This document shows positions 1-64,000 of a stretch of DNA of 64,000 nucleotides, piece by piece. Below the pieces are notes generated by a model. The model saw only the letters and a list, made by a program, of their open reading frames with translations, was not told where the DNA came from and did no database searches. Position 1 is the first letter of the stretch. Each line of letters begins with the position of its first letter. The stretch covers positions 3,810 through 67,809 of the forward strand of contig JBAYHK010000001.1 in NCBI GenBank assembly GCA_041666145.1, given 5' to 3'. Source of the stretch: Patescibacteria group bacterium (lineage in GTDB: Bacteria > Patescibacteriota > Patescibacteriia > UBA9934). The position numbers and the translations under genes are program-made.

Positions 1-104
1 TTCTACAGAAAAGATTTTTATGTTTGGCATAGTATTCAGCGTCTTTTGCTTCTTGCATCATAAGAGACCTTGAAGAAACAATCCACACTGACCAAACAGC
101 GTCA

Positions 105-518
105 ATGACGTACAATATACGCAATATGTTCGCAAAAAAACATTCAGTAATGAAAGAAGAAGAATCTTTTAATTTTGCGCGTCCAGAAGGGCAGCTTGCA
201 GTTGACGTCATAGAAACTCCAGACAAAGTAATCATTCGATCTGCGATTGCTGGAGTTTTTGAAGACGATCTTCATATCACCATAAACGAAGACATGGTAA
301 CAATCCGCGGAGAGCGCACAATCGCGACGCTCCCAATGAACGCGACCGTTCATTATGAGGAATGTTTTTGGGGCGCATTTTCACGGTCGATCATCCTCCC
401 CTGCCGAATTACGCCAGACGATGCAGACGCGAGCCTTCAGAACGGAATTCTCACGATCACTCTGAATAAAGCTCGTGGAGATATTCGCGTTCCAGTAAGA
501 AAAGATTTGTCATTATGA
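105..518 (+). CDS. Hsp20/alpha-crystallin family small heat-shock protein
   Basis: 137 aa; alpha-crystallin domain signature with C-terminal GILTITLNKA strand; 4-nt overlap (ATGA) with the next gene. Confidence 0.7.
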   Translation: MTYNIRNMFAKKHSVMKEEESFNFARPEGQLAVDVIETPDKVIIRSAIAGVFEDDLHITINEDMVTIRGERTIATLPMNATVHYEECFWGAFSRSIILPCRITPDDADASLQNGILTITLNKARGDIRVPVRKDLSL

Positions 519-2395
519 AAAAACTTCACGCCGGAGCCATCATTGCGCTCGCGGTTCTTCTTGTAAGCGTGCTTATTGCTCTTGTTCTCATGGTCCATGC
601 ATATTTTTCTTATGCAAATCGGGTAGTTCCAAACGTTTCTATTGCAGGGATCTCCCTCTCTGGAATGGACAACCTTGCTGCCGCAAGCACACTGCAACGT
701 GTATACGACAAAATGATCACTAAAGGAGTTACCATCACCGTTAACGAACAAGTACAAACAATCCCACTTTTCCAAACAAGCAGTCAGAGCGATGTTGCAT
801 ACAATCTTCTTGAATGGGACCCATCAGCAGCTGCGGAAGAAGCACTAAGCATCGGACATCATAAAAATATCGTCATCGACAGTCTTTTCATTTTGTACTA
901 CGAACTTTTTGGATCAAAGAAATTTTCAGCAAGCGTCATTGTGAATGAAGAACGACTCCAAGAAGCAATCCTTGCCGCATTCCCAAACGAACAAATCCCC
1001 GCATCTGCAACGGATTTCTCAGTATCAATCTCCCGAAATAAGGGGGTTATCGTCTCTATAGAACCTGGAATACAAGGACAGACACTAAATATCGATGCAG
1101 CTATAGACTCGATAAAAAAGGATGCGCGAGATCTTGTTATTGGCTCGCTTCCTATTTCAACTGTTGCAACAGAACCTAACATAACCACCTCAGATGCAGA
1201 AACGCTCATCACTGCCGCAAAAGAAGCCATTGTTGCTGCGCCGTATTCAATTTCTGGGACGAATACGAATGGAGAAACAGAAACGTGGTCGATGAGTCAG
1301 AAAACAATTGCCGACTGGATTATTCCAACCTACTCAACCACGAACGGCGCAACGCTTGGACTAGAAGCAGAAAAGATGGTCGACTTTTTCTCCAACCTCC
1401 ACAGCAGCATCGACGTCTCTGCACAAAATGCACGATTCACCATCGACGGCGAAAGAGTGACGGAATTTCAAGAAAGCACTTCTGGAAATGTTGTCGACGA
1501 TGAAGCACTTTTTCTTGCGCTCATCACAATGCTTGGCACAGATACGTCGACGACTCCGCTCGTCGTTCCAACACGAATCGAAGAACCGAGTGTAACCACG
1601 CAAAACGTCAATTCTCTTGGCATCACAGAAATCGTCGGCGAAGCAACAACGTCATATCCAACCGCTTCAGCAAATCGTAGAGAGAACATCAAACATGGAG
1701 CAGAAAAAATCAATGGACTGCTCATAGCGCCAGGAGAAACAGTTTCTCTTCTTGCTTCACTTCGACCATTTACTGCTGCAGATGGCTATGTTACCGAGCT
1801 CGTCATTAAAGGCGATGAAATTAAACCGGAAGTTGGTGGCGGACTTTGTCAGCTTGGTACCACAGCATTTCGTGCCGTTATGCATGCTGGGCTCGAAGTC
1901 ACCGATCGTCGCAATCATTCGCTCGCAATTTCTTATTACAACGACGCAATAAATGGTAATCCAGGAACTGACGCCACGCTTTATGATCCCGCACCAGACT
2001 TCAAATTCAAAAATGACATGCCAACGTATCTCCTTCTTGTTACAAATGCAGATAGTGAAAAAGGCGAAGTAACCTTTACATTCTGGGGAACAAAAGATGG
2101 TAGACAGGGCTCATACGAACCTCCAACAGTTCTTACTCGTACATCACCTGGTCCAAAAGAATACAAAGAAAGTACAACACTCGCTCCAGGAAAAGAAGAG
2201 TGCCAGCACGCATTTCCAGGCTATACCACCACATTCAACTACAACGTTTCCTACGCTGACGGCTCCCTAAAAACCACCGAATTCTTTTCAAGTTACCGCG
2301 CCCTCCCAGAAATCTGTCTGGTTGGAAAGGCCGCAGAAATCGTCACCACAACCACAGACTCCGATATCGGATCAGACCCAATCACAACCGAATAA
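515..2395 (+). CDS. VanW-family protein with N-terminal transmembrane helix
   Basis: 626 aa; N-terminal TM segment; C-terminal VanW motif GGGLCQLGTTAFRAVMHAGLEV. Confidence 0.65.
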   Translation: MKKLHAGAIIALAVLLVSVLIALVLMVHAYFSYANRVVPNVSIAGISLSGMDNLAAASTLQRVYDKMITKGVTITVNEQVQTIPLFQTSSQSDVAYNLLEWDPSAAAEEALSIGHHKNIVIDSLFILYYELFGSKKFSASVIVNEERLQEAILAAFPNEQIPASATDFSVSISRNKGVIVSIEPGIQGQTLNIDAAIDSIKKDARDLVIGSLPISTVATEPNITTSDAETLITAAKEAIVAAPYSISGTNTNGETETWSMSQKTIADWIIPTYSTTNGATLGLEAEKMVDFFSNLHSSIDVSAQNARFTIDGERVTEFQESTSGNVVDDEALFLALITMLGTDTSTTPLVVPTRIEEPSVTTQNVNSLGITEIVGEATTSYPTASANRRENIKHGAEKINGLLIAPGETVSLLASLRPFTAADGYVTELVIKGDEIKPEVGGGLCQLGTTAFRAVMHAGLEVTDRRNHSLAISYYNDAINGNPGTDATLYDPAPDFKFKNDMPTYLLLVTNADSEKGEVTFTFWGTKDGRQGSYEPPTVLTRTSPGPKEYKESTTLAPGKEECQHAFPGYTTTFNYNVSYADGSLKTTEFFSSYRALPEICLVGKAAEIVTTTTDSDIGSDPITTE

Positions 2396-2407
2396 GATAA
2401 GACAAGT

Positions 2408-2640
2408 AAAATCCGTAGTTTTAGACTAGTTTCGGCGAAGGTCGAGGAAAGCTTCCGAAACGTACCCAAATGTACGTTGAGGAAGTTTCCGATGACCTGA
2501 ACCGAAAATAGGCAAAACTACGGATTTTAAAAAGCTCCCAGACTCTAGGCTGCGGTCAAGAAGATACATACACGGTAACTGCCCAGCCGAAGCCAGGAAG
2601 CACAGAAAGTTATGTATCCCCATGCTTGTCGTGACCGCAG
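2408..2640. ncRNA. Candidate structured ncRNA of unknown class (two stem-closed domains)
   Basis: 278-bp non-coding gap between convergent vanW and clpP; 15-bp perfect inverted repeat aaaatccgtagtttt (2408-2422) / aaaactacggatttt (2514-2528); second domain closed by ctgcggtca (2550-2558) / tgaccgcag (2632-2640); motifs gaggaaagcttcc and ggaagcacagaaag loosely recall RNase P P4 and SRP helix 8 but neither fits; strand undetermined. Confidence 0.3.
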
Positions 2641-2673
2641 TCTAAAAGCGAGGAGCAGGGCCCTTTTTACCCT

Positions 2674-3267
2674 TTAATTAATGACTTTGTCAATGAGCCC
2701 GTACTTCTGCGCCTCCTTAGCGGTCATAAAATTGTCACGTTCTGTATCGACTCCCACGTTCTTTATTGGCTTACCAGTGTGTTTTGCTAGGATTTCATTC
2801 AAGTTTTCACGAACGGCAAGGATTCTTTCTGCATGAATCTTAATATCTGACGCCTGCCCCTTCACACCTCCAAGAACCTGATGAATCATAATCTCTGCAT
2901 TTGGCAGGGCAAAGCGCTTCCCAGCAGCTCCAGCGGCCAACAATACGGCCCCCATCGACGCCGCCATCCCAATACATACCGTCGACACCTTTGGCTGAAT
3001 GTATTGCATGGTGTCATAAATCGCCAAACCAGCTGTCACCGACCCTCCTGGAGAATTGATGTAAAGCGTAATGTCTTTTTCTTTATCTTGGCTTTCCAAA
3101 AAAAGAAGCTGAGCAATAACCGCATTTGCTACCCCGTCATCGATCTCGGTCCCAAGAAACACGATTCGATCCTTTAAAAGTCGGGAATAAATGTCATATG
3201 CCCGCTCACCATTCGCCGTTTTTTCAATCACTGATGGAATAAGGTAGTTGGATTGGATGTCAGACAT
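2674..3267 (-). CDS. clpP: ATP-dependent Clp protease proteolytic subunit ClpP
   Basis: 197 aa; full-length match to the ClpP pattern ([22 protein letters not shown], Ser-His-Asp context [14 protein letters not shown]). Confidence 0.9.
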
Positions 3268-3310
3268 AGTGGAAGAAGAGTAGCAATTTAGCAGTCTCTT
3301 GTGAAGAGTG

Positions 3311-3958
3311 CTAAAGCGTGATGATTTTTGTAGGTTTTAAGGCCTCAACAAATGTCTCTGAGTGCGTCACCACAACAAATCCCGTACCAGATAATCGAAG
3401 CTGTTCAATCGCTCGAAGAATAATCGACTGTGTTGGAACATCAACTCCAGAATCGATCTCATCAAGAAGCGCAATCTTCGGCCGTACCACCAACATTTGA
3501 AACGCCTCCGCTCGCTTCTTCTCTCCCCCGCTCATTTCCGAGTTCAATGCCTTTTGCACAAAACCCTCTGGCAAACATAGAGCCTCCGCTGCTTCTCGAA
3601 TTCGACGCTGCGCTTCTGGAACATCGGTAACTCCACACATTGCCTCAAGTGCTGCTCGAGCCATGAATGAAAGAGACAATCCATCAATCGCTGGAGGCTC
3701 TTGATGCGCAAGAAAAATTCCGGAGCGAGCAAGCTCATGGGTCTTATAGGACCTATAGGACTTATGATCAAATAAAATCTCACCGGAAAGAACGTCGACT
3801 CCTTCCAGGCCCATTATTGCAGCGAGCAAAGAACTCTTTCCCGCCCCATTCTTTCCTTGAATCACTACGCACGCTCCAGCATCAACAGAAAAAGAAAGAT
3901 CTGAAAGAATTCGATGTTCATTTCGAGCAATTGAAAGTTGTTGAATCTCAAGCTTCAT
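3311..3958 (-). CDS. sufC: Fe-S cluster assembly ATPase SufC
   Basis: 215 aa; Walker [13 protein letters not shown] signature LSGGEKKR, Walker B LLDEIDSG; carries the in-frame 9-bp tandem repeat insert (YRSYKTHE). Confidence 0.85.
3742..3767. repeat. 9-bp symmetric tandem repeat (ATAGGACCT-type), copy A1, in frame within sufC
   Basis: cttataggacctataggacttatga read directly from the sequence. Confidence 0.8.
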
Positions 3959-4307
3959 AAGACTTCAGTGCATTCTGCAGGGCAACAAGCGCAGTCGTCA
4001 AACAACGCTCACGAAGCGGAGAGATTGGAACGGAAAGAAGCTCTCGAATGTGATTGCCGCTCATAGGTCCTATAAGACCTATAGGACCTATGACTGAACC
4101 TGCCAGAACCGCAGCGGCTGCACGACTAATCACACAACCAGTTGCTTCGTACTGCATAACCTCAATCTTGCCACCAACAATCTTCAACCACACCTTACAA
4201 AAATCACCGCATGAAGCATTTGTTGCTTCACCGACTGCATTCGCACAGTCAAGCGCACCAACGTGAGTTGTGCTTTTTGCGAGTGCAATGAGATCTGTGT
4301 AATCCAT
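3948..4307 (-). CDS. sufU: SufU/IscU-type Fe-S scaffold protein
   Basis: 119 aa; NifU-N-like motifs NASCGD and TGCVISRAAA; contains in-frame repeat-encoded GPIGLIGPM. Confidence 0.75.
   Translation of the reverse strand: MDYTDLIALAKSTTHVGALDCANAVGEATNASCGDFCKVWLKIVGGKIEVMQYEATGCVISRAAAAVLAGSVIGPIGLIGPMSGNHIRELLSVPISPLRERCLTTALVALQNALKSYEA
4063..4092. repeat. 9-bp symmetric tandem repeat, copy A2, in frame within sufU
   Basis: cataggtcctataagacctataggacctatg. Confidence 0.8.
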
Positions 4308-4335
4308 AGGACGTATACGTCGAATAAGACCTATT
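4305..4335. repeat. Degenerate copy of the 9-bp repeat (A3) at the sufS-stop/sufU-start junction
   Basis: ccataggacgtatacgtcgaataagacctat. Confidence 0.55.
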
Positions 4336-5551
4336 TTAGAAGCTCAAGAACTTCTAAAAGCGCAGAGAGAAACTTCTGTATTTCTTCTTCGGTAGAATAC
4401 GCCGCCAAACTCACTCGAATTGTTCCACCTTCTAGCGCAATCCTTTCAATCAATGGTTGAGCACAGTGATTTCCGGCACGAACACAAATACCGCGCTGAC
4501 CAAGAAGATCAGCAACGTCATGAGGATGAACGCCTTCGACGATGAAAGAAACAATGGCAATGGCATCGGCGGGATCGAAGACGGTGACACCAGGAATCGT
4601 TCGGAGACTGGTGACGAGAGACTGACGCAAGGAAGCTACCCCCTCCGACTCCGTTCCGCCACACATCTTTACCGCTTCAGCAAAACCAATTGCGCCTTCT
4701 ACATTCGGCGATCCACCTTCAAATCGAGCAGGAATCTCTCGCCAAGTTTCACGATCGATAGAAATGGAATCAACCATACCGCCGCCAACAATCATCGGTT
4801 CCATGATTGATGCGAGTCGATTCGATAATGCCATCGCTGCAATCCCAGAAGGTCCATAACACTTATGCGAACCAAACACGATTGCATCGGCGCCAAGTTC
4901 CTTCATCGAGATCGGAATGTGCGGTGCGGCTTGTGCGGCATCGACGATCACGAACGGAAAGGAAAGCTTGTCTACCCCCTCCGACTCCCCCTTGTTAAGG
5001 GGGAGAGTTCGCTGCGCTGCGTCGACAAGTGCTTTTACGGGGACGACAGTTCCAAGAACATTCGAAACAAGAGTCGTTGCAATAATCTTGGTTCGATGAT
5101 TCATCATCGAAATCGTTCCTTCGATATCGAGCATGAAGTCACTGCTCATCGGCATGGTTCGAAGAATCGCACCACGTTCTCGTGCAATGCGTCGCCATGG
5201 CAACAAATTCGCATGATGCTCAAAAGGACTCACCAGAATTTCGTCACCGGGATTGAGGATCGACTGAACGCCAAAAGCAATCGCATTAAGACCCTCCGTG
5301 ACGCTCTTCGTAAAAATCGTGGTTCTCAAATCTGCTTCAATAAATTCGGCAACAGTCTTTCGCGAGTTTTCGTACGCCACCATCGACACTTCAGCTAACG
5401 GATACAGTCCACGACCAATATTCGAACGTCCAGACCGAAGATATGCCGCCATTGCTTCAATCGACGCAGAACAAATCTGCGTGGTTGAAGCGTTGTCGAG
5501 ATAGGCAACGTCAGCATTAAGCGCAGGAAATTGCGAGCGAATATCATTCAT
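4331..5551 (-). CDS. sufS: Cysteine desulfurase SufS (class V aminotransferase)
   Basis: 406 aa; class V aminotransferase fold and PLP-lysine region SHKCYGPSG; start ATG at 5551 (MNDIRSQFP); contains in-frame GC-hairpin insert encoding LPLNKGESEGV. Confidence 0.85.
   Translation of the reverse strand: MNDIRSQFPALNADVAYLDNASTTQICSASIEAMAAYLRSGRSNIGRGLYPLAEVSMVAYENSRKTVAEFIEADLRTTIFTKSVTEGLNAIAFGVQSILNPGDEILVSPFEHHANLLPWRRIARERGAILRTMPMSSDFMLDIEGTISMMNHRTKIIATTLVSNVLGTVVPVKALVDAAQRTLPLNKGESEGVDKLSFPFVIVDAAQAAPHIPISMKELGADAIVFGSHKCYGPSGIAAMALSNRLASIMEPMIVGGGMVDSISIDRETWREIPARFEGGSPNVEGAIGFAEAVKMCGGTESEGVASLRQSLVTSLRTIPGVTVFDPADAIAIVSFIVEGVHPHDVADLLGQRGICVRAGNHCAQPLIERIALEGGTIRVSLAAYSTEEEIQKFLSALLEVLELLK
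4973..5010. repeat. GC-rich palindromic element family B1 (CTCCCCCTTGTTAAGGGGGAG core), in frame in sufS
   Basis: taccccctccgactcccccttgttaagggggagagttc; 7-bp perfect hairpin stem. Confidence 0.85.
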
Positions 5552-6233
5552 AGGTCCTATAGGTCTTATAGGTCTTATAGGACCTATGCGCTACAAGCCC
5601 CCAAATTGGACACAAGAATTGGTCAGCAACCATGCGTCGAGCGATCATGCTGTCAATGCCACGACACGCAAAATACGCAATGATTGCCTTAGAGGGCCGA
5701 GCAACCGCGACTCGATGTTTTGCACGAATAGCATTTGACGCAATATGGAGTTCAGGAATAACACGAATTCGTGACTTGTCTCCAAGAAGCATTCCTCGCA
5801 CTGATGTTTCAACAACACCATCAGCTACCAATGAATCAACAACAACACGCTGACGAATAATCGCATTCGATCGATCTTGCGTAACACATCGGTCGTCAAT
5901 GATGCACGTTGCGCCATCGGCAGAAATATGAACATCGTCATCACATCGAAACGTGACGTTCGGTGCAACTGTACAAGCAGTGAAAAGTTCAACTCGAGCA
6001 CCTGAACCAACAATCTCAACATTTCGAACTATCGAAATATCCGAAATGACTTCGCCAACAAGAACCATCGAGAGTATTGCTCCGGCCTCGACGCGGGCAG
6101 AGATTGAAACGCTTTGCGATATATCGACTTCCACTTTTCGTGAAGACCGTGCTGGAACGCTAATCACAATATCTGCCCCTGAACGAAGCGCTACCTCAGA
6201 CAACGGCTTTTCACGTTCATCAATCATATTCAA
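5544..6233 (-). CDS. sufD: Fe-S cluster assembly protein SufD (short form)
   Basis: 229 aa; beta-helix-like repetitive sequence; positioned between sufB and sufS; C-terminal tail YKTYKTYRTYE is encoded by repeat copy A4. Confidence 0.55.
   Translation of the reverse strand: MNMIDEREKPLSEVALRSGADIVISVPARSSRKVEVDISQSVSISARVEAGAILSMVLVGEVISDISIVRNVEIVGSGARVELFTACTVAPNVTFRCDDDVHISADGATCIIDDRCVTQDRSNAIIRQRVVVDSLVADGVVETSVRGMLLGDKSRIRVIPELHIASNAIRAKHRVAVARPSKAIIAYFACRGIDSMIARRMVADQFLCPIWGLVAHRSYKTYKTYRTYE
5550..5589. repeat. 9-bp symmetric tandem repeat, copy A4 (four to five units) forming the sufD C-terminus, immediately upstream of the sufS start
   Basis: ataggtcctataggtcttataggtcttataggacctatg. 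Confidence 0.85.
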
Positions 6234-7624
6234 GCAACAGCGCCAGTCATCTCAAGCGACACAAGTTCGAGAAACTCGACCGCATACTCAAACGGAAGCT
6301 CGCGAACAATTGGATCAAGAAATCCATTAATCACAGCACGACGTGCAGCGTCAGCATCAAGCCCCCTAGTCGATAGATACGCCAACTGCGCGTCATCAAC
6401 ACGACCGATAGTTGCCTCATGCGTTACGGTCATATCTGGTGCAGCATCGTCAATGATAGGAATCGTCACCGCACAAGACTCGGTGTCCATCATGAGCGTG
6501 TCACACACAACAGAAACGCTCGAATCTTTCGCTGCTGCTGTCGCCTTCACCAATCCTCGGTACGTGCTCACTCCCCCACCAACCGCAATACTCTTCGCCC
6601 TTATATTCGCCGACGTATTCGGCGCAACAAGCGCGACCTTATGCCCTGTGTCTTGTTTCTGCCCTGGCCCAGCAAACGCAACACCAAGATAATCGCTCTT
6701 CGAATCCTCTCCTCGAAGCACGCTCATCGGATAAAGCATTGTTACCCCGCTCCCCATATTCCCATTCACCCATGAAATTGATGCTCCTTCATCGACCAAA
6801 GCTCGCTTCGTATTAAGATTAAACGTATTCTTACTCCAATTTTCAATGCTCATGTATTTCACAGTTGCACCTTTCTTCACGTAAATCTCGACACATCCAG
6901 CATGAAGCGCTGCACTGTCATACTTTGGTGCCGAACAACCTTCAATATATTCAACAACACTTCCTTCATCGGCGATAATGAGTGTGTGTTCGAATTGTCC
7001 TCCACGTTCTGCATTCATTCGAAAATACGCCTGAAGCGGAATCGTCACCTTCACATTCTTCGGAACATAAATGAACGTTCCTCCGCTCCAAACTGCCGCA
7101 TGAAGCGCAGAAAAATAATGATCACAAACCGGCACGCAGCTTGTCATGAAATGCGCTCGAACCAGTTCTGGATATTCGCGAACTGCAACATCCATATTAA
7201 GAAAAATCACTCCCTGGTCCGCAAGATCGCGCTGAAGATTGTGATAAACAATCTCCGAATCATACTGCGCGCCAACACCAGCGAGTCCTGCGCGTTCAGC
7301 TTCTGGAATACCAAGCTTCTCGAATGTCTCTCGAATATCCGTTGGCACGTCATCCCATGTTCGATGCTCTACCGAATTCGGCTGAACAAAAAACGAAATC
7401 GAAGAGAGCTCAAGCGTGTCGAGCGACGGACCGAAACTTGGTCGCAGATGCGATGAAACAAAATCAAATCCTTCAAGACGCTTTTCTGTTACCCATTCTG
7501 GCTCTCCTTTCTTTTTCGCAATCGCAAAAATAGCTTTACGAGTAAAACCACTCGGCAAAACAAATCTCGGCGTATGTTTTCCAGGTGCATCAAGATGCGC
7601 ACGAAGGGCGTCCATAGGCCCCAA
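6230..7624 (-). CDS. sufB: Fe-S cluster assembly protein SufB
   Basis: 464 aa; strong SufB similarity across the C-terminal beta-helix (e.g. GASISWVNGNMGSG, VTHEATIGRVDDAQLAYL). Confidence 0.85.
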   Translation of the reverse strand: MGPMDALRAHLDAPGKHTPRFVLPSGFTRKAIFAIAKKKGEPEWVTEKRLEGFDFVSSHLRPSFGPSLDTLELSSISFFVQPNSVEHRTWDDVPTDIRETFEKLGIPEAERAGLAGVGAQYDSEIVYHNLQRDLADQGVIFLNMDVAVREYPELVRAHFMTSCVPVCDHYFSALHAAVWSGGTFIYVPKNVKVTIPLQAYFRMNAERGGQFEHTLIIADEGSVVEYIEGCSAPKYDSAALHAGCVEIYVKKGATVKYMSIENWSKNTFNLNTKRALVDEGASISWVNGNMGSGVTMLYPMSVLRGEDSKSDYLGVAFAGPGQKQDTGHKVALVAPNTSANIRAKSIAVGGGVSTYRGLVKATAAAKDSSVSVVCDTLMMDTESCAVTIPIIDDAAPDMTVTHEATIGRVDDAQLAYLSTRGLDADAARRAVINGFLDPIVRELPFEYAVEFLELVSLEMTGAVA

Positions 7625-7807
7625 TCCTAGTCTGAAAATCGAACAAAAACAACGGAAACAAAAAATCGACTACGCTGCGAAAATGAGGATTATTGTTCCA
7701 AAAAATAAAAAAAGAATTGCCAAAATAAGCCCAACTTCAAGCACGGTAACAAATGGAACCTTTTTTGATCGTGCTGATCGACGAACGGTCATATTATGCA
7801 AAGTATA

Positions 7808-8452
7808 TCATCCGTGCCAAAACGTTCTTCGGTGAATCGGCGACAGCCCAATGCGACGAATCGCTTGAACGTGAGCTTTTGTGCCATACCCTTTGTGCGA
7901 CGAAAAATTGTAGCCAGGAATCGTATCATCGAACGCTTCCATGAGCAGATCTCGATATTCTTTTGCCACAATCGATGCGGCAGCAATAGAGAATATCTTC
8001 GCATCACCATCGACGACGGTTTCTTGAGGCGTATCGAGATTTGGAATTCGCTGATTTCCATCAACAAAAACTACCCCCTCCGACTCCCCCTTGTTAAGGG
8101 GGAGAGATCTCACTGCAGCACTCATCGCCCGTAAAGTCGCTTGAAGAATATTAATCTCGTCGATCACCACAGCATCGACCTCAGCAATTCCAACAGCCAA
8201 TGCAACGTCCCGAATCGCTTTCGATGTTTCTTGACGCTGTTTTCGACTAAGCGTTTTGCTGTCACGAATTGGAAATCGCAGTGCAAGATTATAAATCGGC
8301 TCTGGATTGCTCCAGTCAAAAAGCACGGCCCCAGCAACAACTGGCCCAGCCAAACATCCTCGACCAACCTCGTCAACGCCAATTGGATGGCACAAACCAA
8401 CGCCCCATCGACGCAATTCCTCTTTACAATCAAGTGATCCGCGCTTTGTCAT
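7808..8452 (-). CDS. rnhB: Ribonuclease HII
   Basis: 214 aa; catalytic motif GVDEVGRGCLAGPVV; carries in-frame GC-hairpin insert encoding SLPLNKGESEGV. Confidence 0.8.
   Translation of the reverse strand: MTKRGSLDCKEELRRWGVGLCHPIGVDEVGRGCLAGPVVAGAVLFDWSNPEPIYNLALRFPIRDSKTLSRKQRQETSKAIRDVALAVGIAEVDAVVIDEINILQATLRAMSAAVRSLPLNKGESEGVVFVDGNQRIPNLDTPQETVVDGDAKIFSIAAASIVAKEYRDLLMEAFDDTIPGYNFSSHKGYGTKAHVQAIRRIGLSPIHRRTFWHG
8072..8106. repeat. GC-rich palindromic element family B1, in frame in rnhB
   Basis: taccccctccgactcccccttgttaagggggagagatc; near-identical to the sufS copy. Confidence 0.85.
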
Positions 8453-8549
8453 AACAGAATCGATTCACGATCAGGAGCAGTATACGTTGGAGATTCCGCT
8501 TTACACCAACGCAAAAATTCGGTATCCTCTCAACGTTCTAAAAGACCGT

Positions 8550-8622
8550 CGGGCCGTAGCGCAGTTGGTAGCGCGCCTGGTTTGGGACCAGGAGGTCGCA
8601 GGTTCGAACCCTGTCGGCCCGA
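8550..8622 (+). tRNA. tRNA-Pro (anticodon TGG)
   Basis: Cloverleaf: acceptor cgggccg/cggcccg, anticodon loop ctTGGga, T-loop ggttcgaac; CCA encoded 8623-8625. Confidence 0.85.
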
Positions 8623-8627
8623 CCAAA

Positions 8628-8660
8628 AACGAATCGCAATGCGGTTCGTTTTTGCATCCC
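8628..8660 (+). terminator. Intrinsic terminator after tRNA-Pro
   Basis: aaacgaatcgcaatgcggttcgttttt hairpin plus T-run. Confidence 0.5.
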
Positions 8661-8723
8661 AAACAAGAAGAAAAATCACGAATTATAATTCGTTGATCTG
8701 GCATAATTCATTACAAGTATTGC

Positions 8724-8753
8724 TTGACGCACAACGACATGATGTCATACAAT
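8724..8753 (+). promoter_or_regulatory. Sigma70-like promoter for the tRNA-Ile/tRNA-Phe pair
   Basis: TTGACG, ~18-nt spacer, TACAAT; ~25 nt upstream of tRNA-Ile. Confidence 0.45.
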
Positions 8754-8777
8754 ACCCCCGCTTTCACAAACTATTTC

Positions 8778-8851
<74 letters not shown>

Positions 8852-8855
8852 CCAG

Positions 8856-8927
8856 GCCGAGGTAGCTCAGTGGTAGAGCAGAGGTCTGAAGAACCTCGTG
8901 TCGACAGTTCGATTCTGTCTCTCGGCA
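8856..8927 (+). tRNA. tRNA-Phe (anticodon GAA)
   Basis: D-arm gctcagtggtagagc, anticodon stem gaggt/acctc with loop ctGAAga, T-arm gacagttcgattctgtc; CCA at 8928-8930. Confidence 0.8.
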
Positions 8928-8931
8928 CCAC

Positions 8932-8959
8932 AAAAAATCCGTCACATGACGGATTTTTT
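8932..8959. terminator. Bidirectional intrinsic terminator shared by the tRNA cluster (+) and 16S rRNA (-)
   Basis: aaaaaatccgtcacatgacggatttttt; perfect hairpin flanked by A-run and T-run. Confidence 0.65.
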
Positions 8960-9101
8960 GTTTTATTTCTGACTCGTCAACAAAAAAAGCGCCATTGCGG
9001 CGTTCTTTTTTTTATTTCCAGCGCATCAGTAATACACAACTATGTGATTACAACGTCCTACAGTTCTTGCGAACTGCATCGACCGATCAAAGTGTTACCT
9101 T

Positions 9102-10600
<1,499 letters not shown>

Positions 10601-10780
10601 ATAGTTCCCTCGTTGCTCTTGCGAGCTATGAGGGACTCTGTTTAGTGATCGTTCTTGCGAACGATATCGGTGGACGTTGTAATCACGCAATTGTTCATTA
10701 CGTGATGGGCTGGTTGTTGTTCTTCAGTTGTGAAGATACGACGTCCGCCAGGGCGAAAACCCTCAACGAATGTGGCGGTA

Positions 10781-10808
10781 GAGTAATTGAATGGAAAAAA
10801 GCTGTCAA
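10781..10808 (-). promoter_or_regulatory. Candidate 16S rRNA promoter
   Basis: On the minus strand: TTGACA, 17-nt spacer, TACTCT; ~180 nt upstream of the 16S 5-prime end. Confidence 0.35.
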
Positions 10809-10842
10809 GCATTACTCGGCCTGAAAAATGTGGATGAATCGA

Positions 10843-11547
10843 TTATTCGGCCCGCCTCTTTGCCGCATCCTTTCGCCATGCATTAATCGCCTTATGATTC
10901 CCAGATAAAAGTACAGACGGAACTGCAACGTCAACCGCAACTCCTTTCTCCTTTATTCTCCTATAAACAACCGGCTTTGTGTACTGCGGGTACTCTAAAA
11001 AACCTTCAGTATCATGAGACTCTTCTGCGAGAGTTTCTTCATTTCCAAGAACGCCTGGAATGAGTCGCGCTATCGCGTCGACCATGACCAGTGCAGGTAG
11101 CTCACCACCTGTTAAAACAAAGTCTCCAATCGATAATGATTCATCCGAAACAAGCTCTTCAACGCGATGATCAATTCCTTCGTACCGTCCACAAATAAAA
11201 ATGATTTGATCGTACGAAACCAACCGCTTAGCATCAGCCTGTGTAAACCTTTTTCCAGAAGCAGACGTCATAATAACGCGTACATTCGGTTCCTGCCTTC
11301 GTAGCCAAGACTTTCGCGATCGAATCGCTGCAACTGCGTCGTCAATCGGCTGGACAGTCATTACCATCCCAGCACCACCGCCGTACGGAGTGTCATCGAC
11401 TTTTTTATGCTTATCTTTTGAGTACTTTCGCAAATCATGTCCAACGATCTTTAAAAGTTTTTCTCTCTGTGCGCGTCCCAAAATCGACGCTTCTGCATAA
11501 GGCGCAATGACTTCTGGAAAAATCGTTACAATATCAAAACGCTTCAT
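10843..11547 (-). CDS. trmD: tRNA (guanine37-N1)-methyltransferase TrmD
   Basis: Start set at MKRFDIV; SPOUT-fold motifs GRYEGIDHRV and LSIGDFVLTGGELPALVMVDA. Confidence 0.85.
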   Translation of the reverse strand: MKRFDIVTIFPEVIAPYAEASILGRAQREKLLKIVGHDLRKYSKDKHKKVDDTPYGGGAGMVMTVQPIDDAVAAIRSRKSWLRRQEPNVRVIMTSASGKRFTQADAKRLVSYDQIIFICGRYEGIDHRVEELVSDESLSIGDFVLTGGELPALVMVDAIARLIPGVLGNEETLAEESHDTEGFLEYPQYTKPVVYRRIKEKGVAVDVAVPSVLLSGNHKAINAWRKDAAKRRAE

Positions 11548-11837
11548 ACTTTTTCCCCTACCAAATATGTACAACCTTGTTCTCCCATTCGTACATGATG
11601 TTCGATGCCTGCTGGAATCTCAAAACGCTCACCTTCTCGATATTCTCGATCAACACCATGAAGATTCAATATAATTGACCCCTGCACAACAATGCGCGCA
11701 GTAGGATCCGAATCAATATGCGCCGGATACATTTCACCAGGTCCGTTGTGCCACAAATACACATCGGTAAACCCTTCTAAACGTAATTGAGCTTCAAGGG
11801 ATGCAATATTCATACAAAAAAGCGTGGCACCAATCAT
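11544..11837 (-). CDS. Hypothetical small protein, cupin-like
   Basis: 97 aa; His/Glu-rich beta pattern; sits where rimM normally lies but lacks RimM features. Confidence 0.35.
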   Translation of the reverse strand: MIGATLFCMNIASLEAQLRLEGFTDVYLWHNGPGEMYPAHIDSDPTARIVVQGSIILNLHGVDREYREGERFEIPAGIEHHVRMGEQGCTYLVGEKV

Positions 11838-11863
11838 GGTACCACGCTCTTTATTTTCTGCAT

Positions 11864-12202
11864 TTAGAACGTCAAACTGTCGACAGAAGCGTCATCAATC
11901 GGCGTCTCTGGCGCGATGACTGGAGCCGCTTCTTCCCCAGGACCCCGACGAGTACTGCTTGCCGGCGCATCAATTCGGAAAGAAACGCGCATGTTCGCCT
12001 TTGCGCCAATCGTCGCTAAAAGCGTACGAATTGCCACTGCAGTTTCTCCACTCTTTCCAATAACGTATCCGGTGTCTTCTGGACTGGTATGTACCGTGAT
12101 CAACACACCTTGCTCATCTACCTTACGATCTGACGTAACTAGCTCTGGATGATTCACCAAAGCCTTCACAATAAACTCCACAAACTGCTGATCAAACTCC
12201 AT
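11864..12202 (-). CDS. KH-domain RNA-binding protein (YlqC/UPF0109-like)
   Basis: Start set at MEFDQQF; motif VIGKSGETAVAIRTLL (GXXG loop); in the conserved rpsP-KH-trmD gene order. Confidence 0.65.
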   Translation of the reverse strand: MEFDQQFVEFIVKALVNHPELVTSDRKVDEQGVLITVHTSPEDTGYVIGKSGETAVAIRTLLATIGAKANMRVSFRIDAPASSTRRGPGEEAAPVIAPETPIDDASVDSLTF

Positions 12203-12322
12203 ACACAAATGTTTGCGGCAATGATTCAAATGCGCCGGGGCTGCCGCATGCACAACCGGAACGCAACACTGTAATAATACAAAAGACGCTGTCTCAGTGA
12301 AACAGCGTCCTGTGTATGAGGC

Positions 12323-12643
12323 TTACGCCTTCGCCTTTGCCTTAGTGTCTGCAATAGTTTTTGCTCGAGCTGCAGTAATCGTAATCTTATTTACCTTCTT
12401 TCCCTTCACCAAGCCATGATCGACGAAAAGATTGTTGACTGTTGCTGAAGGCTGCGCGCCAACACTCAACCAATACGCTGCACGTTCCATATTAATGACA
12501 GCATCCTTACGATCTGCACGTGGATCTAAGTTCCCAATGACTTCGATTGCTGGAGACCAAGGATCCTTCTGACTGTCCTGCACCACAATGCGGTAATACG
12601 GCTGCTTGCGCTTTCCAGTGCGTGATAAACGAATAGCGATCAT
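12323..12643 (-). CDS. rpsP: 30S ribosomal protein S16
   Basis: Start set at MIAIRLSRTGKRKQPYYRIVV, the canonical S16 N-terminus. Confidence 0.85.
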   Translation of the reverse strand: MIAIRLSRTGKRKQPYYRIVVQDSQKDPWSPAIEVIGNLDPRADRKDAVINMERAAYWLSVGAQPSATVNNLFVDHGLVKGKKVNKITITAARAKTIADTKAKAKA

Positions 12644-12730
12644 AAAGAAATTCGCGAGTAATGGCCGAAGATTGCCATTCCCAAAAAGTTTTGTCAAGAC
12701 CTGTAAGGGCATTGCTAATGCCGTCGAGGA

Positions 12731-13126
12731 TTGCAAAAAGTCGTAAATCTTGCTACTCTTCTGCGTTCGATCAACCGTCCCTCTCTCGCAACTCCGAGGT
12801 CACTCATGTCCCTCTCTTCCATCTTCATCTTCTTCTGGATCGTCATGGTGTTTCTAGGCCTGCTGGCATTCCATTCAAACAATGGAGAAGCCACTGCCAA
12901 GGCTTGGCGATTGACTGTGAACTGCTCGATACTTGCGCTAGTGCTCGACGGTTTATGGGTTTTTCTCATGTTCGTCCGAATCACGCCCATATCGAGTTGC
13001 ATTTCCCAAAAAGCATGGGATTGGATCTTCTGGAATATAAGCGCTCCGTGGATCGGCCCACAGATTCTCATCATCATCGGAATAGGAATCTATCTGTCCC
13101 GAACGACAAGGCCACGAAACCCCTAA
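12731..13126 (+). CDS. Hypothetical small membrane protein
   Basis: Several hydrophobic segments; frame choice in this region is uncertain. Confidence 0.25.
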   Translation: MQKVVNLATLLRSINRPSLATPRSLMSLSSIFIFFWIVMVFLGLLAFHSNNGEATAKAWRLTVNCSILALVLDGLWVFLMFVRITPISSCISQKAWDWIFWNISAPWIGPQILIIIGIGIYLSRTTRPRNP

Positions 13127-13200
13127 CCGCATCCGTTCGAAGAGCCCACTCGGCCTTCGCGGGTGCGGTTCTTCTTTTTCCTCTGTTATACTTTCTTCAT

Positions 13201-13374
13201 ATGATCCCTGGAATTCTCCTTCTTCTCCTTGGTCTTAGCGTATTTATCGCCGCAGGCATTAAACTGGACGACGCGCCAGGCGTTGAAAAAAAGACGGTGA
13301 TTATTATGATGGTCGGCATTGCATTCATCGTTCTTGGCGGCATTCTTCTCTACGGCAACGCATTCGGCGCCTAA
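13201..13374 (+). CDS. Hypothetical 58-aa two-helix membrane peptide
   Basis: MIPGILLLLLGLSVFIAAGIK...; ATG at 13201; may be the only real portion of the longer 12661..13374 ORF. Confidence 0.3.
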   Translation: MIPGILLLLLGLSVFIAAGIKLDDAPGVEKKTVIIMMVGIAFIVLGGILLYGNAFGA

Positions 13375-13432
13375 ACAAAACACCACTCAGCAGAAGTTGA
13401 GTGGTGTTTTGTATTTCTTGATCATCGTTTAG

Positions 13433-13458
13433 TGGATTCCCGCTTGCGCGGGAATGAC
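13433..13458. repeat. Palindromic element family C (GGATYCCCGC-N4-GCGGGRATGAC), intergenic copy
   Basis: tggattcccgcttgcgcgggaatgac; 8-bp stem, 4-nt loop. Confidence 0.8.
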
Positions 13459-13487
13459 GAGAGCTACAAATCGTGCAGTATCTTTCT

Positions 13488-14585
13488 CTACACTTTTCTT
13501 GCGCGAATAGCGAGGAACATTGGAATCTCTTTGCGAATGCGATTTTCGGCTCGCGCACGAGGACCAGAAGTGCTTTCTTTATGCGAAATCCATTCTTCCA
13601 TTTCGTCGACAAGGAAACCGGCTTTTGAAAGTGCGGAAACATAAGAAGAAAGCGGACGATGGAATGACATGGTTCGAACGTCTGGAGCGTCGCCAGGATG
13701 CATTTGCATTGGAATCGACTTTTCTTCTAAGTACGAGTCAATACGGCGATACATCATCTTTCTTGAATCTTCGAATCCCCAACTACTCTGACGCGGAACG
13801 CGAAATGCAGGATGGTTCAAAACGATAACGAATGGTGCGTTCTTTTTCAGTAGCTTCGATACTGTTGCGAACACTCCCTCCATGTTTTCAATATTCTGAA
13901 GTGCAAGAACAATCGCGGCACCGTCAAACGTCATGGACGCAATTTCTTTTGTGCCGCGCGATGCGTCTGAAACAAAGAATTCTGCGTTGCGAACATGTTT
14001 CATTTGCGCTTGGCGAACCAAGGTCGGCGAAGCATCGATACCGACCACTCCCCCGCCTTGCTTACTGATTAACTGCGCAAACGAACCTTCGCCACATGCC
14101 ACATCTAAAAACACTTTTCCCGCACCAACACCAAGGAGCTTCAACGCTCCAGGCCAAACCACTTCGCTCTGATACGTTCCTGGCGCGGAAAGATGGGTTC
14201 CATACCACTCCGCAACATTCTCCCAACTTGTTGAAGATGCCGAACCTCGTCGTGGCGAAGCGGCAGCTCGTGGACCGCTGGTGCGTTGATTGAACCTCCC
14301 CCTAGCCCCCTCCTTGGTAAGGAGGGGGGAATCACAACGCGAACCCTCCCCCTTAACAAGGGGGAGTCGGAGGGGGTCGAATCGCTCGTCTCTTCGACGA
14401 CCTTTCATAAATGGCGGCTTCACACTTGGACGCATCGGTCCGTCTGCATGCGAATCTGCTCGAGCATCTCTTGGAGCACGATCGATTCGTTCTGCGCCTT
14501 GCGATCGATTACCACGTTGCGTGCCATATGTTCCTTTGCCGCGGCGAGCGAATGCTGGACCGGGACGTGATTGTGAATGTTGCAT
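13488..14585 (-). CDS. Class I SAM-dependent methyltransferase with Arg-rich N-terminal region of uncertain reality
   Basis: Motif I VFLDVACGEGSFAQ; a composite B2+B1 palindromic element lies in frame near the N-terminus (PLRLPLVKGEGSRCDSPLLTKEGARG); true start uncertain. Confidence 0.6.
   Translation of the reverse strand: MQHSQSRPGPAFARRGKGTYGTQRGNRSQGAERIDRAPRDARADSHADGPMRPSVKPPFMKGRRRDERFDPLRLPLVKGEGSRCDSPLLTKEGARGRFNQRTSGPRAAASPRRGSASSTSWENVAEWYGTHLSAPGTYQSEVVWPGALKLLGVGAGKVFLDVACGEGSFAQLISKQGGGVVGIDASPTLVRQAQMKHVRNAEFFVSDASRGTKEIASMTFDGAAIVLALQNIENMEGVFATVSKLLKKNAPFVIVLNHPAFRVPRQSSWGFEDSRKMMYRRIDSYLEEKSIPMQMHPGDAPDVRTMSFHRPLSSYVSALSKAGFLVDEMEEWISHKESTSGPRARAENRIRKEIPMFLAIRARKV
14295..14380. 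repeat. Composite GC-rich palindromic element (family B2 plus inverted B1), in frame in the methyltransferase ORF
   Basis: cctccccctagccccctccttggtaaggagggggg-aatcacaacgcgaa-ccctcccccttaacaagggggagtcggagggggtcga. Confidence 0.85.
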
Positions 14586-14598
14586 ATGAGTTTTTTTG

Positions 14599-14738
14599 TA
14601 ATCGCGAGGCTGTAATCAGCCGTCCGGCAGAGCCGGATCCGGCTTCGCCGGAAAGCAATCTACACGGTATTATTTCAAAATTTATACTAAACGATCTGAA
14701 CCTAGATTGCTTCGTCAGGATTACCTTCCTCGCAACGA
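14599..14738. repeat. Nested palindromic element family D, downstream of smc
   Basis: tcgcgagg ... ggaaagcaatcta ... tagattgcttcg ... cctcgcaacgac; shares the gcaatcta / tagattgcttcg core with the element at 35048-35126. Confidence 0.5.
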
Positions 14739-14799
14739 CGGAAATAAGACATAGGGAGCGGATCCCTCCTAACGTCGGGATGGGAACTGATACAGCCAC

Positions 14800-17121
14800 T
14801 TATCTCCTCGCAGTTCCGTCGCCAACGTAATCTTCCAACTTCACGCTGAGCATTTTGCTTATACCGTCGTCACCCATAGTTACGCCGTACAGCATGTCTG
14901 CCTTTTCCATGGTGGCACGGTTGTGAGTAATGACAATGAACTGCGTTAATTTCCGAAGTTCATTCAAAATGTTTGCGAACCGTACAGTATTTGCTTCATC
15001 TAGGGCAGCGTCAACTTCGTCTAGCACCACAAATGGCGCAGGATTCGTGGCCATAATGGCAGAAACAAGAGCAATTGACGTTAAAGCGCGCTCGCCGCCA
15101 GACAAAAGATTCAGCGCCTTGAGTCGTTTTCCAGGAGGCGTTGCCTGAATGTCGATGCCGACAATGGCGTCTTTTCGCTCCAGCACCCGCCTTGTAATCG
15201 CCTCGAGCGTATCGACGTCGTCGTGATGAACAAGCTCGTCGAGTACCAATGGATCCCCGCCTACGCGGGGATGACTGGACGCATCCAAAGACCCATCTTC
15301 AAGCTCCTCTTTTGTGAGTTTCACCAACGAACACCGTCCGCCACCAAACAAAATTGCAAAATACTTTTGAAACTCAGTCGCGATCGCTTTAAAAGCAACG
15401 TCTGACTGTTCACGAATCTGAACATCGAGTTCGTCAATGACTTTCTCGGTCGAAGCAATGGCATCGCGAAGATCTGCAACCTGCGTCGACAAAAACGTAA
15501 ATCGCTCATCAGCTTCTTTATATTCGGCAACGACTGTTTCTTCAATCCCACCAATAAGCTCAAGCTGATGTCGCAAGCGAAGCATCTTGTCATGCAAAAC
15601 GACCTCCCCCAGCCCCTCCTTGGTAAGGAAGGGGGTCTCGCTTGGTCGATCCGCGACAATCGACGCAACAAGCTCCGGCACCGCATCTTCCATTTCTTTC
15701 TTCAATCCCTCAATCCGCGTTTCGCATCGCGCAATCTCGATGGCAACCGCATTCGACTGCGCCTCAAGTCCAGATAATTCTTGTTGCAATCTTCGTACCT
15801 CTCGCTGTACACCAAAAACTTCGTTCGTAGCAGTTACCGTCGCCTTTGACTTCTCATCGATAGCAACTTCTACAGCCTTCACACCAGCTTCACACGCATG
15901 AACGCCTTCGAGCGCCACAGAAATTGCATTCACCATTTCTGCACTCGGCGCAAAGTCATCCGGATTCGGCCGCGTCAATCGCTCACGCAACTTTTTCGAT
16001 CGCGTTGATATCGACTCAAGATCGGAAATGATCGGCACAAGATCGGCAAGATCAGAAACAGCTTTCAATCGAAGCAATAACGACTCGTGCGCCGCAGAAA
16101 CATCTCGAACCTCGGCGATAATGTCTGGAAGCGGCAATGGTGCCCACGTTGTTTGCGACGCGACTTTTGCAAGCTCTAAATCTCGCTCCGCCGCAAAATG
16201 AACACGCCGAGCGTCAGCCAAATCTTGTTGCGCCTTTTTATACGCCATCTGCAAACCGCTCATCGAACCATCGTCATTCACGTTCGGCATTTGCGCAGCC
16301 TCAATAGCCGCAAGCCTTGCATCTCCAGTCGCCAATTCCGCTTTCTTCGCCGCAACACGTTCCATCGCAATCTTCGATCTCCCATCAACCAGATTCTTCT
16401 CATCAATCAAGTTCCACCACTGCACACCGAAATACTGCGCCGACACTTCTTTCAATTCCGCAGCAACAACTTCTCTGTCATTCAACCGCTTCACTTGCCG
16501 CTTAAGCATGTTCAAACGCGGCTCAAGTTCACGCAGCACCATTTCCACGTCTGCCAAATTCTCCGCAGACTTCTGCAGCTTCAACAGCGCCTGATGTCGC
16601 TTAATCTGGAAGCCCCTTACTCCAGTCGCGTCGTCGAAAAAGACTTTCCTGTCTTCTGGCGACGCAGTAAGAACATGGTCAATCATGCCTTGGCCAATCA
16701 CCGAATACGATCGTTGCCCAACACCAGCTTCTGCCAACAACAACTGAATATCTGCCAATCGCACCACCGATCCATTTAACAAATATTCCGACTCGCCATC
16801 ACGATAAAGTCGACGAGTCACCACGACTTCAGAAAATGAAACGTTCAATGTATGGTCGGAGTTATCAAAAGTCAGGCTCACCTCAGCAAAACCTGCACGA
16901 CTCCTGCCCTCTGCACCCGAAAAAATCACGTCTTGCGCTGCCTTTCCTCGAAGCAGCTTCATGGACTGCTCCCCTAAACACCACCGAATTCCGTCTGCAA
17001 TGTTCGACTTTCCACTCCCATTTGGCCCAACAATCACCGTCACAGCATGGTCTCCCTTTTTTGGCGCCGCAAACAAAAGCGTTGTTTTTTGAGCAAACGT
17101 TTTAAACCCCTGAAGCTCCAT
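14800..17121 (-). CDS. smc: Chromosome segregation protein SMC (unusually short, ~774 aa)
   Basis: N-terminal Walker A VGPNGSGKSNIADGIRWCLGEQS; C-terminal signature LSGGERALTSIALVSAIM...VLDEVDAALD; start set at MELQGFK; two different in-frame palindromic inserts (family C: HPRVGGDP; family B2: ETPFLTKEGLGEV). Confidence 0.8.
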   Translation of the reverse strand: MELQGFKTFAQKTTLLFAAPKKGDHAVTVIVGPNGSGKSNIADGIRWCLGEQSMKLLRGKAAQDVIFSGAEGRSRAGFAEVSLTFDNSDHTLNVSFSEVVVTRRLYRDGESEYLLNGSVVRLADIQLLLAEAGVGQRSYSVIGQGMIDHVLTASPEDRKVFFDDATGVRGFQIKRHQALLKLQKSAENLADVEMVLRELEPRLNMLKRQVKRLNDREVVAAELKEVSAQYFGVQWWNLIDEKNLVDGRSKIAMERVAAKKAELATGDARLAAIEAAQMPNVNDDGSMSGLQMAYKKAQQDLADARRVHFAAERDLELAKVASQTTWAPLPLPDIIAEVRDVSAAHESLLLRLKAVSDLADLVPIISDLESISTRSKKLRERLTRPNPDDFAPSAEMVNAISVALEGVHACEAGVKAVEVAIDEKSKATVTATNEVFGVQREVRRLQQELSGLEAQSNAVAIEIARCETRIEGLKKEMEDAVPELVASIVADRPSETPFLTKEGLGEVVLHDKMLRLRHQLELIGGIEETVVAEYKEADERFTFLSTQVADLRDAIASTEKVIDELDVQIREQSDVAFKAIATEFQKYFAILFGGGRCSLVKLTKEELEDGSLDASSHPRVGGDPLVLDELVHHDDVDTLEAITRRVLERKDAIVGIDIQATPPGKRLKALNLLSGGERALTSIALVSAIMATNPAPFVVLDEVDAALDEANTVRFANILNELRKLTQFIVITHNRATMEKADMLYGVTMGDDGISKMLSVKLEDYVGDGTARR
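15250..15275. repeat. Palindromic element family C, in frame in smc
   Basis: tggatccccgcctacgcggggatgac. Confidence 0.8.
15603..15637. repeat. GC-rich palindromic element family B2 (CCCCTCCTTGGTAAGGAGGGG core), in frame in smc
   Basis: cctcccccagcccctccttggtaaggaagggggtc. Confidence 0.85.
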
Positions 17122-17204
17122 GCGGGAGAGATACATATGCCGGCAGTGTAAATGAAGTCTCCCCTCTTTACTAGACAATCTGGCTTATCTCTGCTATTTT
17201 TCCT

Positions 17205-17282
17205 CGTCCTTCTCTCCCTGCAATCCCTCGAAAATCTCGAGGCATTCCAGGGCAACGGCAGCAGGCAAGCTGGCGTTGAAAC
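17205..17282 (+). promoter_or_regulatory. Conserved cassette leader, copy 1 (hybrid of leader types II and I)
   Basis: tccctgcaatccctcgaaaatctcgaggcattccagggcaacggcagcaggcaagctggcgttgaaacatggagg; core cagggcaacggcagca present in all eight leaders; SD immediately upstream of the start. Confidence 0.6.
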
Positions 17283-18113
17283 ATGGAGGCTCAAATGAGC
17301 AACAATAAACCAAAAGGGTTCTATATCAACACAGAAGGACATCTTGTGCCACCACTTGGCTGCAAGAATATCAACGAAGGGCTCAATGCTCTGGAAACTG
17401 TCTTGGCCGAAGCTCCTGAAGATGCGGATTCCGAGGTTATTGCGGTTCCAGAACCAGGGGTATCCCCATGGATATTCCGGACTCCAAAACCGAACGAAGC
17501 TACAAAAGTAGACAGCGAAGACAGCGTCCTCTACTTCTTCTGGGCAACGAACGAAAAGTCTGGAGACCAGTGCATCGTCATGTTCAACGGTCACCATGAC
17601 GGCAAGGAAGACAACCTCTGGCGCATCGTCACATCTGAAGAATGGAGACGAGCCAAACTGGGCGACGAAGTTTTTCGGCTATTCGCAAATGCCAATGCTG
17701 CAAAGACGGCATGTCCTAACGGGTTACTCGTCACGACGTTCTTCGACGGTCCTTGGAAAGGAGTCGTTGTCCATTCCACAAGAAGCAATGACCGCGACAT
17801 CTCCTACTGCACAAACCCCAATCTTCTCGAAACGCTCGGCATACCAGACGGCATACCTCTCGAGCTAGAAGCATGGAGGCAGGCAACATCAGAAGGAACA
17901 TTGTTCGGTCAACTCCTTCTCAAATACGCCGTCCCAAGCTGGACAACCAATCTGGAATACAACGAGATCGGACCAGTGATTATACGGATGATCGCCACCA
18001 GTGATGGAGGAATCTGCATCCTTGTCCGCGATGACAATGAATACGGAGTCCGGTTTCTCTGGAGAAGCATGGATCACGAACAAGGAAAGCTGCTTCTCGA
18101 ATTTGCTCGATAA
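17283..18113 (+). CDS. Cassette-array protein, long form L1 (uncharacterised family)
   Basis: 276 aa; shares FFWA-x-N ... W(R/Q)xxxLG ... VHS motifs with L2-L5 and the core with S1-S3; followed by hairpin terminator cacgcccgctgcgccaaaggtgcagtgggcgtg. Confidence 0.6.
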   Translation: MEAQMSNNKPKGFYINTEGHLVPPLGCKNINEGLNALETVLAEAPEDADSEVIAVPEPGVSPWIFRTPKPNEATKVDSEDSVLYFFWATNEKSGDQCIVMFNGHHDGKEDNLWRIVTSEEWRRAKLGDEVFRLFANANAAKTACPNGLLVTTFFDGPWKGVVVHSTRSNDRDISYCTNPNLLETLGIPDGIPLELEAWRQATSEGTLFGQLLLKYAVPSWTTNLEYNEIGPVIIRMIATSDGGICILVRDDNEYGVRFLWRSMDHEQGKLLLEFAR

Positions 18114-18166
18114 AAAACGATGCTCACGCCCGCTGCGCCAAAGGTGCAGTGGGCGTGCCTCTCAAT

Positions 18167-18252
18167 ATTCCCTCCCTGCAATCCCTCGAAAATCTCGAGG
18201 CATTCCAGGGCAACGGCAGCAATGAAGCTGACGTTGGTTTGTTAGGAAAGAA
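18167..18252 (+). promoter_or_regulatory. Conserved cassette leader, type II, copy 2
   Basis: ctccctgcaatccctcgaaaatctcgaggcattccagggcaacggcagcaatgaagctgacgttggtttgttaggaaagaagtg. Confidence 0.6.
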
Positions 18253-19134
18253 GTGATGGGAGAAAAAAGAGAAAAAGATCCGACATGGTTCAGCGTCCGT
18301 GCTGGTGTACTCATTCCGCCCAGTGAATATGAAAGCGTACAACTCGCACTACAGAACTCGCATCCGACATACGTCGAATACAGCGAGCGACTGATATCGA
18401 ACAGGCCGTGTGTGGCCATTGGCGAATATCACAGACTCATCGCCCGCCTCCCCAAGGCCAAGGAGATGCTCTGTGTGATGAACACCAAATCAGGACTGGG
18501 CTACGAAGCAATCAACATCAGCCTTCTCTTCTTCTGGGCTTTCAATGAAGAAAAGGGAGGGAAAGAGCTCATCGTCTGGTGCTACTCGAGCCACTCGGAT
18601 GAAGGGAGACGCTGGATTGCCCTCTCAAGTACCGAATGGCGTACCACGCCCCTCGGACTCCACGCCGTGCGGAGATTCAAGAACGTGGAAGCGGCCAAGC
18701 TCGGATGCCCGGTCGAGAACCTCGTCATCCTTCCGTCCAAGGCCGAGAACGGATGGACCCGGTTCATGGTCCACAGCCCGTTCGACGACGCAAGCCACAT
18801 CGCAACGCTCATGAGAAGTCTGCCTGCCAATGTGCTCGGAATTCCAGAACACACAAGACTCCCAATCTCACTCTGGGACTGCGAAGGTCTCGCTGAAGAC
18901 TTCACACTCGAACGCGTCTGCCCATGCCTCATGGATGAATGGTCTGATCCTGAAGAAGGAAAGACCGACATCCCCATGCGTCAAGCAATCCTTTGGATCG
19001 GTGTAACGAGCCTCGGTGAGTACATCATCGTGACCTGCCAGTGGATGAGTGACACGAACGTGGCCGCCATCTCCTGGAAAATGTTCGCGCACGAAGACGG
19101 CGACCGGATCTTCAAGCAGAAAGCGAAAAGCTAA
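18253..19134 (+). CDS. Cassette-array protein, long form L2
   Basis: 293 aa; LFFWAFNEEKGG...LIVW...EWRTTPLGLHAVRRFKNVEAAKLGCP...GWTRFMVHSPF. Confidence 0.6.
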   Translation: MMGEKREKDPTWFSVRAGVLIPPSEYESVQLALQNSHPTYVEYSERLISNRPCVAIGEYHRLIARLPKAKEMLCVMNTKSGLGYEAINISLLFFWAFNEEKGGKELIVWCYSSHSDEGRRWIALSSTEWRTTPLGLHAVRRFKNVEAAKLGCPVENLVILPSKAENGWTRFMVHSPFDDASHIATLMRSLPANVLGIPEHTRLPISLWDCEGLAEDFTLERVCPCLMDEWSDPEEGKTDIPMRQAILWIGVTSLGEYIIVTCQWMSDTNVAAISWKMFAHEDGDRIFKQKAKS

Positions 19135-19175
19135 CCTCGACCGCTACGACGACGGCGCCCCACACGCAGGCGCCG

Positions 19176-19241
19176 TCACTCCCCTGCGAGGCTTCGAACC
19201 TCTCGAAGTTTCACAGGGCAACGGCAGCAGGCAAGCTGGCG
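19176..19241 (+). promoter_or_regulatory. Conserved cassette leader, type I, copy 3
   Basis: ctgcgaggcttcgaacctctcgaagtttcacagggcaacggcagcaggcaagctggcgttgaaacacggaggttcc. Confidence 0.6.
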
Positions 19242-20123
19242 TTGAAACACGGAGGTTCCTTAATGGAACAACATAACTTCATCGTAAGAAACGGAAGGCT
19301 CTCCCCAAGAGAAGAAGAGGAGAACATGGTCAATGCCTTGCTCAAGGCAGGCGCAACCGACATCCCAAACAACAGCCGCCGATTGGGCCAAGATGAACCA
19401 TGCGTGTTCATCGCTGAGTTCAAGGACCGGCTTATTCCCTTGCCAGAAAAACAAGAGATTCTACGCGTCCGAAACCCCAACGACCGTGATCCGAACCGCA
19501 AATATACCCGCTTAGATCTCATGGTCTTCTGGGCCTTCGACAAGGACATCAACAATGAAGTACTCGTCGTCTGGAACAACTTGAACCACAATGCGAGTGA
19601 CGAATTCGAGTCCTGGATCACCGTATCAAACGAAGAATGGCGTACCACAGTCATTGGCTCATGCGCAGTACGTCAATTCAAAAACGCAAAAATGGCCATG
19701 GATGAATGTCTAGGAGAACCAAACGAAAAGTTTGTTGTTCTGCATGAGGACAAAAAACGTGGATGGAGACGCTGTGCAGTTCACAGCTCACTCGCAGACA
19801 TGTATAGCGTCGTTGAATTCATCATGAGTAACGACTTCCTCGCCAGGAAACTCGGAGCACAAGAACACGTTCGACTCCCATTGCCAGACTGGAAAGACAG
19901 CATCCGTCTCGACAGTAACTGGCTCAGTGACTTCTGCCCCGGCCTCGCCAAAGAAGAATGGCCGAATCCAGAAGAAGGAGAAGAAGGTATTCCGCGAGTT
20001 CTTGCAATCGGGTTCATTAGCCGCGAACACGGAATGGTCATCATTACCTACCAACAAATCGGGAACGTAGCATACGTCTCCCAGCGGGCGTTCAACTGCG
20101 CCATGCTCGAAAAGATCTTTTGA
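19242..20123 (+). CDS. Cassette-array protein, long form L3
   Basis: 293 aa; MVFWAFDKDINNEVLVVW...EWRTTVIGSCAVRQFKNAKMAM...GWRRCAVHSSL. Confidence 0.6.
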   Translation: MKHGGSLMEQHNFIVRNGRLSPREEEENMVNALLKAGATDIPNNSRRLGQDEPCVFIAEFKDRLIPLPEKQEILRVRNPNDRDPNRKYTRLDLMVFWAFDKDINNEVLVVWNNLNHNASDEFESWITVSNEEWRTTVIGSCAVRQFKNAKMAMDECLGEPNEKFVVLHEDKKRGWRRCAVHSSLADMYSVVEFIMSNDFLARKLGAQEHVRLPLPDWKDSIRLDSNWLSDFCPGLAKEEWPNPEEGEEGIPRVLAIGFISREHGMVIITYQQIGNVAYVSQRAFNCAMLEKIF

Positions 20124-20149
20124 ACAGAAGGTGAAGCGAAGAACTGACC

Positions 20150-20215
20150 TCGACCACTACGACGACGGCGCCCCACACGCGGGTGCCGTCGTTTTGCTTT
20201 TGTTTGCAGGGTGAA
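20150..20215 (+). terminator. Conserved cassette terminator (representative copy)
   Basis: gacggcgccccacacgcgggtgccgtc hairpin followed by gttttgcttttg; near-identical copies follow all eight cassette ORFs. Confidence 0.6.
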
Positions 20216-20242
20216 AAACACACGGAACTTCAAAACACGCGG

Positions 20243-20268
20243 AACCTAGTTAGTGACTAACTTAGTTT
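20243..20268. repeat. 27-bp palindrome family E (AAACTTMGTTAG-N3-CTAACKAAGTTT), copy E1
   Basis: aacctagttagtgactaacttagttt. Confidence 0.75.
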
Positions 20269-20345
20269 GTAAGAGCGCATGAGACAGCTCTGGAATAGAC
20301 AGATTCGTAAATCTCTGCTACTTTTCTTCGTCATCAAGTCACAAA

Positions 20346-20441
20346 AACTCTCTGCGAGGCTTCGAGCCTATCGAAGTTTCACAGGGCAACGGCAGCAGGC
20401 AAGCTGGCGTTGAAACATACATCTTTTCAAGGAGAACATCG
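20346..20441 (+). promoter_or_regulatory. Conserved cassette leader, type I, copy 4
   Basis: ctctgcgaggcttcgagcctatcgaagtttcacagggcaacggcagcaggcaagctggcgttgaaacatacatcttttcaaggagaacatc. Confidence 0.6.
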
Positions 20442-20876
20442 GTGACGAATAACCTTCTTCGACGCTTTCATCTCAGAAACGGAGTCGTCCTCCACGAGAC
20501 TGATAGCGAATCCATCGACGAAATATTAACAAGCGTCCTTACAGCCTTCCATCTTCGATCTGCAGATGATGCTAAGCCGTGTATCTTCGTAGAAGGAATA
20601 GATCCATACATCTTTCTTCTGCCTGACGATGAAGTCGCCTCCATCGCCGGAGAAAATTGTCAGATCTTCGCCTTCTTCGCCTCCGACGATTTGAGTGAGG
20701 ATCGGCTCGTGCTCTGGGAAGGAGAAGAAGGTGATCAGCAAAAATTCCTGGTGGTAGACGAGAACGGCCAGAACTGGCAGACCTTGCCGATCAGCGGCAA
20801 AAGAGTTCGGATGTTCAAAAGTCCAGAAGAGGCGCGAACGGCGCTTCAAGACGTCAATCAGAACATCGGGCTCTAG
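20442..20876 (+). CDS. Cassette-array protein, short form S1 (homologous to the central domain of L1-L5)
   Basis: 144 aa; IFAFFASDD...RLVLWEGEEGDQQKFLVVDENGQNWQTLPISGKRVRMFKSPEEARTALQDVNQNIG. Confidence 0.6.
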   Translation: MTNNLLRRFHLRNGVVLHETDSESIDEILTSVLTAFHLRSADDAKPCIFVEGIDPYIFLLPDDEVASIAGENCQIFAFFASDDLSEDRLVLWEGEEGDQQKFLVVDENGQNWQTLPISGKRVRMFKSPEEARTALQDVNQNIGL

Positions 20877-20967
20877 ACCGCCCCTTCACGGCGACGGCTC
20901 CCCACGCGGTGCCGTCGTTTTGCTTTTCAATAGACAAAACCTCTTATTCCTGCTATTCTTCTCTGTT

Positions 20968-21052
20968 CCATCTCCCTGCAATCCCTTGAAAATCTCGAGG
21001 CATTCCAGGGCAACGGCAGCAATGAAGCTGACGTTGGTTTGTTAGGAAAGAA
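20968..21052 (+). promoter_or_regulatory. Conserved cassette leader, type II, copy 5
   Basis: Near-identical to 18167-18252. Confidence 0.6.
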
Positions 21053-21913
21053 GTGATGAGAAGAAAAAGAATCATCATTCGAGATGGAAAACTTATCCCG
21101 CCAAAGAGATGGGGCAGTATGTCACAACTTTGTAGGGATACGAACGAAGTCATCTTCGTCGCGCACGACGACTTCGTAGACCCTTCCAGCCGATGCATAG
21201 TCATAAGCGGATATTGGAAACGATTCGTTCAGGTGCCGGAAAAGAATGAAATCCTTTATGTGCAAAATTGCACACCAGAAGGAACGAACAACCGCGAGTT
21301 CGTCAGCCTCGAAGTCGTTCTGTTCTGGGCCTTCGACGAAGCGAACAACAAAGACGTACTCGTGGCATGGAACGAACGAATCAGCACCTCGACCGTTTTG
21401 CGCTGGACCATTGTCTCCACCGAAAACTGGTCAATCATTCCTCTCGACGAACATGCGGTGCGTATGTTCAACAACGTGGAAGCGGCGGAAACAGCCTGCC
21501 CAAACAAAGAGCTCATTGTTCTGACGGACGAAAACATAAACGGATGGAAATCATTCCATGTTCATAGCCCGCTCGAAGGCCTTGATCGTCGGTGCGATGC
21601 AATCATGCGGTGTAGTTTTGTCGAAACATTCAGCATGCCTGGGCATACAGTGATTCCTGTAGTTTGGTGGGCGTCTGACCCGAGCCTCTCACCAGGCATC
21701 GACGTCGTATGCCCGAGCGTCAAGAACGAACTCCCGAGTCCGACGGAACAAACAAACGGCTGCTATCCCACGGTCTTGATGATCGGAGCCAGAAAGAAAT
21801 CACTCATCATCACGGTCGTGACATGGTCTAGAACAGGAAATTCAACGAGGATTTCCCTCTTCTGGAAAAAGTTCACGGGCGAAAGAGCCAAGGCGGTCAT
21901 GACGCGCAGCTAA
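21053..21913 (+). CDS. Cassette-array protein, long form L4
   Basis: 286 aa; VVLFWAFDEANNKDVLVAW...NWSIIPLDEHAVRMFNNVEAAETACP...GWKSFHVHSPL. Confidence 0.6.
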   Translation: MMRRKRIIIRDGKLIPPKRWGSMSQLCRDTNEVIFVAHDDFVDPSSRCIVISGYWKRFVQVPEKNEILYVQNCTPEGTNNREFVSLEVVLFWAFDEANNKDVLVAWNERISTSTVLRWTIVSTENWSIIPLDEHAVRMFNNVEAAETACPNKELIVLTDENINGWKSFHVHSPLEGLDRRCDAIMRCSFVETFSMPGHTVIPVVWWASDPSLSPGIDVVCPSVKNELPSPTEQTNGCYPTVLMIGARKKSLIITVVTWSRTGNSTRISLFWKKFTGERAKAVMTRS

Positions 21914-21985
21914 ACCTTCCCTCACGACGGCTCCCCACGCGGGTGCCGTCGTTTTGCTTTTGTTTGCAGGGTAAAAAACACGCGA

Positions 21986-22012
21986 AACTTCGTTAGTGAC
22001 TAACGTAGTTTG
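21986..22012. repeat. 27-bp palindrome family E, copy E2
   Basis: aaacttcgttagtgactaacgtagttt. Confidence 0.75.
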
Positions 22013-22077
22013 CGAGACGACTCGAAATGGACAGATTCGTAAATCTCTGCTACTTTTCTTCGTCATCAAGTCACAAA

Positions 22078-22141
22078 AACTCTCTGCGAGGCTTCGAGCC
22101 TATCGAAGTTTCACAGGGCAACGGCAGCAGGCAAGCTGGCG
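22078..22141 (+). promoter_or_regulatory. Conserved cassette leader, type I, copy 6
   Basis: Identical core to copy 4; SD aaggagaacatcATG. Confidence 0.6.
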
Positions 22142-22621
22142 TTGAAACGTACTTTTCACAAGGAGAACATCATGGCCGCCCATCACAGCTTTTTTCTCAA
22201 AGACAAAAGGCTCTGCTACGAAAGAGAAAGTGAGCCAGTTAGCGAGGTGCTCAGAAGGCTTTTAAGCTTCGGAGCCAAAAAAACATTCAGAGATGGAGCA
22301 TGCTTCTGCATTGACGTTAGCAGCTCATCTTCCTCATGCATCTTTTGTACGCCCGAAGATGAGATCGCCACGATCTCCACAGAGGATTCATGGATCTATA
22401 TCTTCTGGGCCTCTGATCCGGAAGGCAGGAATCGGCTCGTGCTCTGGGAAGAAATGGACAATGGGACAGGCTGTCCCGACGAGCAAAAACTACTGGTTGT
22501 GGATGAGGAAAGTGAAGATTGGCAGGCCCTGCCGATCAGCAAGAGGAAGGTCCGAATGTTCAAAAGTCCAGCCGAGGCACAAACGGCGTTTCAAGACGTC
22601 AATCGGAACATCGGGTCTTAG
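22142..22621 (+). CDS. Cassette-array protein, short form S2
   Basis: 159 aa; WIYIFWASDPEGRNRLVLWEEMDNG...LLVVDEESEDWQALPISKRKVRMFKSPAEAQTAFQDVNRNIG. Confidence 0.6.
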   Translation: MKRTFHKENIMAAHHSFFLKDKRLCYERESEPVSEVLRRLLSFGAKKTFRDGACFCIDVSSSSSSCIFCTPEDEIATISTEDSWIYIFWASDPEGRNRLVLWEEMDNGTGCPDEQKLLVVDEESEDWQALPISKRKVRMFKSPAEAQTAFQDVNRNIGS

Positions 22622-22729
22622 ACCGCCCCTTCACGACGACGGCTCCCCCACGCGGGTGCCGTCGTTTTGCTTTTCGAATGGACAAATCCTCTCATATCTG
22701 CTACTTTTCTTCGTCATCAAGTCACAAAA

Positions 22730-22823
22730 ACTCTCTGCGAGGCTTCGAGCCTATCGAAGTTTCACAGGGCAACGGCAGCAGGCAAGCTGGCGTTGAAACA
22801 TCCATTTTTTTCAAGGAGACATC
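22730..22823 (+). promoter_or_regulatory. Conserved cassette leader, type I, copy 7
   Basis: Identical core to copies 4 and 6. Confidence 0.6.
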
Positions 22824-23273
22824 ATGGGCGCTCATCGACGCTTTTATCTCAAAAACGGAGAGCTCTGCTATGGAAAAGAGGGGGAATCTGTCAGCGAGGC
22901 GCTCGAAAACCTTCCAAAATTCAGAGCCAAAGAAACACTCAGAGATGAAGCATGCGTCTGCATTGACGTCAGCAGATCACCTTCCTCATGCATCTTTCGT
23001 GTACCCGGAGACGAGATCGCCAAGATCTCCACAAAGGATTCGCTAATCTATGTCTTCTGGGCCTCAAATCCGGAAGGAAGGGATCGGCTCGTACTCTGGG
23101 AAGAGATGGACGACGGTATGAGCCTTCCCGACGAGCAGAAACTCCTGGTTGTAGATGAGGAAAGTGAAGCTTGGCAGGTTATGCCAATCAGCAACAGGAA
23201 GGTTCGGATGTTCGAAAGTTCGGTCAAGGCGCGAACGGCGCTTCAAAACATCAGCCAGGACATCAGATCCTAG
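22824..23273 (+). CDS. Cassette-array protein, short form S3
   Basis: 149 aa; ~70% identical to S2. Confidence 0.6.
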   Translation: MGAHRRFYLKNGELCYGKEGESVSEALENLPKFRAKETLRDEACVCIDVSRSPSSCIFRVPGDEIAKISTKDSLIYVFWASNPEGRDRLVLWEEMDDGMSLPDEQKLLVVDEESEAWQVMPISNRKVRMFESSVKARTALQNISQDIRS

Positions 23274-23367
23274 ACCGCCCCTTCACGACGACGGCTCCCC
23301 ACGCGGTGCCGTCGTTTTGCTTTTCAATAGACAAAACCTCATATTTCTGCTATTCTTCTCTGTTCCA

Positions 23368-23449
23368 TCTCCCTGCAATCCCTTGAAAATCTCGAGGCAT
23401 TCCAGGGCAACGGCAGCAATGAAGCTGGCGTTGGTTTGTTAGGAAAGAA
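23368..23449 (+). promoter_or_regulatory. Conserved cassette leader, type II, copy 8
   Basis: Near-identical to copies 2 and 5. Confidence 0.6.
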
Positions 23450-24346
23450 GTGATGAGAAGAAAAGTGACGAAAGAAGAAGAAAGAGCAGAAGTTACAATT
23501 CTAAACAGAGATCTCGTCCCGCCAAACGAATACGAGAGCATGACTGAAATGTTTTCCGACCAAAAGAGAATCACCTGGCTGTCGGATGAAACATCTACCG
23601 TGGATCCAGAGGAACCATGCGTGGTCATAGCTGAATACCACAGAAGGATCGTTCGACTGCCCGAAATCAACGAGAGAATTTGTGTACGGAACTGCACGCC
23701 CGGACCATCGGACTACAACGCAGTCGAAATCATGATCATCCTCTTCTGGGCTTTCGACGAGGTACGGAACGAAAACGTGCTCATCGCTTGGGACCACCAC
23801 TTGGATCAAGGCCTGAAAAAGAGGTCAGAAATTTTGCTCTGGACCATGGTCTCCGAAACCGAATGGAACACCACGCCACTCCATCAACACGCCGTGCACC
23901 GGTTCGAGAACATGAAAGCGGCTGAGAGGGAGTGCCCCGTTAAGAATAACGTCGTCCTGACTTCGGCAAAGAAAAAGGGATGGAAACTCCACATGGTTCA
24001 CAGCCCGTTCAAGAAAAAACTTGAGTGCCTCAGGATCGTGATGGATCACAGGTTCCTCTGTTCTGAATTCGGTATTCAAGAACATGTACCACTTCCAGGG
24101 ATAGAATGGGAAAGAAGCTTCGCTCAACAAGATTCTCTACTCAATCATGTCTCCCCTCACTTCATGGAAACGTGGGGAGACCAGTTCGATCCTCCTGATG
24201 TTCTCATGATCGGTATAACCATAGACGCTCCCGGCTTCGTCATTTTGGTCCTTCAGAGGTTGGATGGAAATATGCTCGCCATCTACTCGAGGTCACTGAG
24301 TTACGAAGAGGGAATCGAAGCTTTCCGCCGCAGCATCAAATCCTAA
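23450..24346 (+). CDS. Cassette-array protein, long form L5
   Basis: 298 aa; IILFWAFDEVRNENVLIAW...EWNTTPLHQHAVHRFENMKAAERECP...GWKLHMVHSPF. Confidence 0.6.
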   Translation: MMRRKVTKEEERAEVTILNRDLVPPNEYESMTEMFSDQKRITWLSDETSTVDPEEPCVVIAEYHRRIVRLPEINERICVRNCTPGPSDYNAVEIMIILFWAFDEVRNENVLIAWDHHLDQGLKKRSEILLWTMVSETEWNTTPLHQHAVHRFENMKAAERECPVKNNVVLTSAKKKGWKLHMVHSPFKKKLECLRIVMDHRFLCSEFGIQEHVPLPGIEWERSFAQQDSLLNHVSPHFMETWGDQFDPPDVLMIGITIDAPGFVILVLQRLDGNMLAIYSRSLSYEEGIEAFRRSIKS

Positions 24347-24441
24347 CCCCTTCCCTCACGACGGCTCCCCATGCGGGTGCCGTCGTTTTCGTTAGACGTT
24401 GAACTTTCCGCTTCGCCTAGGTACACTCACCCCTCCCCGGT

Positions 24442-25416
24442 ATGAACCCTATTCTTGCTCAAACCATTCTCGATTCCATGCTCCGTGCAGAGCACATTCT
24501 TCTCATGACCGATGAGCGAATTGATGGTGATACGTTAGGATCGACGCTCGGTCTTTTTCATGTTCTTTCAGACATCGGGAAACGTGTTGACGTCTTTTCT
24601 CCAAAACCAATTCCGAACAAATTTTCCTATCTCCCCGGCATCAAAGCTATCCGCGAAGACGACGCCATTCTTCAGCAATCATCTATCGACCTTGCCATTG
24701 TGTGCGACTGTTCTGACGGCGCATATCTTCCAGCATGCGTGAAAAAAATGTCGAACAAAGTATCCATGATTGTATTTGACCATCACCTGAAGAATCCGCG
24801 ATACGGCACGATCAACATTATTGAACCAACTGCAGCATCGACAGCGGACATTGTGTGGCGATTTCTTCAATCAGCAAATCTTCATATCTCTCCAAATGCG
24901 GCGCAATGTCTACTTACCGGCATCGTCACCGACACTCAAGTCTTCTTTTCGTCCAACACCACAAATGCAGCCATAGAAGCTGCTGCAGAACTCAGCATGT
25001 TGGGCGCAAATCTCCCCGCAATCGTTCAACATAATTTCATGAATAAAAGCACAGCCTCACTCAAGCTTTGGGGACTTGCCATGGAGCGACTGCGAAAAGA
25101 CGAAATATTCGGCGGCATTGCCACAGCACTTACGCAAAAAGATATTCAAAGTCATGGCGTTACCGCAGAAGACATTCAAGGAATCTCAAACTTTCTCAAC
25201 GCCGTTCTGAACGAAACGCACGACGTCATTGTGGTCTATCGCGAACAAGAAGATGGAACCATTAAAGGTAGCGCCAGAAGTCGCACAAAAAACGTTGCCG
25301 AAATTGCCGAACGTCTTTATAGCGGCGGCGGTCACAAACTTGCCGCAGGATTTACGTTAAAAGAGAAGACGATCGAAGTAACGGGAAGCAATTGGAGAAT
25401 TGTACAAAAAAGGTAG
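24442..25416 (+). CDS. nrnA: DHH-family phosphoesterase, NrnA-like oligoribonuclease/pAp phosphatase
   Basis: 324 aa; DHH motif (IVFDHHLKN), DHHA1 GGGH motif (YSGGGHKLAAG). Confidence 0.75.
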   Translation: MNPILAQTILDSMLRAEHILLMTDERIDGDTLGSTLGLFHVLSDIGKRVDVFSPKPIPNKFSYLPGIKAIREDDAILQQSSIDLAIVCDCSDGAYLPACVKKMSNKVSMIVFDHHLKNPRYGTINIIEPTAASTADIVWRFLQSANLHISPNAAQCLLTGIVTDTQVFFSSNTTNAAIEAAAELSMLGANLPAIVQHNFMNKSTASLKLWGLAMERLRKDEIFGGIATALTQKDIQSHGVTAEDIQGISNFLNAVLNETHDVIVVYREQEDGTIKGSARSRTKNVAEIAERLYSGGGHKLAAGFTLKEKTIEVTGSNWRIVQKR

Positions 25417-25495
25417 GAAAGAGAATCGTGGACCTTAAGCATTTTGCAACTTTTCAAAACTTTGCTACACTTTTCCGGCAATTCACAAGAAATCC

Positions 25496-25567
25496 GCGGG
25501 TATCGTATAGCGGTTATTATCTCAGTTTTCCAAACTGATGATAGGGGTTCGACTCCCCTTACCCGCT
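25496..25567 (+). tRNA. tRNA-Gly (anticodon TCC)
   Basis: Acceptor gcgggta/tacccgc, anticodon stem tcagt/actga with loop ttTCCaa, T-arm aggggttcgactcccct; CCA at 25568-25570. Confidence 0.75.
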
Positions 25568-25572
25568 CCAGA

Positions 25573-25694
25573 AAACACCGTAATTTTGTCTATTTTCGAC
25601 TCCGGTCTGCGAAAACTTCCTCACCGTACCGTGATGTACGCCTCGGAAGATTTTCTTGACCGTCATCGAAACTAGCCTAAAATTACGGTGTTTT
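25573..25694. repeat. ~120-bp nested palindromic element immediately 3-prime of tRNA-Gly
   Basis: 16-bp perfect inverted repeat aaaacaccgtaatttt (25573-25588) / aaaattacggtgtttt (25679-25694), with inner imperfect IR gaaaacttcc / ggaagattttc. Confidence 0.7.
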
Positions 25695-25748
25695 GTACTT
25701 GTTAAAAATCGTCTTCCAAATGAAGGCGATTTTTGTATTCCTTATTTC

Positions 25749-25818
25749 ACAAACAACAAACCCCGCGCCGAGAACGACAGCGTCCCCGGTGGGGCTTGTC
25801 GTCTCGCCACGGGGCAAG
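25749..25818. repeat. ~70-bp direct repeat DR-1 (hairpin-containing), 3-prime of the lipoprotein gene
   Basis: acaaacaacaaaccccgcgccgagaacgacagcgtccccggtggggcttgtcgtct...cacggggc; near-identical to 28264-28333. Confidence 0.85.
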
Positions 25819-25821
25819 GAG

Positions 25822-26418
25822 CTAGAATATCGGCGTGAAGCCCGGCCAGCGATTGAGCTCTGCGTGAGACTCATCGTTTTGTGCCATCGTGTCATCGTAG
25901 AGAACGATATCCTCACCGACAACACACAGACGAGCACCGCGCTTCACGAATGCCCCTTCGTAGCTCGCATCGGCATCGAGTGGAATGATGACCAGCGGCT
26001 TGCTGCTATCTGGGCACCCGTCGATCAACCCATCTGCGAGCGAGATGTGTTGATTGTCGTAGGCGCGGCCGAACCAGACGAACTCGGTAACGCTGCCCGT
26101 TCCGGGATAGAGCCGCTCCACGACTTCGGCGCCGTTCTTCGTGGCACTGATCTCGTGGACGCCTTCCATGTTGACGCAGAGAAGCTTGTCCACCCACGGA
26201 GTCTGCTCGCGGTAGCCGATTGCGTAGGAACTGAAACCGGCACTCAGGCAGTATCGGTCTGGATTCACGAAATCATGGAAATCCGGCAGCGATGCAGAAC
26301 TCGAAGCCGCGGTTACGCCTGTTGGTCCTGCCCACCAGTCATGTGAGCAGCCTACGAAGAAAAGAAGAAGGCCGATGAGGGCCGCGCATGTATGCTCCTT
26401 TTGTCTCTGTGAATGCAA
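25822..26418 (-). CDS. Hypothetical lipoprotein
   Basis: Signal peptide with lipobox LLFFVGC; no recognisable domain. Confidence 0.5.
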   Translation of the reverse strand: MHSQRQKEHTCAALIGLLLFFVGCSHDWWAGPTGVTAASSSASLPDFHDFVNPDRYCLSAGFSSYAIGYREQTPWVDKLLCVNMEGVHEISATKNGAEVVERLYPGTGSVTEFVWFGRAYDNQHISLADGLIDGCPDSSKPLVIIPLDADASYEGAFVKRGARLCVVGEDIVLYDDTMAQNDESHAELNRWPGFTPIF

Positions 26419-26550
26419 CGATCCTCGTTGCGGGCTTTGCTTTGGATGTCCTCAGCAACGCACCAGATTAACAAAAAAATCAGCCAAAGTCAATCAGTGG
26501 CCGACAAAATTTACCATCCATCACTTCCCGGAAGTGTTATCGCTTTCGTT

Positions 26551-27240
26551 TTATCTTAAAACGTACACTTGATAAATTGGCTTATCTTGGTGTTGAGATT
26601 TCAGATCTTTTCTCTCAACAATTTCTAGACCAACCTCTTTGCACATTTCCTCCATTTCTTCTGGAACAATCACATAATCATCAAACTCAATACATTCTCC
26701 ATTCACAAGCTTTACCTTGAGTCGATATGTGTCTCGTTCTCCCTTACGAATAGTCAGCGTTTCGGAATCGAGTTCGTTGCCAAATAAATCTGCATTTGTA
26801 TTGACCACATAAGCAACCCCGCTTTCACTCTTTATCTCTTTAATCTTTTTCAGGATTTTGAGTCTATCAGCAGGAGGAGCTGTTGTGAGAACGTTCACTA
26901 AAAGAATGGTGTTGAATTTCTGATCTGTTTCAAAAGTAATAAAATCTCTTTTTTGAAAATCAAAATTTTCGCTACTTTGTAAATCGCTATTCAAATCAAT
27001 ACCGAACACCCTATATCCTCTTTTCAACAAAAGATTCGAAAAATAACCTCTGCCACAACCAACGTCAAGAATTGGTTCTACAAAATCTCCCTGTTCGAAA
27101 TACGGTCGAAGAAGTTCGTCTTTAAAAACTGTAGGGACTTCATATTGGTCTAAAATCCCAGACCAATCTATTTGTCTTTCATGAGATTGATCTTTATTTT
27201 CATCATCGAGATTCATAAATTTTTTACCAAAAAAATACAT
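26551..27240 (-). CDS. Class I SAM-dependent methyltransferase (AT-rich gene)
   Basis: Motif I ILDVGCGRGYFS; markedly lower GC than neighbouring genes. Confidence 0.65.
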   Translation of the reverse strand: MYFFGKKFMNLDDENKDQSHERQIDWSGILDQYEVPTVFKDELLRPYFEQGDFVEPILDVGCGRGYFSNLLLKRGYRVFGIDLNSDLQSSENFDFQKRDFITFETDQKFNTILLVNVLTTAPPADRLKILKKIKEIKSESGVAYVVNTNADLFGNELDSETLTIRKGERDTYRLKVKLVNGECIEFDDYVIVPEEMEEMCKEVGLEIVERKDLKSQHQDKPIYQVYVLR

Positions 27241-27377
27241 TCATTCTAATTGATCTTTTTAAAAAAACGAAGTAATGCACCAAGAATGGCTTATCGAATC
27301 TCAAAAAAAGAAATGCCCGCCCGAGCCACAGGCACTCAAAGAGTGTTCCTTGGCTCGCGCGGGCGCGATCAGTTCCT

Positions 27378-28184
27378 CTACTTTTTGTCGAAGACGTAGA
27401 GACGGTGATGAACCGGGCTGAGAACCTGATCGCACTCCAACCGTTGCGACACGACTGGAGAAAGACCGAGCAGTCGCCACACCGTCTGTTCCCAGACAAC
27501 TGTAGACAGGAACCTACACGGCACCGGCGTTTTGTCTGCAGGGTTTTCCGAGTAGTGCATCACCCGGTTGTGAAACCAGTCCCACCAGCACATGTACAGG
27601 AACTCGGTCATATCGTCCGTGACAGACTCGATGATGATCACTCGCCGCGAAGCAACGCGGAATGAATCCGCAAGCAAAGCTTCAGGATCATTACTGTGAT
27701 GGTAGACGTGGAGAACAACGACGGTCTCCCAAGACATGTCGGGAAGATCAATCACGTTGTCTCTTACCTGAACAAACCTGAGGCCATCATCACGTCGCCA
27801 ATCGCGAACATCAGCGATACAAACCACGTAGCCGTCCCTGGCAATACACGCACCAATCTCTCCGCTCCCCCCGCCCAAGTCGAGCACCGACGATCCACGA
27901 ATATGCGAACGAATTTTTGAGTATGCGAGGTTTGCCCGCGCTTCCATGCCTGACGCAAGGTTCTCCATCCCCGGCAACGGCATCGTATGGCGCAAAGACT
28001 GCTCATACTTTCGAAGATCCTCAATGTCTCCGTCGAGCAAGAAGCTCTCGATGAAAAACTTCGCTTCTCCCTCGTTCCACCCCAGGCTCAGAAAAGCCTG
28101 CAAAACAGATTCGCGAATCATCCCCGCTACAACAGGATCATGCCTAGCAGCGTCCACCATTCTCTGAAGATTCGATTCTCTCAT
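27378..28184 (-). CDS. Class I SAM-dependent methyltransferase (GC-rich gene)
   Basis: Motif I VLDLGGGSGEIG; start set at MRESNLQ, which has a perfect SD aggagg 8 nt upstream. Confidence 0.65.
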   Translation of the reverse strand: MRESNLQRMVDAARHDPVVAGMIRESVLQAFLSLGWNEGEAKFFIESFLLDGDIEDLRKYEQSLRHTMPLPGMENLASGMEARANLAYSKIRSHIRGSSVLDLGGGSGEIGACIARDGYVVCIADVRDWRRDDGLRFVQVRDNVIDLPDMSWETVVVLHVYHHSNDPEALLADSFRVASRRVIIIESVTDDMTEFLYMCWWDWFHNRVMHYSENPADKTPVPCRFLSTVVWEQTVWRLLGLSPVVSQRLECDQVLSPVHHRLYVFDKK

Positions 28185-28263
28185 TTCACTATCCTCCTCT
28201 TGGAAATCCCAAAGCTCACAACGAACTCGCGGAACAAAGAAAAATAGCATTGAATGTTCCTGC

Positions 28264-28333
28264 TGTCCATAAACAAACAACAAACCCCGCGCCGAGAACG
28301 ACAGCGTCCCCGGTGGGGTTTGTCGTCTTGCAC
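28264..28333. repeat. ~70-bp direct repeat DR-2
   Basis: Near-identical to 25749-25818 (one or two mismatches). Confidence 0.85.
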
Positions 28334-28362
28334 GGGGCGAGTAACGTCATGACTGCCAGTCA

Positions 28363-28746
28363 TCACGACGCCGATGTTCGTGTCTGCCTGTGCAGACTGG
28401 TGAAAATTCTGTAAAAGACTGCGCCTGACAGCATGATCGGCACAGCAATGAGCGCCGTCATAACGCCCTCAATGACGCTGTCACTCGTTAGCACCGAGAA
28501 AGCGCCGGAGACCATAACGCCAATCATCGAAATCCGATTGACTGTCATGAGCCTCTTTGCCTTTGGCGACTGATGAGGATAATTGAGCCGAATACAGTGA
28601 CACACAGCACTCCAGAAAATGAGGTTGTAGATTGCTGCGAAGGCTATGCAAGCGAGCGCGGCGTAGAGCGGAGCCGGGAGAAGAAAGGGGACCACGCAAG
28701 ACCTCGGTGTCGAACAGTACGTCGAAGGCGGCTGCCAACAACACAA
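28363..28746 (-). CDS. Hypothetical membrane protein
   Basis: 127 aa with 3-4 hydrophobic helices. Confidence 0.4.
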   Translation of the reverse strand: MCCWQPPSTYCSTPRSCVVPFLLPAPLYAALACIAFAAIYNLIFWSAVCHCIRLNYPHQSPKAKRLMTVNRISMIGVMVSGAFSVLTSDSVIEGVMTALIAVPIMLSGAVFYRIFTSLHRQTRTSAS

Positions 28747-28856
28747 TAACCTAACAAAAAAAATCGACTCCTGTCAAAGAAATCGGCTTTACAAAACAAG
28801 CATTTTCGCATATCCTTTTCAGTCGCCTTCCACTAACCACTACACCTGGAGACACC

Positions 28857-29390
28857 ATGCGACGTTTGCTCCTTTCACTCATTTTCAGCATCACACTTTC
28901 CGCGTGCAGCAAAAACTGCAGCGATGGAATCGCAGAAACACCGATCGCATCGTCGAATCCTGGCGACTACGAAGTGGCGCTCTGCGTCCAGGGAAAAGCC
29001 CTTCCTGAAGAAGCGACCGCATATATCGTGACAACCGGAGAATCGCCTGCGGCGGATCGTCGAGATCTCCTTCGTCTGAAGGAAGTCTCCAGGCTCGAGA
29101 ACACCATCTGCGCGCTCATTCCTTCGCACGCTCTCGAAGAATCGTTGAGCGAATCCGTGAGAATCGGAATCGCGTTCCCAGACCCTTCGGCATCCGTGCT
29201 CAAGGGAGAGTCAATCTCCTTGCTGCTCCGAGACGAAAAAGGCAATGTTAGAGGTAAAGAGATCGGAACAGTGAATCAGCTCGCCATGTCCATCTCGTCG
29301 AGTGTGTCACTCGTGCCAATGAGAGAAGAGATGGTTCCTATCTACCGTCGTCCAGAAGGCTCATCGGCAATCATCGAGTCCAGCAAGTGA
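28857..29390 (+). CDS. Hypothetical lipoprotein
   Basis: Signal peptide with lipobox ITLSAC. Confidence 0.5.
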   Translation: MRRLLLSLIFSITLSACSKNCSDGIAETPIASSNPGDYEVALCVQGKALPEEATAYIVTTGESPAADRRDLLRLKEVSRLENTICALIPSHALEESLSESVRIGIAFPDPSASVLKGESISLLLRDEKGNVRGKEIGTVNQLAMSISSSVSLVPMREEMVPIYRRPEGSSAIIESSK

Positions 29391-29566
29391 AATCACGCTC
29401 TGTGCGCATCCTGAATCTACGGGGTGCGCACGCTTTCTTTTTACAAGACTTGGACAACGAAACTCACCAAGATTGTAATTTCTTAAGAAATTTGCTATAC
29501 TATTTTGTTACTTTTCCCGAGAAACTACACAATCACCAGCGCAGCGCATGCGCAAATGGAGGTACC

Positions 29567-30196
29567 GTGCGAATTCCCGAAGACGCCGTCCCAGACGGCA
29601 ACACGCTCATCGCAGTTTTCGCCATGATGCGACATGGAGACAGAGAAAAAGAAGAACCGGGCAAAACGACAGAAAAAGGGCGACGACAGGTAGAGGCAAG
29701 TGCGAGACAACATTTGATCGACCAACGGTTCAATGGTGTGTTCTCCAGCACGCTGCTAAGAGCCAAAGAGACCGCAGAGATCACTCTTGCCGCAATCAAC
29801 CACCCAGACATCGCCGTCGAAACCCCTCCGGCGTTCGATCTCTCCCAGCTCTCCCAAAACCCGGCGTTCGGAGACTCTGTCAAAAGACTCTTCGGAACGA
29901 TAAAGAAAGGAGCAACGATGGCCGACTGGGTCAACGGACTGGACGAGAATCTGAGTCCGCTCCGCGCCTGTCTCCGCAACGGAATGTTCGAGATCGCGAT
30001 GGAATACGAAGACATCGGAACACCACCAACGTTCCTCGTGGGCTACCACGGCCCATTCGCCGGCTGGGCGGCGGACAACTCAGAAAACATACGCTACATC
30101 GGCCATGCTGATGTAGTGCTCTATGTTCTCAGCCAGGATCGAGCCGGCAACGTTTATTTCCACGGTTCGCTGTGGAAATGCCCGCCGGTTGAATGA
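29567..30196 (+). CDS. Histidine phosphatase family protein (PGM/SixA-like)
   Basis: RHG motif (AMMRHGDRE) and downstream SSTLLRAKETAEI; GTG start set at 29567 with SD ggagg upstream; the longer 29387 start is less likely. Confidence 0.55.
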   Translation: MRIPEDAVPDGNTLIAVFAMMRHGDREKEEPGKTTEKGRRQVEASARQHLIDQRFNGVFSSTLLRAKETAEITLAAINHPDIAVETPPAFDLSQLSQNPAFGDSVKRLFGTIKKGATMADWVNGLDENLSPLRACLRNGMFEIAMEYEDIGTPPTFLVGYHGPFAGWAADNSENIRYIGHADVVLYVLSQDRAGNVYFHGSLWKCPPVE

Positions 30197-30251
30197 CGAC
30201 ATCCTCCAAAACTCACGAACGCCCCGTACTTCTGTGTGGGGCGTTTAACGT

Positions 30252-31364
30252 TCACATTATTCGCAAAACCCCTTCTTCCCCATCAACCTCAACAACTATC
30301 CCGTCCGTAATCTTTTCAAAAATATCTTTCACATTTGTTAAACACGGCTTACCCAATTCTCGGCACACAATCGCTGCATGACTCAGAATACCACCGTATC
30401 GGGTGACTACTCCCCCGGCCTTTTGCATGAGCGGAAGAAAATCAGGAGTTGTTATGTCCGTAATGAGAATATCGCCGACATCGATTTCTGCACTCGCAAG
30501 TTCGGCAGCACGGATAACGCGAGCCTTTCCTGATGCGATTCCAGAAGAGCCGATTTGGCCGTGAAGAGTTTTGCGATCGACCTCCCCCGACCCCTCCTTG
30601 GTAAGGAGGGGGGATCGCAGCTGACTATACGCATCGCCGAGCAAACGATTCCAGTCAACGATCCAAAATCCAAACTCTTTCGATGAAATAGATTCAAAAT
30701 ACCCACATAAATATTCACCAAAGAATTTTGCATCAAATCTTTTAACAATCTCATCACGAATTGATTTCTCCTTCACGTGCAAAAGTTCGAACACATCAAA
30801 AAGATGCTCTGCGGCAACATGATTCTTTGGGTGAACTTCAACCGATTTTCCATCCCAAGAAAACGTCATTGGCTCTATTCCTTCATTGTAAAATCCTTGC
30901 GTAAGCTGAGTGTGCGTTCCTGCAACAATCTGCCCAAGCGCGCCGTGCTCATTCACAACAAAAATCGTTGACCATTCTTGATTCGCCGCATGCGGCACAA
31001 AGTCAGCTTTGTAATTCGATGGATCGATATTTTGCAGCGCAAACCAGTCCAACGAATCTCGGATCGAAGCACCGCGGGTTCGCAATTTCGGCAACGATGC
31101 GTCAAAAGGAATCAAACGCAATGCACAAAGTTCATCGCCACGCTCGTCCACGAAAGCAACGAATCGATCACTTCGATCTGTAACTTCGCTTGCGGGAAAT
31201 TGCGTAGGTCGATCAAAAGGCAAACCAAAAAGATCGTTCAGCACGGCAAGGCGCTCGCGCTTTTCATTATCTTCTTTGCGATGCGCTTCTGAATCTTTGT
31301 GCCCCATGCGCTGAAACCATTCTGTGAGCGAAATCTGCGTTTGATAAAGCTTCGAGAGATCCAT
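30252..31364 (-). CDS. PEP-utilising enzyme family protein (unknown N-domain plus phosphohistidine mobile domain)
   Basis: C-terminal mobile-domain motif GGVVTRYGGILSHAAIVCRELGKPC; in-frame B2 insert SPLLTKEGSGEV. Confidence 0.6.
   Translation of the reverse strand: MDLSKLYQTQISLTEWFQRMGHKDSEAHRKEDNEKRERLAVLNDLFGLPFDRPTQFPASEVTDRSDRFVAFVDERGDELCALRLIPFDASLPKLRTRGASIRDSLDWFALQNIDPSNYKADFVPHAANQEWSTIFVVNEHGALGQIVAGTHTQLTQGFYNEGIEPMTFSWDGKSVEVHPKNHVAAEHLFDVFELLHVKEKSIRDEIVKRFDAKFFGEYLCGYFESISSKEFGFWIVDWNRLLGDAYSQLRSPLLTKEGSGEVDRKTLHGQIGSSGIASGKARVIRAAELASAEIDVGDILITDITTPDFLPLMQKAGGVVTRYGGILSHAAIVCRELGKPCLTNVKDIFEKITDGIVVEVDGEEGVLRIM
30581..30614. repeat. GC-rich palindromic element family B2, in frame in the PEP-utilising enzyme gene
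   Basis: cctcccccgacccctccttggtaaggagggggga. Confidence 0.85.
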
Positions 31365-31366
31365 AA

Positions 31367-32593
31367 TTATCTGTGTTTCAAAATCGAAATCTCACCGGTA
31401 TCACAATTCATTTCTATTTCATCACCGTCATGAAGCATTTTTGTAGCGACTTTTGTGCCAATAATGCAAGGCTTTTTCATCTCTCGCGCAATAATTGCAG
31501 CATGACACGTAATCCCGCCTTCATTCGTGATAATCGCAAGAACATCTTTCATACACGGAATGAAATTTGCGGTTGTCTGGATTGCGACAAGAATTTTTTG
31601 ATCAAACAGATTCCTCTTTTCCTCAAACTCATTCTTATCTCGAGCAACAATCACCCGACCACGCAACGTTCCTACTCCAAACGCAGTTCGACCAATCAAT
31701 TTTTCATCTGGGTGCACGATTCCTTGCTCTTTTTCGTAAAGCCTTAAAAGGAAATTGCTCAAATCCTCCGTTTCTTCCAACTCATCGATGAGCACAAGAT
31801 CGCGCCCCTGAACATCAATAAAAATGTATCCGTATTTTTCCCGATGTGTAATACGCGCAACGGCGTCAATTGCCTCAAGATCGCGGATCCAAGAAAGAAT
31901 TTCGGTTACCGAAAGATGATTTATCGCTCGAATCGCGTCACAATCAATACATCTCTTTACAAAAAGAGACTGAAGAAAAATTCGAATAGCATTCTCCATG
32001 TCTTCTTCAAGTGAAGCTTTATTGCGCCATGCGTCATGTTCGCGAATAATCTCTTCACTGTCATGCAATTCGTGTTGGTATTTTGTGAGCTGAAGACCAA
32101 GAGACAGCGTGATAATAAAAGAAGCGCTTGATTGTTGGTGAAGTTTCATGAGCGTCTCAAAATCCTGAATACTTGCAGAGTTATTTTCTTCATGGACATG
32201 CTTTTCTAGCTCATGGATACAGTCATTAATCTCTTTCCATGTTCGAAGATCTTTTTTTATCCAATCTAAAAGAATTTCAGGACGATCAAAAATGTATTTC
32301 TTTGATTGTGCGTGGAATGCATCGATGTGCTCTGCATGAAAAACTCTTGTTGGCTTATTCTGCAAAGGAAGAAAAATCGTGTCTGCAAAATCCATCCCAA
32401 ACCAAGTGCGAAGATGTGTGCGAAAACCAATCTGCCGGCTCGACATGAAAAGAAGCGGCGAGTCTCCTCGCGTACGAAAAAACCACGATTGATCCTTAAT
32501 GTATGAAACAAGCTCTTTTTTCAACATACCATTTAGAGGGTTGTAATCGGTCGACTCTGAAGAATGAAGAGCTTGCCATTTTCGATTGCCCAT
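31367..32593 (-). CDS. PEP-utilising enzyme family protein, central region plus mobile domain (probably the C-terminal part of a gene split from 32533..33396)
   Basis: Mobile-domain motif EGGITCHAAIIAREMKKPCIIG; overlaps the upstream ORF by 61 nt in a different frame. Confidence 0.55.
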   Translation of the reverse strand: MGNRKWQALHSSESTDYNPLNGMLKKELVSYIKDQSWFFRTRGDSPLLFMSSRQIGFRTHLRTWFGMDFADTIFLPLQNKPTRVFHAEHIDAFHAQSKKYIFDRPEILLDWIKKDLRTWKEINDCIHELEKHVHEENNSASIQDFETLMKLHQQSSASFIITLSLGLQLTKYQHELHDSEEIIREHDAWRNKASLEEDMENAIRIFLQSLFVKRCIDCDAIRAINHLSVTEILSWIRDLEAIDAVARITHREKYGYIFIDVQGRDLVLIDELEETEDLSNFLLRLYEKEQGIVHPDEKLIGRTAFGVGTLRGRVIVARDKNEFEEKRNLFDQKILVAIQTTANFIPCMKDVLAIITNEGGITCHAAIIAREMKKPCIIGTKVATKMLHDGDEIEMNCDTGEISILKHR

Positions 32594-33396
32594 TCAATGT
32601 CACACGGAAAACCGTAATGATTCTCGATTGTCACACAAGTCGATGCTAATGCACGGACCTGATCGTCTGAAAGCTTTCGCTGCGAACGATCGGCACTGGG
32701 GACTGGAACGAGAACACACTGGATCCCCGCCTGCGCGGGGATGACGGAATTGCGAATTAACATCTCTTCTTGATCATTCTGATAGACATCAAGAATCGCC
32801 AAATCTGATTTTCGAACCGTATACGAATCTGGAGTCACTTCGCCGCCAACAATGAGTTCGCCAAGTCCCCAGCACGCCTCAATAATCATCGAGTCTGGAT
32901 CTTTAGTGACAGGATGAACGGTGAACGTAATTCCGGAAACATCAGATTGAATCATTTTTTGTACAACGACTGCGACAGAAATCTTTGTACTGCGAAGATG
33001 ATGTTCGTTTCTATATGCAATTGCACGCTCTGACCACAATGACCGCCAACACTTTTCAATATTCTCGAGAAGGTTCTCCCTTGTTGTATTCAAATACGTT
33101 TCGAGTTCACCTGCCCAGCTTGCCGACACTCCATCTTCCACCGTTGCACTCGAACGAACAGCAACAAAATCGCAATCAAGATTATCGAATGCGGAGAGAA
33201 TTTCAGCCTGAAGTAATGAGTCAAATTGGTCGGATTGGACGTATAAGTCGAATGCGGCGGCGGTGACAACGAATCCTGGCGGGACTGGAATTCCCGCGTT
33301 CGTCATCTCGCCAAGTGATGCGCCCTTGCCTCCGGCAGTTGCGGCGTCGCTCTTTGAGAGAGTAAAAATGGGTTTCGTGTAAGACATAGAAGACAT
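32533..33396 (-). CDS. PEP/pyruvate-binding (PPDK_N-type ATP-grasp) domain protein
   Basis: GGKGASLGEM...GIPVPPGF and terminal LQSRPIT motifs; in-frame family C insert VIPAQAGIQ. Confidence 0.6.
   Translation of the reverse strand: MSSMSYTKPIFTLSKSDAATAGGKGASLGEMTNAGIPVPPGFVVTAAAFDLYVQSDQFDSLLQAEILSAFDNLDCDFVAVRSSATVEDGVSASWAGELETYLNTTRENLLENIEKCWRSLWSERAIAYRNEHHLRSTKISVAVVVQKMIQSDVSGITFTVHPVTKDPDSMIIEACWGLGELIVGGEVTPDSYTVRKSDLAILDVYQNDQEEMLIRNSVIPAQAGIQCVLVPVPSADRSQRKLSDDQVRALASTCVTIENHYGFPCDIEWAIENGKLFILQSRPITTL
32720..32745. repeat. Palindromic element family C, in frame in the PPDK_N-domain gene
   Basis: tggatccccgcctgcgcggggatgac. Confidence 0.8.
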
Positions 33397-33463
33397 GTGT
33401 CGGATCCCTCACATGCGTTCGGGATGGTGAATCAACTGTGAATACCAGGGACGATATGACGCG

Positions 33464-33490
33464 AAACTTAGTTAGTAGCTAACTTAGTTT
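33464..33490. repeat. 27-bp palindrome family E, copy E3
   Basis: aaacttagttagtagctaacttagttt. Confidence 0.75.
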
Positions 33491-33495
33491 CTTTT

Positions 33496-35037
33496 TCACA
33501 TCCATCGCTTCTCCTGATTAATCCATTCAAGAATCTCTTCATTCGACTTCCCTTCATCATCGCGTAACCTATCTGCTTCGCGAATAAGCTCCCCCATCTT
33601 TACGCCAGGTTCAATGCCAAGTGCAACAAGCTCCTCTCCAGTAATCGCATGTTGCGCAGGACCAGTGAGCACGTCAAGCTTCGATGCTCGGTCGAGTAAC
33701 CATGATCGCTCCGGAAACTCACGTGCTTCTCCATGACGCCATCCAACTTTACGATTTGAAACATCGGAGCTTGACTGAACAAACTGACCGCGACCGAAGT
33801 AATCCGCTTCTGCTAAAAGAAGGAGTTCTGAAATTGTCGCTGGAGATATCGACGCAGCAAGTCGACGAATCGCACCGTCGGTAATAATCAGACCGGGTTT
33901 TTGGCTATCAAGGTAGAGCACGGTTGGCGCCATGTGATGCTTCACCATGCCAACAATCTTTTCAACCATGGGATGCGCAACACCAATGCGCGCCAAGAAC
34001 GAACGTGCTGGCGCCTCACCGGCCGGCTCGTGACCAATCGCACGAATTTTTCCATCAATCTCTTCAGTAACAATCGACTTTCCAAAGTCATGGCACAACG
34101 CCACAAGCATCATCATGAACGCAGTTTCTTCGTCACAATTCTCCCGACGAATAATCGCCGCCTCTTCGTCAACAACCATAAGCGTATGAATCCATACGTC
34201 ACCCTCTGGATGCCACTCTGGATTCTGCGGTGTTAACTTTAGCGGCGGCAATTCTGGAAACATCGCATCAAAAACTCCCAAATCGAATCCCAATTGCAGT
34301 CCTATCGACGGCTTTTCCGCAAGAACCAAAAGCTTTCGCCACTCATCTCGTAATCTCTCTTGCGACAGCTCACGCAAACTCGAAACCGACCTTCGCATCA
34401 CATCCATGGATTCCACATCTGGCGTCAAATCAAATCTCGCAACAAATTGCATGGCCCGAAGCACACGAAGCGGATCGTCCCCGAAAAGTTTTGCATCCAC
34501 TACCCGCAAAATCTTCTGTTCAAGATCGACAGCGCCATGAAATGGATCGATAACTTCTTCAGTCAACGGATCCATCATGATGGCGTTCACTGTGAAATCC
34601 CTTCGGCGCGCAGCGTTTTCTGGCGTCATGGTCGGGTCGACATGCACCGCAAAACCTTTGTGCCCTGCATCGACTTTCGAATCTGAACGCGGAATGCCAA
34701 GATCGATCACAAGACCTCCCCCTAACCCCCTCCTTGATAAGGAGGGGGAATTCTCATCCGAACGCGAACCCTCCCCCTTAACAAGGGGGAGTTGGAGGGG
34801 GTCGACTCGCAACTTCAAAATCCCAAATGCCTTACCCGCATCAATAACCTCGCCGAATGTCGATGCGATCTCATGGAGCTTCTCCGGCTCAACTCCATAC
34901 ACTTCAATGTCAAAATCCTTCGGAACACTATCGCTCAACACATCACGAACGCATCCCCCGACCAATAAAGCTCGACCGCCAGCAGACTGGATCGACCGCG
35001 CAAGTTCGAGAATGATGTTTGGAAGAGAATATTTCAT
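33496..35037 (-). CDS. cca: CCA tRNA nucleotidyltransferase / polyA polymerase family protein with HD domain
   Basis: Pol-beta NTase motif LLVGGCVRDVLSDSVPKDFDIEV; HD-region LCHDFGK; a composite B2+B1 element inserted in frame (PLQLPLVKGEGSRSDENSPSLSRRGLGGG). Confidence 0.75.
   Translation of the reverse strand: MKYSLPNIILELARSIQSAGGRALLVGGCVRDVLSDSVPKDFDIEVYGVEPEKLHEIASTFGEVIDAGKAFGILKLRVDPLQLPLVKGEGSRSDENSPSLSRRGLGGGLVIDLGIPRSDSKVDAGHKGFAVHVDPTMTPENAARRRDFTVNAIMMDPLTEEVIDPFHGAVDLEQKILRVVDAKLFGDDPLRVLRAMQFVARFDLTPDVESMDVMRRSVSSLRELSQERLRDEWRKLLVLAEKPSIGLQLGFDLGVFDAMFPELPPLKLTPQNPEWHPEGDVWIHTLMVVDEEAAIIRRENCDEETAFMMMLVALCHDFGKSIVTEEIDGKIRAIGHEPAGEAPARSFLARIGVAHPMVEKIVGMVKHHMAPTVLYLDSQKPGLIITDGAIRRLAASISPATISELLLLAEADYFGRGQFVQSSSDVSNRKVGWRHGEAREFPERSWLLDRASKLDVLTGPAQHAITGEELVALGIEPGVKMGELIREADRLRDDEGKSNEEILEWINQEKRWM
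34715..34806. repeat. Composite GC-rich palindromic element (B2 plus inverted B1), in frame in cca
   Basis: cctccccctaaccccctccttgataaggaggggg-aattctcatccgaacgcgaa-ccctcccccttaacaagggggagttggagggggtcga; same architecture as 14295-14380. Confidence 0.85.
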
Positions 35038-35047
35038 ATTTTATTTC

Positions 35048-35126
35048 GTCATTGCGAGGAGAATGTAATCATTCGACGAAGCAATCTAGGTTCGAGCCAA
35101 GATTGCTTCGCTGTGCTCGCAATGAC
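35048..35126. repeat. Nested palindromic element family D, between cca and ruvC
   Basis: gtcattgcgagg...cgaagcaatctaggttcgagccaagattgcttcg...ctcgcaatgac. Confidence 0.7.
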
Positions 35127-35163
35127 TGAAGTATAGAAAAACTTGAATATACAATCATCACTA

Positions 35164-35631
35164 TCACATCGACGCGCCGGTCCAAGCAATCGCGAGTGCG
35201 TCTGCAGCGTCGTCAATCTTGGGTACTTTCTTTAAATCAAACACGATCTTCACCATGTTCTGCATCTGCAGCTTGTCTGCTTTGCCGTATCCAGTCAACG
35301 CAAGCTTTACTGCATTCGGCTTTACTTCAACAACAGGAATTCCAGCTTCGGCTGCTAACAAAAACATCACTCCACGAACTTCCGCAACTTTCAATGCCGT
35401 TGTTGTACTCTTCGCAAAAAACAACTCTTCGATCACCATTTTTTCTGGTTCGCACTTCTTCAAAATAGTACGAACATCCGCCGCAATTTCAAAAAGTCGA
35501 TCTGCTGTCTTTCCATTCACTGGAGTCGTAATCACTCCATACGTCACCGCACTCGGTTTTCCGCGCACAACATCAATAACCGCATACCCAAGTCTGCCGT
35601 AACCAGGATCGATACCGAGAATTCTTGGCAT
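35164..35631 (-). CDS. ruvC: Crossover junction endodeoxyribonuclease RuvC
   Basis: 155 aa; N-terminal ILGIDPGYGRLGYAV catalytic Asp motif. Confidence 0.8.
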   Translation of the reverse strand: MPRILGIDPGYGRLGYAVIDVVRGKPSAVTYGVITTPVNGKTADRLFEIAADVRTILKKCEPEKMVIEELFFAKSTTTALKVAEVRGVMFLLAAEAGIPVVEVKPNAVKLALTGYGKADKLQMQNMVKIVFDLKKVPKIDDAADALAIAWTGASM

Positions 35632-35927
35632 ATGAAGAGAAATCTGCTACAGTTCTGGCATCACGACGAAAAGGGATCCAAACGGCTAAATACCTAAGGA
35701 GCCCTTTTCATTTTGCCAATTTTCGAATTACGTCACCACAACCCAAGACTCTAAAACATCCGCAAGTTCATTTCGACATTTTTCCAACGTTTTTGCATTT
35801 GCCCAAACGCCTCGTAAATTTTTTATTTCTCCAAAATACGATCCGTCTTCAAGTAATTTGTACCTTGTTTTTGCTAACTGGAATGCAATATAAGTGCTCA
35901 GCATATAACCACAATATAGTCGATTAA

Positions 35928-35975
35928 ACGCAAACAGAAAACCCGAGGCAGTCCACCTCGAGTTTTCTGTTTTGG
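35928..35975 (-). terminator. Intrinsic terminator downstream of rpoC
   Basis: cagaaaactcgaggtggactgcctcgggttttctg hairpin plus U-rich tract on the minus strand; second GC hairpin ggcggggc...gccccgcc adjacent. Confidence 0.5.
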
Positions 35976-36090
35976 CGGGGCGTGGGAGCCCCGCCTATGG
36001 GAGAAAATGAGTTGTGAGTAGAAACACACCACGTTAATGAATGGCGAAGTGAGAGATGCCATTAAGGAATGTCCCCATCGCAGCAATGTG

Positions 36091-39000
36091 CTACTCAACA
36101 GCCGTCTCTTTCGACTCTGATGCGCTCAAATCTTTTCCCATTCCTGGCCCTTCAACCTTGAGCTCGGCATCGATAACAGACAATGGCTTTTCTGGAGCTG
36201 CCATCGCAATCTCTTCAAAGCTTTCCATTGCTGGTTCGTCGATAGTATCAAGACCGAATCCTGTTCCTGCTGGAATCAAGCGGCCGATGATGACGTTCTC
36301 CTTCAAGCCCTGGAGTTCATCGATCTTTCCGGTGACTGATGCGCCAATGAGCACACGAGCCGTTTCCTGGAAGGATGCACTAGAAAGCCAGCTTTCTGTT
36401 GAGAGCGAAACTTTCGTAACACCAAGCAACAAATCTTCATACTCTGCAAGCTTGCCTCCCTTGGCAATTGCCACATCCTGCTGATCAAGCAGTGTTGCGC
36501 GCTCAATAACCTCTCCAGGAAGAAGCTCAGTATCATTTGGATTTGTTACACGAACACGGCTCAACATCTGTCGCACAATAACTTCGATGTGCTTGTTGTT
36601 AAGCTTCTGTCCTTGTGACGCATAAATGAACTGGATTTCCTTTGACAGATATCGCTGCACAGCGTCTCTACCCTTTGCAGCAAAGAGTGCTTGCAAGTCT
36701 AAGTGACCGTCTGTTAATGCATCTCCAGCACACACTTCATCTCCATCCTTTATGTAGAGAGTGAAGCCTTGCGGAATGATGTACTCACGAATCTTGTCTG
36801 CTTCATAAACAACAATCACCGATGTTTTTCCAACAGACTTCACTACACCAGCAACATCGGTTGGAACTTTTTCGCCATCCATTTTTGCACCAATCACATC
36901 ACCTTCAAGAACTTTGTCACCCTCAACTACCTTGATCTTGGCACCACGACCGAGCATGAACGTCTTTTCGTCGACTGCACGATGGCTAACCTTCACAATC
37001 TTTTGGCCTGGCATTGTGTCGATAATATGTTTTCCTGTTCCTGCCTGTACAACAGTACGTGCAGCTTTTTCTATTTCTACTTTTCCAGAAACCTCAGCCA
37101 TGATCGCCTTTCTCTTTGGCAACCGTGCTTCGAAAAGCTCTTCAACACGCGGCAAACCTTGCGTAATGTCTTTTCCGGCCACACCTCCAGTGTGGAATGT
37201 ACGCATGGTCAACTGTGTTCCAGGTTCACCAATAGACTGCGCAGCCATAATGCCGATCGCAACACCCATCTTCACCATTTTGTTATGCGCTAAATCGTAG
37301 CCATAACACTTCTGACAAACACCACGACGAACATGACAGGTCATAACCGATCGAACATGGGCCTCTAAAAGCTCCTTTCCAGACTTCTTTAATGCACGAA
37401 TATGATCTTCGGTGATCAAATCACCAGCGGTAATGAACGCTTTCTTTTCGCCAGGAATCTTGATATCTGAAAGTGCAATGCGACCAAGAATACGAACCAA
37501 GAGCGGTTCTCCAATTTCGTCAGATTCTTCCTTGGTGAGCAATACGCCCTTAACATCGCCACAATCTTCTTCTCGCACCACAACATCTTGTGCAACATCA
37601 ACCAAGCGACGAGTAAGGTATCCCGCGTTTGCAGTACGAAGCGCAGTATCGGTAAGACCCTTTCGTGTTCCGTGACTTGAAATGAAGAACTCAAGCACCG
37701 AAACTCCTTCTTTAAAGGAGGACTTCACCGGAAGTTCGATGATGTCACCAGATGGTGACGACTTCAAACCGATCATACCGATCATCTGCGTCAACTGGCC
37801 CCATGCACCACGCGCACCAGATTCAATCATGGTGTAAGCGGCGCTGTCATGAGGAAGCGAGTCCTTACTAATGTCTGCAATTCTGTCTTTAATTTCCGTC
37901 CAAATCTTAATGATCTGTGTGTGACGCTCGCTTTGCGTAAGCAATCCTTGCGCGTAATACTCTTCAACCTCGCGAACACGACGATCACCCTCTCCGATCA
38001 AGATCGGCTTTTCCTTCAAGGTTGGCAATCCTGCCATGGCCCATGAATATCCAGAAAGTGTTGCGTACTTGAATCCAAGATCTTTCAAGTTATCAAGAAT
38101 TGTTGCAGTAAACTCTTGACCATAAAACTCCAAAACGTCACGAATAATATTCGCAAGCTGCTTCTTTCCGAGAATTTCGTTTTGGAAACCAATACGCTCT
38201 GGGAATTGCTGGTTCACAATGATGCGTCCAGGAGTTGTAACGAGCATGACGCCGTTACGACGAATACGAATCCAGTCTTGAGCACGAATCTTTCCTGCAT
38301 TCATTGCATAAAGAACCTCATCATCGTCAGCGAATGACTTCATGGTCTTCTCATCTGGTTCGGTGTCTGTACTCGTAAGGTAGAAACATGCCCATGCAAT
38401 GTCTTTTCCTGGCGTTGCTACCGGTCCACCGAATGAAGGCTTCAACAAGTTTCGAATAGAGAGCAAAAGTTCTTCTGCTTCCTTCTTCGCCTCAGTCGTC
38501 AGCGGAACGTGCACAGCCATTTGGTCACCATCAAAGTCTGCGTTGTATGCGTCACAAACCAATGGGTGAATCTGGATTGCCTTTCCTTCAATAAGTGTTG
38601 GACGGAAAGCCTGAATACCCAAACGGTGAAGCGTTGGAGCACGGTTCAAAAGCACATACGAATCCGCAACAACCTCTTCAAGAATGTCCCAAACTTCTGG
38701 ACGATCACTTTCTAAGAAACGGTTCGCGCTTCGAATATTGTGAACATATTCACGAGCAATCAACTTGCTAATCACGAATGGACGGAAAAGTTCGAGCGCC
38801 ATCTTTTTTGGAATACCGCATTGATGCAACTTGAGATGCGGACCAACAACAATAACAGAACGGCCGGAGTAGTCGATGCGCTTTCCGAGTAAGTTCTGAC
38901 GGAAACGTCCTTGCTTACCCTTCAAAATGTCTGCAAGCGACTTTAACTGACGCTTCTTTCCTGTTGCCGCAATAACGGTCTTACTCTGACGTGAACTGTT

Positions 39001-40134
39001 GTCGATGAGCGCGTCAACCGCCTCTTGCAACATGCGCTTCTCATTGCGAGTAATGACTTCCGGTGCATTCAACGCATACAACCGTCGAAGACGATTATTG
39101 CGGTTAATGACACGGCGATAAAGATCATTCAAGTCACTTGTTGCAAAACGTCCACCATCAAGCGGCACCATTGGACGAAGATCTGGAGGGATAACTGGAA
39201 GTACACGCAACACCATCCACTGTGGAGCAATACCATTCTTCTCCAACGCCTTAAACAGCTTTAAACGGCGCATGATGCGCTCATATTTTGCTGTAGATGA
39301 CGTTGCGGCAAGCTCATCGGTTAATTTCACAACGGTCTCCGAAATATTGATTCGCTCAAGCAACTTCATGATTGCCTCAGCACCAATTCCTGCGTCAAAA
39401 ATGTGACCATAACGCATGGACCAATCGTGATACGTCGCTTCTGAAATAACGCGGAGCGGTGTGAGCTCCTTCAAATCCTTATCAACCTGAATGAAGTCTT
39501 CTTCAAGCTCATTCAAACGCTCAGTCGATGCCGCTTCAATACGATCAATCTCCGACTTCAATGCCTTTTTGTCACCTTCGAACTTTTCTTCAGCTCGAGT
39601 AATGTCACGCTTCACCTCCCCCTCAATCATCTTCTTCTTTGCGCGATACTCCTCCTTCACCTGCTCAACAGTCATTTGGCGAGCATCTTCATTCACGTCG
39701 GTAATGATGAAGTTTGCAAAGTACACCACCTTTTCTAACGACTGCACGCCCATGTCAAGCATTGTGCCGATTTTTGACGGCACGCCTCGCAAGAACCAGA
39801 TATGTGTGACTGGAGACGCGAGGTCGATGTGGCCCATGCGTTCTCGACGAACCGAAGCTTGGGTGACTTCAACGTTACATTTGTCACAAATAATTCCCTT
39901 GTATCGAATCTTCTTGTACTTTCCGCAATAACACTCCCAGTCTTTTGACGGTCCAAAAATTTCTTCCGCAAACAAACCCTGCTTTTCTGGCTTTTGGGTG
40001 CGGTAGTTAATAGTTTCCGGCTTGCTCACTTCACCGTAAGACCACGCGCGGATTGCTTCTGGTGATGCAACTCTCAAACGAATGGAATCGAAGTCTGTTG
40101 ACCTCAAGGATTGGAATTTCATGGCCATATGCAA
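36091..40134 (-). CDS. rpoC: DNA-directed RNA polymerase subunit beta-prime
   Basis: 1347 aa; NADFDGD catalytic motif; zinc-binding CYCGKYK...CDKC; full-length similarity. Confidence 0.95.
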   Translation of the reverse strand: MHMAMKFQSLRSTDFDSIRLRVASPEAIRAWSYGEVSKPETINYRTQKPEKQGLFAEEIFGPSKDWECYCGKYKKIRYKGIICDKCNVEVTQASVRRERMGHIDLASPVTHIWFLRGVPSKIGTMLDMGVQSLEKVVYFANFIITDVNEDARQMTVEQVKEEYRAKKKMIEGEVKRDITRAEEKFEGDKKALKSEIDRIEAASTERLNELEEDFIQVDKDLKELTPLRVISEATYHDWSMRYGHIFDAGIGAEAIMKLLERINISETVVKLTDELAATSSTAKYERIMRRLKLFKALEKNGIAPQWMVLRVLPVIPPDLRPMVPLDGGRFATSDLNDLYRRVINRNNRLRRLYALNAPEVITRNEKRMLQEAVDALIDNSSRQSKTVIAATGKKRQLKSLADILKGKQGRFRQNLLGKRIDYSGRSVIVVGPHLKLHQCGIPKKMALELFRPFVISKLIAREYVHNIRSANRFLESDRPEVWDILEEVVADSYVLLNRAPTLHRLGIQAFRPTLIEGKAIQIHPLVCDAYNADFDGDQMAVHVPLTTEAKKEAEELLLSIRNLLKPSFGGPVATPGKDIAWACFYLTSTDTEPDEKTMKSFADDDEVLYAMNAGKIRAQDWIRIRRNGVMLVTTPGRIIVNQQFPERIGFQNEILGKKQLANIIRDVLEFYGQEFTATILDNLKDLGFKYATLSGYSWAMAGLPTLKEKPILIGEGDRRVREVEEYYAQGLLTQSERHTQIIKIWTEIKDRIADISKDSLPHDSAAYTMIESGARGAWGQLTQMIGMIGLKSSPSGDIIELPVKSSFKEGVSVLEFFISSHGTRKGLTDTALRTANAGYLTRRLVDVAQDVVVREEDCGDVKGVLLTKEESDEIGEPLLVRILGRIALSDIKIPGEKKAFITAGDLITEDHIRALKKSGKELLEAHVRSVMTCHVRRGVCQKCYGYDLAHNKMVKMGVAIGIMAAQSIGEPGTQLTMRTFHTGGVAGKDITQGLPRVEELFEARLPKRKAIMAEVSGKVEIEKAARTVVQAGTGKHIIDTMPGQKIVKVSHRAVDEKTFMLGRGAKIKVVEGDKVLEGDVIGAKMDGEKVPTDVAGVVKSVGKTSVIVVYEADKIREYIIPQGFTLYIKDGDEVCAGDALTDGHLDLQALFAAKGRDAVQRYLSKEIQFIYASQGQKLNNKHIEVIVRQMLSRVRVTNPNDTELLPGEVIERATLLDQQDVAIAKGGKLAEYEDLLLGVTKVSLSTESWLSSASFQETARVLIGASVTGKIDELQGLKENVIIGRLIPAGTGFGLDTIDEPAMESFEEIAMAAPEKPLSVIDAELKVEGPGMGKDLSASESKETAVE

Positions 40135-40136
40135 GG

Positions 40137-43100
40137 TTAGGCGCGACGCGCGTTACGATCGTCGCCGATCTCAATCTTTTTGCCGTTCTTCAAAAGTTCA
40201 ACATCCATTGCCAAACCCTTTAACTCACGCATTAAGACGTTGAATGATTCTGGAATGTTCACCTTTGTAATAGTCTCGCCCTTAATGATCGCCTCGTATG
40301 CCTTTGCGCGACCGTCAATGTCATCAGATTTAATGGTGAGAATTTCTTGCAACGTATGAGCCGCGCCATATGCTTCAAGAGCCCAAACTTCCATTTCTCC
40401 AAAACGCTGACCACCGAACTGAGCCTTTCCTCCAAGTGGCTGCTGCGTAATAAGCGAGTACGGGCCAATAGAACGCTGGTGCATTTTGTCTTCCACCATG
40501 TGGTTCAACTTGATCATGTACATGATTCCGACCGTAACCTTGTGATCAAAAGCATCTCCTGTACGGCCATCAAATAACGGCACCTGACCATCTTCTGGAT
40601 ATCCTGCCTTCTTCAGTTCATCCTTAATCGCCTGATCTGGAACTCCAGCCAACACAGGTGTCGCCACCTTATAACCAAGTTTCGAAGCGGCAAGTCCAAG
40701 GTGAACCTCAAGAATCTGACCAAGGTTCATACGAGAAACCACACCAAGTGGAGTGAGAAGAACGTCGACCGGACTTCCTTCTGCAGTAAATGGCATGTCT
40801 GCAATCGCAACCACTTTAGAAATAACACCTTTGTTTCCGTGGCGACCTGCAACCTTGTCACCAACCTGAAGCTTTCGAAGATCCGCGATGGTTACTTGAA
40901 TTGACGTAATAACTCCTGGCGACAAATTGTCACCGGCTTCACGACTGAAAACCGTAATATCAACAATCTTTCCTTTGCGACCATGCTCCAAGTACAACGA
41001 TGAATCACGAACATCTCGAGCCTTGTCTCCGAAAATGGCACGCAACAATTTTTCTTCTGCAGAAAGCTCAGTCTCGCCCTTTGGTGTGATCTTTCCAACA
41101 AGAATGTCGCCAGACTTCACCTCTGCACCAATACGAATGATTCCCTCTGCATCTAAGTTCTTCAATTTTTCTTCTGAAACATTCGGAATATCGCTCGTGA
41201 CCAGTTCTGGTCCAAGCTTAGTGTCGCGAACATCGAGAGTTAAGTGCTCCAAGTGGATGGTTGTAAAACGGTCGTCTTGAACAACACGCTCAGAAATAAT
41301 GACCGCGTCTTCATAGTTGTATCCGTCCCAGCTCATAAATGCGACGCGCATGTTCTGGCCAAGCGCAAGCTCTCCATTCTCTACCGAAGGACCGTCTGCA
41401 AGAACGTCTCCCTTCTTCACTTTCAATCCAGGCAAAACTACAGGACGCTGCGTGATTGCTGTGGAGTTATTTGAGCGAACGTACTTATTCAAAACATACG
41501 TTTTATCCCCCATCTTCTTGTACTTCATGGTGATCTTTGCACCATCTGACGCAGCCACCTCGCCCTCTTCCTCTGCAACAAGAACGTGACCGGAATCAAG
41601 CGCTGCACGGCGCTCCATTCCCGTTCCAATAATTGGTGATTGCGGACGGATCGGTGGAACAGCCTGACGCATCATGTTCGTTCCCATGAGTGCACGAGTC
41701 GCGTCGTCATGCTCAAGGAATGGAACCAACGCCGTTCCAACAGACACAATCTGCGTTGAAGAAACGTCCATGAAGGTGATGTCTGTTGCTGGAACTAATT
41801 GCGGCTCACCGAACTTACGCGCCTCAACATACTCGGCAATGATGAATCCCTTCTCATCAATCGGCACAGTCGCTGGACACGTTGTTGCCTTCTCTTCGGT
41901 AAACGCATTCACATAAATAATCTCATCAGTTACTCGAGATCGTCCCTTTTCTTGAACCACTTTTCTGTATGGAGTCTCAATAAAACCGTACGCGTTCACT
42001 CGGGCATAGCTTGCCAAGTGGCCAACCAGACCAATGTTTGGTCCTTCTGGAGTGGCGATTGGACAAATACGACCATAGTGAGTTGGGTGAACGTCGCGAA
42101 CTTCAAAACCTGCGCGCTCACGAGTCAAACCTCCAGGACCCATGGCAGAAAGTCGACGCTTATGTTCAAGCTCGGCCAACGGGTTTGTCTGATCCATGAA
42201 CTGCGAAAGCTGTGACGACATGAAAAACTCGCGCACCGCCCCGATGACTGGACGAGCGTTAATGAGTTTTCCTGGCGTAAGCGAATCAATTTCGCTTGTC
42301 GACATTCTGTCTCGCACAATACGTTCCATTCGCGCCATACCAACACGGAATCGTGACTGCAACAGCTCACCGACAGCACGAACGCGACGGTTGCCCAAGT
42401 GATCAACGTCGTCTGCTTCTTCTTGGCTAATGTTCAAACGAATGATCTCGCGAATAATCGCAATCAAGTCTTCTTTAGTTAAAATGCGATTTTCTTCCTT
42501 TGCGACTTCTTCCTCTTCATGCGGCAACGAAAAACGAAGGTTGAACTTATACCTACCAACAGCTCCAAGGTCGTAACGATCGTAATTAAAGAACATTGCG
42601 TGAATCAAGCTTCGTGCGTTATCTGCCGTTGCTAAATCCCCTGGACGAATGCGCTTATAAACCTCCTTTAATCCTTCATCTTCATTCGACGCCGCATCCT
42701 TCGCAAGCGTATTTTCAATGAATCGAATACTTGGGTGAACATCAATGTCTGCAAAAATCTTCAAAATCTCTTCACTCGACGAAATGCCGAAGGCTCGCAA
42801 GAGCGACGTTACTGCCACTTTGCGCTTACGATCGATCTTTACCCAGATAACATTCTTTGGGTCTGTTTCAAATTCAAGCCAAGCTCCACGGTTTGGAATG
42901 ATCTTTGCACCGTAATGACGACGAGCACGAATGACTTCTGCAGTGAAAAAAGCACCTGCAGAACGCACAAGCTGTGAAACCACCACACGCTCGACGCCGT
43001 TCACCACGAATGTTCCGCGTGGAGTAACAACTGGAAGGTCACCAAGATAAATTTCCTGTTCCTTCACTGCACCAGTTCGAAGGTTCTTCAAACGCGTCTT

Positions 43101-43355
43101 CACACGAAGCGGAGCCTCATACGTGACATTCTTTGCGCGACTGGTTACTTCGTCGAACTTTGGTTCGTCCAAGTAGTAGTCGCCAAGCGTCAACTCCAAA
43201 TCACGACCCATGGAGTCCTTAATTGGCGTGACTTCGTCGAACAATTCTCGGATCCCCTGATCCAGAAACCACTGGTACGCAGACTTCTGCACCTCAATGA
43301 GGTCTGGAAGGTCCATCGCATCTCGCAGTGGAGTGAAATATTTTCGCGTCATCAT
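40137..43355 (-). CDS. rpoB: DNA-directed RNA polymerase subunit beta
   Basis: 1072 aa; conserved blocks incl. GDKVAGRHGNKGVISK and LGGKAQFGGQRFGEMEVWALEAYGAA. Confidence 0.95.
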   Translation of the reverse strand: MMTRKYFTPLRDAMDLPDLIEVQKSAYQWFLDQGIRELFDEVTPIKDSMGRDLELTLGDYYLDEPKFDEVTSRAKNVTYEAPLRVKTRLKNLRTGAVKEQEIYLGDLPVVTPRGTFVVNGVERVVVSQLVRSAGAFFTAEVIRARRHYGAKIIPNRGAWLEFETDPKNVIWVKIDRKRKVAVTSLLRAFGISSSEEILKIFADIDVHPSIRFIENTLAKDAASNEDEGLKEVYKRIRPGDLATADNARSLIHAMFFNYDRYDLGAVGRYKFNLRFSLPHEEEEVAKEENRILTKEDLIAIIREIIRLNISQEEADDVDHLGNRRVRAVGELLQSRFRVGMARMERIVRDRMSTSEIDSLTPGKLINARPVIGAVREFFMSSQLSQFMDQTNPLAELEHKRRLSAMGPGGLTRERAGFEVRDVHPTHYGRICPIATPEGPNIGLVGHLASYARVNAYGFIETPYRKVVQEKGRSRVTDEIIYVNAFTEEKATTCPATVPIDEKGFIIAEYVEARKFGEPQLVPATDITFMDVSSTQIVSVGTALVPFLEHDDATRALMGTNMMRQAVPPIRPQSPIIGTGMERRAALDSGHVLVAEEEGEVAASDGAKITMKYKKMGDKTYVLNKYVRSNNSTAITQRPVVLPGLKVKKGDVLADGPSVENGELALGQNMRVAFMSWDGYNYEDAVIISERVVQDDRFTTIHLEHLTLDVRDTKLGPELVTSDIPNVSEEKLKNLDAEGIIRIGAEVKSGDILVGKITPKGETELSAEEKLLRAIFGDKARDVRDSSLYLEHGRKGKIVDITVFSREAGDNLSPGVITSIQVTIADLRKLQVGDKVAGRHGNKGVISKVVAIADMPFTAEGSPVDVLLTPLGVVSRMNLGQILEVHLGLAASKLGYKVATPVLAGVPDQAIKDELKKAGYPEDGQVPLFDGRTGDAFDHKVTVGIMYMIKLNHMVEDKMHQRSIGPYSLITQQPLGGKAQFGGQRFGEMEVWALEAYGAAHTLQEILTIKSDDIDGRAKAYEAIIKGETITKVNIPESFNVLMRELKGLAMDVELLKNGKKIEIGDDRNARRA

Positions 43356-43705
43356 AACGAAAAAAGCACTGTGTAAAACACAGTGAGTTTATAAGTTCTT
43401 CATGTCTGTAACCGTGCGGAAGCCGAAGGATGGCATGCACTGACGAAGAAGAATTTGAGAGTTTCCAGTAGCAGTCAGGGGTCAGCGCACCAAGGCAAAG
43501 CCCTGGCAAACGCCCGGAGACGACACAAAGGAAAAGTCCCAAGTGGCGCGAGAATACCACCTCTCACCAAAAGCGTCAACACGTTTCCCTATGAACAACT
43601 TTCGTGTTTCTTCGCTAGGGTTGGCAGAGAAAAGCCCAACCGAACTTGCCTTTCCGCTGCATTTCTTGTACGTTTTCCGCGCAACCCAAGCCCTAGAGGT
43701 GACAA

Positions 43706-44143
43706 ATGCACGAGCGAAAACTGTTGTGTTCATTCTGCAGAAAGAGCAAAGATAATGTGCTTGTAATGGTTATAACCGCACACGATGGCGTCTGCAACGA
43801 GTGCGTGACGTTCTACACGCGATACATGCTTCAAGAGCCTGGCGATCTTGATGCAGCCGCATTCCGAAAGGAGCTCATCGATCCTGATGGTCACAAACGG
43901 CCGCCGGCGCCATTAAGAGCTCCTCGGTCAAGATTTAAGAGAATCTCGGACGACGAACCTCGATGTTCTTTTTGTGGTAAACCCGAGCGCGAGGTTCGAA
44001 AAATAGCTCACGGCAAAAATGCAACCATCTGCGACGAATGTCTAGTTTCCACAACACAGGTCATCAGGAGCCATAACGATCTCATCGATGGGGACGCATT
44101 TCTTTCCCAGATTGTTGGCTCGCAAGAGGATTCTGGGCCGTAA
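43706..44143 (+). CDS. Tandem ClpX-type C4 zinc-finger protein (stand-alone)
   Basis: Two repeats of CSFC(G/R)K...C(D/N)EC resembling the ClpX N-terminal zinc-binding domain; no AAA+ domain. Confidence 0.5.
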   Translation: MHERKLLCSFCRKSKDNVLVMVITAHDGVCNECVTFYTRYMLQEPGDLDAAAFRKELIDPDGHKRPPAPLRAPRSRFKRISDDEPRCSFCGKPEREVRKIAHGKNATICDECLVSTTQVIRSHNDLIDGDAFLSQIVGSQEDSGP

Positions 44144-44189
44144 TCCACGCACACCCCGTTCGATCATGAAGCCCCTGCGGCGCTGATCG

Positions 44190-44225
44190 GCGGGGTGTTT
44201 CATTTCAAAACACCGCCAAGATGGC
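44190..44225 (+). terminator. Intrinsic terminator after the zinc-finger gene
   Basis: aaaacaccgccaagatggcggtgtttctttgtcg. Confidence 0.5.
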
Positions 44226-44437
44226 GGTGTTTCTTTGTCGCTTCGAAAAGATGCAGGATGAGAACACGGTCTCATTTTTATCCAAACTCATGTACAGAAC
44301 AAAAGGAGAAAACAACTGCACCGTTTGTGCAGGTTCGTTCAGCACAAGTCATGGAAATGCCGGTCTCATCCCGCAACTTTCCGAAGCGACCTCAACATCG
44401 ATAATACCTAGGCTGGAGAAACAAGGCAACTACAATC

Positions 44438-45502
44438 TTATTCTGACTCTACTGCGGGATCTTTTTCTTCATCACTTGCGCCAACTTTTGCCACAAAACC
44501 TTCACTCTTCAGTGCCGCCGCGGTCGTTGCTTTACGCATTGCCTTCAATGTTTCTGGATGCTCACGAAGATATGTCTTTGCCACTTCACGACCAACGCCA
44601 AGCTTCTCTTCTCCAAATAAGTAACTGTTCCCGCGCTTGTCAACTGATCCAACTTCGACGCCAAGGTCTAGCATGTCTCCCGCAATCGAAATGCCTTCGT
44701 TATACATAATGTCGAACTCGCATGTTCGGAATGGTGGAGCAACCTTATTTTTCACAATCTTTACCTTTACGCGGTTCCCGACAATTTTTTCTCCTTGCTT
44801 AATCTGCGCAGCTCGTCGAATCTCAATGCGAACAGATGCATAAAACTTCAAAGCATTTCCGCCAGGAGTCGTTTCTGGATTGCCAAACATCACACCAATC
44901 TTCATGCGAATCTGGTTGATGAAAATAACAACGGTTCCAGACTTCGAAACAATGCCTGTTAATTTTCGGAGCGCCTGGCTCATGAGTCGAGCTTGAAGTC
45001 CCATGTGCGACTCCCCCATCTCGCCTTCGATTTCCGCCTTTGGAGTTAATGCGGCAACAGAATCAACAACAACAACGTCTATCGCATTCGATCGAACCAA
45101 TGTCTCAACGATCTCGAGCGCTTGTTCACCAGTATCTGGCTGCGAAATAAAAAGCTCGTCAATGTTGACACCAACCTTCCTCGCGTACTCCGGATCCATT
45201 GCATGCTCCGCATCAACGAAAGCCGCAATTCCTCCCTGACGCTGACACTCGGCAATGATGTGCTGTGCCAAAGTGGTCTTTCCAGAAGATTCTGGACCAT
45301 AAATTTCAATCACTCGACCACGCGGAACGCCAAGAGCACCAAGAGCAAGGTCCAAAGAAAGACATCCGGTAGGAATAGCGTCGATATTCGTCGCCTTCTG
45401 ATCTCCAAGTCGCATAATCGACCCCTCTCCAAACCGCTGTTTAATCTGCCCTATCGCTGCCTGCGCCGCAACTAAGCGCGCCTTAGCCTGTTCTTTTGCC
45501 AT
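44438..45502 (-). CDS. recA: Recombinase RecA
   Basis: Start set at MAKEQAKA; Walker [10 protein letters not shown]; L1/L2 loop regions; full-length similarity. Confidence 0.95.
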
Positions 45503-45570
45503 ACAAAAAAAGTAGACGTGATGATTCAGATACTGTTCGTAAAATACGAACATCTACCGAACATCTTACA

Positions 45571-46302
45571 CTACTCTTTTTTCAAGCTCACGATAGATAT
45601 CCCCTGATCTTCCCCAATATGATTTCCATCAAAAACAACACGTCGATATTCAATTGCCTTTTGCGAATATCGACGCGTCCCCTCTACAGTAATCACATTC
45701 AAACCTCTTGAGAGGTCTACTGTTGTTAAAAAAGTGTTGTCCTCATTTACCACAACGGCCCGATGATTAATCTCCAAAGTTACGTCGTCATTCTCAACAT
45801 GCCCTCGAACCTCAACCAATGCAGAATCTGCACGAATTCCGTCTATTGGATACTCAATAACAATTTCTGGAGGTCGCAACATTCCGTAAATTTGCCATAC
45901 GAAATATCCGAGCAACACACTGGCCAGACTTCCTAATGCAAAAACTTTTAAAAATTGTGTTGATGCGAACAGCCACGATCGATCTACACGCTGACGAGGC
46001 AATCTATGTGGAGTCAAAAGATCTGTTTGGCCATTCTCCTCTGCATAAAGTTCTAAAAAATATGTTTCGTCTGCAGCAAGAACACGCGCATAAGCCTTAA
46101 TAAAATTACGCGTATACAACGGCTGCGGCAATACATCGTATCTTCCTCGCTCAAGCGCTTCCAAATATCGCCGCTGTATATGCGTCTGCGCTTCCATCAT
46201 CTCCATACTTACCGCCTGTCCGCGACGAAGCGCTCGGAGCTTTTCTCCGAGAGTCTGTGGAAGGCGATCAAGTTGTCGCATGACAAAAACCATATTCGTC
46301 AA
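45571..46302 (-). CDS. HTH (Xre-type) domain membrane protein, RodZ-like
   Basis: N-terminal HTH LGEKLRALRRGQAVSMEMMEAQTHIQRRYLEALE; TM segment; C-terminal beta-rich domain. Confidence 0.5.
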   Translation of the reverse strand: MTNMVFVMRQLDRLPQTLGEKLRALRRGQAVSMEMMEAQTHIQRRYLEALERGRYDVLPQPLYTRNFIKAYARVLAADETYFLELYAEENGQTDLLTPHRLPRQRVDRSWLFASTQFLKVFALGSLASVLLGYFVWQIYGMLRPPEIVIEYPIDGIRADSALVEVRGHVENDDVTLEINHRAVVVNEDNTFLTTVDLSRGLNVITVEGTRRYSQKAIEYRRVVFDGNHIGEDQGISIVSLKKE

Positions 46303-48563
46303 AATCGATCATGAACTGAACGCTGACGATCGTCGCCTTCCTCGTCGACAAGCTCTTCTGAACTTAATGGTTCATTCGATTCCGTATCGATAGATACTGT
46401 CTCTTCATCAACCTCCGCATCGACGTCTTCTTCGTTAAAGTCTGACTGCCCCGTAGGCGGCCATTCGCTTACAAGAACCTCACGAGGCTTTGCGCCATCT
46501 GGTGGGCCAACAATTCCAAGCTTTTCCATTAAGTCGACTATCCGCGCCGCTCGCGAATAACCAATCTTCATTCGACGTTGCAAATATGAAGTCGAAACCT
46601 TTCCGGCATCAATGGCGATTTCAATAGCGTCATCAAGCAACGTATCTGAATCAGCAGGGTCGAGTGAAACTCCCCCGGCACCAGTACCAGACTCTGTAAT
46701 CTGATAATTATAATCAGGCTCACTCTCCTCCTTCAAAAAGGCAACAACGCGTTCAATTTCTGTTTCTGCAACATACGCGCCCTGTGCTCGCTTTGGTTTC
46801 GACAACTCTGGCGTTGAAATAAGCATGTCGCCCCTCCCAAGCAGTTTATCTGCACCACCAACATCAAGAATCGTTTTCGAATCGACTTGCGAGGCAACGG
46901 CAAAAGCAAGACGCGTAGGAATATTCGCTTTAATAATTCCCGTAATCACATCTACCGACGGTCGCTGTGTGGCAAGAATCAAATGAATGCCTGCAGCACG
47001 AGCCATCTGTGCGATTCGAACAATCACGGCCTCAACATCGCGCTTATTTTGACTCATTAAGTCCGCAAGCTCATCAATGACGATAATAATGCGCGGCATG
47101 CGCTCCTTGCTCTTTGCATTGTACGAGTCGATATCTTTCGCGCCAAACTTCGACAAATAATCCAAACGCCGTTCCATTTCTCGAACCGCCCACTTCAGCG
47201 CATTGATCGCTTCATCTGCTTTTACGATCGGAGGAACAAGAAGATGAGGAATTCCGGTATATGCAGAAAGTTCAACGCGCTTTGGATCCACCATGATGAA
47301 TTTCAAATCATCTGGTCCATTCTGGTAAAGCAATGAGATGATAATGTCGTTTAAACATACCGACTTTCCAGATCCGGTTGCGCCGGCAACAAGCATATGT
47401 GGCGTTCGCTCCACCATAAGAAGCTGCGTTGCACCGGTAATATCTTTTCCAACAGGAACCGTAAAACTCGATTTTCTGTGCTTAAATTCCTTTGACTCCA
47501 AAAGCTCTCTCAACGAAACCCGACCGATAGTCTGATTCGGTACCTCAATGCCAACGAGCGACTTTCCAGGAATTGGTGCTTCTATGCGAATGGGATGCGC
47601 AGCAAGGGCAAGGGCAAGGTCATTCTGCAGGGCAATGATGCGAGAGAGCTTAATGCCCGCAGGTGGTTTCAGCGCGTATTGAGTAACAGTCGGACCAACG
47701 CGAACTTCTTCAACTTCAACGTCGATGCCGAATTGATGAAGCGTTCTTACAATCAATTCTGTTCCGCGATCTATATCTCCAGGCTTCGCGTCCGAACTTT
47801 TCCCTTCCAAAAGTTCCAATGGAATTTCTATGGTTCGGCGTTCGCGCGTTGTCATGACATGTTCAGCATTCCCGTTATAAACAATTGGTCGCTTTTTTTC
47901 ATGCTCGACTTCTTCCTCTGCACCATCTTCTTCATCAATCTCACTATCAATATCAGCATCAGCTTCCTCTTCCATCTTTCTTCGCTCATCAAATGGAACC
48001 TCGTCCTCATCGTCTCCATCATTCTTCGATGAAAAACCACCGAAAATCGAAAGCGGAAAGGCGAGCAAGGACTTAATCGATACGTTAAAGAGTAATACGC
48101 AAGAAACCAACAAAACTGCCAGAGCAACAATCACTGATGCAAATGTTCCTAAAGATGCTACGAGATACTTCGAAACGAAAAGACCCGCAAGACCGCCCGC
48201 ACTCTTCAGCGCATCGCCTTGCGTTGCACCACCAGCAAAAAAGATGTTCAAAATTCCGTTCAATGCAATCAATAGCAACACAAATGATCCTGCGCCACGC
48301 AAAGTAATGAGCTGCTTGTCTCGAAAAACAACATCAATCGCAATAAAGAAAAGGAGCACCGGAACAACAATTCGAGCAAAACCCAAGAAAAGTGCCATCG
48401 AACCGTCTAGCCAAACACCAAAATTTCCAGCAAAACCAAAAAATGACAGAGCGATCACTGACCCAACTGCCACCAGAGCAATCGCTGCAACACTTTGCCG
48501 CACATCATCTCCAAGAATCGGACTATAGACTTCTACCGCAGGCTTTTTGAGCTTTTTAGCCAT
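46299..48563 (-). CDS. ftsK: DNA translocase FtsK/SpoIIIE
   Basis: 754 aa; N-terminal TM helices; motor-domain Walker A AGATGSGKS; C-terminal winged-helix gamma domain. Confidence 0.9.
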   Translation of the reverse strand: MAKKLKKPAVEVYSPILGDDVRQSVAAIALVAVGSVIALSFFGFAGNFGVWLDGSMALFLGFARIVVPVLLFFIAIDVVFRDKQLITLRGAGSFVLLLIALNGILNIFFAGGATQGDALKSAGGLAGLFVSKYLVASLGTFASVIVALAVLLVSCVLLFNVSIKSLLAFPLSIFGGFSSKNDGDDEDEVPFDERRKMEEEADADIDSEIDEEDGAEEEVEHEKKRPIVYNGNAEHVMTTRERRTIEIPLELLEGKSSDAKPGDIDRGTELIVRTLHQFGIDVEVEEVRVGPTVTQYALKPPAGIKLSRIIALQNDLALALAAHPIRIEAPIPGKSLVGIEVPNQTIGRVSLRELLESKEFKHRKSSFTVPVGKDITGATQLLMVERTPHMLVAGATGSGKSVCLNDIIISLLYQNGPDDLKFIMVDPKRVELSAYTGIPHLLVPPIVKADEAINALKWAVREMERRLDYLSKFGAKDIDSYNAKSKERMPRIIIVIDELADLMSQNKRDVEAVIVRIAQMARAAGIHLILATQRPSVDVITGIIKANIPTRLAFAVASQVDSKTILDVGGADKLLGRGDMLISTPELSKPKRAQGAYVAETEIERVVAFLKEESEPDYNYQITESGTGAGGVSLDPADSDTLLDDAIEIAIDAGKVSTSYLQRRMKIGYSRAARIVDLMEKLGIVGPPDGAKPREVLVSEWPPTGQSDFNEEDVDAEVDEETVSIDTESNEPLSSEELVDEEGDDRQRSVHDRF

Positions 48564-48705
48564 AGCAAACAGTGCGTAAATGCAATGACCCTATTGTACA
48601 ACGTTGAAGCCTTAACGCAGAGAGGAAAAGGTGCGCAAAAGAAAAGGCGGCCCGTCGTTTAGGCCGCCCGAGTACGCTCACAGATGCCAGGATTGAATCC
48701 AAAAA

Positions 48706-48978
48706 TTATGGAGCGCAGTGAACAGAGGCCCGAACAGAGATCTCCACGCCGATAACTTTCCAAAAATCTAAGACGTTACAGACAATGGCGGTATATACGT
48801 CCTGGACATCTGATTCCTTATCAACGTAAACCGCGAGAGCGTCTCCTTCCCGAAGTCTGATTTCCGTATCAACTCCAGAGTGCCTGAGAATTATCTGATG
48901 AACCAAGACCAGCGAGCTACGCTCACGATTCGTGCAGTCCTCAAAAGAACAAACGAAAAAACCTTTTTTTCTACCCAT
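48706..48978 (-). CDS. Hypothetical protein
   Basis: 90-aa ORF with no recognisable motif. Confidence 0.25.
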   Translation of the reverse strand: MGRKKGFFVCSFEDCTNRERSSLVLVHQIILRHSGVDTEIRLREGDALAVYVDKESDVQDVYTAIVCNVLDFWKVIGVEISVRASVHCAP

Positions 48979-49061
48979 CTCAACACCTCCCTTTCAACGA
49001 GTTGGCTAAAGAAATTCCGCGATATAAATATCATAATATCTGCTTCTTTTCAAGAAAAACC

Positions 49062-49724
49062 ATGTTAGAGTATTTCTGTATGCAAAAAATTCTTCTCATT
49101 CATGGCTATGCCACGAAATTAAAAGCCTCAATTTTCAAATCTCCATACTCAGATGACGAAGGGTTCACTGCGTTTCACAATTCCATCGATTCTGGAGAAA
49201 TTGATGTTTTCCACTGGGGGATTCCGCGATCACTTTCGTTCATACAAGCGTTGAATCCGTTTTCATATCTTTCGCTCTATCAAGAAGAAGAACTGCGCAC
49301 GAAATCGAGCGAGATTCAGCAAAAGCTTTTTAACACAATCGAATCTTCAAAAATCGAAAAAGTCATCTGTCACTCCATGGGATGCAGACTGCTACTTCAA
49401 ACAATCAACGCAATTGGATTACCCGGATCGGTTCAATCGATAATTTTCCTCCAGGCCGATATCGATGGCAATGCAACAATATCGAACTCCAATATTGCAA
49501 ATCGACTCAGTCAAAAAACGCTTACACTAAAAAACTTTCACTGTTTCTGGGACCCAACACTTCTCATCTCATCGCTCCTACACAAAAACATCCGTATTGG
49601 ACTCCGATCATGGAACCAGCCCAATATTAAAAACCAGCTCTTCCCGCTTCTACGCCTACCGAATCTTCATATGAATCCGCTGAGAAATAAACAAACCGTA
49701 GAAAAAATCCTTCGCTCTAGTTAA
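49062..49724 (+). CDS. Alpha/beta-hydrolase-like protein (AT-rich gene)
   Basis: KILLIHGY... and nucleophile elbow ICHSMGC; start position uncertain. Confidence 0.4.
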   Translation: MLEYFCMQKILLIHGYATKLKASIFKSPYSDDEGFTAFHNSIDSGEIDVFHWGIPRSLSFIQALNPFSYLSLYQEEELRTKSSEIQQKLFNTIESSKIEKVICHSMGCRLLLQTINAIGLPGSVQSIIFLQADIDGNATISNSNIANRLSQKTLTLKNFHCFWDPTLLISSLLHKNIRIGLRSWNQPNIKNQLFPLLRLPNLHMNPLRNKQTVEKILRSS

Positions 49725-50277
49725 GTTCCTCGTTCAAAATATTCAAAAGAATGCGCTCACCATCTTCTGCGCGCTCAAAATGTTCTGGATGAAACTGCAA
49801 TCCATACATCGGCCGACTCTTATGACGAAACATTTCAATACCATGATCAGATTCAGCAAGAACTTCAAAACATTCTGGCAACTCCTTCACCAGCCATCGG
49901 TGATGCTCATAAACTGAAAATTGCTCTTGGCTATTAAAAATACTCTCATGGTGAAGAACACGAATCTGCGTTATGCCAGCATGATCTTCTGCGTCCCTTT
50001 CAAGTCTTCCACCAAAAGTATCTGCGAGAAGTTCACATCCAAAACAAATGCCAATAAGGAGTTTCTTTGCGTCATGGATCAATCGAATTTCATCTTTTAA
50101 CCAAGACTCATGACCAACAATCTCAAACAAACTTCCACCAGAAAGAATGATTCCATCAAAATTCGATAATTTCACTCCTCGAATTTCATTCCATGAATAA
50201 AGATCGCATTTGCCTGGGATCGCGCGCTCTAACTGGCGCAGAAGCGTTGTCCCGTTGTCGATCAGAAGAAAATTCAT
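49717..50277 (-). CDS. Class I glutamine amidotransferase-like protein
   Basis: Start set at MNFLLIDNG; catalytic Cys context LLIGICFGCELL; His region GLQFHPE. Confidence 0.65.
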   Translation of the reverse strand: MNFLLIDNGTTLLRQLERAIPGKCDLYSWNEIRGVKLSNFDGIILSGGSLFEIVGHESWLKDEIRLIHDAKKLLIGICFGCELLADTFGGRLERDAEDHAGITQIRVLHHESIFNSQEQFSVYEHHRWLVKELPECFEVLAESDHGIEMFRHKSRPMYGLQFHPEHFERAEDGERILLNILNEELN

Positions 50278-50329
50278 AAGAAAAGCATACAATAAAAAAT
50301 CTCCGACCATCATGATCGGAGATTCTTTT

Positions 50330-50563
50330 TTACTTCTTCCATCGTGGAGCAAAACGCATGCTCCAAACAAAGAACATTACGGCCAGCGGATTCATGCCTT
50401 GTTTCAACATGGCATCGCGGCAAATCTTTTGAAAGCCTTTAAAATCTCCTTCGTAACAAAGCTTTCCGTCTCTGAAACAATACGTACAGTAATCTGGATT
50501 CTCACGCTTGCCAGGATCCTTTGAAAAAGGCATCAAACAACTCGCGCAGTTCTGTCGTGTCAT
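50330..50563 (-). CDS. Zinc-ribbon domain protein
   Basis: 77 aa; CxxC...CxxC (NCASCLMPF...YCTYCFRDG). Confidence 0.4.
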   Translation of the reverse strand: MTRQNCASCLMPFSKDPGKRENPDYCTYCFRDGKLCYEGDFKGFQKICRDAMLKQGMNPLAVMFFVWSMRFAPRWKK

Positions 50564-50707
50564 AAATTGAGGGGCTCAAAAAATGAGTTTTATTCTTTAT
50601 TACTGTCTTTATGTTTCTTTACAATCCCATAAATACCCCAAGAAATCAGAGCGAGCGATAAAACAAACCATACAATATTTTCATTTGGCATAATCCGAGA
50701 TCATTAT

Positions 50708-51277
50708 CTATTTCGCAACGCGCTCGACGTAATCACCGCTTTCGGTGTTTACAAGAACGTCGTCGCCTTCTTTAATAAAAATCGGAACGCGAATAACCAA
50801 TCCGTTATCGACTTTCGCGTCTTTAAGCACATTGCCAGACGCAGTGTCACCTTTTACTGCAGGCTCAGTTTCCATGATCTTATATTGAATCTTCAGCGGC
50901 AATTCCATAGAAATCGCCTTCTCGCCGTGCATGATGATCACAACATCAAGCCCTTCTTTCAGATACTTCGCATCTTCACCAACCATGTCTCGGCCCAACG
51001 TAATTTGTTCGTATGACTGGCCGTCCATGAACGTAAGCGTGTCTGCGTCGCTAAAGATAAACTGCATCTTTCTGTAATTCACCGTTTCAAACGTCAACGA
51101 CTCCGCAGACTTAAAGTTGTTCTCAACAACCTTTCCAGAAGAAAGCGACTTAATACGCGTTCGGACAAATGAGCTTCCCTTTCCTGGAGAAACGCGCTGG
51201 AATCCTGTAACAACCCAAAGTTCACCACCTCCCATATTAATAACGGTCCCTTTTTTAATGTCGTTTGGCGATGCCAT
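50708..51277 (-). CDS. efp: Elongation factor P
   Basis: 189 aa; KPGKG-type loop SPGKGSSFVRTRIK; three OB domains. Confidence 0.9.
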   Translation of the reverse strand: MASPNDIKKGTVINMGGGELWVVTGFQRVSPGKGSSFVRTRIKSLSSGKVVENNFKSAESLTFETVNYRKMQFIFSDADTLTFMDGQSYEQITLGRDMVGEDAKYLKEGLDVVIIMHGEKAISMELPLKIQYKIMETEPAVKGDTASGNVLKDAKVDNGLVIRVPIFIKEGDDVLVNTESGDYVERVAK

Positions 51278-51306
51278 AAGCTGCAGTATGAATCGAATGA
51301 AAGTGA

Positions 51307-52332
51307 TTAGTAGCGAAGTGATGGCGGAAACAAATGAATGCTATCAATGTCCTTTGCTCCAGCCGCAAGCATGACCAAACGGTCAACACCAAGTGCGTTC
51401 CCGTAGGTATGTGACGCCACGGATTCTAGCTGAGTAAGAAGCTCTTCGTCAATCGGGAACACTTCTTTTTTGGCCAATCTTCGCTCTTCTCCTTCAAGTA
51501 AAAATCGACGACGCTGTTCTGCACTATCTGTAAGCTCGGTAAACCCGTTGCACATTTCAAGTTCTCCAACAAACGCTTCGAAGCGTTCGGCGTATCTTCC
51601 GTCTGGTCCGACTTTCGATAATGACGCACATGGAATTGGGAACTCGCACAACATGTATCGCTCTGGCACATCGACCGTCAGCCAAACAACGGCGTAAAAA
51701 AGTCGATCGATAATTTCGTGCGTTGGTTCCTCATCAACTGGAGCATCGAGATTGAAACGGCGGCATGCATCAATAAGCTCTTTTCGACTTTCTTCAAACG
51801 GAACAAAGCCGATCACTCGTTCAAACTCGTTCACGTAACTAATTCGCTTCCATTCGTCAGATCGATGGAGCACGAAATTAATAAGCTCCCCCGTTTCTGT
51901 CATGAGCGCCCGATAATCATCGCCCTGGCAATACCATTCAAGCATCGTAAACTCAATGCTCCATCGTTGCCCCGGCATTTCACGATCTCGAAATACGGGA
52001 GCGAGCGTAAAAATTCGCTCCATGCCACCACCAAGAAGTTTCTTCATGCTGTATTCCGGGCTTGTTATCAATCCCATTCGCGTTGAATGCGCCTGCGGAC
52101 CGTCGGTATGAACGTCAACGGCAAGTGGCGACAGATTCGGTTCCATCCCAGGCGACTTCACTACAATCGGCGTTGCTACTTCAATGAAATTTCGCGATCG
52201 AAAAAACTCGCGAATACTGTCTGTAACATCATTCCAGAGTTTTGCACGAAATTCGAGGTCTTGTTTTGTAAGAGACATAGAAAATTCATTATTACAAACA
52301 AAAGAATGGCTCTCGCCACTCTTTTGAGTCAA
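51307..52332 (-). CDS. epmA: EF-P lysine aminoacylase EpmA (PoxA/GenX; truncated LysRS-like)
   Basis: Class II aaRS motif 2 FRDREMPGQRWSIEFTMLEWY; ~330 aa without an anticodon-binding domain; adjacent to efp; start may be internal (MSLTKQ). Confidence 0.7.
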   Translation of the reverse strand: MTQKSGESHSFVCNNEFSMSLTKQDLEFRAKLWNDVTDSIREFFRSRNFIEVATPIVVKSPGMEPNLSPLAVDVHTDGPQAHSTRMGLITSPEYSMKKLLGGGMERIFTLAPVFRDREMPGQRWSIEFTMLEWYCQGDDYRALMTETGELINFVLHRSDEWKRISYVNEFERVIGFVPFEESRKELIDACRRFNLDAPVDEEPTHEIIDRLFYAVVWLTVDVPERYMLCEFPIPCASLSKVGPDGRYAERFEAFVGELEMCNGFTELTDSAEQRRRFLLEGEERRLAKKEVFPIDEELLTQLESVASHTYGNALGVDRLVMLAAGAKDIDSIHLFPPSLRY

Positions 52333-52335
52333 ACA

Positions 52336-52566
52336 TTATGTCAAAACGAAAGGAAGAAGCGCGATGATGCGAGCGCGCTTGATCTCTGTAGAAATCTGAC
52401 GCTGGTGCTTTGCGCACAAACCGCTTCGCTTGCTTGCAACAATCTTACCGAATGAAGAAACAAAGCGCTTCAAAACTTCCGTATTCTTGTAGTCAATCGC
52501 AACGTCACGATTCACGCAGAAGTAACAGTATCGTTCATCTTTCTTATTGTGTGCAGAAGTTGTCAT
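52336..52566 (-). CDS. rpsR: 30S ribosomal protein S18
   Basis: 76 aa; CYFC...IDYKN...GKIVASKRSGLCAKHQRQISTEIKRARIIALLPF. Confidence 0.9.
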   Translation of the reverse strand: MTTSAHNKKDERYCYFCVNRDVAIDYKNTEVLKRFVSSFGKIVASKRSGLCAKHQRQISTEIKRARIIALLPFVLT

Positions 52567-52574
52567 AAATGATT

Positions 52575-53024
52575 TTAAAATGGAATATCTTCTAATTTGA
52601 TCTCGTCATCCGGATTCGCTGCTGGTTCATCCGCCATTGCTGCCGCGCCTGTGCTGAGCGCTGGACCAGGAGTTCCTGCAGTCGGGCTTCCGCCGCGATC
52701 AAGCATGATCATGTTTTCGGCAACGATCTCTGTTCGGTAACGCTTCTGGCCGTCTTGCCCTTCCCAATCTCTGGTTTGAATTCGACCATCAACGTAAACT
52801 TTCTTTCCCTTTACCAAGTACTGCGCACAAATCTCCCCGAGCTTTCCCCACGCAATAATGTTGTGATACTCAGGCTGATCTTTCTTTACTCCGCTTGCGT
52901 CAGTATACGAACGATTTGTCGCAAGAGAGAAGGAACAGACTGACTGACCACCTGTTGTTTTTCGAAGCTCTGGTTCGCGCGTTAAATTGCCAATAAGCAT
53001 GACCTTATTCAGAGAGCCTGCCAT
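52575..53024 (-). CDS. ssb: Single-stranded DNA-binding protein
   Basis: 149 aa; OB fold (NKVMLIGNLTREPELR); acidic tail ending DIPF. Confidence 0.9.
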   Translation of the reverse strand: MAGSLNKVMLIGNLTREPELRKTTGGQSVCSFSLATNRSYTDASGVKKDQPEYHNIIAWGKLGEICAQYLVKGKKVYVDGRIQTRDWEGQDGQKRYRTEIVAENMIMLDRGGSPTAGTPGPALSTGAAAMADEPAANPDDEIKLEDIPF

Positions 53025-53039
53025 AGGACAAAAGGATTC

Positions 53040-53519
53040 TTAGATATTTTTCATGATATCGGAATCGAGGATCTGATCGAGCTTGTCGTTAAGCTCTGCA
53101 GTAGACATTCGCGTCTTCTCTACCGCTTCTGCTGGACGATCAGTTCGTGGACGCTCTTCACGTTCTCCAGCACGACGACCTTCTGCATTCAACGGTGGAA
53201 CGTATGACGTCATACGGAATGTTGCCGCTGGAATTCCTTCTGGACGCGCAACAATCATGTGACGAAGCACAAACTCTGACAACTTCATATCCGTATCAAT
53301 TTTCTGCACTTTTTCACCGTCAACGGAAACGTACGAAAGAATGTAGGTTCCAAAACGAATGTGATCAACTGGATATGCCAATTTGATCTTTCCTAAGTTC
53401 GTAGTCTTTTCTACTTTTCCTCCTGCGTTTGTAAACACGGTCTCAATATTTGCGACTGCGCCGTCAATCTCAGAATCTGAGTACTTTGACGGGATGATTG
53501 CGATGATCTCGTAGATCAT
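53040..53519 (-). CDS. rpsF: 30S ribosomal protein S6 (with C-terminal extension)
   Basis: MIYEIIAIIP...GKIKLAYPV; in rpsF-ssb-rpsR gene order. Confidence 0.85.
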   Translation of the reverse strand: MIYEIIAIIPSKYSDSEIDGAVANIETVFTNAGGKVEKTTNLGKIKLAYPVDHIRFGTYILSYVSVDGEKVQKIDTDMKLSEFVLRHMIVARPEGIPAATFRMTSYVPPLNAEGRRAGEREERPRTDRPAEAVEKTRMSTAELNDKLDQILDSDIMKNI

Positions 53520-53734
53520 AAATGGTTGCTCGGCCCACTTTTATGGGCAGCCCCGTGGGCTTTGGACAAGAATAAGTGGCCAGACTGTACCCGAGCACCC
53601 CCTTGCCGTCAAGACAAAAATTTGCTAATCTCAGCCGTCCGCCGCGTTCGTATTAATGTCGATACGCAGCGAAGACCCTTCCAAAACCAACTTCACGCAC
53701 TTACTTTCACCGGCCACGCCGGAATGGAGACCTC

Positions 53735-55459
53735 ATGACCGCACCTGCGACAAGCACCCTTCCGCGCCGATATAAACTAAGCGTAATGCTCGGACAAGGC
53801 TCTTTCGGGGAAGTTTGGAAAGCCTGGGATGAAAATCTTCACGCACATGTCGTGATCAAAATCATGAAAGAAGACCTGGCAGAAAATGAAAGCCTCAGAC
53901 TTCGATTTTTCGAAGAGGCGCGAACCATGTTCTCTCTTACAAAGAGAGGCGGTAAATGGTGCCATCGCATAACAGAGGTTCTCGACGTAAGCAATCAAGA
54001 AGCCAAAATCCCCTACATGGTTCTCGAATTCGTTCCAAAAGGGAATTTGAAAGAAAGGCTCCAAAGAGAAAAACCGAGTATCAACGCAGCGCTACAAATG
54101 TTTCTAATGATTCTTCAGGGAATACACGTCGCGCATCATCGCATACTCGACGAAAAACCGGCTGGAGTAATTCATAGAGACATCAAGCCAGAGAACATCC
54201 TCCTCACACATTCTGGCGAACCAAAAATCACCGACTTCGGCGTTGCAAAAGCAGGACAGGTCATGACAGAAACGGGAGTTCAAGACGTTGAGTCTGGCAC
54301 CATCGTCGGCCTTCCTACAGGAACTATGGGTTATGCATCACTAGAACAGCTCGCAGACTCATCCAGCATCGGGGTTACTTCCGACATCTACAGCCTTGGA
54401 GTTGTCCTTGCCGAACTCGTTGCCGGCTTCGATCCTCGCAACTCATGTCTCTTTCTCGAAGAAACTCAGAGAACATCCCTCAGAGAAGTCCCTGATGACA
54501 TTAAAACGGTGATTGTTCGAGCATGCAACGCACAGCCGGAAAAACGCTTCCAAACCATCGACGAGCTCATGACCGCTACGGAAGCGCTGATTGCCGCTCA
54601 TCCGAAAAAAGATGGGGAATCGGCATGGACCGCAAGGGAGAAAAAGGCCGAACCAAAAAAGGAAACTCAGCGGGAAATCTATCCGACCATAGCGCCAGAA
54701 AAAGAAAGCGTGGCCCCCGTCGAGATCGAGACGAAAAAAGAACCGACCGTCGAAATTATGAAAGACGACCGGAAAAGAAGTGGGCTCCGTATATGGATCA
54801 TGTCAGGAATTGATACAAGGCTCCTTGCCCCGATCCTTGTTGTAGCGATACTCGTCATAGTCTTCGGAGTCTTGGCATTCGGACCGAAAGAATCGGTGAT
54901 CGAAACCGTTAGTGCACCAACGGAAGTTGCAGCATCAACGGAACAGGCACCGATCGCAGCCATCGAGCCGACATCGAACGAGCCAGAAATCGCTCCAGGT
55001 CCTACGGCAGTACCGATCGAAACCGAAGAGCCAGCGATTGCCAGAACCGAAGCGGAATCGATCTCTGCGCCGATCGTTACCACCGCTCCGAAATCGGAAC
55101 CAACGAAAGCGAAGACTGAGGCTCCGAAAGTAGAAGCGCCAAAGGTCGAAGCAGTAGCCGTCACGAAGGTCACCATCCGCAACCCCGTGTCGAGCATCGG
55201 CGCGGAAGGAACCATCAAAGTAGAAGCTTCCATTGTTCTGCCAGAAGGCAAGGAGATCGGAAGTGTCACGCTTCGATGGAAAGGATCGGTCGATGGATCG
55301 TGGAAATCAACGCCGTTCGACAAAGGGAAAGCTTCGGCAAGCTTCAAAGCGACTGCTGCGATGGGAACTTCAGTCCAGTACTTCGTCGACGTTCGCCTAG
55401 CCGACAAGCCAGGCGAACCGAACAGAAGCGCGACCGTGATAGCATCGATAACGCAGTGA
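53735..55459 (+). CDS. Serine/threonine protein kinase with TM segment and repeat-containing C-terminal region
   Basis: Gly loop LGQGSFGEV, VIK, catalytic HRDIKPENILL, DFG; TM helix; repeats TEAPKVEAPKVEA. Confidence 0.85.
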   Translation: MTAPATSTLPRRYKLSVMLGQGSFGEVWKAWDENLHAHVVIKIMKEDLAENESLRLRFFEEARTMFSLTKRGGKWCHRITEVLDVSNQEAKIPYMVLEFVPKGNLKERLQREKPSINAALQMFLMILQGIHVAHHRILDEKPAGVIHRDIKPENILLTHSGEPKITDFGVAKAGQVMTETGVQDVESGTIVGLPTGTMGYASLEQLADSSSIGVTSDIYSLGVVLAELVAGFDPRNSCLFLEETQRTSLREVPDDIKTVIVRACNAQPEKRFQTIDELMTATEALIAAHPKKDGESAWTAREKKAEPKKETQREIYPTIAPEKESVAPVEIETKKEPTVEIMKDDRKRSGLRIWIMSGIDTRLLAPILVVAILVIVFGVLAFGPKESVIETVSAPTEVAASTEQAPIAAIEPTSNEPEIAPGPTAVPIETEEPAIARTEAESISAPIVTTAPKSEPTKAKTEAPKVEAPKVEAVAVTKVTIRNPVSSIGAEGTIKVEASIVLPEGKEIGSVTLRWKGSVDGSWKSTPFDKGKASASFKATAAMGTSVQYFVDVRLADKPGEPNRSATVIASITQ

Positions 55460-55612
55460 CCCCTACGCCTCGGAAGCAACTCCGGGGCGTTTTTTTCGGT
55501 CACAAGGTTGACGAAAGCATTTCTTATGATATTGTTTCTTGTCCGTGTTTGTTGAAAATAAAACTCTTCTGCCTGCCGTAGGCTTGAGAAAAATTTACGG
55601 TTCGGAGCAAAA

Positions 55613-56050
55613 GTGACAGGAGCGATAAGCTACATTCTTCTTTCATTCCAAAGGACAGCAGAACAAATGATGCGGATCGACCTCCCCGTCGAAGCGCTCG
55701 ACAAAGCTATCTTCTTTTTCGGATGCTCCCACGGCTACATCATCGATCCCCACCCAGGCACACAGACAGAATGGAAAGTTGAAACCCCCCAAGACAAACA
55801 ACGTGCCTTCGGACTCAACGCTGAACTTCTTAGCGCCCTCAAGGAAGCCGAGGACGAAGGACGCGTCGGCTGGTTCACCAGAGACGACGAGACTCGACTG
55901 GAACACCACGAAAGGTGGCGACTTCTCAACGGGTTGCTCAAGCAGAACGGCCTCAATACCTTCGAAACAGAGGAGGACAAATCGTATAACACGCTAGCGG
56001 CGAGAAGACTGATTCTAGAGGCCAATCCAGGCCTCTGCGTCGTCTACTAG
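55613..56050 (+). CDS. Hypothetical protein
   Basis: 145-aa ORF, no recognisable domain. Confidence 0.3.
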   Translation: MTGAISYILLSFQRTAEQMMRIDLPVEALDKAIFFFGCSHGYIIDPHPGTQTEWKVETPQDKQRAFGLNAELLSALKEAEDEGRVGWFTRDDETRLEHHERWRLLNGLLKQNGLNTFETEEDKSYNTLAARRLILEANPGLCVVY

Positions 56051-56149
56051 TCGACCCTCCTATCCGAACGCATCACGAAAATCGTCTCAAGAAGAGGCGG
56101 TTTTTTGTTAATTCATAAAAACAAAACCGCCCACCGAAGTGAAAAACGC

Positions 56150-56176
56150 CAAACTTAGTTAGCGGCTAACGAAGTT
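56150..56176. repeat. 27-bp palindrome family E, copy E4 (acts as hairpin of the terminator for the minus-strand LRR gene)
   Basis: aaacttagttagcggctaacgaagttt; on the minus strand followed by ggcgttttt. Confidence 0.75.
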
Positions 56177-56198
56177 TGAAAAATCACACGCGCAACAA

Positions 56199-56702
56199 CT
56201 AATCAACCAAAATATTCGTTCGCAAAAGAGTATTACGAATTTGATCAAGGTCGTACGTTGAATAGTCATTCCCTCGTAAATCCAACGTTTCGAGATTTGT
56301 TAGCTGGCCAAGCTCAAGCGGCAAACCGGTAAGTTGGTTGTTTGAAAGATCAAGTGTCTTAAGATGACTCAACTGACCAACCTCTGCAGGCAAGCCAGTC
56401 ATAGCGTTGTCACTCAAATCAAGAACCTCTAATTTGCTCAGCAAACGGATCTCCGCTGGAATCGCACCAGTCAGATGATTGCCGGAAAGATCGAGTTCGA
56501 TAAGGTTCGTTTGTTTAAAAACATCCTGCGATACCTGAGTAAGACCACCATTGCTTAAATCAAGTTTCGTCCCTGAAGTCGAACGAACAGCCTCCTCCTG
56601 TTGCGTACCCGTAAAAACGTCAGCCGTCGAAACGCACCCTGCCCCTATCAAAACGAACGAAAAAGCAACAGCTAGAAACAAATTCTTCAAAGACATATGC
56701 AT
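56199..56702 (-). CDS. Secreted leucine-rich-repeat protein
   Basis: Signal peptide; ~5 LRRs (LxxLxLSxNxLTGLP). Confidence 0.75.
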   Translation of the reverse strand: MHMSLKNLFLAVAFSFVLIGAGCVSTADVFTGTQQEEAVRSTSGTKLDLSNGGLTQVSQDVFKQTNLIELDLSGNHLTGAIPAEIRLLSKLEVLDLSDNAMTGLPAEVGQLSHLKTLDLSNNQLTGLPLELGQLTNLETLDLRGNDYSTYDLDQIRNTLLRTNILVD

Positions 56703-56733
56703 TGTTATTTTTATACAACAGGCCGTATAAAAC

Positions 56734-57219
56734 TTATCGGCTTAAGACTTGTTCAATAAAAGCACTCTTCCCGGCCAGATACACACTTCCTCCGGTTGGA
56801 TCTTCTTCGAGAAGTCGGAATTTGAGCGCTTCATATTCATGGGCTGCCTCTGGGTGAGCGCGAAGATAATCTCGAAAAAGAATCTGGCGATTCCAATAAC
56901 CAAACTTATCTTTTTGCGCGAGAGAAAGATGAAAGCTTACCGGATCACCTTTTCTAAAAAATAAACGTTCTTGCGAAGAAGATTCAGGAAAGTACTGATA
57001 TCCAATTCTCGATAAGGGTTCGATGAATTGATGCGCGTTTTCAATGGAGGGAATTGCGACCGCAATATCGATAATTGGTTTCGCGGCAATACCCGGTATA
57101 GCAGTGCTACCAATGTGCTCAATCTCTAAAAGAGGATCTTCCAGAGTTTGACGGATTAAGGCACTTTCATCCAGAAATTGCCGACCCCATGAAAGGGATG
57201 ATGACTGTAAAACTTTCAT
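56734..57219 (-). CDS. GrpB-family (UPF0157) nucleotidyltransferase-like protein
   Basis: IEHIGSTAIPGIAAKPIIDIAV motif. Confidence 0.65.
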   Translation of the reverse strand: MKVLQSSSLSWGRQFLDESALIRQTLEDPLLEIEHIGSTAIPGIAAKPIIDIAVAIPSIENAHQFIEPLSRIGYQYFPESSSQERLFFRKGDPVSFHLSLAQKDKFGYWNRQILFRDYLRAHPEAAHEYEALKFRLLEEDPTGGSVYLAGKSAFIEQVLSR

Positions 57220-57252
57220 AAGGTTTTGATTCTACATCCAGCTGTCTGATTC

Positions 57253-58191
57253 TTATTTTGCGCTTGTACGTTCAAGGATTGAAAACCCATCTTGAACCGC
57301 GTCGCAGAGATAATCTTCCAGCTGACTATGGTCACCATTCGTTTGCGCTTTGTTTAAATACGTATAATATAGTCGTTTTTGTTCCTGACGAATAACGGCT
57401 GGCGCATAGTTAGCCGCAAGCATCATCGCATTCATAAGAAGCCGTCCTACGCGTCCATTACCATCAGAAAACGGATGTATCTGCTCAAAACGAGCATGAA
57501 TCTTTGTAGATATACTCACAATGTCGCCGCCGTGCTTCTTATTCGCAACCTCTCTCATAACTTCCTGCATCAAATCCGGCACACGAAGGTAATTTGCAGT
57601 AGGAACGTTCACGCCAACAATCCTCACTGCATGATTACGATACAAACCGGCATCAGGCCGAACGCCGTTCATAAGAATACTGTGAAGTTTAAGAACAAAT
57701 TCCTCATCCAGCCTCTCACCATTTTTAACATGGTCAAATAAGTAGTTTAAAGCAGTTTGATGATTCTTCGCCTCCAATTGTTCAGACATGGTCTTGCCAG
57801 ACAGAGCGACGTTATCAAAAAGAATCGCCGCCGTATCTGGCTCCGTGAGCGTGCTCCCCTCTATGCAATTACTGTGATAGGTAAGCTTTAGAATGAATTG
57901 GTCGCGAACATCTGGATGATTCAAAATTTCATCAATTACGCCTTTATATTCTGCCGACTTCTCATGCAAGAATTTCTTCTTAGCCCTAATCTGTTCGTCT
58001 GAGATAACTTTTCCTCCAGTCACCTCCAAAAAAAGGTCTTCAATTGCAGTAATCATTTTTGGACGTGGAACAGATTTGCCAGTCCACCAACCATTAAATG
58101 CCACAAAAGAAACCCCAATTCTTTCAGCCAGCTTTGTCTGAGTCACTCCCAACGAAGTTTTGATGATTTCAAGCTTTTGGCGCGTAGTCAT
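57253..58191 (-). CDS. Fic/DOC family protein with N-terminal HTH
   Basis: Fic motif HPFSDGNGRVGR; N-terminal HTH TQTKLAERIGVS. Confidence 0.85.
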   Translation of the reverse strand: MTTRQKLEIIKTSLGVTQTKLAERIGVSFVAFNGWWTGKSVPRPKMITAIEDLFLEVTGGKVISDEQIRAKKKFLHEKSAEYKGVIDEILNHPDVRDQFILKLTYHSNCIEGSTLTEPDTAAILFDNVALSGKTMSEQLEAKNHQTALNYLFDHVKNGERLDEEFVLKLHSILMNGVRPDAGLYRNHAVRIVGVNVPTANYLRVPDLMQEVMREVANKKHGGDIVSISTKIHARFEQIHPFSDGNGRVGRLLMNAMMLAANYAPAVIRQEQKRLYYTYLNKAQTNGDHSQLEDYLCDAVQDGFSILERTSAK

Positions 58192-58204
58192 AGATTAATC
58201 TCAA

Positions 58205-58256
58205 AATAGCAAACTTTATAAAGTTAGTCAAAGTACAGCAAACTTTATAAAGTTTG
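58205..58256. promoter_or_regulatory. Twin 16-bp perfect palindromes (AAACTTTATAAAGTTT x2) upstream of the HTH-Fic gene; candidate autoregulatory operator
   Basis: agcaaactttataaagtt at 58205-58222 and again at 58236-58253, 31 bp centre to centre, within 70 bp of the Fic start. Confidence 0.55.
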
Positions 58257-58309
58257 CCCAAGACCGCTCCTTTGCATCTCTTCCCCCTTTCCTCTACACT
58301 TTTTCTCCT

Positions 58310-59491
58310 ATGCAAACATTCGCCATTCTGGGCAGTCATCCAACGCTTTCTTTGGCCGAATTGGCCGTGATGACTGGGCAGAAACCAACCACAACCCATC
58401 GCGATGTCGCAATTTTCGACAGCATTGAGATGGATATTTCTCAGCTAAACGAGCGTCTTGGTGGCGTGCAGAAACTTGGCGTTATTGTTGGAAGCGTTTC
58501 GAAATGGAACCACGAAGAGTTGGCGACGTTTATTGCATCAGACCTTATCGCGAATATAGAAACTGGAAAGATTTCCTTTGGCTTAAGCGTCTACGACATG
58601 GGGAATGACTCCGCCTCTACCGAAGCGCGTCGGAATACACAAGCGCTCGGCATACAAACAAAAAAACATCTCAAAGAAGCAGAACGATCAGCGCGCTACG
58701 TTATTTCCAAGTCGCCAACGCTTTCTTCTATTGTTCTCAAAACAAATCACCTCATCGATCGTGGTGCTGAATATTGCTTTTTCATGACGCCAACAGAAAT
58801 CATTATTGGACGAACAATTGCGGTACAAGACGCAGAAGCGTGGAGCACACGAGACTTTGGCCGACCACGACGCAATGCAAAACAAGGAATGCTCCCCCCA
58901 AAACTTTCTCGCATGATGCTCAATCTTGCCGGCATTAACCTCTCACAAGCAACCGTTTTTGATCCATTCTGCGGATCTGGAACCATTCTTATGGAAGCGG
59001 CACTCCTTGGCGCAAAGTCCCTCATCGGCAGCGACATCAACGAAGAAGCGATCACGGACACAGAAGAAAATCTTGTCTGGCTAAAAGCTCAAGGCGCAAC
59101 AGTCCCGCCAACACAACTCGTCGCCGCATCTGCACAAACCGTTGCACCACAAATCGAGTTGGAATCTGTCGACCTCATCGCCACCGAAACATACCTTGGC
59201 AGGCCACGTCGTGGATCTGAAACGCGCAAAGAAGTCGAAGATGCCATTTCTTACGTTGCAAATCTTTATCACGAAGCGTTCGGCGCACTTCTTCCAACGC
59301 TAAAATCTGGCGCAACGCTCATCATCGCTGCCCCAGTCCACACATTCGAAGGCGCAGACATTGGCTTCGATGCCCGCACAATCCTTGAACCTCTTGGCTA
59401 CACCCATTCCCCTCTTCCATTCGAACCAATCATCTACCGCCACAATGACCAACTCGTCGGCCGGCGAATCTGGCGATTCATCAAAAAGTAA
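58310..59491 (+). CDS. THUMP-associated class I SAM-dependent RNA methyltransferase (RlmL/Trm11-like, UPF0020)
   Basis: Motif I FDPFCGSGTILMEAALLG; N6/N2-MTase-like motif IV region; N-terminal beta-rich domain. Confidence 0.6.
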   Translation: MQTFAILGSHPTLSLAELAVMTGQKPTTTHRDVAIFDSIEMDISQLNERLGGVQKLGVIVGSVSKWNHEELATFIASDLIANIETGKISFGLSVYDMGNDSASTEARRNTQALGIQTKKHLKEAERSARYVISKSPTLSSIVLKTNHLIDRGAEYCFFMTPTEIIIGRTIAVQDAEAWSTRDFGRPRRNAKQGMLPPKLSRMMLNLAGINLSQATVFDPFCGSGTILMEAALLGAKSLIGSDINEEAITDTEENLVWLKAQGATVPPTQLVAASAQTVAPQIELESVDLIATETYLGRPRRGSETRKEVEDAISYVANLYHEAFGALLPTLKSGATLIIAAPVHTFEGADIGFDARTILEPLGYTHSPLPFEPIIYRHNDQLVGRRIWRFIKK

Positions 59492-59589
59492 TCCTTCAAA
59501 AACAGCGTAACCCGCTGTTTTTGCTTTATGTATTGACCGAATAGTCACTTATGTTATGGTGAAATCGGCATCAACCATAGGAGGTCACA

Positions 59590-59783
59590 TGCCAAACGGG
59601 TACGAAATCATCAGCTACGATCCCGGAGGGATCAGCGGCGTCGGTCGAGCCACGATCGAAAACGAAGAGGGCGAAAGGTTTCATACGTTCGTCTCAGAAG
59701 GTGGGTTCTTAGATAATCGCACTCGCGACGAACGAATCGGCGACAATATCGCCGATGGCAAAATACTCTCCGACGACGACTAG
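59590..59783 (+). CDS. Hypothetical small protein
   Basis: SD aggagg then ATG (MPNGYEIISYD...); followed by terminator accggcagccccgcgcttccggtttttt. Confidence 0.35.
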
Positions 59784-59933
59784 TCGTCAGTGCCAACGCC
59801 ATCCTACGGATCGCGTCACTACCGGCAGCCCCGCGCTTCCGGTTTTTTAATTCAAAAACGAGATTTTCCTTTACTTTTTCACGAAAAAGTGCTATTCTTT
59901 ACGCCGTAACTCGCTCCTTCACCTGAGGCAAAA

Positions 59934-60638
59934 ATGCTGAAGATCCCCGCTCATCGCCTCCTTGTCATCGTTTCAGGGCTCATCGCCCTTGTGACGATCA
60001 CCATTACCATCGTCATGAACAATGACGACTCCACCAATAACCAGATCGCACAATCGTGCGCCCTGGTCCGCTCCGTCAACGCTGCTGAATGGTCCCCGAC
60101 CACAGACATTCCGGTGAGACCAAAAATCCCATTGGAAATTCTACTGGCAGAGCCGGAAAAGACGGAGAAAGCCTCTTCGCCCAAAAAGGCTGCAGCTTCG
60201 AAACAGCCAGCAAAATCCGCTCCCAAGAAAACAGCCCAGAAAAAACGGAGCGGCAAAATCCAAGAAGTCTCTTTTTACCGGGCCCGCAAAGAAGAGACAG
60301 ACGATAAGCCCTGCAGTCCAAAAAACGACAAGATCAACATCTGCAATGAGAAGGCCAAGGGAAGAAACGTCTGCGGAACACTCCTGTATCCGCAAGGCAC
60401 AGTTCTCTACGTCGAAGGCTTGGGATTCTGCACCGTGCATGACGTAACGGACAGAAACGATCCTGTTGCGAGCAGACGCGTCGATTGGGTTCTTCCAAAA
60501 AATCTGGAAGATCAAAGCCCCGAAGAGACAGAGGGGCTAAGGATTGGCCACCCAGATCTGATGGTATACGTGATCTCGAAACCTGCGCCAAAGTCGAAAG
60601 CTAAAAAAGCGAAGGCAACAAAGAAACACAAAAAATAA
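59934..60638 (+). CDS. Membrane-anchored RlpA-like double-psi beta-barrel domain protein with Lys-rich tail
   Basis: N-terminal TM; CGTLLYPQGTVLYVEGLGFCTVHDVTDRND...RRVDW resembles the RlpA/3D DPBB pattern; C-terminal KSKAKKAKATKKHKK. Confidence 0.4.
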   Translation: MLKIPAHRLLVIVSGLIALVTITITIVMNNDDSTNNQIAQSCALVRSVNAAEWSPTTDIPVRPKIPLEILLAEPEKTEKASSPKKAAASKQPAKSAPKKTAQKKRSGKIQEVSFYRARKEETDDKPCSPKNDKINICNEKAKGRNVCGTLLYPQGTVLYVEGLGFCTVHDVTDRNDPVASRRVDWVLPKNLEDQSPEETEGLRIGHPDLMVYVISKPAPKSKAKKAKATKKHKK

Positions 60639-60693
60639 CCTTCGCTATACGAAACGCCCGGAACTCTGCAGAGAGTCCCGGGCGTTTATACGT

Positions 60694-61077
60694 TTATGCC
60701 TTGCGAACTTTGAAAGCAACGAGTCCAGATGTCACCACTTCCTCCGGTCGATAGTGCGTCATGAAGTCCTGAATCCAAGCGACTTCAGACATTCCTTCTT
60801 CTGGCGCAACTTCAGACAACGGAACTTTATCGAGTAAACGTTGAATGTCGGAGAATCGTTGTTTCTCTTCCACGACCATTGGCAAACGATCTTCGAGGTC
60901 TGGTCTGCGCATGAAGACGATCTCATCACCAACATTGATCCCCTTTCGCTTTTCGTCGTTAAGTCTTACTTCCCAACACTTTAGTCCCGCTTTTAAGCGA
61001 TCGAAATCTTTTCTATCTAATCGCATTACTATCGAATTGCTCATAAATAGGTTTAAACGTTTACTCGAAAGTGACAA
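60694..61077 (-). CDS. ASCH-domain protein
   Basis: 127 aa; PUA-like ASCH pattern (RLKAGLKCWEVRL...GDEIVFMR). Confidence 0.5.
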   Translation of the reverse strand: MSLSSKRLNLFMSNSIVMRLDRKDFDRLKAGLKCWEVRLNDEKRKGINVGDEIVFMRRPDLEDRLPMVVEEKQRFSDIQRLLDKVPLSEVAPEEGMSEVAWIQDFMTHYRPEEVVTSGLVAFKVRKA

Positions 61078-62129
61078 ATGTCACCGTCTTGCATGACATA
61101 CTCCTTTCCTTCAATCCGCAGCTTACCATTATCTCGAGCGCCAGATTCACCGTTGAACAGAACAAAGTCGTTGTATGAAATAACTTCTGCGCGAATGAAA
61201 TTCTTTTCAAAATCTGTATGAATCACGGCGGCAGCTTGCGGCGCCTTTGTGCCAACATCAATTGTCCAAGCGCGAGTTTCCATTTCTCCGGTGGTAAAGA
61301 ACGTGATCAGATTAAGCAACGAATAACATTCGCGAATGACACGATCGAGTCCAGATTCTTTTAATCCTAAATCTGTCAAAAAAGTTTTGGCATCTTCTGC
61401 TGGTAGCCCCGCAATCTCTGCTTCGATCTTTACCGAGATGGGAATCGCAAGACGCGACGGTCCAAGCGGCGACGTCCAATCCGATTTTGTTGCCTCCGAT
61501 TCATCGACGTTCACAATGTAGAAAATTGGTTTCGTGGTCATCAATGATAATGTTTTTACAAACTCCGCTTCTTCTTCCGTGAATGCAATTCCTCGCGCAA
61601 GTTCACCTCGAACTAATGCAGCCTGTAACTTTTCAAGCGCAGATGCTTGATATGCCAAGTCTGCATTCTTTCCTGCTTTCATTTTATTCTGCACGCCAGC
61701 AACCATTTTTTCAATCGTTGCCAAGTCTGCCATGGCAAGTTCGAGCTCAATCACTTCAACGTCACGAACCGGGTCAACCGTGCCGTCAACATGCACCACA
61801 TTCGGATCTGGAAACGCGCGAACAACATGAACGATCATGTTTGTTTCACGAATGTTCGCTAAAAACTTATTTCCAAGCCCTTCACCCTTGTGCGCCCCCT
61901 TTACCAAGCCCGCAATATCAACAAATTCGATGGCGGTCGGGATACGCTTTCCAGAATTCGACATCTTCATAAGCACATCGATGCGTTCATCTGGAACTTC
62001 TACAACCCCAACATTTGGTTCAATGGTACAAAAAGGAAAGTTCGCACAATCAACCTGTTTCTTTGTCAGCGCAGTAAACAGCGTAGACTTTCCAACATTT
62101 GGCAACCCAACAATTCCAACATTCAGCAT
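61053..62129 (-). CDS. ychF: Ribosome-binding ATPase YchF (Obg-family GTPase)
   Basis: 358 aa; G1 [24 protein letters not shown]-terminal TGS domain. Confidence 0.9.
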
Positions 62130-62245
62130 AAAAGACGTTTACAGCCCATTCTACATTTCGATTGACTTTTCGGCAATTTTTCGCTATATTTCTGCCTCCC
62201 CAACGGGAGGAAACGCACAAAAACATTTCACTGAAACTTGAGGCT

Positions 62246-63484
62246 CCAATGCCCACACTCCTCACTCTCGCCCTTTCTCTCGTCATCTCTTTCGCCTTAG
62301 CCACCGAAGCTGCTCCCAAGCTCGAAACGCCAGAAAGCCACATTGTCCAAGTCCGAGAAACTACGGATCCGATCAAGACGAGCACCATCGGCTTGGTGCT
62401 CTCGTGCCAACCAGGCGGACCCAGTGAGCTTGCGAAAAGGATCAGCTATACCGAACCGAGCTTTCAAGCCGAAGGCGAGGCAATGGCCGCGGCCCTTACC
62501 GAACGATCGGACGTAAAAACGCTCGTCGTTATGAAGAATCCGACCGCAGCCGAAGCGAACGAATGGTTCAAGTCCACGGAAAAAGATCTGGACGGGAACA
62601 GACACGAACTCATGTTCTTGGCGATTTCGTGTCCCGGAATCGACGGCGACATTGACGCGGAGCGATTGCTAACTCGAGAAGTCGAAACCATCGATTCAGG
62701 CGGACTCGCATTCGCCGATCTCGTCGCTGGCGTCAACGCCATAGCCGACAGCTCTGTCTGGATTATCGATGCAAGTCGGAACCTCGGCCTCGACACGGCA
62801 ACGCTCGGCCCAACCGCCGACGACCTTGGAAAGCTCGGTGCTAAAGATGCGCTCGGAATCAGCTCCAGTGAGTCTGGAATAAACGGAAATGGTGGGCTCC
62901 TCGGCGCCACAGCCGCAGTCATCAAAGAAAGCGCTGGAAAAAGGCTCACTCTCGACGGCTTCTACTACCGTGGAATCAAACCAAGAGTTGAGCTAGAACT
63001 TTCCACATCAATGGGACGACAGGCCAACGACGCATGGAACGGGAACAAAGAGCGCCTCATCCTTCTCGGCAGCCCGCTCATGGTCACTCCGCCCATCACC
63101 ACTCCGATCGTCGTCAATGTTCCGAACGTCACCGATGCTCCAATCTCCTCCATAGGCGGGGCTCCCACGCCTGGCTCAAAAACGATCAAGCCAAGAGCGT
63201 TCAAGTTCCGACCGAGTCACGGCCTCATCGCCGGCGGCACGATTGCATTGATCGGCAGCGGCGTCTTCGCTGTCGAAGCAACCGGGCATCACGGCACACT
63301 GTCGGACTTCAACGAGTTCGGAGGCGAATCGAACTTCGAGCTCCAACAAGAAGTGAGTGCCTACCGCTCCGACCTCGGTATCGCGATCGGCCTCGGAACG
63401 ATCGGGATCATCGGAATCGGCAGCGGAGTCGCATGGACGATCATGCCGACCAGAAACGGAATCGCAGTCGGAACAACCTGGTAA
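62246..63484 (+). CDS. Hypothetical secreted/surface protein
   Basis: Signal peptide MPTLLTLALSLVISFALA; Gly/Ile-rich hydrophobic C-terminus; start set at the internal Met. Confidence 0.4.
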   Translation, partial: PMPTLLTLALSLVISFALATEAAPKLETPESHIVQVRETTDPIKTSTIGLVLSCQPGGPSELAKRISYTEPSFQAEGEAMAAALTERSDVKTLVVMKNPTAAEANEWFKSTEKDLDGNRHELMFLAISCPGIDGDIDAERLLTREVETIDSGGLAFADLVAGVNAIADSSVWIIDASRNLGLDTATLGPTADDLGKLGAKDALGISSSESGINGNGGLLGATAAVIKESAGKRLTLDGFYYRGIKPRVELELSTSMGRQANDAWNGNKERLILLGSPLMVTPPITTPIVVNVPNVTDAPISSIGGAPTPGSKTIKPRAFKFRPSHGLIAGGTIALIGSGVFAVEATGHHGTLSDFNEFGGESNFELQQEVSAYRSDLGIAIGLGTIGIIGIGSGVAWTIMPTRNGIAVGTTW

Positions 63485-63559
63485 AACACACGACGAAAAA
63501 CGGCCCTAATCTCTGCAAGGAGATCGGGGCCGTTATGCTTTTCTTTTCATCGATGAAGT

Positions 63560-63997
63560 CTATGGCGTTGTTGCGTCTGGAAGTGTAGGGACTTCTGAAC
63601 TTGGCAATGGGTCCGGAAGCACAATCGCTGCAGCTTGACCGGCACGAAGCGCGTCGATCTTTTTCTGAACCGTTTCATTCCCTGGATCAATGCTCATGAT
63701 TGTTTCAAGTTCAAGAAGCGCACCGGTAACATCATTTTCCTCCTCAAGAACTGCGGCAAGATACCAGTGCGCATTTGAAAAGTTTGGAGCAAGTGCAATA
63801 ACGCGATTCAACTCCTGTTTCGCAACATCATTTTTTCCTTGTCGAAGATAGAGAAGCGCGAGCTGAAGCCCTACTCCAACATCGCCTGGTGCACTCGAAC
63901 GAACAAGCTCCATACTTGCAACGGCCTCTGCGAGTTTGCCCTGTCGTTCTTGAACTGACGCAAGATAATAACGAGCCTCTGCGTAATCTGACTTCAA
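63560..63997 (-). CDS. Tetratricopeptide-repeat protein (partial; continues beyond the window)
   Basis: TPR-like 34-aa periodicity (AEARYYLASVQERQGKLAEA...). Confidence 0.55.
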   Translation of the reverse strand: MKSDYAEARYYLASVQERQGKLAEAVASMELVRSSAPGDVGVGLQLALLYLRQGKNDVAKQELNRVIALAPNFSNAHWYLAAVLEEENDVTGALLELETIMSIDPGNETVQKKIDALRAGQAAAIVLPDPLPSSEVPTLPDATTP

Positions 63998-64000
63998 GAT

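Follow-up and report, generated by a model that had tools for sequence, protein, structure and literature searches.

Short tandem arrays of a 9-bp palindrome, TAGG(A/T)CCTA, are embedded in the suf operon of this Uhrbacteria-like (CPR) bacterium and, on sequence grounds, are members of a repeat family that occurs widely among environmental bacteria and shows a physical link to “four helix bundle suffix” genes, which are part of the S23p/Avd superfamily. This membership of a family linked to genes of the S23p type, which are associated with intervening sequences (IVS) of 23S rRNA, was missed by the original prediction. The reading that we favor, at a probability of about one half, is that the arrays are orphan IVS-like selfish hairpin repeats that have spread locally by templated copying.

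Arrays in the suf genes and copA

The window (the whole 64-kb stretch of DNA that was analyzed) contains four suf genes that host or adjoin the arrays, all on the minus strand and all correctly labeled in the original prediction according to Pfam: sufC (3311..3958; ABC ATPase, ABC_tran, with SufC proteins as the best solved matches), sufU (3948..4307; NifU_N scaffold, 70 homologues), sufS (4331..5551; cysteine desulfurase, Aminotran_5), and sufD (5544..6233; SUFBD_core). A search of both strands with ATAGGNCCT identifies 10 matches in the window, all within 3746-5587, compared to 0.48 expected, and none of 100 shuffles matches this count. When up to two mismatches are allowed, TATAGGACCTAT has 22 matches (0.96 expected), of which 21 are located in 3737-5588. 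Tandem Repeats Finder detects period-9 arrays at 3745-3765, 4069-4091 and 5550-5587, and an inverted-repeat search identifies perfect 14-nt arms in the sufU array (4061-4074/4080-4093) and 20-nt arms, 85% complementary, in the sufD/sufS array (5549-5568/5569-5588).

The array at the sufD C-terminus and sufS start (5549..5588; mRNA strand, CAT AGG TCC TAT AAG ACC TAT AAG ACC TAT AGG ACC TAT G) consists of four units that encode the sufD tail, HRSYKTYKTYRTY, and is followed immediately, at its 3' side, by the sufS AUG. The tail and the abutting start codon had both been predicted, but the accompanying claim that the repeat also supplies the sufD stop codon does not hold, because the TGA is part of an ATGA overlap with the sufS start and lies outside the repeat. 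At the other end of sufS, a degenerate array of three units (4305..4335; mRNA strand, ATAGGTCTT ATTCGACGT ATACGTCCT ATG) fills the spacer up to the sufU start, with the sufS stop codon TAG in its first unit; this locus also holds a different 12-bp palindrome, GACGTATACGTC. The internal array of sufU (4061..4093, three units) is read as IGPIGLIGPM (residues 73-82), between helices 59-71 and 84-91 of the predicted model (pLDDT 93.6). Its plus strand at 4063-4091, ATAGGTCCTATAAGACCTATAGGACCTAT, would translate to RSY-KTY-RTY, and the sufD/sufS array, 1.5 kb away, is this same array inverted, with one unit doubled. The internal array of sufC (3737..3766, three units) is read as KSYRSYKTH (residues 66-74), between the Walker A motif and the Q-loop. 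Retranslation reproduces the encoded peptides as originally given.

A fifth array, ATAGGTCCTATTGGTCCTATAGGACCTATA, is located ~1.6 kb before window position 1, in the copA gene for a copper P-type ATPase (positions 15926-15952 of contig L081), where it is read as IGPIGPIGPI. Confinement of the repeat to the suf operon, as first proposed, is thus true inside the window but not beyond it, and the tandem arrays reported at the four suf loci are all present, with three, three, three (degenerate) and four units rather than two to five. All five arrays lie inside 7.2 kb, and the other ~70 kb seen of this genome contain no array and not even a single unit. Their exclusive presence in metal-homeostasis genes (suf and copA) may not be a coincidence.

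Each array comprises 3-4 units arranged head-to-tail, with A or T at the center of every unit. On the mRNA strand, the T-centered units occupy the 5' side and the A-centered units the 3' side (TTA in sufU, sufC and copA; TAAA in sufD/sufS), and therefore the entire array forms one palindrome of 27-38 bp with the potential to adopt a hairpin structure. Significant RNA hairpins are predicted for three arrays (-19.7, -22.6 and -25.1 kcal/mol, z from -3.2 to -5.3), in which terminal complementary repeats form 13-14-bp stems. These include the sufU array (-22.6 kcal/mol, z -4.4) and the sufD/sufS array (-19.7 kcal/mol, z -3.2), where the sufS AUG forms part of a 13-bp stem. The predicted fold of the sufC array is weak (-9.1 kcal/mol, z -0.7), that of the sufS/sufU junction is not significant (-6.7 kcal/mol, z -0.3), and no Rfam family matches the arrays.

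Comparison with relatives

The SufC, SufU and CopA segments encoded by the arrays align to relatives without gaps, such that the loop sequence is replaced and the length is unchanged. Gaps are also missing from the alignments of SufU to solved IscU/SufU structures and of SufC to Thermus thermophilus SufC (2d2e), and relatives that lack the arrays have ordinary sequence of equal length at all three sites. At the sufC site, array-less relatives contain a native seed, KTYE (AAGACGTATGAG), and the array-less state ES[LV][IL]G[KA]KTYE is common to both clades. Both junction arrays represent extra sequence that is unique to this lineage: the sufD/sufS array amounts to ~32-36 extra nucleotides compared to L003, L001, L084, L340 and L342, where the overlaps are tight (ATGA); the relatives have no sufS/sufU spacer; and the sufD tail, the only place with extra residues relative to orthologues, is missing from them.

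The arrays are features of the DNA rather than products of selection on the protein, as the original prediction held. They are read in two reading frames that yield unrelated peptides; they consist of the rarest codons of the genome, namely ATA (6% of Ile), AGG (5% of Arg), TCC (8% of Ser) and CCT (16% of Pro); and relatives have unrelated sequence, equal in length, at the orthologous codons. The sufU block of the window scores 28/31 for self-complementarity, vs 8-16/31 in array-less relatives, and the third sufU unit is GTGCGTTCG in L059 but ATAGGACTT in L341.

The suf arrays are absent from L002, L059, L346 and L347 and partly absent from L003, L340 and L342, despite the same operon, and among 70 SufU homologues their presence is patchy, even in pairs that are 86-92% identical outside the block. 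Judging from these comparisons, in which the direction of change (gain or loss) is inferred from ~12 loci without a formal ancestral reconstruction, the arrays are recurrent and dispensable across relatives. Between the close relatives L084 and L340, the flanks are 78-82% identical and the sufC block 52%. Between distant lineages, the array blocks are 78-89% identical vs 56-72% in the flanks, a pattern that could equally reflect purifying selection on a functional site. The SufU motif IGPIxxIGxM is kept in both L084 and L340, with five synonymous vs one non-synonymous changes, and this retention of the peptide while synonymous codons drift hints at protein-level constraint.

A repeat family tied to four-helix-bundle genes

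The same arrays are present in at least 120 unrelated metagenome contigs, with GC content from 0.21 to 0.71. Most of them are located in short intergenic spacers beside unrelated genes (57 of 90 are outside long ORFs), and typically they fill the spacers between co-directional genes, often directly upstream of a ribosome-binding site and ATG. Although any nucleotide was allowed at the unit center in the search, A or T occupies it in 89% of the units (family PWM). The polarity of the metagenome arrays is T..A in 49 cases vs A..T in 12 (p = 2e-6), with TTA as the most frequent pattern of three units and TAAA as that of four; among control 9-mers, plain direct arrays dominate and the centers are uniform. 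About 20% of the metagenome loci carry two or more arrays. Among the genes downstream of the metagenome arrays no family is enriched, and arrays identical to those in the window adjoin recR, pyk, ruvB, atp, NRPS and other genes.

Among 131 ORFs neighboring the arrays, the top family is 23S_rRNA_IVP. The “four helix bundle suffix” genes (S23p/23S-rRNA-intervening-sequence/Avd superfamily) contain the 27-mer of the arrays as part of their reading frame (…RSYKTYRTY…), and arrays frequently flank them; TIGR04258 genes with an array in one or the other position are found in L111, L117, L172, L190, L193, L199 and L123. The motif [ND]RSY[KRMT]TY[KR]TY is present in almost all of the 120 homologues listed, out of at least 8000 matches, with one lacking a readable segment. 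The modal peptide is NRSYKTYRTY, in which RSY-KTY-RTY corresponds exactly to the sufU 27-mer of the window and, with one unit doubled, to the sufD/sufS array. The family genes encode proteins of 182-195 aa that differ in steps of ~3 residues, and a truncated copy in L199 begins at an array. Canonical IVP genes in L089, L021 and L033 are flanked by heptamer arrays.

An HMM search detects no S23p/TIGR02436/TIGR04258 gene in the window, L081, L343, L344 or L345, and none appears in the Pfam lists. The 78 kb read of this genome contain no four-helix-bundle gene, so that the arrays of the window are orphans, and no enzyme able to drive their spread.

Origin of the arrays

If the arrays are orphan IVS-like repeats, they would have arisen in the DNA itself through copying between nearby, partly matching sequences, either as replication template switching or as short-patch conversion. 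At the two cistron junctions, such copying would have added sequence, and in SufU, SufC and CopA it would have overwritten ~27 bp of a tolerant loop without a change of length, probably beginning at native “seeds” with a prior resemblance to a single unit. The arrays most likely play no part in Fe-S control, and their effects, that is, stable mRNA and DNA hairpins, runs of rare codons, and Gly/Pro- or Tyr-rich loops, would be by-products. Because the predicted hairpin buries the sufS start codon, translation of sufS would have to be coupled to that of sufD.

The IVS of 23S rRNA (S23p/23S_rRNA_IVP ORF; Leptospira, Coxiella, Brucella) resemble the arrays as selfish stem-loops with short tandem and terminal inverted repeats, and are similarly tied to a four-helix-bundle (S23p/Avd-like) gene, with ORF-less versions in existence. 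In Coxiella, the IVS is a selfish stem-loop that contains an S23p ORF, tandem heptamers varying in number between strains, and terminal inverted repeats, with a 28-bp stem that is cut by RNase III. The arrays differ in that their unit is a 9-bp palindrome, the linked gene belongs to the “suffix” subfamily TIGR04258, the locations are mRNA spacers and coding frames rather than rRNA helices, and, in the window, there is no accompanying ORF.

The proposed mode of copying resembles quasi-palindrome template switching, which also involves length-neutral multinucleotide replacement that perfects a palindrome, including in coding DNA; the changes seen here are gap-free, multinucleotide, and raise the complementarity of the arms. 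Template switching is known to yield length-neutral multinucleotide changes, homogenization of arms, and parallel evolution without selection (PMC8604942), and because its changes recur in parallel lineages, they can be mistaken for selection (PMC8604942, PMC8794818). Generic template switching, however, copies nearby sequence and would not be expected to give unrelated genomes one constant 9-mer of constant polarity; it does not explain the recurrence of one 9-mer, the A/T center, the T-then-A polarity, or the span of 21-71% GC. The REP/REPIN elements, too, are short hairpin palindromes in operon spacers, inverted with a fixed polarity, and their associated gene is flanked by the repeat. REPs, however, are species-specific, extragenic and present in many copies. 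The arrays keep one sequence in contigs that differ widely in GC content, their units are tandem and much shorter than a REP, three of the five here lie within genes, and the 78 kb contain only these five, clustered as described. No RAYT (Y1 transposase) is found in the window or, for the 213 neighboring ORFs scanned in all, among the top 25 families of each scan.

A bolder possibility, which we advance tentatively, is that the arrays and the very abundant, highly conserved four-helix-bundle-suffix genes make up an undescribed mobile or “homing” system, with a cis-element that would insert between genes and also overwrite, in place, short stretches of unrelated coding DNA. If true, proteins would be rewritten in a sequence-directed, length-neutral manner that needs no reverse transcriptase, here in the essential suf genes and copA of a CPR bacterium. 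Diversity-generating retroelements (Avd plus reverse transcriptase) likewise link an Avd-type protein family to templated, length-neutral rewriting of coding DNA. Unlike in these retroelements, no reverse transcriptase, template/variable repeat pair or adenine-specific mutagenesis is seen here, and the resemblance is only a lead.

Alternatively, the arrays might be selected RNA hairpins that tune the suf and copA mRNAs, through strict translational coupling of sufS to sufD, RNase III-type processing or exonuclease protection, and pausing of ribosomes at rare codons, and thereby set subunit ratios. This is an unlikely explanation. Three arrays fold far better than shuffled sequences, one of them enclosing the sufS AUG; the metagenome arrays fill short spacers, often before a ribosome-binding site and ATG; RNase III does cut the related IVS stems; and the blocks are conserved above the flanks between distant lineages. 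However, RNase III substrates usually have stems longer than 13-14 bp, a cut inside sufU, sufC or copA would destroy the message, two arrays have no significant fold, Rfam yields no match, and close relatives with the same operon manage without arrays. Furthermore, hairpin energy cannot account for the T-then-A polarity.

That polarity (49 vs 12), together with the A/T center in 89% of the units, points to macromolecular recognition and is compatible with selection for sites of a sequence-specific protein (a cooperatively binding ribbon-helix-helix or other dimer, or a four-helix-bundle protein) that would serve as a roadblock or in chromosome organization or cassette recombination. The constancy of one unit across a wide GC range, the local clustering (with two or more arrays at ~20% of the loci), the linked-family genes flanked by the repeat like RAYT genes by REPs, and the truncated copy in L199, which suggests recombination at the array, all fit this explanation. 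It is nevertheless doubtful, given that the 78 kb seen encode no candidate protein, only S23p-like genes are enriched among the neighbors, and the arrays are patchy among close relatives and lie inside coding DNA, far from promoters. Sequence-specific DNA binding is not known for Avd/S23p proteins. The MetJ met-box and omega heptad arrays, which are bound by ribbon-helix-helix proteins, similarly consist of 2-5 or more contiguous, short, near-palindromic units, and omega prefers direct or convergent heptads over divergent ones. Those arrays, however, are located in promoters, with a defined regulon and a known cognate protein, neither of which applies here.

Ordinary minisatellites that arose by replication slippage at four independent sites are a very unlikely source. 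The microsatellite-like hotspot suggested in the original prediction captures the tandem structure with period 9, the doubled KTY unit of the sufD/sufS array looks like a single slippage step, and the ~3-residue steps in the length of the family proteins are of the same kind. The same unit at five loci, however, cannot be independent, the arrays are polar palindromes whereas control slippage arrays have uniform centers, and slippage is largely refuted by the gap-free alignments, that is, by the origin of three of the five arrays without a change of length. The copy number is also identical across three assemblies, although these all represent one population and are weak evidence on strain variation.

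Protein-level selection for a peptide motif, (IGP)n or SYxTY, with the DNA similarity being secondary, is similarly improbable. Many SufU lineages retain IGPIGxIGxM, in some cases despite drift at synonymous sites, and RSYxTYxTY is strongly conserved in the four-helix-bundle family, but one DNA sequence gives unrelated peptides in two frames and employs the rarest codons, arrays also occur in non-coding spacers, and array-less orthologues apparently function.

There is hardly any case for an operator within coding DNA that serves an Fe-S- or copper-responsive regulator (IscR/SufR/CsoR-like), an option raised in the original prediction for an Fe-S regulator. The location of all five arrays in suf genes or copA, within 7.2 kb, speaks for it. 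By eye, however, the unit is unlike the published boxes of IscR, SufR, CsoR and CopY, with only the TAGGT...ACCTA ends recalling the DtxR/IdeR box. The promoter-like site 7793-7820 upstream of the suf operon has no array, the window encodes no regulator of this kind, arrays are missing from relatives that share the operon, and identical arrays adjoin recR, pyk and the other genes listed above; the presence of an array in copA and in at least 120 unrelated contigs without enrichment of any downstream family likewise disagrees with an Fe-S operator.

An assembly or chimera artifact, the last of the original suggestions, can be dismissed because two other assemblies, from other samples, carry identical arrays with 0 gaps (an ENA MEGAHIT contig with 99.993% identity across 14.3 kb and a JGI contig with 99.87% across 9.8 kb), and degenerate versions occupy the same codons in more than eight related genomes.

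Finally, the Rickettsia palindromic elements (RPE) are similar to the arrays in being palindromic, in frame, and located in surface loops of housekeeping gene products of a small genome; RPEs, however, are insertions of 100-150 bp, whereas three of the arrays replace only 27-30 bp without a change of length. Separately from the 9-bp arrays, a family of true RPE-like insertions of 36 bp is present in the window, and sufS holds a 36-bp in-frame element that is unrelated to the arrays.

Palindromic 9-bp arrays in the suf operon and in copA

The genes clpP, sufC, sufU, sufS, sufD, sufB and rnhB are all encoded on the minus strand of the window, and this gene run is followed by a 16S rRNA gene and tRNAs. 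The host, a member of the CPR, lies close to Candidatus Uhrbacteria, and its SufB is 73-77% identical to the best relatives. The original prediction placed tandem arrays of a 9-bp palindromic unit, TAGG(A/T)CCTA (TAGGTCCTA/TAGGACCTA), at this operon, and these are readily found between positions 3400 and 6000. The sequence ATAGGNCCT occurs 10 times in the 64 kb, on both strands and always within 3746-5587 (0.48 expected), and a search for TATAGGACCTAT with up to two mismatches yields 22 matches, 21 of them in the suf region (0.96 expected). Three stretches (3745-3765, 4069-4091 and 5550-5587) are recognised by Tandem Repeats Finder as tandem repeats of period 9, and a repeat search shows that whole arrays are palindromes, with perfect arms of 14 nt in sufU and arms of 20 nt (85% complementary) at the sufD/sufS junction. 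An assembly artefact, which had been listed among the possible explanations, is refuted by two contigs of the same lineage, L081 from ENA (99.993% identity over 14.3 kb) and L082 from JGI (99.87% over 9.8 kb), both gapless and with identical arrays; all 13 mismatches of the JGI contig fall inside the 16S gene.

Confinement to the suf genes holds inside the window but not outside it: a fifth array, ATAGGTCCTATTGGTCCTATAGGACCTATA, read as IGPIGPIGPI, lies in a copper P-type ATPase gene (copA) on L081, which extends 6 kb before position 1 of the window. The five arrays together span 7.2 kb, and a scan of about 78 kb of the host genome (the window, L081 and the further sequence L345) detects neither additional arrays nor single units. 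In sufC and sufD, the unit encodes YRS/YKT; in sufU and copA, it encodes IGP/IGL. The codons that make up the arrays, with their shares among synonymous codons (ATA 6%, AGG 5%, TCC 8% and CCT 16% for Ile, Arg, Ser and Pro, respectively), are the rarest choices in this genome. The use of two reading frames and of the rarest codons supports the earlier proposal that the repeat originated at the DNA rather than the protein level.

The wider repeat family and its link to four-helix-bundle genes

A metagenome scan for two adjacent units identifies at least 120 contigs, with GC content from 0.21 to 0.71; nearly all of those listed contain 3-8 units, and about 20% carry at least two arrays within a few kb. 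Most of the metagenome arrays (57 of 90) are located outside long ORFs, typically as spacers between co-directional genes. The search pattern accepted any base at the centre of the unit, which is A or T in 89% of the units. T-centred units come before A-centred ones in 49 arrays and after them in 12 (p = 2e-6), with 44 arrays being uniform; the patterns in the window, TTA, TTA, TTA and TAAA, are the commonest ones. Viral contigs show little enrichment, with 55 loci vs 39 for each of two palindromic control 9-mers of matched composition, and the viral arrays are uniform direct repeats or belong to collagen-like genes, some of the matches being GPI/GPT repeats, a different phenomenon. Exact taxonomic look-up of the array-bearing contigs returns only "bacterium" and one OmpA-like neighbour, an Rfam search yields no family with either the gathering threshold or E<=1, and no description of the array family was found in the literature searched.

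When the 131 ORFs that lie no more than 2.5 kb from an array are sorted by Pfam family, 23S_rRNA_IVP comes first; its representatives are "four helix bundle suffix" proteins, which belong to TIGR04258 and have the N-terminus of TIGR02436. In four metagenome loci (L111, L117, L172, L193), the array is in frame at one fixed position of the gene; in L199, a truncated gene copy starts at the array, and in L190 and L123, arrays are present at both gene flanks. The TIGR04258 family is very large and highly conserved, with at least 8000 matches; among the best 120 (81-91% identity), nearly all contain the segment [ND]RSY[KRMT]TY[KR]TY, and one lacks a readable segment. Written as DNA, the modal RSY-KTY-RTY is exactly the sufU 27-mer and, with one unit doubled, the sufD/sufS array. 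The gene sequence adjoins only 10 of the 137 metagenome arrays, and the remainder are orphans. Heptamer arrays border the canonical IVP genes of three other metagenome loci (L089, L021, L033); in L121, different 9-mers flank the gene. The four-helix-bundle suffix genes look like a mobile cassette. The gene with its array shows the same design as the Coxiella IVS, a selfish stem-loop that comprises an S23p ORF, variable-number tandem heptamers and terminal inverted repeats whose stem is cleaved by RNase III; S23p-type ORFs are also found in rRNA insertions of CPR bacteria. The listed homologues (P0087-P0206) vary in length from 182 to 195 aa in steps of about 3 residues, with short tandem repeats at the gene flanks.

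Changes at orthologous sites and the nature of the arrays

The synteny rnhB-sufBDSUC-clpP is kept in relatives. SufC and SufU align with their relatives free of gaps, as does SufC with that of T. thermophilus, and SufU aligns with solved NifU/IscU proteins with no net gaps; CopA is likewise gap-free across the array against the orthologue in the related locus L341 (MGSSISFAPD vs IGPIGPIGPI). Thus, these three arrays replace about 27 bp of existing sequence; a transposon target-site-duplication footprint with a 9-bp stagger was rejected for them. In a confident structure model, the SufU array segment joins two helices. At the sufD/sufS and sufS/sufU junctions, by contrast, the arrays constitute additional sequence, and the relatives have tight ATGA overlaps there.

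The strict array pattern is found in none of the 80 suf loci of species-representative genomes; degenerate versions emerge only from codon-level alignment, which reveals, across 12 operons, all states from none to a perfect array. The "graded series" of SufU peptides (IGAIDSVRSM ... IGPIGRIGPM) does not correspond to a series at the DNA level, given that the relatives L346 and L347 encode IGP with GGC CCG codons. The SufC proteins of array-less lineages in both clades have ES[LV][IL]G[KA]KTYE in common; the native KTYE (AAGACGTATGAG) is similar to one unit even without an array and could thus serve as a seed. Two close relatives, L084 and L340, share flanks of 78-82% identity but a sufC block of only 52%, and array-bearing lineages of different clades share blocks of 78-89% identity with flanks of only 56-72%. 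The IGPIGxIGxM state is patchy among 70 SufU homologues, even in pairs that are 86-92% identical elsewhere. Units change as blocks, e.g., GTGCGTTCG to ATAGGACTT, and the sufU block, self-complementary at 8-16/31 in array-less relatives, reaches 28/31 in the window. Template switching between inverted repeats causes length-neutral multinucleotide changes, homogenisation of arms and parallel evolution free of selection (PMC8604942; also PMC8794818), and the changes at the suf sites, as judged from this comparison, appear to carry the same signature.

With a probability of about 0.5, the arrays represent an orphan IVS-like selfish hairpin repeat that would spread locally by templated copying. This reading does not account for the recurrence, across unrelated genomes, of one fixed 9-mer with an A/T centre and a set polarity, or for the retention of the peptide in L084 and L340 despite drift of synonymous codons; these features would be compatible with an active, sequence-specific system centred on the four-helix-bundle genes.

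Predicted RNA folding energies are -19.7 kcal/mol (z -3.2) for the sufD/sufS array, -22.6 kcal/mol (z -4.4) for the sufU array and -25.1 kcal/mol (z -5.3) for the copA array, and the stem of the folded sufD/sufS array includes the AUG of sufS; the sufC and sufS/sufU arrays give no significant RNA fold. Selection for RNA hairpins and a protein-binding site are two less likely readings, equal in probability, that retain some weight. The Fe-S regulator operator suggested in the original prediction is not supported, and the sole good promoter-like site lies 5' of a small ORF ahead of sufB, distant from all arrays. The idea of a regulon was rejected because no family is enriched among the 82 genes just downstream of arrays, which are unrelated housekeeping genes. 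Readings of the unit as a Shine-Dalgarno sequence (its spacing to the ATG is 3 nt), a CsrA site (T-centred units contain no GGA) or a promoter -10 element (the 9-bp period does not match -35/-10 spacing) were dropped.

If the arrays are a selfish hairpin repeat, the essential and length-constrained SufC, SufU and CopA would tolerate the exchange of about 9 loop residues for its translation, in a replacement that recurred in parallel in related lineages, a pattern usually taken as positive selection. The array family, with its fixed unit, A/T centre and fixed polarity, is also linked to the enigmatic S23p/IVS-protein/Avd superfamily, the function and mode of spread of which have been a puzzle since the 1990s, and possible action of the four-helix-bundle protein or RNase III on arrays offers a testable handle. 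For annotation, peptides such as YRSYKTY and IGPIGPIGP, or odd C-terminal tails, can stem from DNA-level repeats.

Other features of the locus

Homologous NRPS-like adenylation-domain genes in three metagenome loci (L126, L131, L162) contain an array immediately 5' of YKTGDL (TACAAGACC), the native A7 motif and itself similar to one unit; here too, array and seed are neighbours within coding sequence. Both the window lineage and L341 have the copA gene (15602-17752 of L081), which four other relatives (L083, L084, L340, L342) lack at the position between the dsbD/cupredoxin and RRM genes; judged by gene content, this is apparently a gain or loss beside the array cluster.

A CIRCE element (HrcA operator, TTAGCACTC-N9-GAGTGCTAA, one mismatch) is located between sufC and clpP at 3288-3314 and is conserved 5' of clpP in relatives. 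Between rnhB and sufB, a conserved single-transmembrane ORF of 37-41 residues (MTVRRSARSKKVPFVTVLEVGLILAILFLFFGTIILIFAA; 7670-7792, minus strand), also present in L084, L340, L341 and L342, is immediately preceded by the promoter-like TTGGCA-16-CATAAT at 7820-7793. The 16S rRNA gene (9104-10602, minus strand) has no adjoining 23S gene and lies beside three tRNA genes (8550-8930, plus strand); the 13 differences from the JGI assembly all fall within 9517-9793, at the end of the JGI contig. At 22043-23359, among unannotated genes, a tandem duplication of about 670 bp (84% identity) has given two paralogous 149-residue ORFs without Pfam matches.

The window also contains a second small repeat family, ACCCCCTCCGACTCCCCCTTGTTAAGGGGGAG(A/G)G, which is about 36 bp long and includes a CCCCCTT/AAGGGGG hairpin; copies lie at 4973-5010, 8072-8108, 14340-14378 and 34765-34803, and half copies at 4637-4655 and 18646-18664. 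The repeat is invariably in frame within long ORFs (sufS, rnhB, a 365-aa ORF and poly(A)/CCA polymerase), where it is read as LPLNKGESEGV or PLRLPLVKGEG, and in SufS it forms a 15-residue insertion relative to the proteins of L003 and L001. This repeat looks like an in-frame insertion of the Rickettsia-palindromic-element type.

Follow-up and report, generated by a model that had tools for sequence, protein, structure and literature searches.

In-frame repeats in conserved genes of a Patescibacteria genome, probably members of the intrastrand triplex motif class

Introduction

What are the short G/C-rich elements that lie in frame within conserved genes of an uncultured Patescibacteria genome, and how did they come to be there? 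The question is raised by a 64-kb stretch of genomic DNA, here called the window, for which an initial annotation had described eight hairpin elements of two kinds (B1 and B2, here type 1 and type 2) and had likened them to the palindromic elements of Rickettsia (RPEs). A 2024 review of prokaryotic MITEs describes in-frame insertion as unusually frequent for RPEs, a similar process elsewhere being only speculated upon (PMC10969869). In our literature search no report of the B1 or B2 sequences or of their peptides was found.

Results

Eight units reside in six genes of the window

All eight units were recovered at the six loci reported, and their bounds were refined by a structure-based finder (Table 1). 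Core matches amounted to four sites for B1, where shuffles gave an expectation of 0.01, and four for B2 (expectation 0.00). An nhmmer profile built from the eight units revealed no extra copy in the window, degenerate ones included, and no further perfect C-rich hairpin of the B1/B2 kind was present elsewhere in the window. Seven of the eight copies are perfect. The census comprises 64 kb of the source genome together with samples from elsewhere.

The initial annotation had placed all units inside ORFs. Indeed, the six host ORFs, all on the minus strand, are real genes as judged by Pfam (Aminotran_5/SufS-like, RNase HII, SAM methyltransferase, SMC, PEP-utilisers and CCA-adding enzyme), and each of the eight units stays open in the frame of its host. 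The units do not avoid genes, yet a preference for genes is not demonstrated: because ORFs cover ~88% of the window, six coding loci out of six (P ~0.46 by chance) are no proof of such a preference.

Table 1. Positions of the units and spacers in the window
Feature	Host gene	Position	Strand	Remarks
Type-1 (B1) unit	SufS-like gene (4331-5551, minus)	4973..5005	-	G-rich strand is sense; 9/9 Watson-Crick pairs, 9/9 triads
Type-1 unit	RNase HII gene (7808-8452, minus)	8072..8104	-	33 nt identical to sufS unit, same frame
Type-2 (B2) unit	SAM methyltransferase (13488-14585, minus)	14294..14328	-	Sense; downstream half of composite 1 in gene orientation
Composite 1 spacer, 17 nt		14329..14345	.	GGTTCGCGT (gene strand) in common with composite 2
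Type-1 unit	Antisense to methyltransferase	14346..14378	+	Upstream half of composite 1 in gene orientation; DPLRLPLVKGE; 9/9 Watson-Crick pairs, 8/9 triads
Type-2 unit	SMC gene (14800-17178, minus)	15601..15633	-	Sense; one stem mismatch (8/9, 8/9); PFLTKEGLGEV
Type-2 unit	PEP-utilising-domain protein (30252-31364, minus)	30579..30611	-	Sense; variable linker before mobile domain
Type-2 unit	CCA-adding enzyme (33496-35037, minus)	34714..34748	-	Sense, different frame (SPSLSRRGLGGG); downstream half of composite 2
Composite 2 spacer, 22 nt		34749..34770	.	Between cca type-2 and type-1 units
Type-1 unit	Antisense to cca	34771..34803	+	Upstream half of composite 2; DPLQLPLVKGE

As had been proposed, the units are repeats at the level of DNA; they are not a protein motif. 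The sufS unit (CTCCCCCTT-AAC-AAGGGGGAG-TCG-GAGGGGGTA) and the rnhB unit are base-identical, and the same DNA read antisense yields a different peptide. A unit encodes 11-12 residues rich in Pro, Leu, Gly, Lys and Glu, and the use of three frames and both orientations results in unrelated peptides: LPLNKGESEGV in sufS and rnhB, PLLTKEGxGE in the methyltransferase, smc and PEP genes, SPSLSRRGLGGG from the type-2 unit of cca in another frame, and DPL(R/Q)LPLVKGEG from the antisense type-1 copies of the methyltransferase and cca composites. The preservation of the reading frame, to which the initial annotation had drawn attention, holds for all eight units; it is unremarkable for units with a modal length of 33 nt, in which 71% of frames (four to five out of six per unit) are free of stops.

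A mirror third segment covaries with the stem

On the G-rich strand, a unit is composed of a 9-nt C-rich arm, a 3-nt loop, a 9-nt G-rich arm, a second 3-nt loop and a mirror copy of the G-arm, in which A or T faces each A-T pair of the stem. The description as a simple hairpin had missed this third segment, and the mirror repeat points to BoxC/PIT/triplex-motif repeats and not to RPEs. The class II definition of ITxF motifs asks for a pyrimidine arm, a loop of 1-6 nt, a purine arm, another loop of 1-6 nt and a third arm, which runs antiparallel to the purine arm and forms G.G-C, A.A-T or T.A-T triads; stems are 6-15 nt long with one mismatch at most (Holder 2015, PMC4666352). All eight window units fit this definition, with 8-9 of 9 Watson-Crick pairs, 8-9 of 9 triads and loops of 3-5 and 3 nt. 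A generic class II finder (9-nt stems, ≥8 Watson-Crick pairs, ≥8 canonical triads) returned exactly the eight units in the window and 304 units in 1.21 Mb of related loci. Zero units were returned from shuffled sequence.

Among 204 pattern-matched units, 8-9/9 triads were present downstream of the hairpin in 149 and in the upstream control in 5, and the position of A or T tracked the stem type (89/89 and 28/30). A non-circular test was carried out with 174 perfect pyrimidine/purine hairpins outside the search pattern; 8-9/9 triads were found downstream in 74 and upstream in 2. The stem of these hairpins takes more than 20 distinct sequences, and every one of them is matched by a mirror third strand of its own. 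Covariation of the third arm matches the triplex rule (mirror symmetry, A-to-A/T) and not the expectation for a direct or an inverted repeat, and the three-segment architecture is present in many phyla. ViennaRNA folds the unit into the 9-bp hairpin only. As single-stranded DNA, a unit could presumably form the hairpin with the third segment lying antiparallel on the purine arm. At the sequence level, third-strand covariation across many phyla is evidence that the triplex-forming potential is what is conserved.

Composites are pairs of complete units

Both composites consist of a type-2 and an inverted type-1 unit, have the common architecture that had been noted before and behave as a copied unit. 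They share their spacer sequence (Table 1), and a second, distinct spacer is common to two composites from another Patescibacteria sample. Single units measure 33-36 nt, the inverted pair including its spacer 84-90 nt. The initial annotation had regarded the singles as halves of an ~85-bp palindrome. This idea had to be abandoned, because every single is complete in itself, with all three segments and defined ends, singles are the commonest form across phyla, and the composite is predicted to fold as two separate hairpins with a short closing stem (6 bp) and not as a single long hairpin.

Units were gained, lost and decayed at permissive sites

Alignment with orthologues supported the view that the units are lineage-specific insertions, since they are missing from distant and often also from close orthologues. 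The sufS unit is missing from B. subtilis SufS (5j8q), PDB homologues and nearly all orthologues compared. In RNase HII the unit is patchy among orthologues, the site is occupied by units of several types and in several frames, and the 88%-identical relative L124 carries a decaying copy of the rnhB unit. The methyltransferase unit lies in an Arg-rich N-terminal extension that is conserved as protein in relatives, and its site is cleanly empty in relative L191. The SMC orthologue of L191 is 6 aa shorter at the unit site and has no recognisable unit. The PEP genes of L191 and L192 have no unit, and that of relative L123 contains a decayed type-1 unit with the same length and nucleotide position as the type-2 unit of the window. 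In L123, the closest relative (88%-identical), the cca site is empty. Among 51 relatives the cca turn underwent at least 14 state changes, the ancestral state being empty. The unit copies in L123 and L124 carry mismatches. Across related lineages, gains and losses have recurred at the same few permissive sites, and point mutations erode the older copies. Exact reuse of codon positions exceeds the prediction of simple random insertion plus filter, and may reflect targeting or conversion between copies.

Mapping on predicted structures, as the initial annotation had suggested, located the surviving copies in loops, turns or linkers. The RNase HII unit forms a predicted coil (residues 116-126) between a helix (94-115) and a strand (127-131). 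The cca composite (residues 79-108) lengthens the turn of a beta-hairpin whose strands span residues 73-78 and 109-114; in the predicted structure, pLDDT is below 50 at residues 87-106.

Housekeeping genes elsewhere in the Patescibacteria, and in cyanobacteria of the Microcoleus type, likewise contain in-frame copies, the hosts including SecA, PolA, LeuRS, LigA, DnaX and several tRNA synthetases. Depletion from ORFs, compared to random positions, was found in Thiomargarita and in most other phyla. TMECO-like stems (GGGAGAGGG with GGGTGAGGG) were found at some non-window loci.

Discussion

The eight elements are probably copies of a short, structure-defined repeat of the intrastrand triplex motif class, which includes BoxC/PIT/TMECO and the cyanobacterial G/C-rich triplex motifs. 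The units are copied at the DNA level, one at a time or as a spacer-containing pair of a type-2 and an inverted type-1 unit, and they enter genes in both orientations. Within this lineage of Patescibacteria they persist inside genes; their length is a multiple of three, most of their frames are free of stops, and the surviving copies lie in loops, turns or linkers. They are presumably selfish or neutral passengers and not adaptations of the host proteins. Copying may depend on a single strand that is folded into the hairpin with its third strand, and could proceed through a trans-acting enzyme or through structure-induced events at stalled forks, such as template switching or repair. We infer the copying step rather than show it, because neither a mobilising enzyme (among the genes called in the window and in its flanking DNA) nor a conserved target (unit flanks) was found, and flanking direct repeats of 130 single units were at chance level for a target-site duplication.

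A wider reading takes triplex-motif units as a pan-bacterial class of mobile DNA that propagates via the hairpin-plus-third-strand fold, with homing-like re-entry or exchange at the same codon positions of essential genes in independent lineages; the cca turn, the loop of RNase HII and the linker of the PEP gene would be examples. We put this forward tentatively and consider it rather unlikely. If true, fold-dependent homing-like units would generally give rise to loop insertions in proteins of both Patescibacteria and filamentous cyanobacteria, proteome-wide.

It is improbable that the units are REP/REPIN-like elements whose single-stranded DNA is mobilised by an HUH transposase (Y1, RAYT or IS200/IS605-type), an enzyme that would recognise the hairpin and adjacent guide bases and leave no footprint. 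Hairpin units of 30-40 nt, inverted doublets copied as units and the absence of target duplication would all be expected of such elements; empty sites of exactly ancestral length, scattered among filled ones, would fit seamless excision, and in all four single window units the G strand is on the expected lagging-strand template. However, across 74 single units from all loci orientation is not biased relative to local GC skew (36 vs 38), as is also the case for the E. coli copies. The ends of the 130 single units lack a GTAG or CGTC tag, and their flanks exhibit only a weak C/T preference at -2 and -1. No RAYT/Y1 transposase was present among the called genes of the 64-kb window and fetched flanks or of relatives L191 and L192 (part of each genome), and Holder et al. 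saw no link to mobile elements.

An RPE-style MITE is very unlikely. The composite would then be a non-autonomous transposon, palindromic over ~85 bp and bounded by terminal inverted repeats, which is served by a transposase in trans, and the singles would be its broken halves. In-frame hits in conserved genes with insertions landing in loops, two-locus composites with a common architecture and spacer, and outer segments of the composite that can pair over 6 bp are in line with this model. It does not account for singles that are complete, perfectly conserved, bounded by their own ends and commonest in all phyla, nor for a mirror third segment that has no role as a terminal inverted repeat, yet strictly covaries. 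Moreover, target-site duplication was not above chance (130 single units), no insertion sequence or transposase is found in the window, and the units resemble RPEs in neither size nor base composition nor sequence. Selection for a host function could alternatively keep the structure in the seven perfect window copies, and the position at domain boundaries or linkers, the reuse of the same sites in many lineages and a triplex rule kept across phyla would agree with a host-beneficial DNA or RNA structure (a replication or recombination pause, a ribosome-slowing mRNA hairpin at domain boundaries) or peptide; we regard this as highly doubtful, given closest relatives without units at the same sites, decaying copies in relatives, unrelated peptides from three frames and both orientations, E. 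coli copies without promoter, terminator or regulatory activity, and depletion from ORFs versus random positions in Thiomargarita and most other phyla.

Frequent in-frame colonisation is thus not limited to Rickettsia and extends, with a different and much smaller element, to SufS, RNase HII, SMC and the CCA-adding enzyme of a reduced Patescibacteria genome. In the more than 25 years since BoxC/PIT/triplex motifs became known, neither a function nor a mechanism of spread has been assigned to them; third-strand covariation adds evolutionary evidence. The units distort and inflate marker-protein alignments used for the phylogeny of uncultured bacteria, flag permissive insertion sites in essential enzymes and are candidate strain-level markers.

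Comparison with known repeat systems

Cyanobacterial small dispersed repeats (SDRs) and MITEs (Elhai et al. 2008 and Nezha, as cited in PMC5861425 and PMC10969869) are similar to the units, by description only, in being very short mobile repeats abundant in filamentous cyanobacteria. SDRs are reported as restricted to Nostocaceae. A GTAG or CGTC tag is typical of REPs, which lie outside genes, in genomes that encode RAYT (PMC3116915, PMC3733652). REP, BIME and REPIN elements resemble the units as short G/C-rich hairpins that occur as singlets and inverted doublets copied as units, with no target duplication; the units differ in lacking the tag and in being intragenic, and no RAYT was found in the window and its flanks.

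The likeness to RPEs stands as far as the effect on proteins is concerned: unrelated conserved genes are hit in frame, the added peptides are compatible with the fold, and insertions are partly shared and partly lineage-specific. The family placement differs, the mirror third segment being of the BoxC/PIT kind. RPEs, described as A/T-rich, have a long palindromic stem, add 30-50 residues and have no mirror third segment, whereas the units measure 33-36 nt. The units have no sequence similarity to RPEs and no Rfam matches. RPEs are ~100-150 bp long and restricted to Rickettsia, as Ogata et al. 2000 is summarised in PMC10969869.

The closest match is BoxC/PIT/TMECO of E. coli, a G/C-rich class II triplex motif repeat of a kind that further bacteria also carry and for which Hoyne & Maher 2000 is cited as an earlier source in PMC4666352. 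Both have a C arm of 9 nt, a loop of 3-6 nt, a G arm of 9 nt, a loop of 3 nt and a second G arm (33-37 nt altogether), with T or A facing A in the second G arm. Both occur in many near-identical copies per genome with no linked transposase, are patchy among close relatives and locally unstable, and have two subtypes that pair inverted, type 2 with inverted type 1 in the window composites; this repeat class is reported to be abundant in cyanobacteria. Inverted pairs of TMECO are always type A + type B, and TMECO has no transposon link and marks unstable loci (Holder et al. 2015, PMC4666352). TMECO oligonucleotides formed a triplex in vitro, as seen by CD and NMR, and a triplex in double-stranded DNA or in vivo could not be detected by these authors (PMC4666352). 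The stems differ, being CCCTC(T/G)CCC in E. coli and CTCCCCCTT or CCCCTCCTT in the window, and the window stems CTCCCCCTT/AAGGGGGAG and CCCCTCCTT/AAGGAGGGG do not fit the TMECO consensus 5'-CCCTCNCCC N3-6 GGGNGAGGG N3 GGGNGAGGG. While the E. coli copies are strictly intergenic (Holder et al. 2015, PMC4666352), all eight window units, in a reduced Patescibacteria genome, are intragenic and translated. Until now the triplex-motif family has been described only between genes.

The units of the window and their host genes

Inspection of the window gave exactly the type-1 (B1) and type-2 (B2) sequences described in the initial annotation. The B1 core, CCCCCTTGTTAAGGGGGAG, matched four sites in the window (0.01 in shuffled windows). 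The B2 core, CCCCTCCTTGGTAAGGAGGGG, likewise gave four matches, of which two contain a single mismatch (0.00 in shuffled windows). A profile made from the eight copies found no further copy in the 64 kb, and a scan of the window for perfect C-rich hairpins returned these units and one unrelated 6-bp hairpin. The occurrence of the eight units is real and highly non-random. The window genome, that of an uncultured member of the Patescibacteria (CPR), is present as independent assemblies in ENA and JGI data sets; therefore, the units are not an assembly artefact.

All six host ORFs lie on the minus strand and gave strong Pfam matches, namely Aminotran_5 (SufS-like), RNase_HII, SAM methyltransferase, SMC_N, PEP-utilizers and PolyA_pol (CCA-adding enzyme). 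Translation through every unit meets no stop, in line with the proposed preservation of the reading frame. Six units have their G strand as the sense strand; the remaining two, which are antisense, form the type-1 halves of the composites, the inverted type-2 + type-1 pairs in the methyltransferase gene and cca. Since ORFs make up ~88% of the window, the presence of all six loci in genes (p ~0.46) is no evidence of a coding preference; the window data show only that genes are not avoided.

The surroundings include rRNA and tRNA genes, and no 23S rRNA gene was detected anywhere in the window. GC skew is below zero in all 4-kb blocks of positions 1-64000 (-0.01 to -0.19), and the minus strand carries most of the long ORFs. 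The entire window probably belongs to a single replichore in which genes run in the direction of replication.

Coordinates of features in the window and in loci fetched from other genomes and metagenomes (L-numbers)
Location	Strand	Feature
Window 8550-8927	+	Three tRNA genes, adjoined by the 16S rRNA gene
Window 9104-10602	-	Full-length 16S rRNA gene
Window 14256-14585		Residues 1-110 of the methyltransferase, an Arg/Gly-rich N-terminal extension (~110 residues)
Window 14294-14378		Methyltransferase composite, 84 nt ending GCTAGGGGGAGG
L191:15555-16583		Methyltransferase of a relative, empty allele GCGGGTCGTCCGAAG
Window 25496-25567	+	Fourth tRNA gene
Window 30252-31364		PEP-utilising protein, 370 aa
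L123:4242-6002		PEP-utilising-domain protein of a close relative with fused C-terminal SAM methyltransferase domain, 586 aa
Window 34714-34803		cca composite
Window 62195		Unrelated 6-bp hairpin
L031:621-665		Two-sided unit
L042:2750-2795		Two-sided unit
L050:3528-3572		Two-sided unit
L026:5890-7320		Thiomargarita, head-to-tail arrays of whole units, 41-bp period
L063:3-2909		Microcoleus, DnaX (clamp-loader tau/gamma) ORF with intein splicing domain and triplex-motif unit
L094:6264-6380		Microcoleus, three tandem hairpins inside ProRS ORF, 36-bp period

A mirror third arm obeys a triplex rule

Alignment of the flanks exposed a third segment, which the initial annotation had included in B1 or B2 without recognising its logic. 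Read along the G-rich strand, each unit consists of a C-rich arm, TTANCAA, a G-rich arm, usually 3 nt, and a mirror G-rich arm ending in T. The TT and AA of TTANCAA lengthen the stem to 9 bp, so that a 3-nt loop remains. Type 1 reads CTCCCCCTT-ANC-AAGGGGGAG-NNN-GAGGGGGT and type 2 reads CCCCTCCTT-ANC-AAGGAGGGG-NNN-GGGG(A/T)GGT; a third type has arms that are all C and all G. A purine-motif intramolecular triplex needs a mirror repeat in which every A-T pair is faced by A or T. Its triads are G.G-C, A.A-T and T.A-T, and the third strand is antiparallel to the purine arm.

A degenerate-hairpin scan of one genome per bacterial species returned at least 120 loci. The matches listed include Cyanobacteria (mostly Microcoleus), Thiomargarita/Thioploca, Acidobacteriota, Patescibacteria, Chlamydiota, Planctomycetota, Poribacteria, Nitrospinota, Chloroflexota and others. 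A metagenome scan returned 44 loci, the source contig not among them. Downstream of the hairpin, 149 of 204 pattern-matched units had 8-9 of 9 canonical triads; the upstream control of the same units gave 5 of 204. The A/T position agreed with the stem type in 89/89 and 28/30 cases. Further support is provided by 174 perfect 9-bp pyrimidine/purine hairpins outside the search pattern, where 8-9 of 9 triads were found downstream in 74 and upstream in 2. This test is not circular, because the hairpins were selected without regard to third arms. Among them, stem AAGGGGAGG has third arm GG(A/T)GGGGT, stem AAAGGGGGG has mirror arm GGGGGGATT and stem GGGAGAGGG has mirror arm GGGTGAGGG. More than 20 different stem sequences each have their own mirror third arm. 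A generic finder detected exactly the eight known units in the window, 304 in 1.21 Mb of loci and none in shuffled sequence. The triplex rule is conserved.

Other structures were considered. A pyrimidine-motif triplex of the C strand is less likely, because CCACCCC variants would put A opposite an A-T pair. A slipped alternative hairpin was rejected as a general explanation of the third segment: it needs a direct copy of the arm, but the A/T positions are mirrored, and it does not account for the T found in place of A in the third arm, a substitution compatible only with the purine-motif triad rule. A G-quadruplex was rejected as a general explanation as well, since types 1 and 2 have no four G-runs of three or more. 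CRISPR repeats were dismissed, given tandem copies without spacers and dispersed units.

At three loci, from Chlamydiota (L003), Terriglobia (L015) and Acidobacteriota (L044), a small extra G/C hairpin replaces the 3-nt loop between hairpin and third arm (e.g., ACCACCCC-gcccttcgggc-a-CCCCTCC). It looks like a structured loop insertion, which fits a folded element. A contig labelled 'MAG: Rickettsia typhi' (L085, CAMDRL010000018.1) has a type-2 hairpin, its third arm being GGGGCGGT; the taxonomy given for this contig seems doubtful. The hairpin core was also present in twenty viral-contig stretches of IMG/VR (L171-L190). If full units reside in real phages, such viral contigs could carry units between phyla.

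Units were inserted into loops of conserved proteins

Comparisons with orthologues revealed empty sites, in cca, SufS and the methyltransferase among others, and bear out the proposal that the segments are insertions and not an ancestral motif. In nearly all of 120 cca orthologues the site is a tight turn, ILKLRV-GD-LEIDLG. It is empty in the closest relative, L123 (87% protein and 88% DNA identity), compared to which the window has 84 extra bases, and singles or composites are found at the turn in scattered relatives with 62-74% identity. In a neighbour-joining tree of 51 sequences, constructed with the insert masked, the ancestral state is empty and the turn underwent at least 14 state changes. 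The relative L191 has an antisense type-1 + sense type-2 composite, as in the window, and L192 one type-2 unit alone.

Many close relatives have a short RNase HII loop between the long helix and the VxVDGN strand; in other relatives this loop contains units of various types and frames, and a type-1 copy is decaying in the 88% relative. The SufS segment is missing from almost all orthologues and from the solved B. subtilis structure, and SMC of L191 is shorter by 6 residues at the site and has no unit. In the PEP-utilising gene, L123 has a decayed type-1 unit equal in length and nucleotide position to the type-2 unit of the window, and L191 and L192 have none. PPDK_N and PEP-utiliser paralogues are clustered in this region. 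Gain or loss is lineage-specific and repeated at particular sites, and old copies decay. Typing by peptide alone is unreliable (PPYQGG is a type-2 unit in the third frame), so 'different type or frame at same site' was counted instead of type alone. The reuse of the same codon positions, together with the type replacement in the PEP-utilising gene, suggests very few permissive sites, or targeting or conversion.

The methyltransferase of L191 is cleanly empty (RRRDDRF-AGRPKF versus RRRDERF-composite-ARGRF in the window). A location upstream of the true start codon was rejected for this composite: the Arg-rich N-terminal extension around it is conserved as protein in relatives, so the composite lies truly within the coding sequence. 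Most homologues lack the extension and start near residue 110-118 or have other N-terminal domains. The ends of the filled and empty alleles partly resemble each other, which could reflect junction microhomology or chance.

The units are located in loops. In AlphaFold models, the RNase HII insert forms a coil that links helix 94-115 to strand 127-131, and the cca composite is a disordered beta-hairpin-turn extension with pLDDT below 50; both agree with the expected loop placement.

Singles, composites and arrays

The singles had been taken for halves of a palindrome. They are instead complete 33-nt triplex-motif units, which also move as inverted heterotypic pairs. When units less than 150 nt apart were counted over all loci, 42 arrangements were inverted with hairpins inward, 23 inverted with third arms inward and 12 direct, and 24 were single hairpins with a third arm on both sides. 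The window composites belong to the hairpins-inward class, with spacers of 17 and 22 nt; E. coli has both inverted geometries. A single is predicted to fold, as single-stranded DNA, into a 9-bp hairpin, and a composite into two hairpins closed by pairing of the outer third arms. In the 24 two-sided units the mirror third arm flanks the hairpin on both sides, so a triplex is possible on both DNA strands.

Units are copied at the DNA level. Both window composites have the spacer motif GGTTCGCGT in common, and a different spacer, GGACTCAGGCTCAG, is common to the composites of L191 cca and L136 (Hainich groundwater Patescibacteria); therefore, the pair plus spacer is itself copied. The two type-1 singles are identical over 36 bases, a stretch that takes in two flanking bases per side, so singles are copied too.

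Residence in genes depends on the lineage

Of the 304 units, 176 have the modal length of 33 nt. Open reading frames account for 71% of all frames of all units, and the encoded peptides are rich in Pro, Leu, Gly, Lys, Glu and Ser. Tolerance of units in coding sequence varies by lineage.

Units in stretches of 150 or more codons without a stop (long ORFs), compared with random positions in the same loci. The window row counts scan-pattern matches, which leaves out the smc copy (stem mismatch, also in-frame)
Group	Units in long ORFs	Random
Window	7/7	0.77
Patescibacteria genomes	11/13	0.83
Cyanobacteria	34/39	0.71
Metagenome loci with TCG linker	31/49	0.81
Thiomargarita/Thioploca	1/20	0.75
Other phyla	32/77	0.83

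The host ORFs outside the window are real housekeeping genes. On Patescibacteria-type contigs they encode Mur ligase, GT4 glycosyltransferase, LeuRS, an IleRS-type synthetase, SecA, MgsA and PolA, and in Microcoleus and relatives AIR synthase, CysRS, GlyS, LigA, DnaX, SbcC, ProRS and ChlD. Compared to E. coli LigA, the Microcoleus protein has ~44 additional residues, which contain two units, between domain Ia and the adenylation domain.

Spread of the units

Neither a target-site duplication or target consensus nor a GTAG or CGTC tag was found at the units, and the window and fetched flanks contained no transposase. Orientation was unbiased with respect to local GC skew (36 vs 38), and there was no replication-strand bias. 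In the best reading, the units are selfish or neutral repeats whose propagation would require the folded single strand. The agent may be a trans-acting enzyme that has escaped recognition. Template switching or repair, induced by the structure at stalled forks, might be responsible instead; Holder et al. discuss such a process for deletions (PMC4666352).

Comparison with known repeats

Searches by sequence or peptide string gave no published match to B1 or B2, and a literature search on palindromic elements in Patescibacteria or cyanobacteria found nothing relevant. No Rfam family matched the units, neither those of the window nor those of five repeat-rich loci. Holder et al. (2015) defined class II intrastrand triplex motifs, following the PIT elements of Hoyne and Maher and the older BoxC (PMC4666352). 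The E. coli repeat, TMECO, has the consensus 5'-CCCTCNCCC N3-6 GGGNGAGGG N3 GGGNGAGGG, and 3610 copies are known across 262 proteobacterial genomes. A TMECO oligonucleotide formed a stable triplex by CD and NMR, but the triplex was undetected in duplex DNA and in vivo (PMC4666352). No strand bias of TMECO was seen, nor any link to transposons, phages or plasmids; it is tied to small deletions and local variability between strains, and forms close inverted pairs in five cases, each time of type A with type B. In MG1655 it is always intergenic, and intragenic copies go unmentioned; G/C-rich motifs are very abundant in Microcystis, Anabaena and Nostoc (PMC4666352). Among prokaryotic MITEs, a 2024 review highlights the Rickettsia palindromic elements (RPEs) for their unusually high frequency of in-frame insertion, and goes no further than speculating that something similar took place in other prokaryotes (PMC10969869).

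Three aspects appear to be new: the frequency with which units reside, in frame and translated, in essential genes of Patescibacteria and Microcoleus-type cyanobacteria, the recurrence of units at particular loops, and the cross-phylum covariation in support of the triplex. The RPE-style description in the initial annotation holds for the effect on host proteins, which is where the likeness to RPEs lies, but not for affiliation: in architecture, the window units belong with the BoxC/PIT/triplex-motif repeats.

Follow-up and report, generated by a model that had tools for sequence, protein, structure and literature searches.

Three NTS-type repeats in a Patescibacteria genome

The three copies of a palindromic family (family C) found in a 64-kb stretch of DNA (64,000 nucleotides, hereafter the window) from a Uhrbacteria-like Patescibacteria MAG are, on the grounds of their sequence, copies of the known NTS/dRS3 repeat, which is thus a known element in a new host and a new setting. 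By the same comparison, the range of the NTS/SRM repeat is extended to the Candidate Phyla Radiation. NTS (Neisseria Transformation Sequence) contains dRS3 and is the target of the GIY-YIG ssDNA nuclease SsnA (Chenal et al., Nat Commun 2025, PMC11893778). The family of Ssn-related motifs (SRMs), which includes the Neisseria dRS3/NTS, is spread across many bacterial phyla; the Ssn family is described as being mainly from Pseudomonadati, and Patescibacteria are unmentioned in the main text of that paper (PMC11893778). The three copies were as follows.

13432..13459, minus strand: NTS/SRM copy 1, T:A stem variant, loop GCAA, CGTCATTCCCGCGCAAGCGGGAATCCAC; intergenic
15249..15276, minus strand: NTS/SRM copy 2, C:G variant, loop GTAG, AGTCATCCCCGCGTAGGCGGGGATCCAT; in frame in smc
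32719..32746, minus strand: NTS/SRM copy 3, C:G variant, loop GCAG, CGTCATCCCCGCGCAGGCGGGGATCCAG; in frame in a PPDK_N gene

The initial annotation had placed these palindromes at 13433–13458, 15250–15275 and 32720–32745, each with an 8-bp stem and a 4-nt loop. All three were confirmed at these positions on the plus strand, and ssDNA folding yielded the same hairpin for every copy (−9 to −10.4 kcal/mol, z −2.9 to −3.75). The consensus TGGATYCCCGC-N4-GCGGGRATGAC had 3 exact matches in 64 kb, compared with 0.00 expected from dinucleotide shuffles. No further copies with up to 3 mismatches on the 20-nt core were detected in the window, and half-site searches for decayed copies or half sites there gave nothing above chance. 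The oriented unit was 28 nt long and lay on the minus strand, reading [C/A]GTCAT[T/C]CCCGCG-NNN-GCGGG[A/G]ATCCA. The three copies agreed at 24 of the 26 core positions, differing elsewhere only in a covarying T:A/C:G stem pair; their non-palindromic flanks were identical. Stop codons occurred in just one of the motif's six reading frames, and the encoded octapeptides were rich in Pro, Gly and Ala.

The copies were separated by 1,817 and 17,470 nt. JGI and ENA assemblies overlapping the window were 99.98–99.995% identical to it (99.87% for L253), and all of them broke inside the window. An extension of the window by 17.6 kb of flanks (left 9.5 kb, right 8.1 kb) brought no further SRM, giving a density of 3 copies in ~82 kb.

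Compared with the NTS consensus CGTCATTCCCGCGMAVGCGGGAATCYRG, copy 1 was identical at 27 of 28 positions, the sole mismatch being the last base; copy 3 had 2 mismatches, which jointly made a compensatory T:A to C:G pair, and copy 2 had 5. Under the strict definition of NTS (at most 1 mismatch, PMC11893778), copy 1 alone qualified. The degenerate SRM pattern of the same study, HGTCWY-N(0-2)-YYVSBRH-N(0-5)-WNVSBRG-N(0-2)-RNCYNB, matched three times in 64 kb, at the three copies and nowhere else (100 shuffles: mean 0.17, maximum 2). For SsnA, 3 nt upstream of the palindrome are needed for cutting and a C after it for binding (PMC11893778); GTC upstream and C downstream were present in all three copies. 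An exact dRS3 (ATTCCC-N8-GGGAAT) was contained in copy 1 (ATTCCCGCGCAAGCGGGAAT), but not in copies 2 and 3, since these read ATCCCC...GGGGAT.

In the copies from 120 viral-contig loci the variable stem pair was T:A in 141 cases, C:G in 23 and mixed in 4, indicating covariation. Over 361 copies the free loop positions followed the rule G-M-A-V, as did those of window copies 1 and 3. The exact C:G 26-mer was spread over at least 13 bacterial lineage groups, as judged by record names, and also occurred in two other Patescibacteria (L132 and L232), there including inverted pairs.

Copy 1 lies beyond a methyltransferase gene

Copy 1 lay 29 nt past a methyltransferase stop codon and was followed, ~20 nt further on, by a terminator-like hairpin that is context and lies outside the repeat.

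13488..14585, minus strand: methyltransferase gene (Pfam Methyltransf_11/25); copy 1 lies beyond its 3′ end
13380..13413, strand not assigned: separate G+C hairpin, ACACCACTCA-N8-TGAGTGGTGT, with T runs on both strands; intrinsic-terminator-like

Because this separate hairpin was close by, copy 1 itself was not taken for the terminator. A role of the copies as intrinsic terminators was rejected, as no T run followed any of them. The gene order smc–methyltransferase–NTS was also found in two relatives (L124 and L125), where the syntenic copy was the C:G variant; copy 1 of the window was T:A.

Copies 2 and 3 are translated in frame

The other two copies lay inside conserved genes.

14800..17133, minus strand: smc-like gene, 777 aa (Pfam SMC_N, E = 6e-68), hosting copy 2 and a family-B palindrome
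32533..33396, minus strand: PPDK_N-domain gene, 287 aa (Pfam PPDK_N, E = 1e-81), hosting copy 3

In both genes the in-frame reading proposed earlier was verified, copy 2 being translated as SSHPRVGGDPL and copy 3 as SVIPAQAGIQ. That smc bears both palindrome families also held, with a family-B copy at 15600–15642 translated as PFLTKEGLGEVV.

The smc orthologs were proteins of 750–800 aa with a hypervariable linker preceding a GIDIQATPPGK motif. The same insertion was present in the same frame in orthologs of 74–84% amino-acid identity. When the window protein was excluded, HPRx[GS]GDP had 14 matches in 11 smc orthologs, 11 of the 14 being at the linker site and in the same frame. In sister lineages the site was re-occupied by other GTCAT-headed hairpins. 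The base before GTC was A or G in the smc copies and C or T in 94% of copies elsewhere. Among codons for identical residues, third-position identity was 79% over the 8 NTS codons, against 48% elsewhere in smc. The highest value in the 493 other 8-codon windows of the gene was 70%. Thus, the eight NTS codons have the most conserved synonymous sites of smc.

Homologs of the PPDK_N protein numbered in the thousands, and the named ones were mostly from Patescibacteria. Relative to most orthologs, copy 3 added 7 residues. In the predicted structure the insertion formed a low-confidence loop between two strands (pLDDT < 50 at residues 219–223); the model was otherwise confident, the sole other low-confidence internal loop being residues 88–92. 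The element was intact in the window, carried 2 substitutions in L122 (78% identity), was reduced to a 3′-half remnant in L123 (83% identity) and was absent from more distant orthologs.

Inheritance and decay of the copies

Ortholog alignments bore out the earlier suggestion that in-frame insertion is tolerated in smc and the PPDK_N gene. They also revealed the copies to be polymorphic between related genomes, in which they were intact, substituted, half-deleted or absent. The decay took the form of G·T-forming substitutions in L122, L126 and L256 and of a half-deletion in L123. The comparisons thus show old insertions into variable surface loops that were vertically inherited and that, in part of the lineages, later underwent decay or replacement. 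The flanks were too diverged between orthologs for a target-site duplication to be delimited, and no other footprint of transposition could be defined.

Search for an Ssn nuclease partner

The initial annotation had suggested that a host factor might process the palindromes. This guess now has a concrete candidate, the Ssn GIY-YIG nuclease known for the repeat family elsewhere. In characterised species, Ssn proteins are small, single-domain GIY-YIG nucleases (cd10448 type) that bind the single-stranded motif and cut a few nt upstream, and copies of the motif typically border ssn genes, an arrangement resembling a small mobile unit; detectable ssnA is missing in 19% of genomes with >200 SRMs (PMC11893778). 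Nine GIY-YIG (PF01541) Ssn-like ORFs were found in motif-bearing loci of other organisms. All nine had SRMs within 600 nt, the nearest lying within ~65 nt of the ORFs, and seven had SRMs on both sides, so that the SRM–ssn–SRM architecture exists in other genomes.

Neither ssn nor any other GIY-YIG gene was detected in the window by a GIY-YIG regex, and tblastn and HMM searches based on five Ssn-like ORFs had no match below E = 0.35. No such gene was found in the added flanks or in ~140 kb of related Patescibacteria loci. A profile search gave 7,999 matches, and the best 120 Ssn homologs with a named source came from Proteobacteria, Planctomycetota and similar groups, with no Patescibacteria among them. 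An Ssn match on a 1.2-Mb contig was rejected as a Patescibacteria Ssn on account of its non-CPR neighbours, which included sulfatases. The literature on Patescibacteria records GIY-YIG domain proteins in general and nothing more specific.

Comparison with known repeat systems

The copies resembled NTS/SRM in sequence, 8-bp stem, G-M-A-V loop (copies 1 and 3), GTC/C flanks and a dispersed multicopy habit. They differed from it in their host, which lies outside the main text of PMC11893778, in their number (3 in ~82 kb, compared with hundreds per Neisseria genome), in that two of the three were translated in frame inside conserved genes, in the prevalence of the C:G stem variant and in that no ssn was found in ~82 kb. 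With the dRS3 of pathogenic Neisseria, the exact match was confined to copy 1, and nothing in the window linked the repeat to prophage integration or to NIME arrays.

Rickettsia palindromic elements (RPEs) and other intragenic MITEs (reviewed in PMC10969869) are alike in being in-frame palindromes in unrelated housekeeping genes, in encoding a short, tolerated surface peptide and in being inherited by orthologs, but RPEs are ~100–150 bp long and unrelated in sequence, whereas the unit in the window is 28 nt and adds ~7–9 residues. The copies were therefore not assigned to these elements, with which they share the in-frame behaviour alone.

The same hairpin, GUCAUUCCCGCGUAGGCGGGAAUC, is contained in the consensus of Rfam RF02748 (FtrB, Francisella sRNA B), but the window scored 31.6 and 21.8 bits against a gathering cut-off of 66; as the hairpin alone matched, none of the copies is an FtrB gene.

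Explanations for the repeats

A resemblance to type I-E CRISPR repeats had been pointed out earlier, and it did not hold up. The shape of stem and loop is indeed similar (CCCCGC/GCGGGG stem and 4-nt loop), and the E. coli type I-E repeat aligns with the copies at ~20 of 26 positions. An Rfam search of positions 13000–16000 gave a single CRISPR-DR match, CRISPR-DR57 (E = 9.4; 15.6 bits, cut-off 39), which was noise, and at gathering score Rfam found nothing but 16S rRNA and tRNAs, and so no CRISPR, in the whole window. The copies were singletons: no regularly spaced repeat family, and hence no array or spacers, was seen in the window, and no Cas family was among the Pfam matches seen for the subset of its ORFs that were scanned. 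Two copies sit inside conserved genes at sites common to orthologs, the identical sequence recurs across phyla in hundreds of places unrelated to CRISPR, and the match to the NTS/SRM consensus includes non-palindromic flanks that CRISPR repeats do not have. The reading as decayed type I-E-like array remnants or solo repeats is thus effectively refuted, its probability being close to nil and the resemblance superficial. Chance or convergent G+C-rich palindromes without common origin, such as terminators, would be an extremely improbable source of the copies as well. It is true that short GC hairpins evolve readily and that copy 1 is in a 3′ untranslated spacer, but three copies were found where the shuffles predicted none, their cores agreed except for the covarying stem pair and had identical flanks, and no T run followed any copy, the terminator past copy 1 being a separate structure.

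Mobilization as REP-like elements by a RAYT (IS200/IS605-type Y1), or use as target sites by an IS110-type recombinase (dRS3 has this role for the filamentous prophages of Neisseria), is very unlikely. Like REP/BIME sequences, the copies are short, oriented, dispersed ssDNA hairpins that sometimes form inverted pairs (L132 and L232), and in both systems repeats of the family border the gene for the enzyme that acts on them. The head of REP is GTAG or GTGG, and that of the present repeat is a conserved GTCAT; the associated enzyme is a GIY-YIG nuclease instead of an HUH Y1 transposase. No transposase or recombinase family, Y1_Tnp included, was among the window gene annotations seen, and the gene adjoining the motif in the sampled loci was repeatedly GIY-YIG. 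The REP analogy, and the role of dRS3 as a phage-recombinase target, are both stated in the Ssn paper itself (PMC11893778).

Family C probably represents NTS-type SRMs that are old, non-autonomous insertions surviving where they do no harm. The SRM unit consists of GTC, an arm ATYCCCGC, a 4-nt loop, an arm GCGGGRAT and C, together 28 nt with a fixed orientation. An Ssn-type nuclease of the organism or of an ancestor may have spread such units, or may still recognise them. Copies would have survived in harmless places, namely an intergenic spacer and variable, surface-exposed protein loops, and the extra conservation in smc might be due to selection for the hairpin in the DNA or to conversion of one copy by another. 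Several observations speak against an NTS/SRM–Ssn explanation: no ssn was found in ~82 kb of the genome or in ~140 kb of related loci, the density of copies is low, A or G precedes GTC in smc, no transposition footprint could be defined, and the Ssn family is described as mainly Pseudomonadati, with none of the 120 best named homologs being from Patescibacteria. Some of these would fit a situation, in our view rather unlikely, in which the copies are orphan relics, that is, NTS-type hairpins inherited or acquired by recombination in a lineage without an Ssn partner and kept because they are harmless. In that case gene conversion, the encoded peptide or selection for a hairpin in mRNA or ssDNA would account for the extra conservation, with no nuclease involved. 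Consistent with such relics are the failure to find ssn in ~82 kb of the genome or in the loci of relatives, the low density, the visible decay, and the share of SRM-rich genomes in which ssnA is not detectable (PMC11893778). Against them, the search covered ~8% of the genome (assuming a size of ~1 Mb), and GTC and C flanks were kept in all copies, the intragenic ones too, although neither an RNA hairpin alone nor a constraint on the peptide would make these flanks necessary.

A further proposal, which we regard as doubtful, is that the NTS hairpins in core genes are functional DNA sites under nucleotide-level selection, bound or cut as ssDNA by a putative Ssn-type nuclease and so controlling recombination or uptake-derived DNA in bacteria dependent on scavenged DNA. 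It is based on the synonymous conservation of the smc NTS codons across lineages that are ~70–75% identical in DNA, and on the re-occupation of the site by other GTCAT-headed hairpins in sister lineages. If the nucleotide conservation in smc is functional, it would offer a handle on the control of recombination and DNA uptake in organisms that are not yet genetically tractable.

With the NTS-type identification, a lead towards orphan CRISPR repeats is replaced by a documented system and by a prediction, namely that an Ssn-type GIY-YIG nuclease is encoded elsewhere in the genome. Translated as a loop, the NTS/SRM repeat can be retained over long periods within essential-type genes, as is the case for RPEs in Rickettsia. 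In predicted proteins, VIPAxAGIQ, HPRxGGDP, SFPRxRES and DSRxRGND are to be read as translated NTS repeats and not as protein motifs.

Three hairpin copies in the window

Searching the 64-kb window with the pattern TGGATYCCCGC-N4-GCGGGRATGAC gave three occurrences, all on the plus strand, against a chance expectation of 0.00 matches from 100 dinucleotide-preserving shuffles.

Copies of the hairpin and the genes that contain them
13433–13458, plus strand: copy 1, intergenic, 29 nt 3′ of the stop codon of a methyltransferase gene
15250–15275, plus strand: copy 2, inside the SMC_N gene, translated SSHPRVGGDPL
32720–32745, plus strand: copy 3, inside the PPDK_N gene, translated SVIPAQAGIQ
14800–17133, minus strand: SMC_N gene (smc), 777 aa
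32533–33396, minus strand: PPDK_N gene, 287 aa

The minus-strand sequences of the three were CGTCATTCCCGCGCAAGCGGGAATCCAC, AGTCATCCCCGCGTAGGCGGGGATCCAT and CGTCATCCCCGCGCAGGCGGGGATCCAG. Every copy folded as ssDNA into an 8-bp stem and a 4-nt loop (−9 to −10.4 kcal/mol, z about −3 to −3.75), and the positions and shape given in the initial annotation were confirmed. Its in-frame readings of smc (HPRVGGDP) and PPDK_N (IPAQAGI) were also confirmed, as was a family B palindrome (CCCCTCC...GGAGGGG) in smc, at 15600–15642, besides copy 2. By our own translation, the motif had a stop codon in just one frame of six, TGA in the frame with ATGA. No additional copy was found in the window with up to 3 mismatches to a 20-nt core, and half-site searches gave none above chance. 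The copies, all singletons, were spaced 1.8 kb and 17.5 kb apart.

The window also contained four tRNA genes and a 16S rRNA gene, the latter unlinked. Its proteins bear the NCBI name “Patescibacteria group bacterium”, and the closest named relatives were Candidatus Uhrbacteria, which identifies the source as a CPR/Patescibacteria MAG. In JGI metagenome 3300037810 and ENA assembly ERZ27249449, contigs 99.98–99.995% identical to the window were found; JGI contig L253 was 99.87% identical.

Identity with the Neisseria Transformation Sequence

The 28-nt Neisseria Transformation Sequence (NTS) is CGTCATTCCCGCGMAVGCGGGAATCYRG and includes dRS3 (ATTCCC-N8-GGGAAT); a degenerate “Ssn-related motif” (SRM) was defined in the same work (Chenal et al. 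2025, PMC11893778). SsnA, a small GIY-YIG protein, binds the motif solely as ssDNA and in one orientation, and cleaves a few nt upstream of it; cutting depends on 3 bases upstream of the palindrome, the most important base for binding is the C directly 3′ of it, and in many phyla the motif flanks ssn genes (PMC11893778). Of the 28 positions of the NTS consensus, copy 1 matched 27, and it included an exact dRS3; the sole departure of copy 3 from the consensus was one compensatory pair, C:G in place of T:A. The published SRM pattern matched the window three times, at the three copies and nowhere else (shuffled windows: mean 0.17, maximum 2). All three retained the GTC ahead of the palindrome and the C after it. 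The copies are members of the NTS/SRM hairpin family.

A CRISPR reading, the lead of the initial annotation, was not supported: the copies were singletons, no regularly spaced repeat family or CRISPR array was evident in the window, no Cas family was among the Pfam matches seen for the subset of ORFs scanned, and the sole CRISPR-DR match in Rfam (13000–16000 only) had E = 9.4. A terminator was rejected as well, a T run following none of the three copies; a separate terminator-like hairpin lies beyond copy 1, at 13380–13413. The best Rfam match in both 13000–16000 and 15100–15400 was RF02748 FtrB, a Francisella sRNA, below threshold and on the minus strand (15194–15299 and 13392–13484). Its consensus includes the NTS hairpin GUCAUUCCCGCGUAGGCGGGAAUC, and this family seems to have been built around a copy of the NTS repeat.

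History of the copies in relatives

The copies proved polymorphic between relatives, being intact, substituted, remnant, replaced or absent in orthologs of PPDK_N and smc and in the spacer. Most PPDK_N orthologs read LIRGE-HGNVTVDVP versus LIRNSVIPAQAGIQCVLVPVP in the window, a net gain of 7 residues. In one ortholog (L122, 78% identical) the element occupied the same codons and read GTCATCTCCGCGCAGGCGGGGGTCCA, its two substitutions both giving G.T pairs; another (L123, 83% identical) had a 3′ remnant only, AGGCGGGGCTCC, as would fit a deletion of the 5′ half (12 nt). This series of intact, substituted and remnant elements points to a single old insertion followed by decay. In an AlphaFold2 model (120 homologs, mean pLDDT 88.8) the insertion lay in a loop between two strands, with pLDDT < 50 at residues 219–223.

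The PPDK_N gene overlaps the first of two consecutive minus-strand genes (31367–32593 and 30252–31364), each with a PEP-utilizers mobile domain at its end. This split, multi-paralog PEP-synthase-like arrangement (30252–33396) was kept in relatives, one locus (L254) having five such genes consecutively.

In smc the element lay in a linker, hypervariable and lineage-specific, ahead of the conserved GIDIQATPPGK motif. With the window protein excluded, HPRx[GS]GDP matched 13 times in 11 smc orthologs (71–84% aa identity), 10 of them at the linker, where the element was in the same frame in the five orthologs with DNA compared. Three orthologs (P0149, P0152 and P0153) had a second HPRE[GS]GDP site at residues about 497–511, which appears to be an independent site of NTS insertion in the same gene and reading frame. 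Other GTCAT-headed hairpins, AGTCATCCTGAGGGCACCGAAGGATCT and CGTCATTGCGAGCGAAGCGAAGCAATCT, were found at the linker of sister orthologs (L124, 10001–12316, and L128, 10001–12289, respectively); the SRM pattern fits neither, and the linker looks like a slot with turnover of related hairpin families. More distant orthologs in the comparison had no GTCAT-headed or NTS-type element there. Some distant orthologs had a family-B-type peptide at the NTS site. At the syntenic position of copy 1, L124 and L125 had a C:G variant (T:A in the window), and L126 and L128 had no copy.

DNA identity among the five NTS-bearing smc orthologs was 68–78%. At codons for identical residues, third positions were identical in 60 of 76 cases (79%) within the eight NTS codons and in 2795 of 5845 (48%) in the rest of smc, the ortholog pairs being phylogenetically non-independent; none of 493 other 8-codon windows reached 79% (maximum 70%). 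Nowhere else in smc is the nucleotide sequence as conserved as in the hairpin, although the hairpin lies in the most variable segment of the protein. This could reflect selection on the hairpin as DNA or as RNA, gene conversion with other copies as donors, or a combination of the two.

Distribution elsewhere

The motif was found at at least 120 loci in viral contigs, the loci listed having GC contents of 32% to 72%. Among the copies in these loci, the variable stem pair was T:A in 141, C:G in 23 and mixed in only 4, a covariation that supports the hairpin. The C:G variant, scanned in one genome per GTDB species, gave at least 120 loci; by record title, the matches listed included Alpha-, Beta-, Gamma- and Deltaproteobacteria, Planctomycetota, Gemmatimonadota, Omnitrophota, Hydrogenedentota, Cloacimonadota, Chloroflexota, Verrucomicrobiota, Rubrivirga, a melainabacterium and two other Patescibacteria (L132 and L232). 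Unconstrained positions of 361 copies reproduced the published logo (loop G-M-A-V, C/T before GTC, G after CCA). In these copies (L001–L120 and L130–L249) the 4–8 nt upstream of the motif were strongly G-poor (8–14% G); this is the region of reported SsnA cutting, and the bias was seen across very different genomes.

Of the two Patescibacteria, L132 (Candidatus Parcubacteria) had four SRMs in 8 kb. Its tgt-like gene (6519–7439, minus strand) contained an inverted NTS pair 34 nt apart, both copies translated in frame (VIPAKAGIQ ... LDSRLRGND). In L232, SRMs lay in the spacers between atpA and atpG and between atpD and atpC. Thus the behaviour of the window was not unique within the phylum.

Nine Ssn-like ORFs in motif-bearing loci were GIY-YIG proteins (PF01541), all lying no more than about 65 nt from an SRM and seven flanked by SRMs on both sides. 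The loci having been selected for the motif, this reproduces the SRM-ssn architecture without testing the association independently.

Origin of the copies

The copies entered tolerant sites long ago and were inherited vertically, with decay or replacement. An Ssn-type ssDNA nuclease may have spread them or may co-evolve with them, as in Neisseria, Wolbachia and other species, and only in-frame, stop-free loop insertions would have survived selection. A real rival is that these are orphan relics, NTS copies with no Ssn partner in this organism; in its favour, no ssn or other GIY-YIG gene was found in the window, in 17.6 kb of extra flank or in the relatives' loci. An Ssn-homolog profile search gave thousands of matches, and none of the best 120 named homologs was from Patescibacteria; a single candidate was rejected as a Patescibacteria gene, its source not being CPR. 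The literature supports GIY-YIG domain genes in Patescibacteria generally. That this organism has a nuclease partner for the copies is therefore our inference.

The cleavable orientation lay on the minus strand in all three copies, and this strand is sense for their genes. It is probably also the leading-strand sequence, given a plus-strand GC skew that is uniformly negative; a sample of n = 3 makes the orientation only a hint.

Both this class of element and its enzyme were already published in 2025 (PMC11893778), and palindromic in-frame insertions are classic for Rickettsia RPEs (PMC10969869), which copies 2 and 3 resemble in this respect. The host phylum may be new, and so may the occurrence of translated copies in smc and PPDK_N-type genes and the conservation at the nucleotide level.

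Other repeats and gene families in the window

Family B copies and a cluster of four to six paralogous cassettes (17164–24400), each with a Pfam-less ORF of about 280–295 aa, were located as follows.

Repeats and cassettes
4972–5010, 8071–8109, 14294–14336, 15600–15642, 30578–30620, 34714–34756: family B
17283–18113, 18253–19134, 19242–20123, 21053–21913, 23450–24346: cassette ORFs
17214, 18172, 20972, 23369: leader copies, up to 96% identical

The conserved leader (about 99 nt) precedes four cassette ORFs (17283, 18253, 21053 and 23450), and a GC hairpin with a T run lies 3′ of the cassettes; the cluster has the look of a gene family in rapid duplication whose members have a common 5′ regulatory region. 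Family B was translated in frame in at least four copies (PLLTKEGxGEV or LPLVKGEGSR), in genes for a methyltransferase, smc, a PEP-utilizers protein and CCA-adding enzyme. Short tandem arrays of the 9-nt unit TATAGGWCY occurred at 3733–3767, 4059–4093 and 5537–5598. A 59-nt direct repeat (25749–25807 and 28273–28331, 97% identical, 2.5 kb apart) contained a CCCCGGTGGGG hairpin, and an A+T-rich palindrome, AAACTTAGTTAGYRRCTAACTWAGTTT, had four intergenic copies (20232–20274, 21975–22017, 33454–33496 and 56141–56183).
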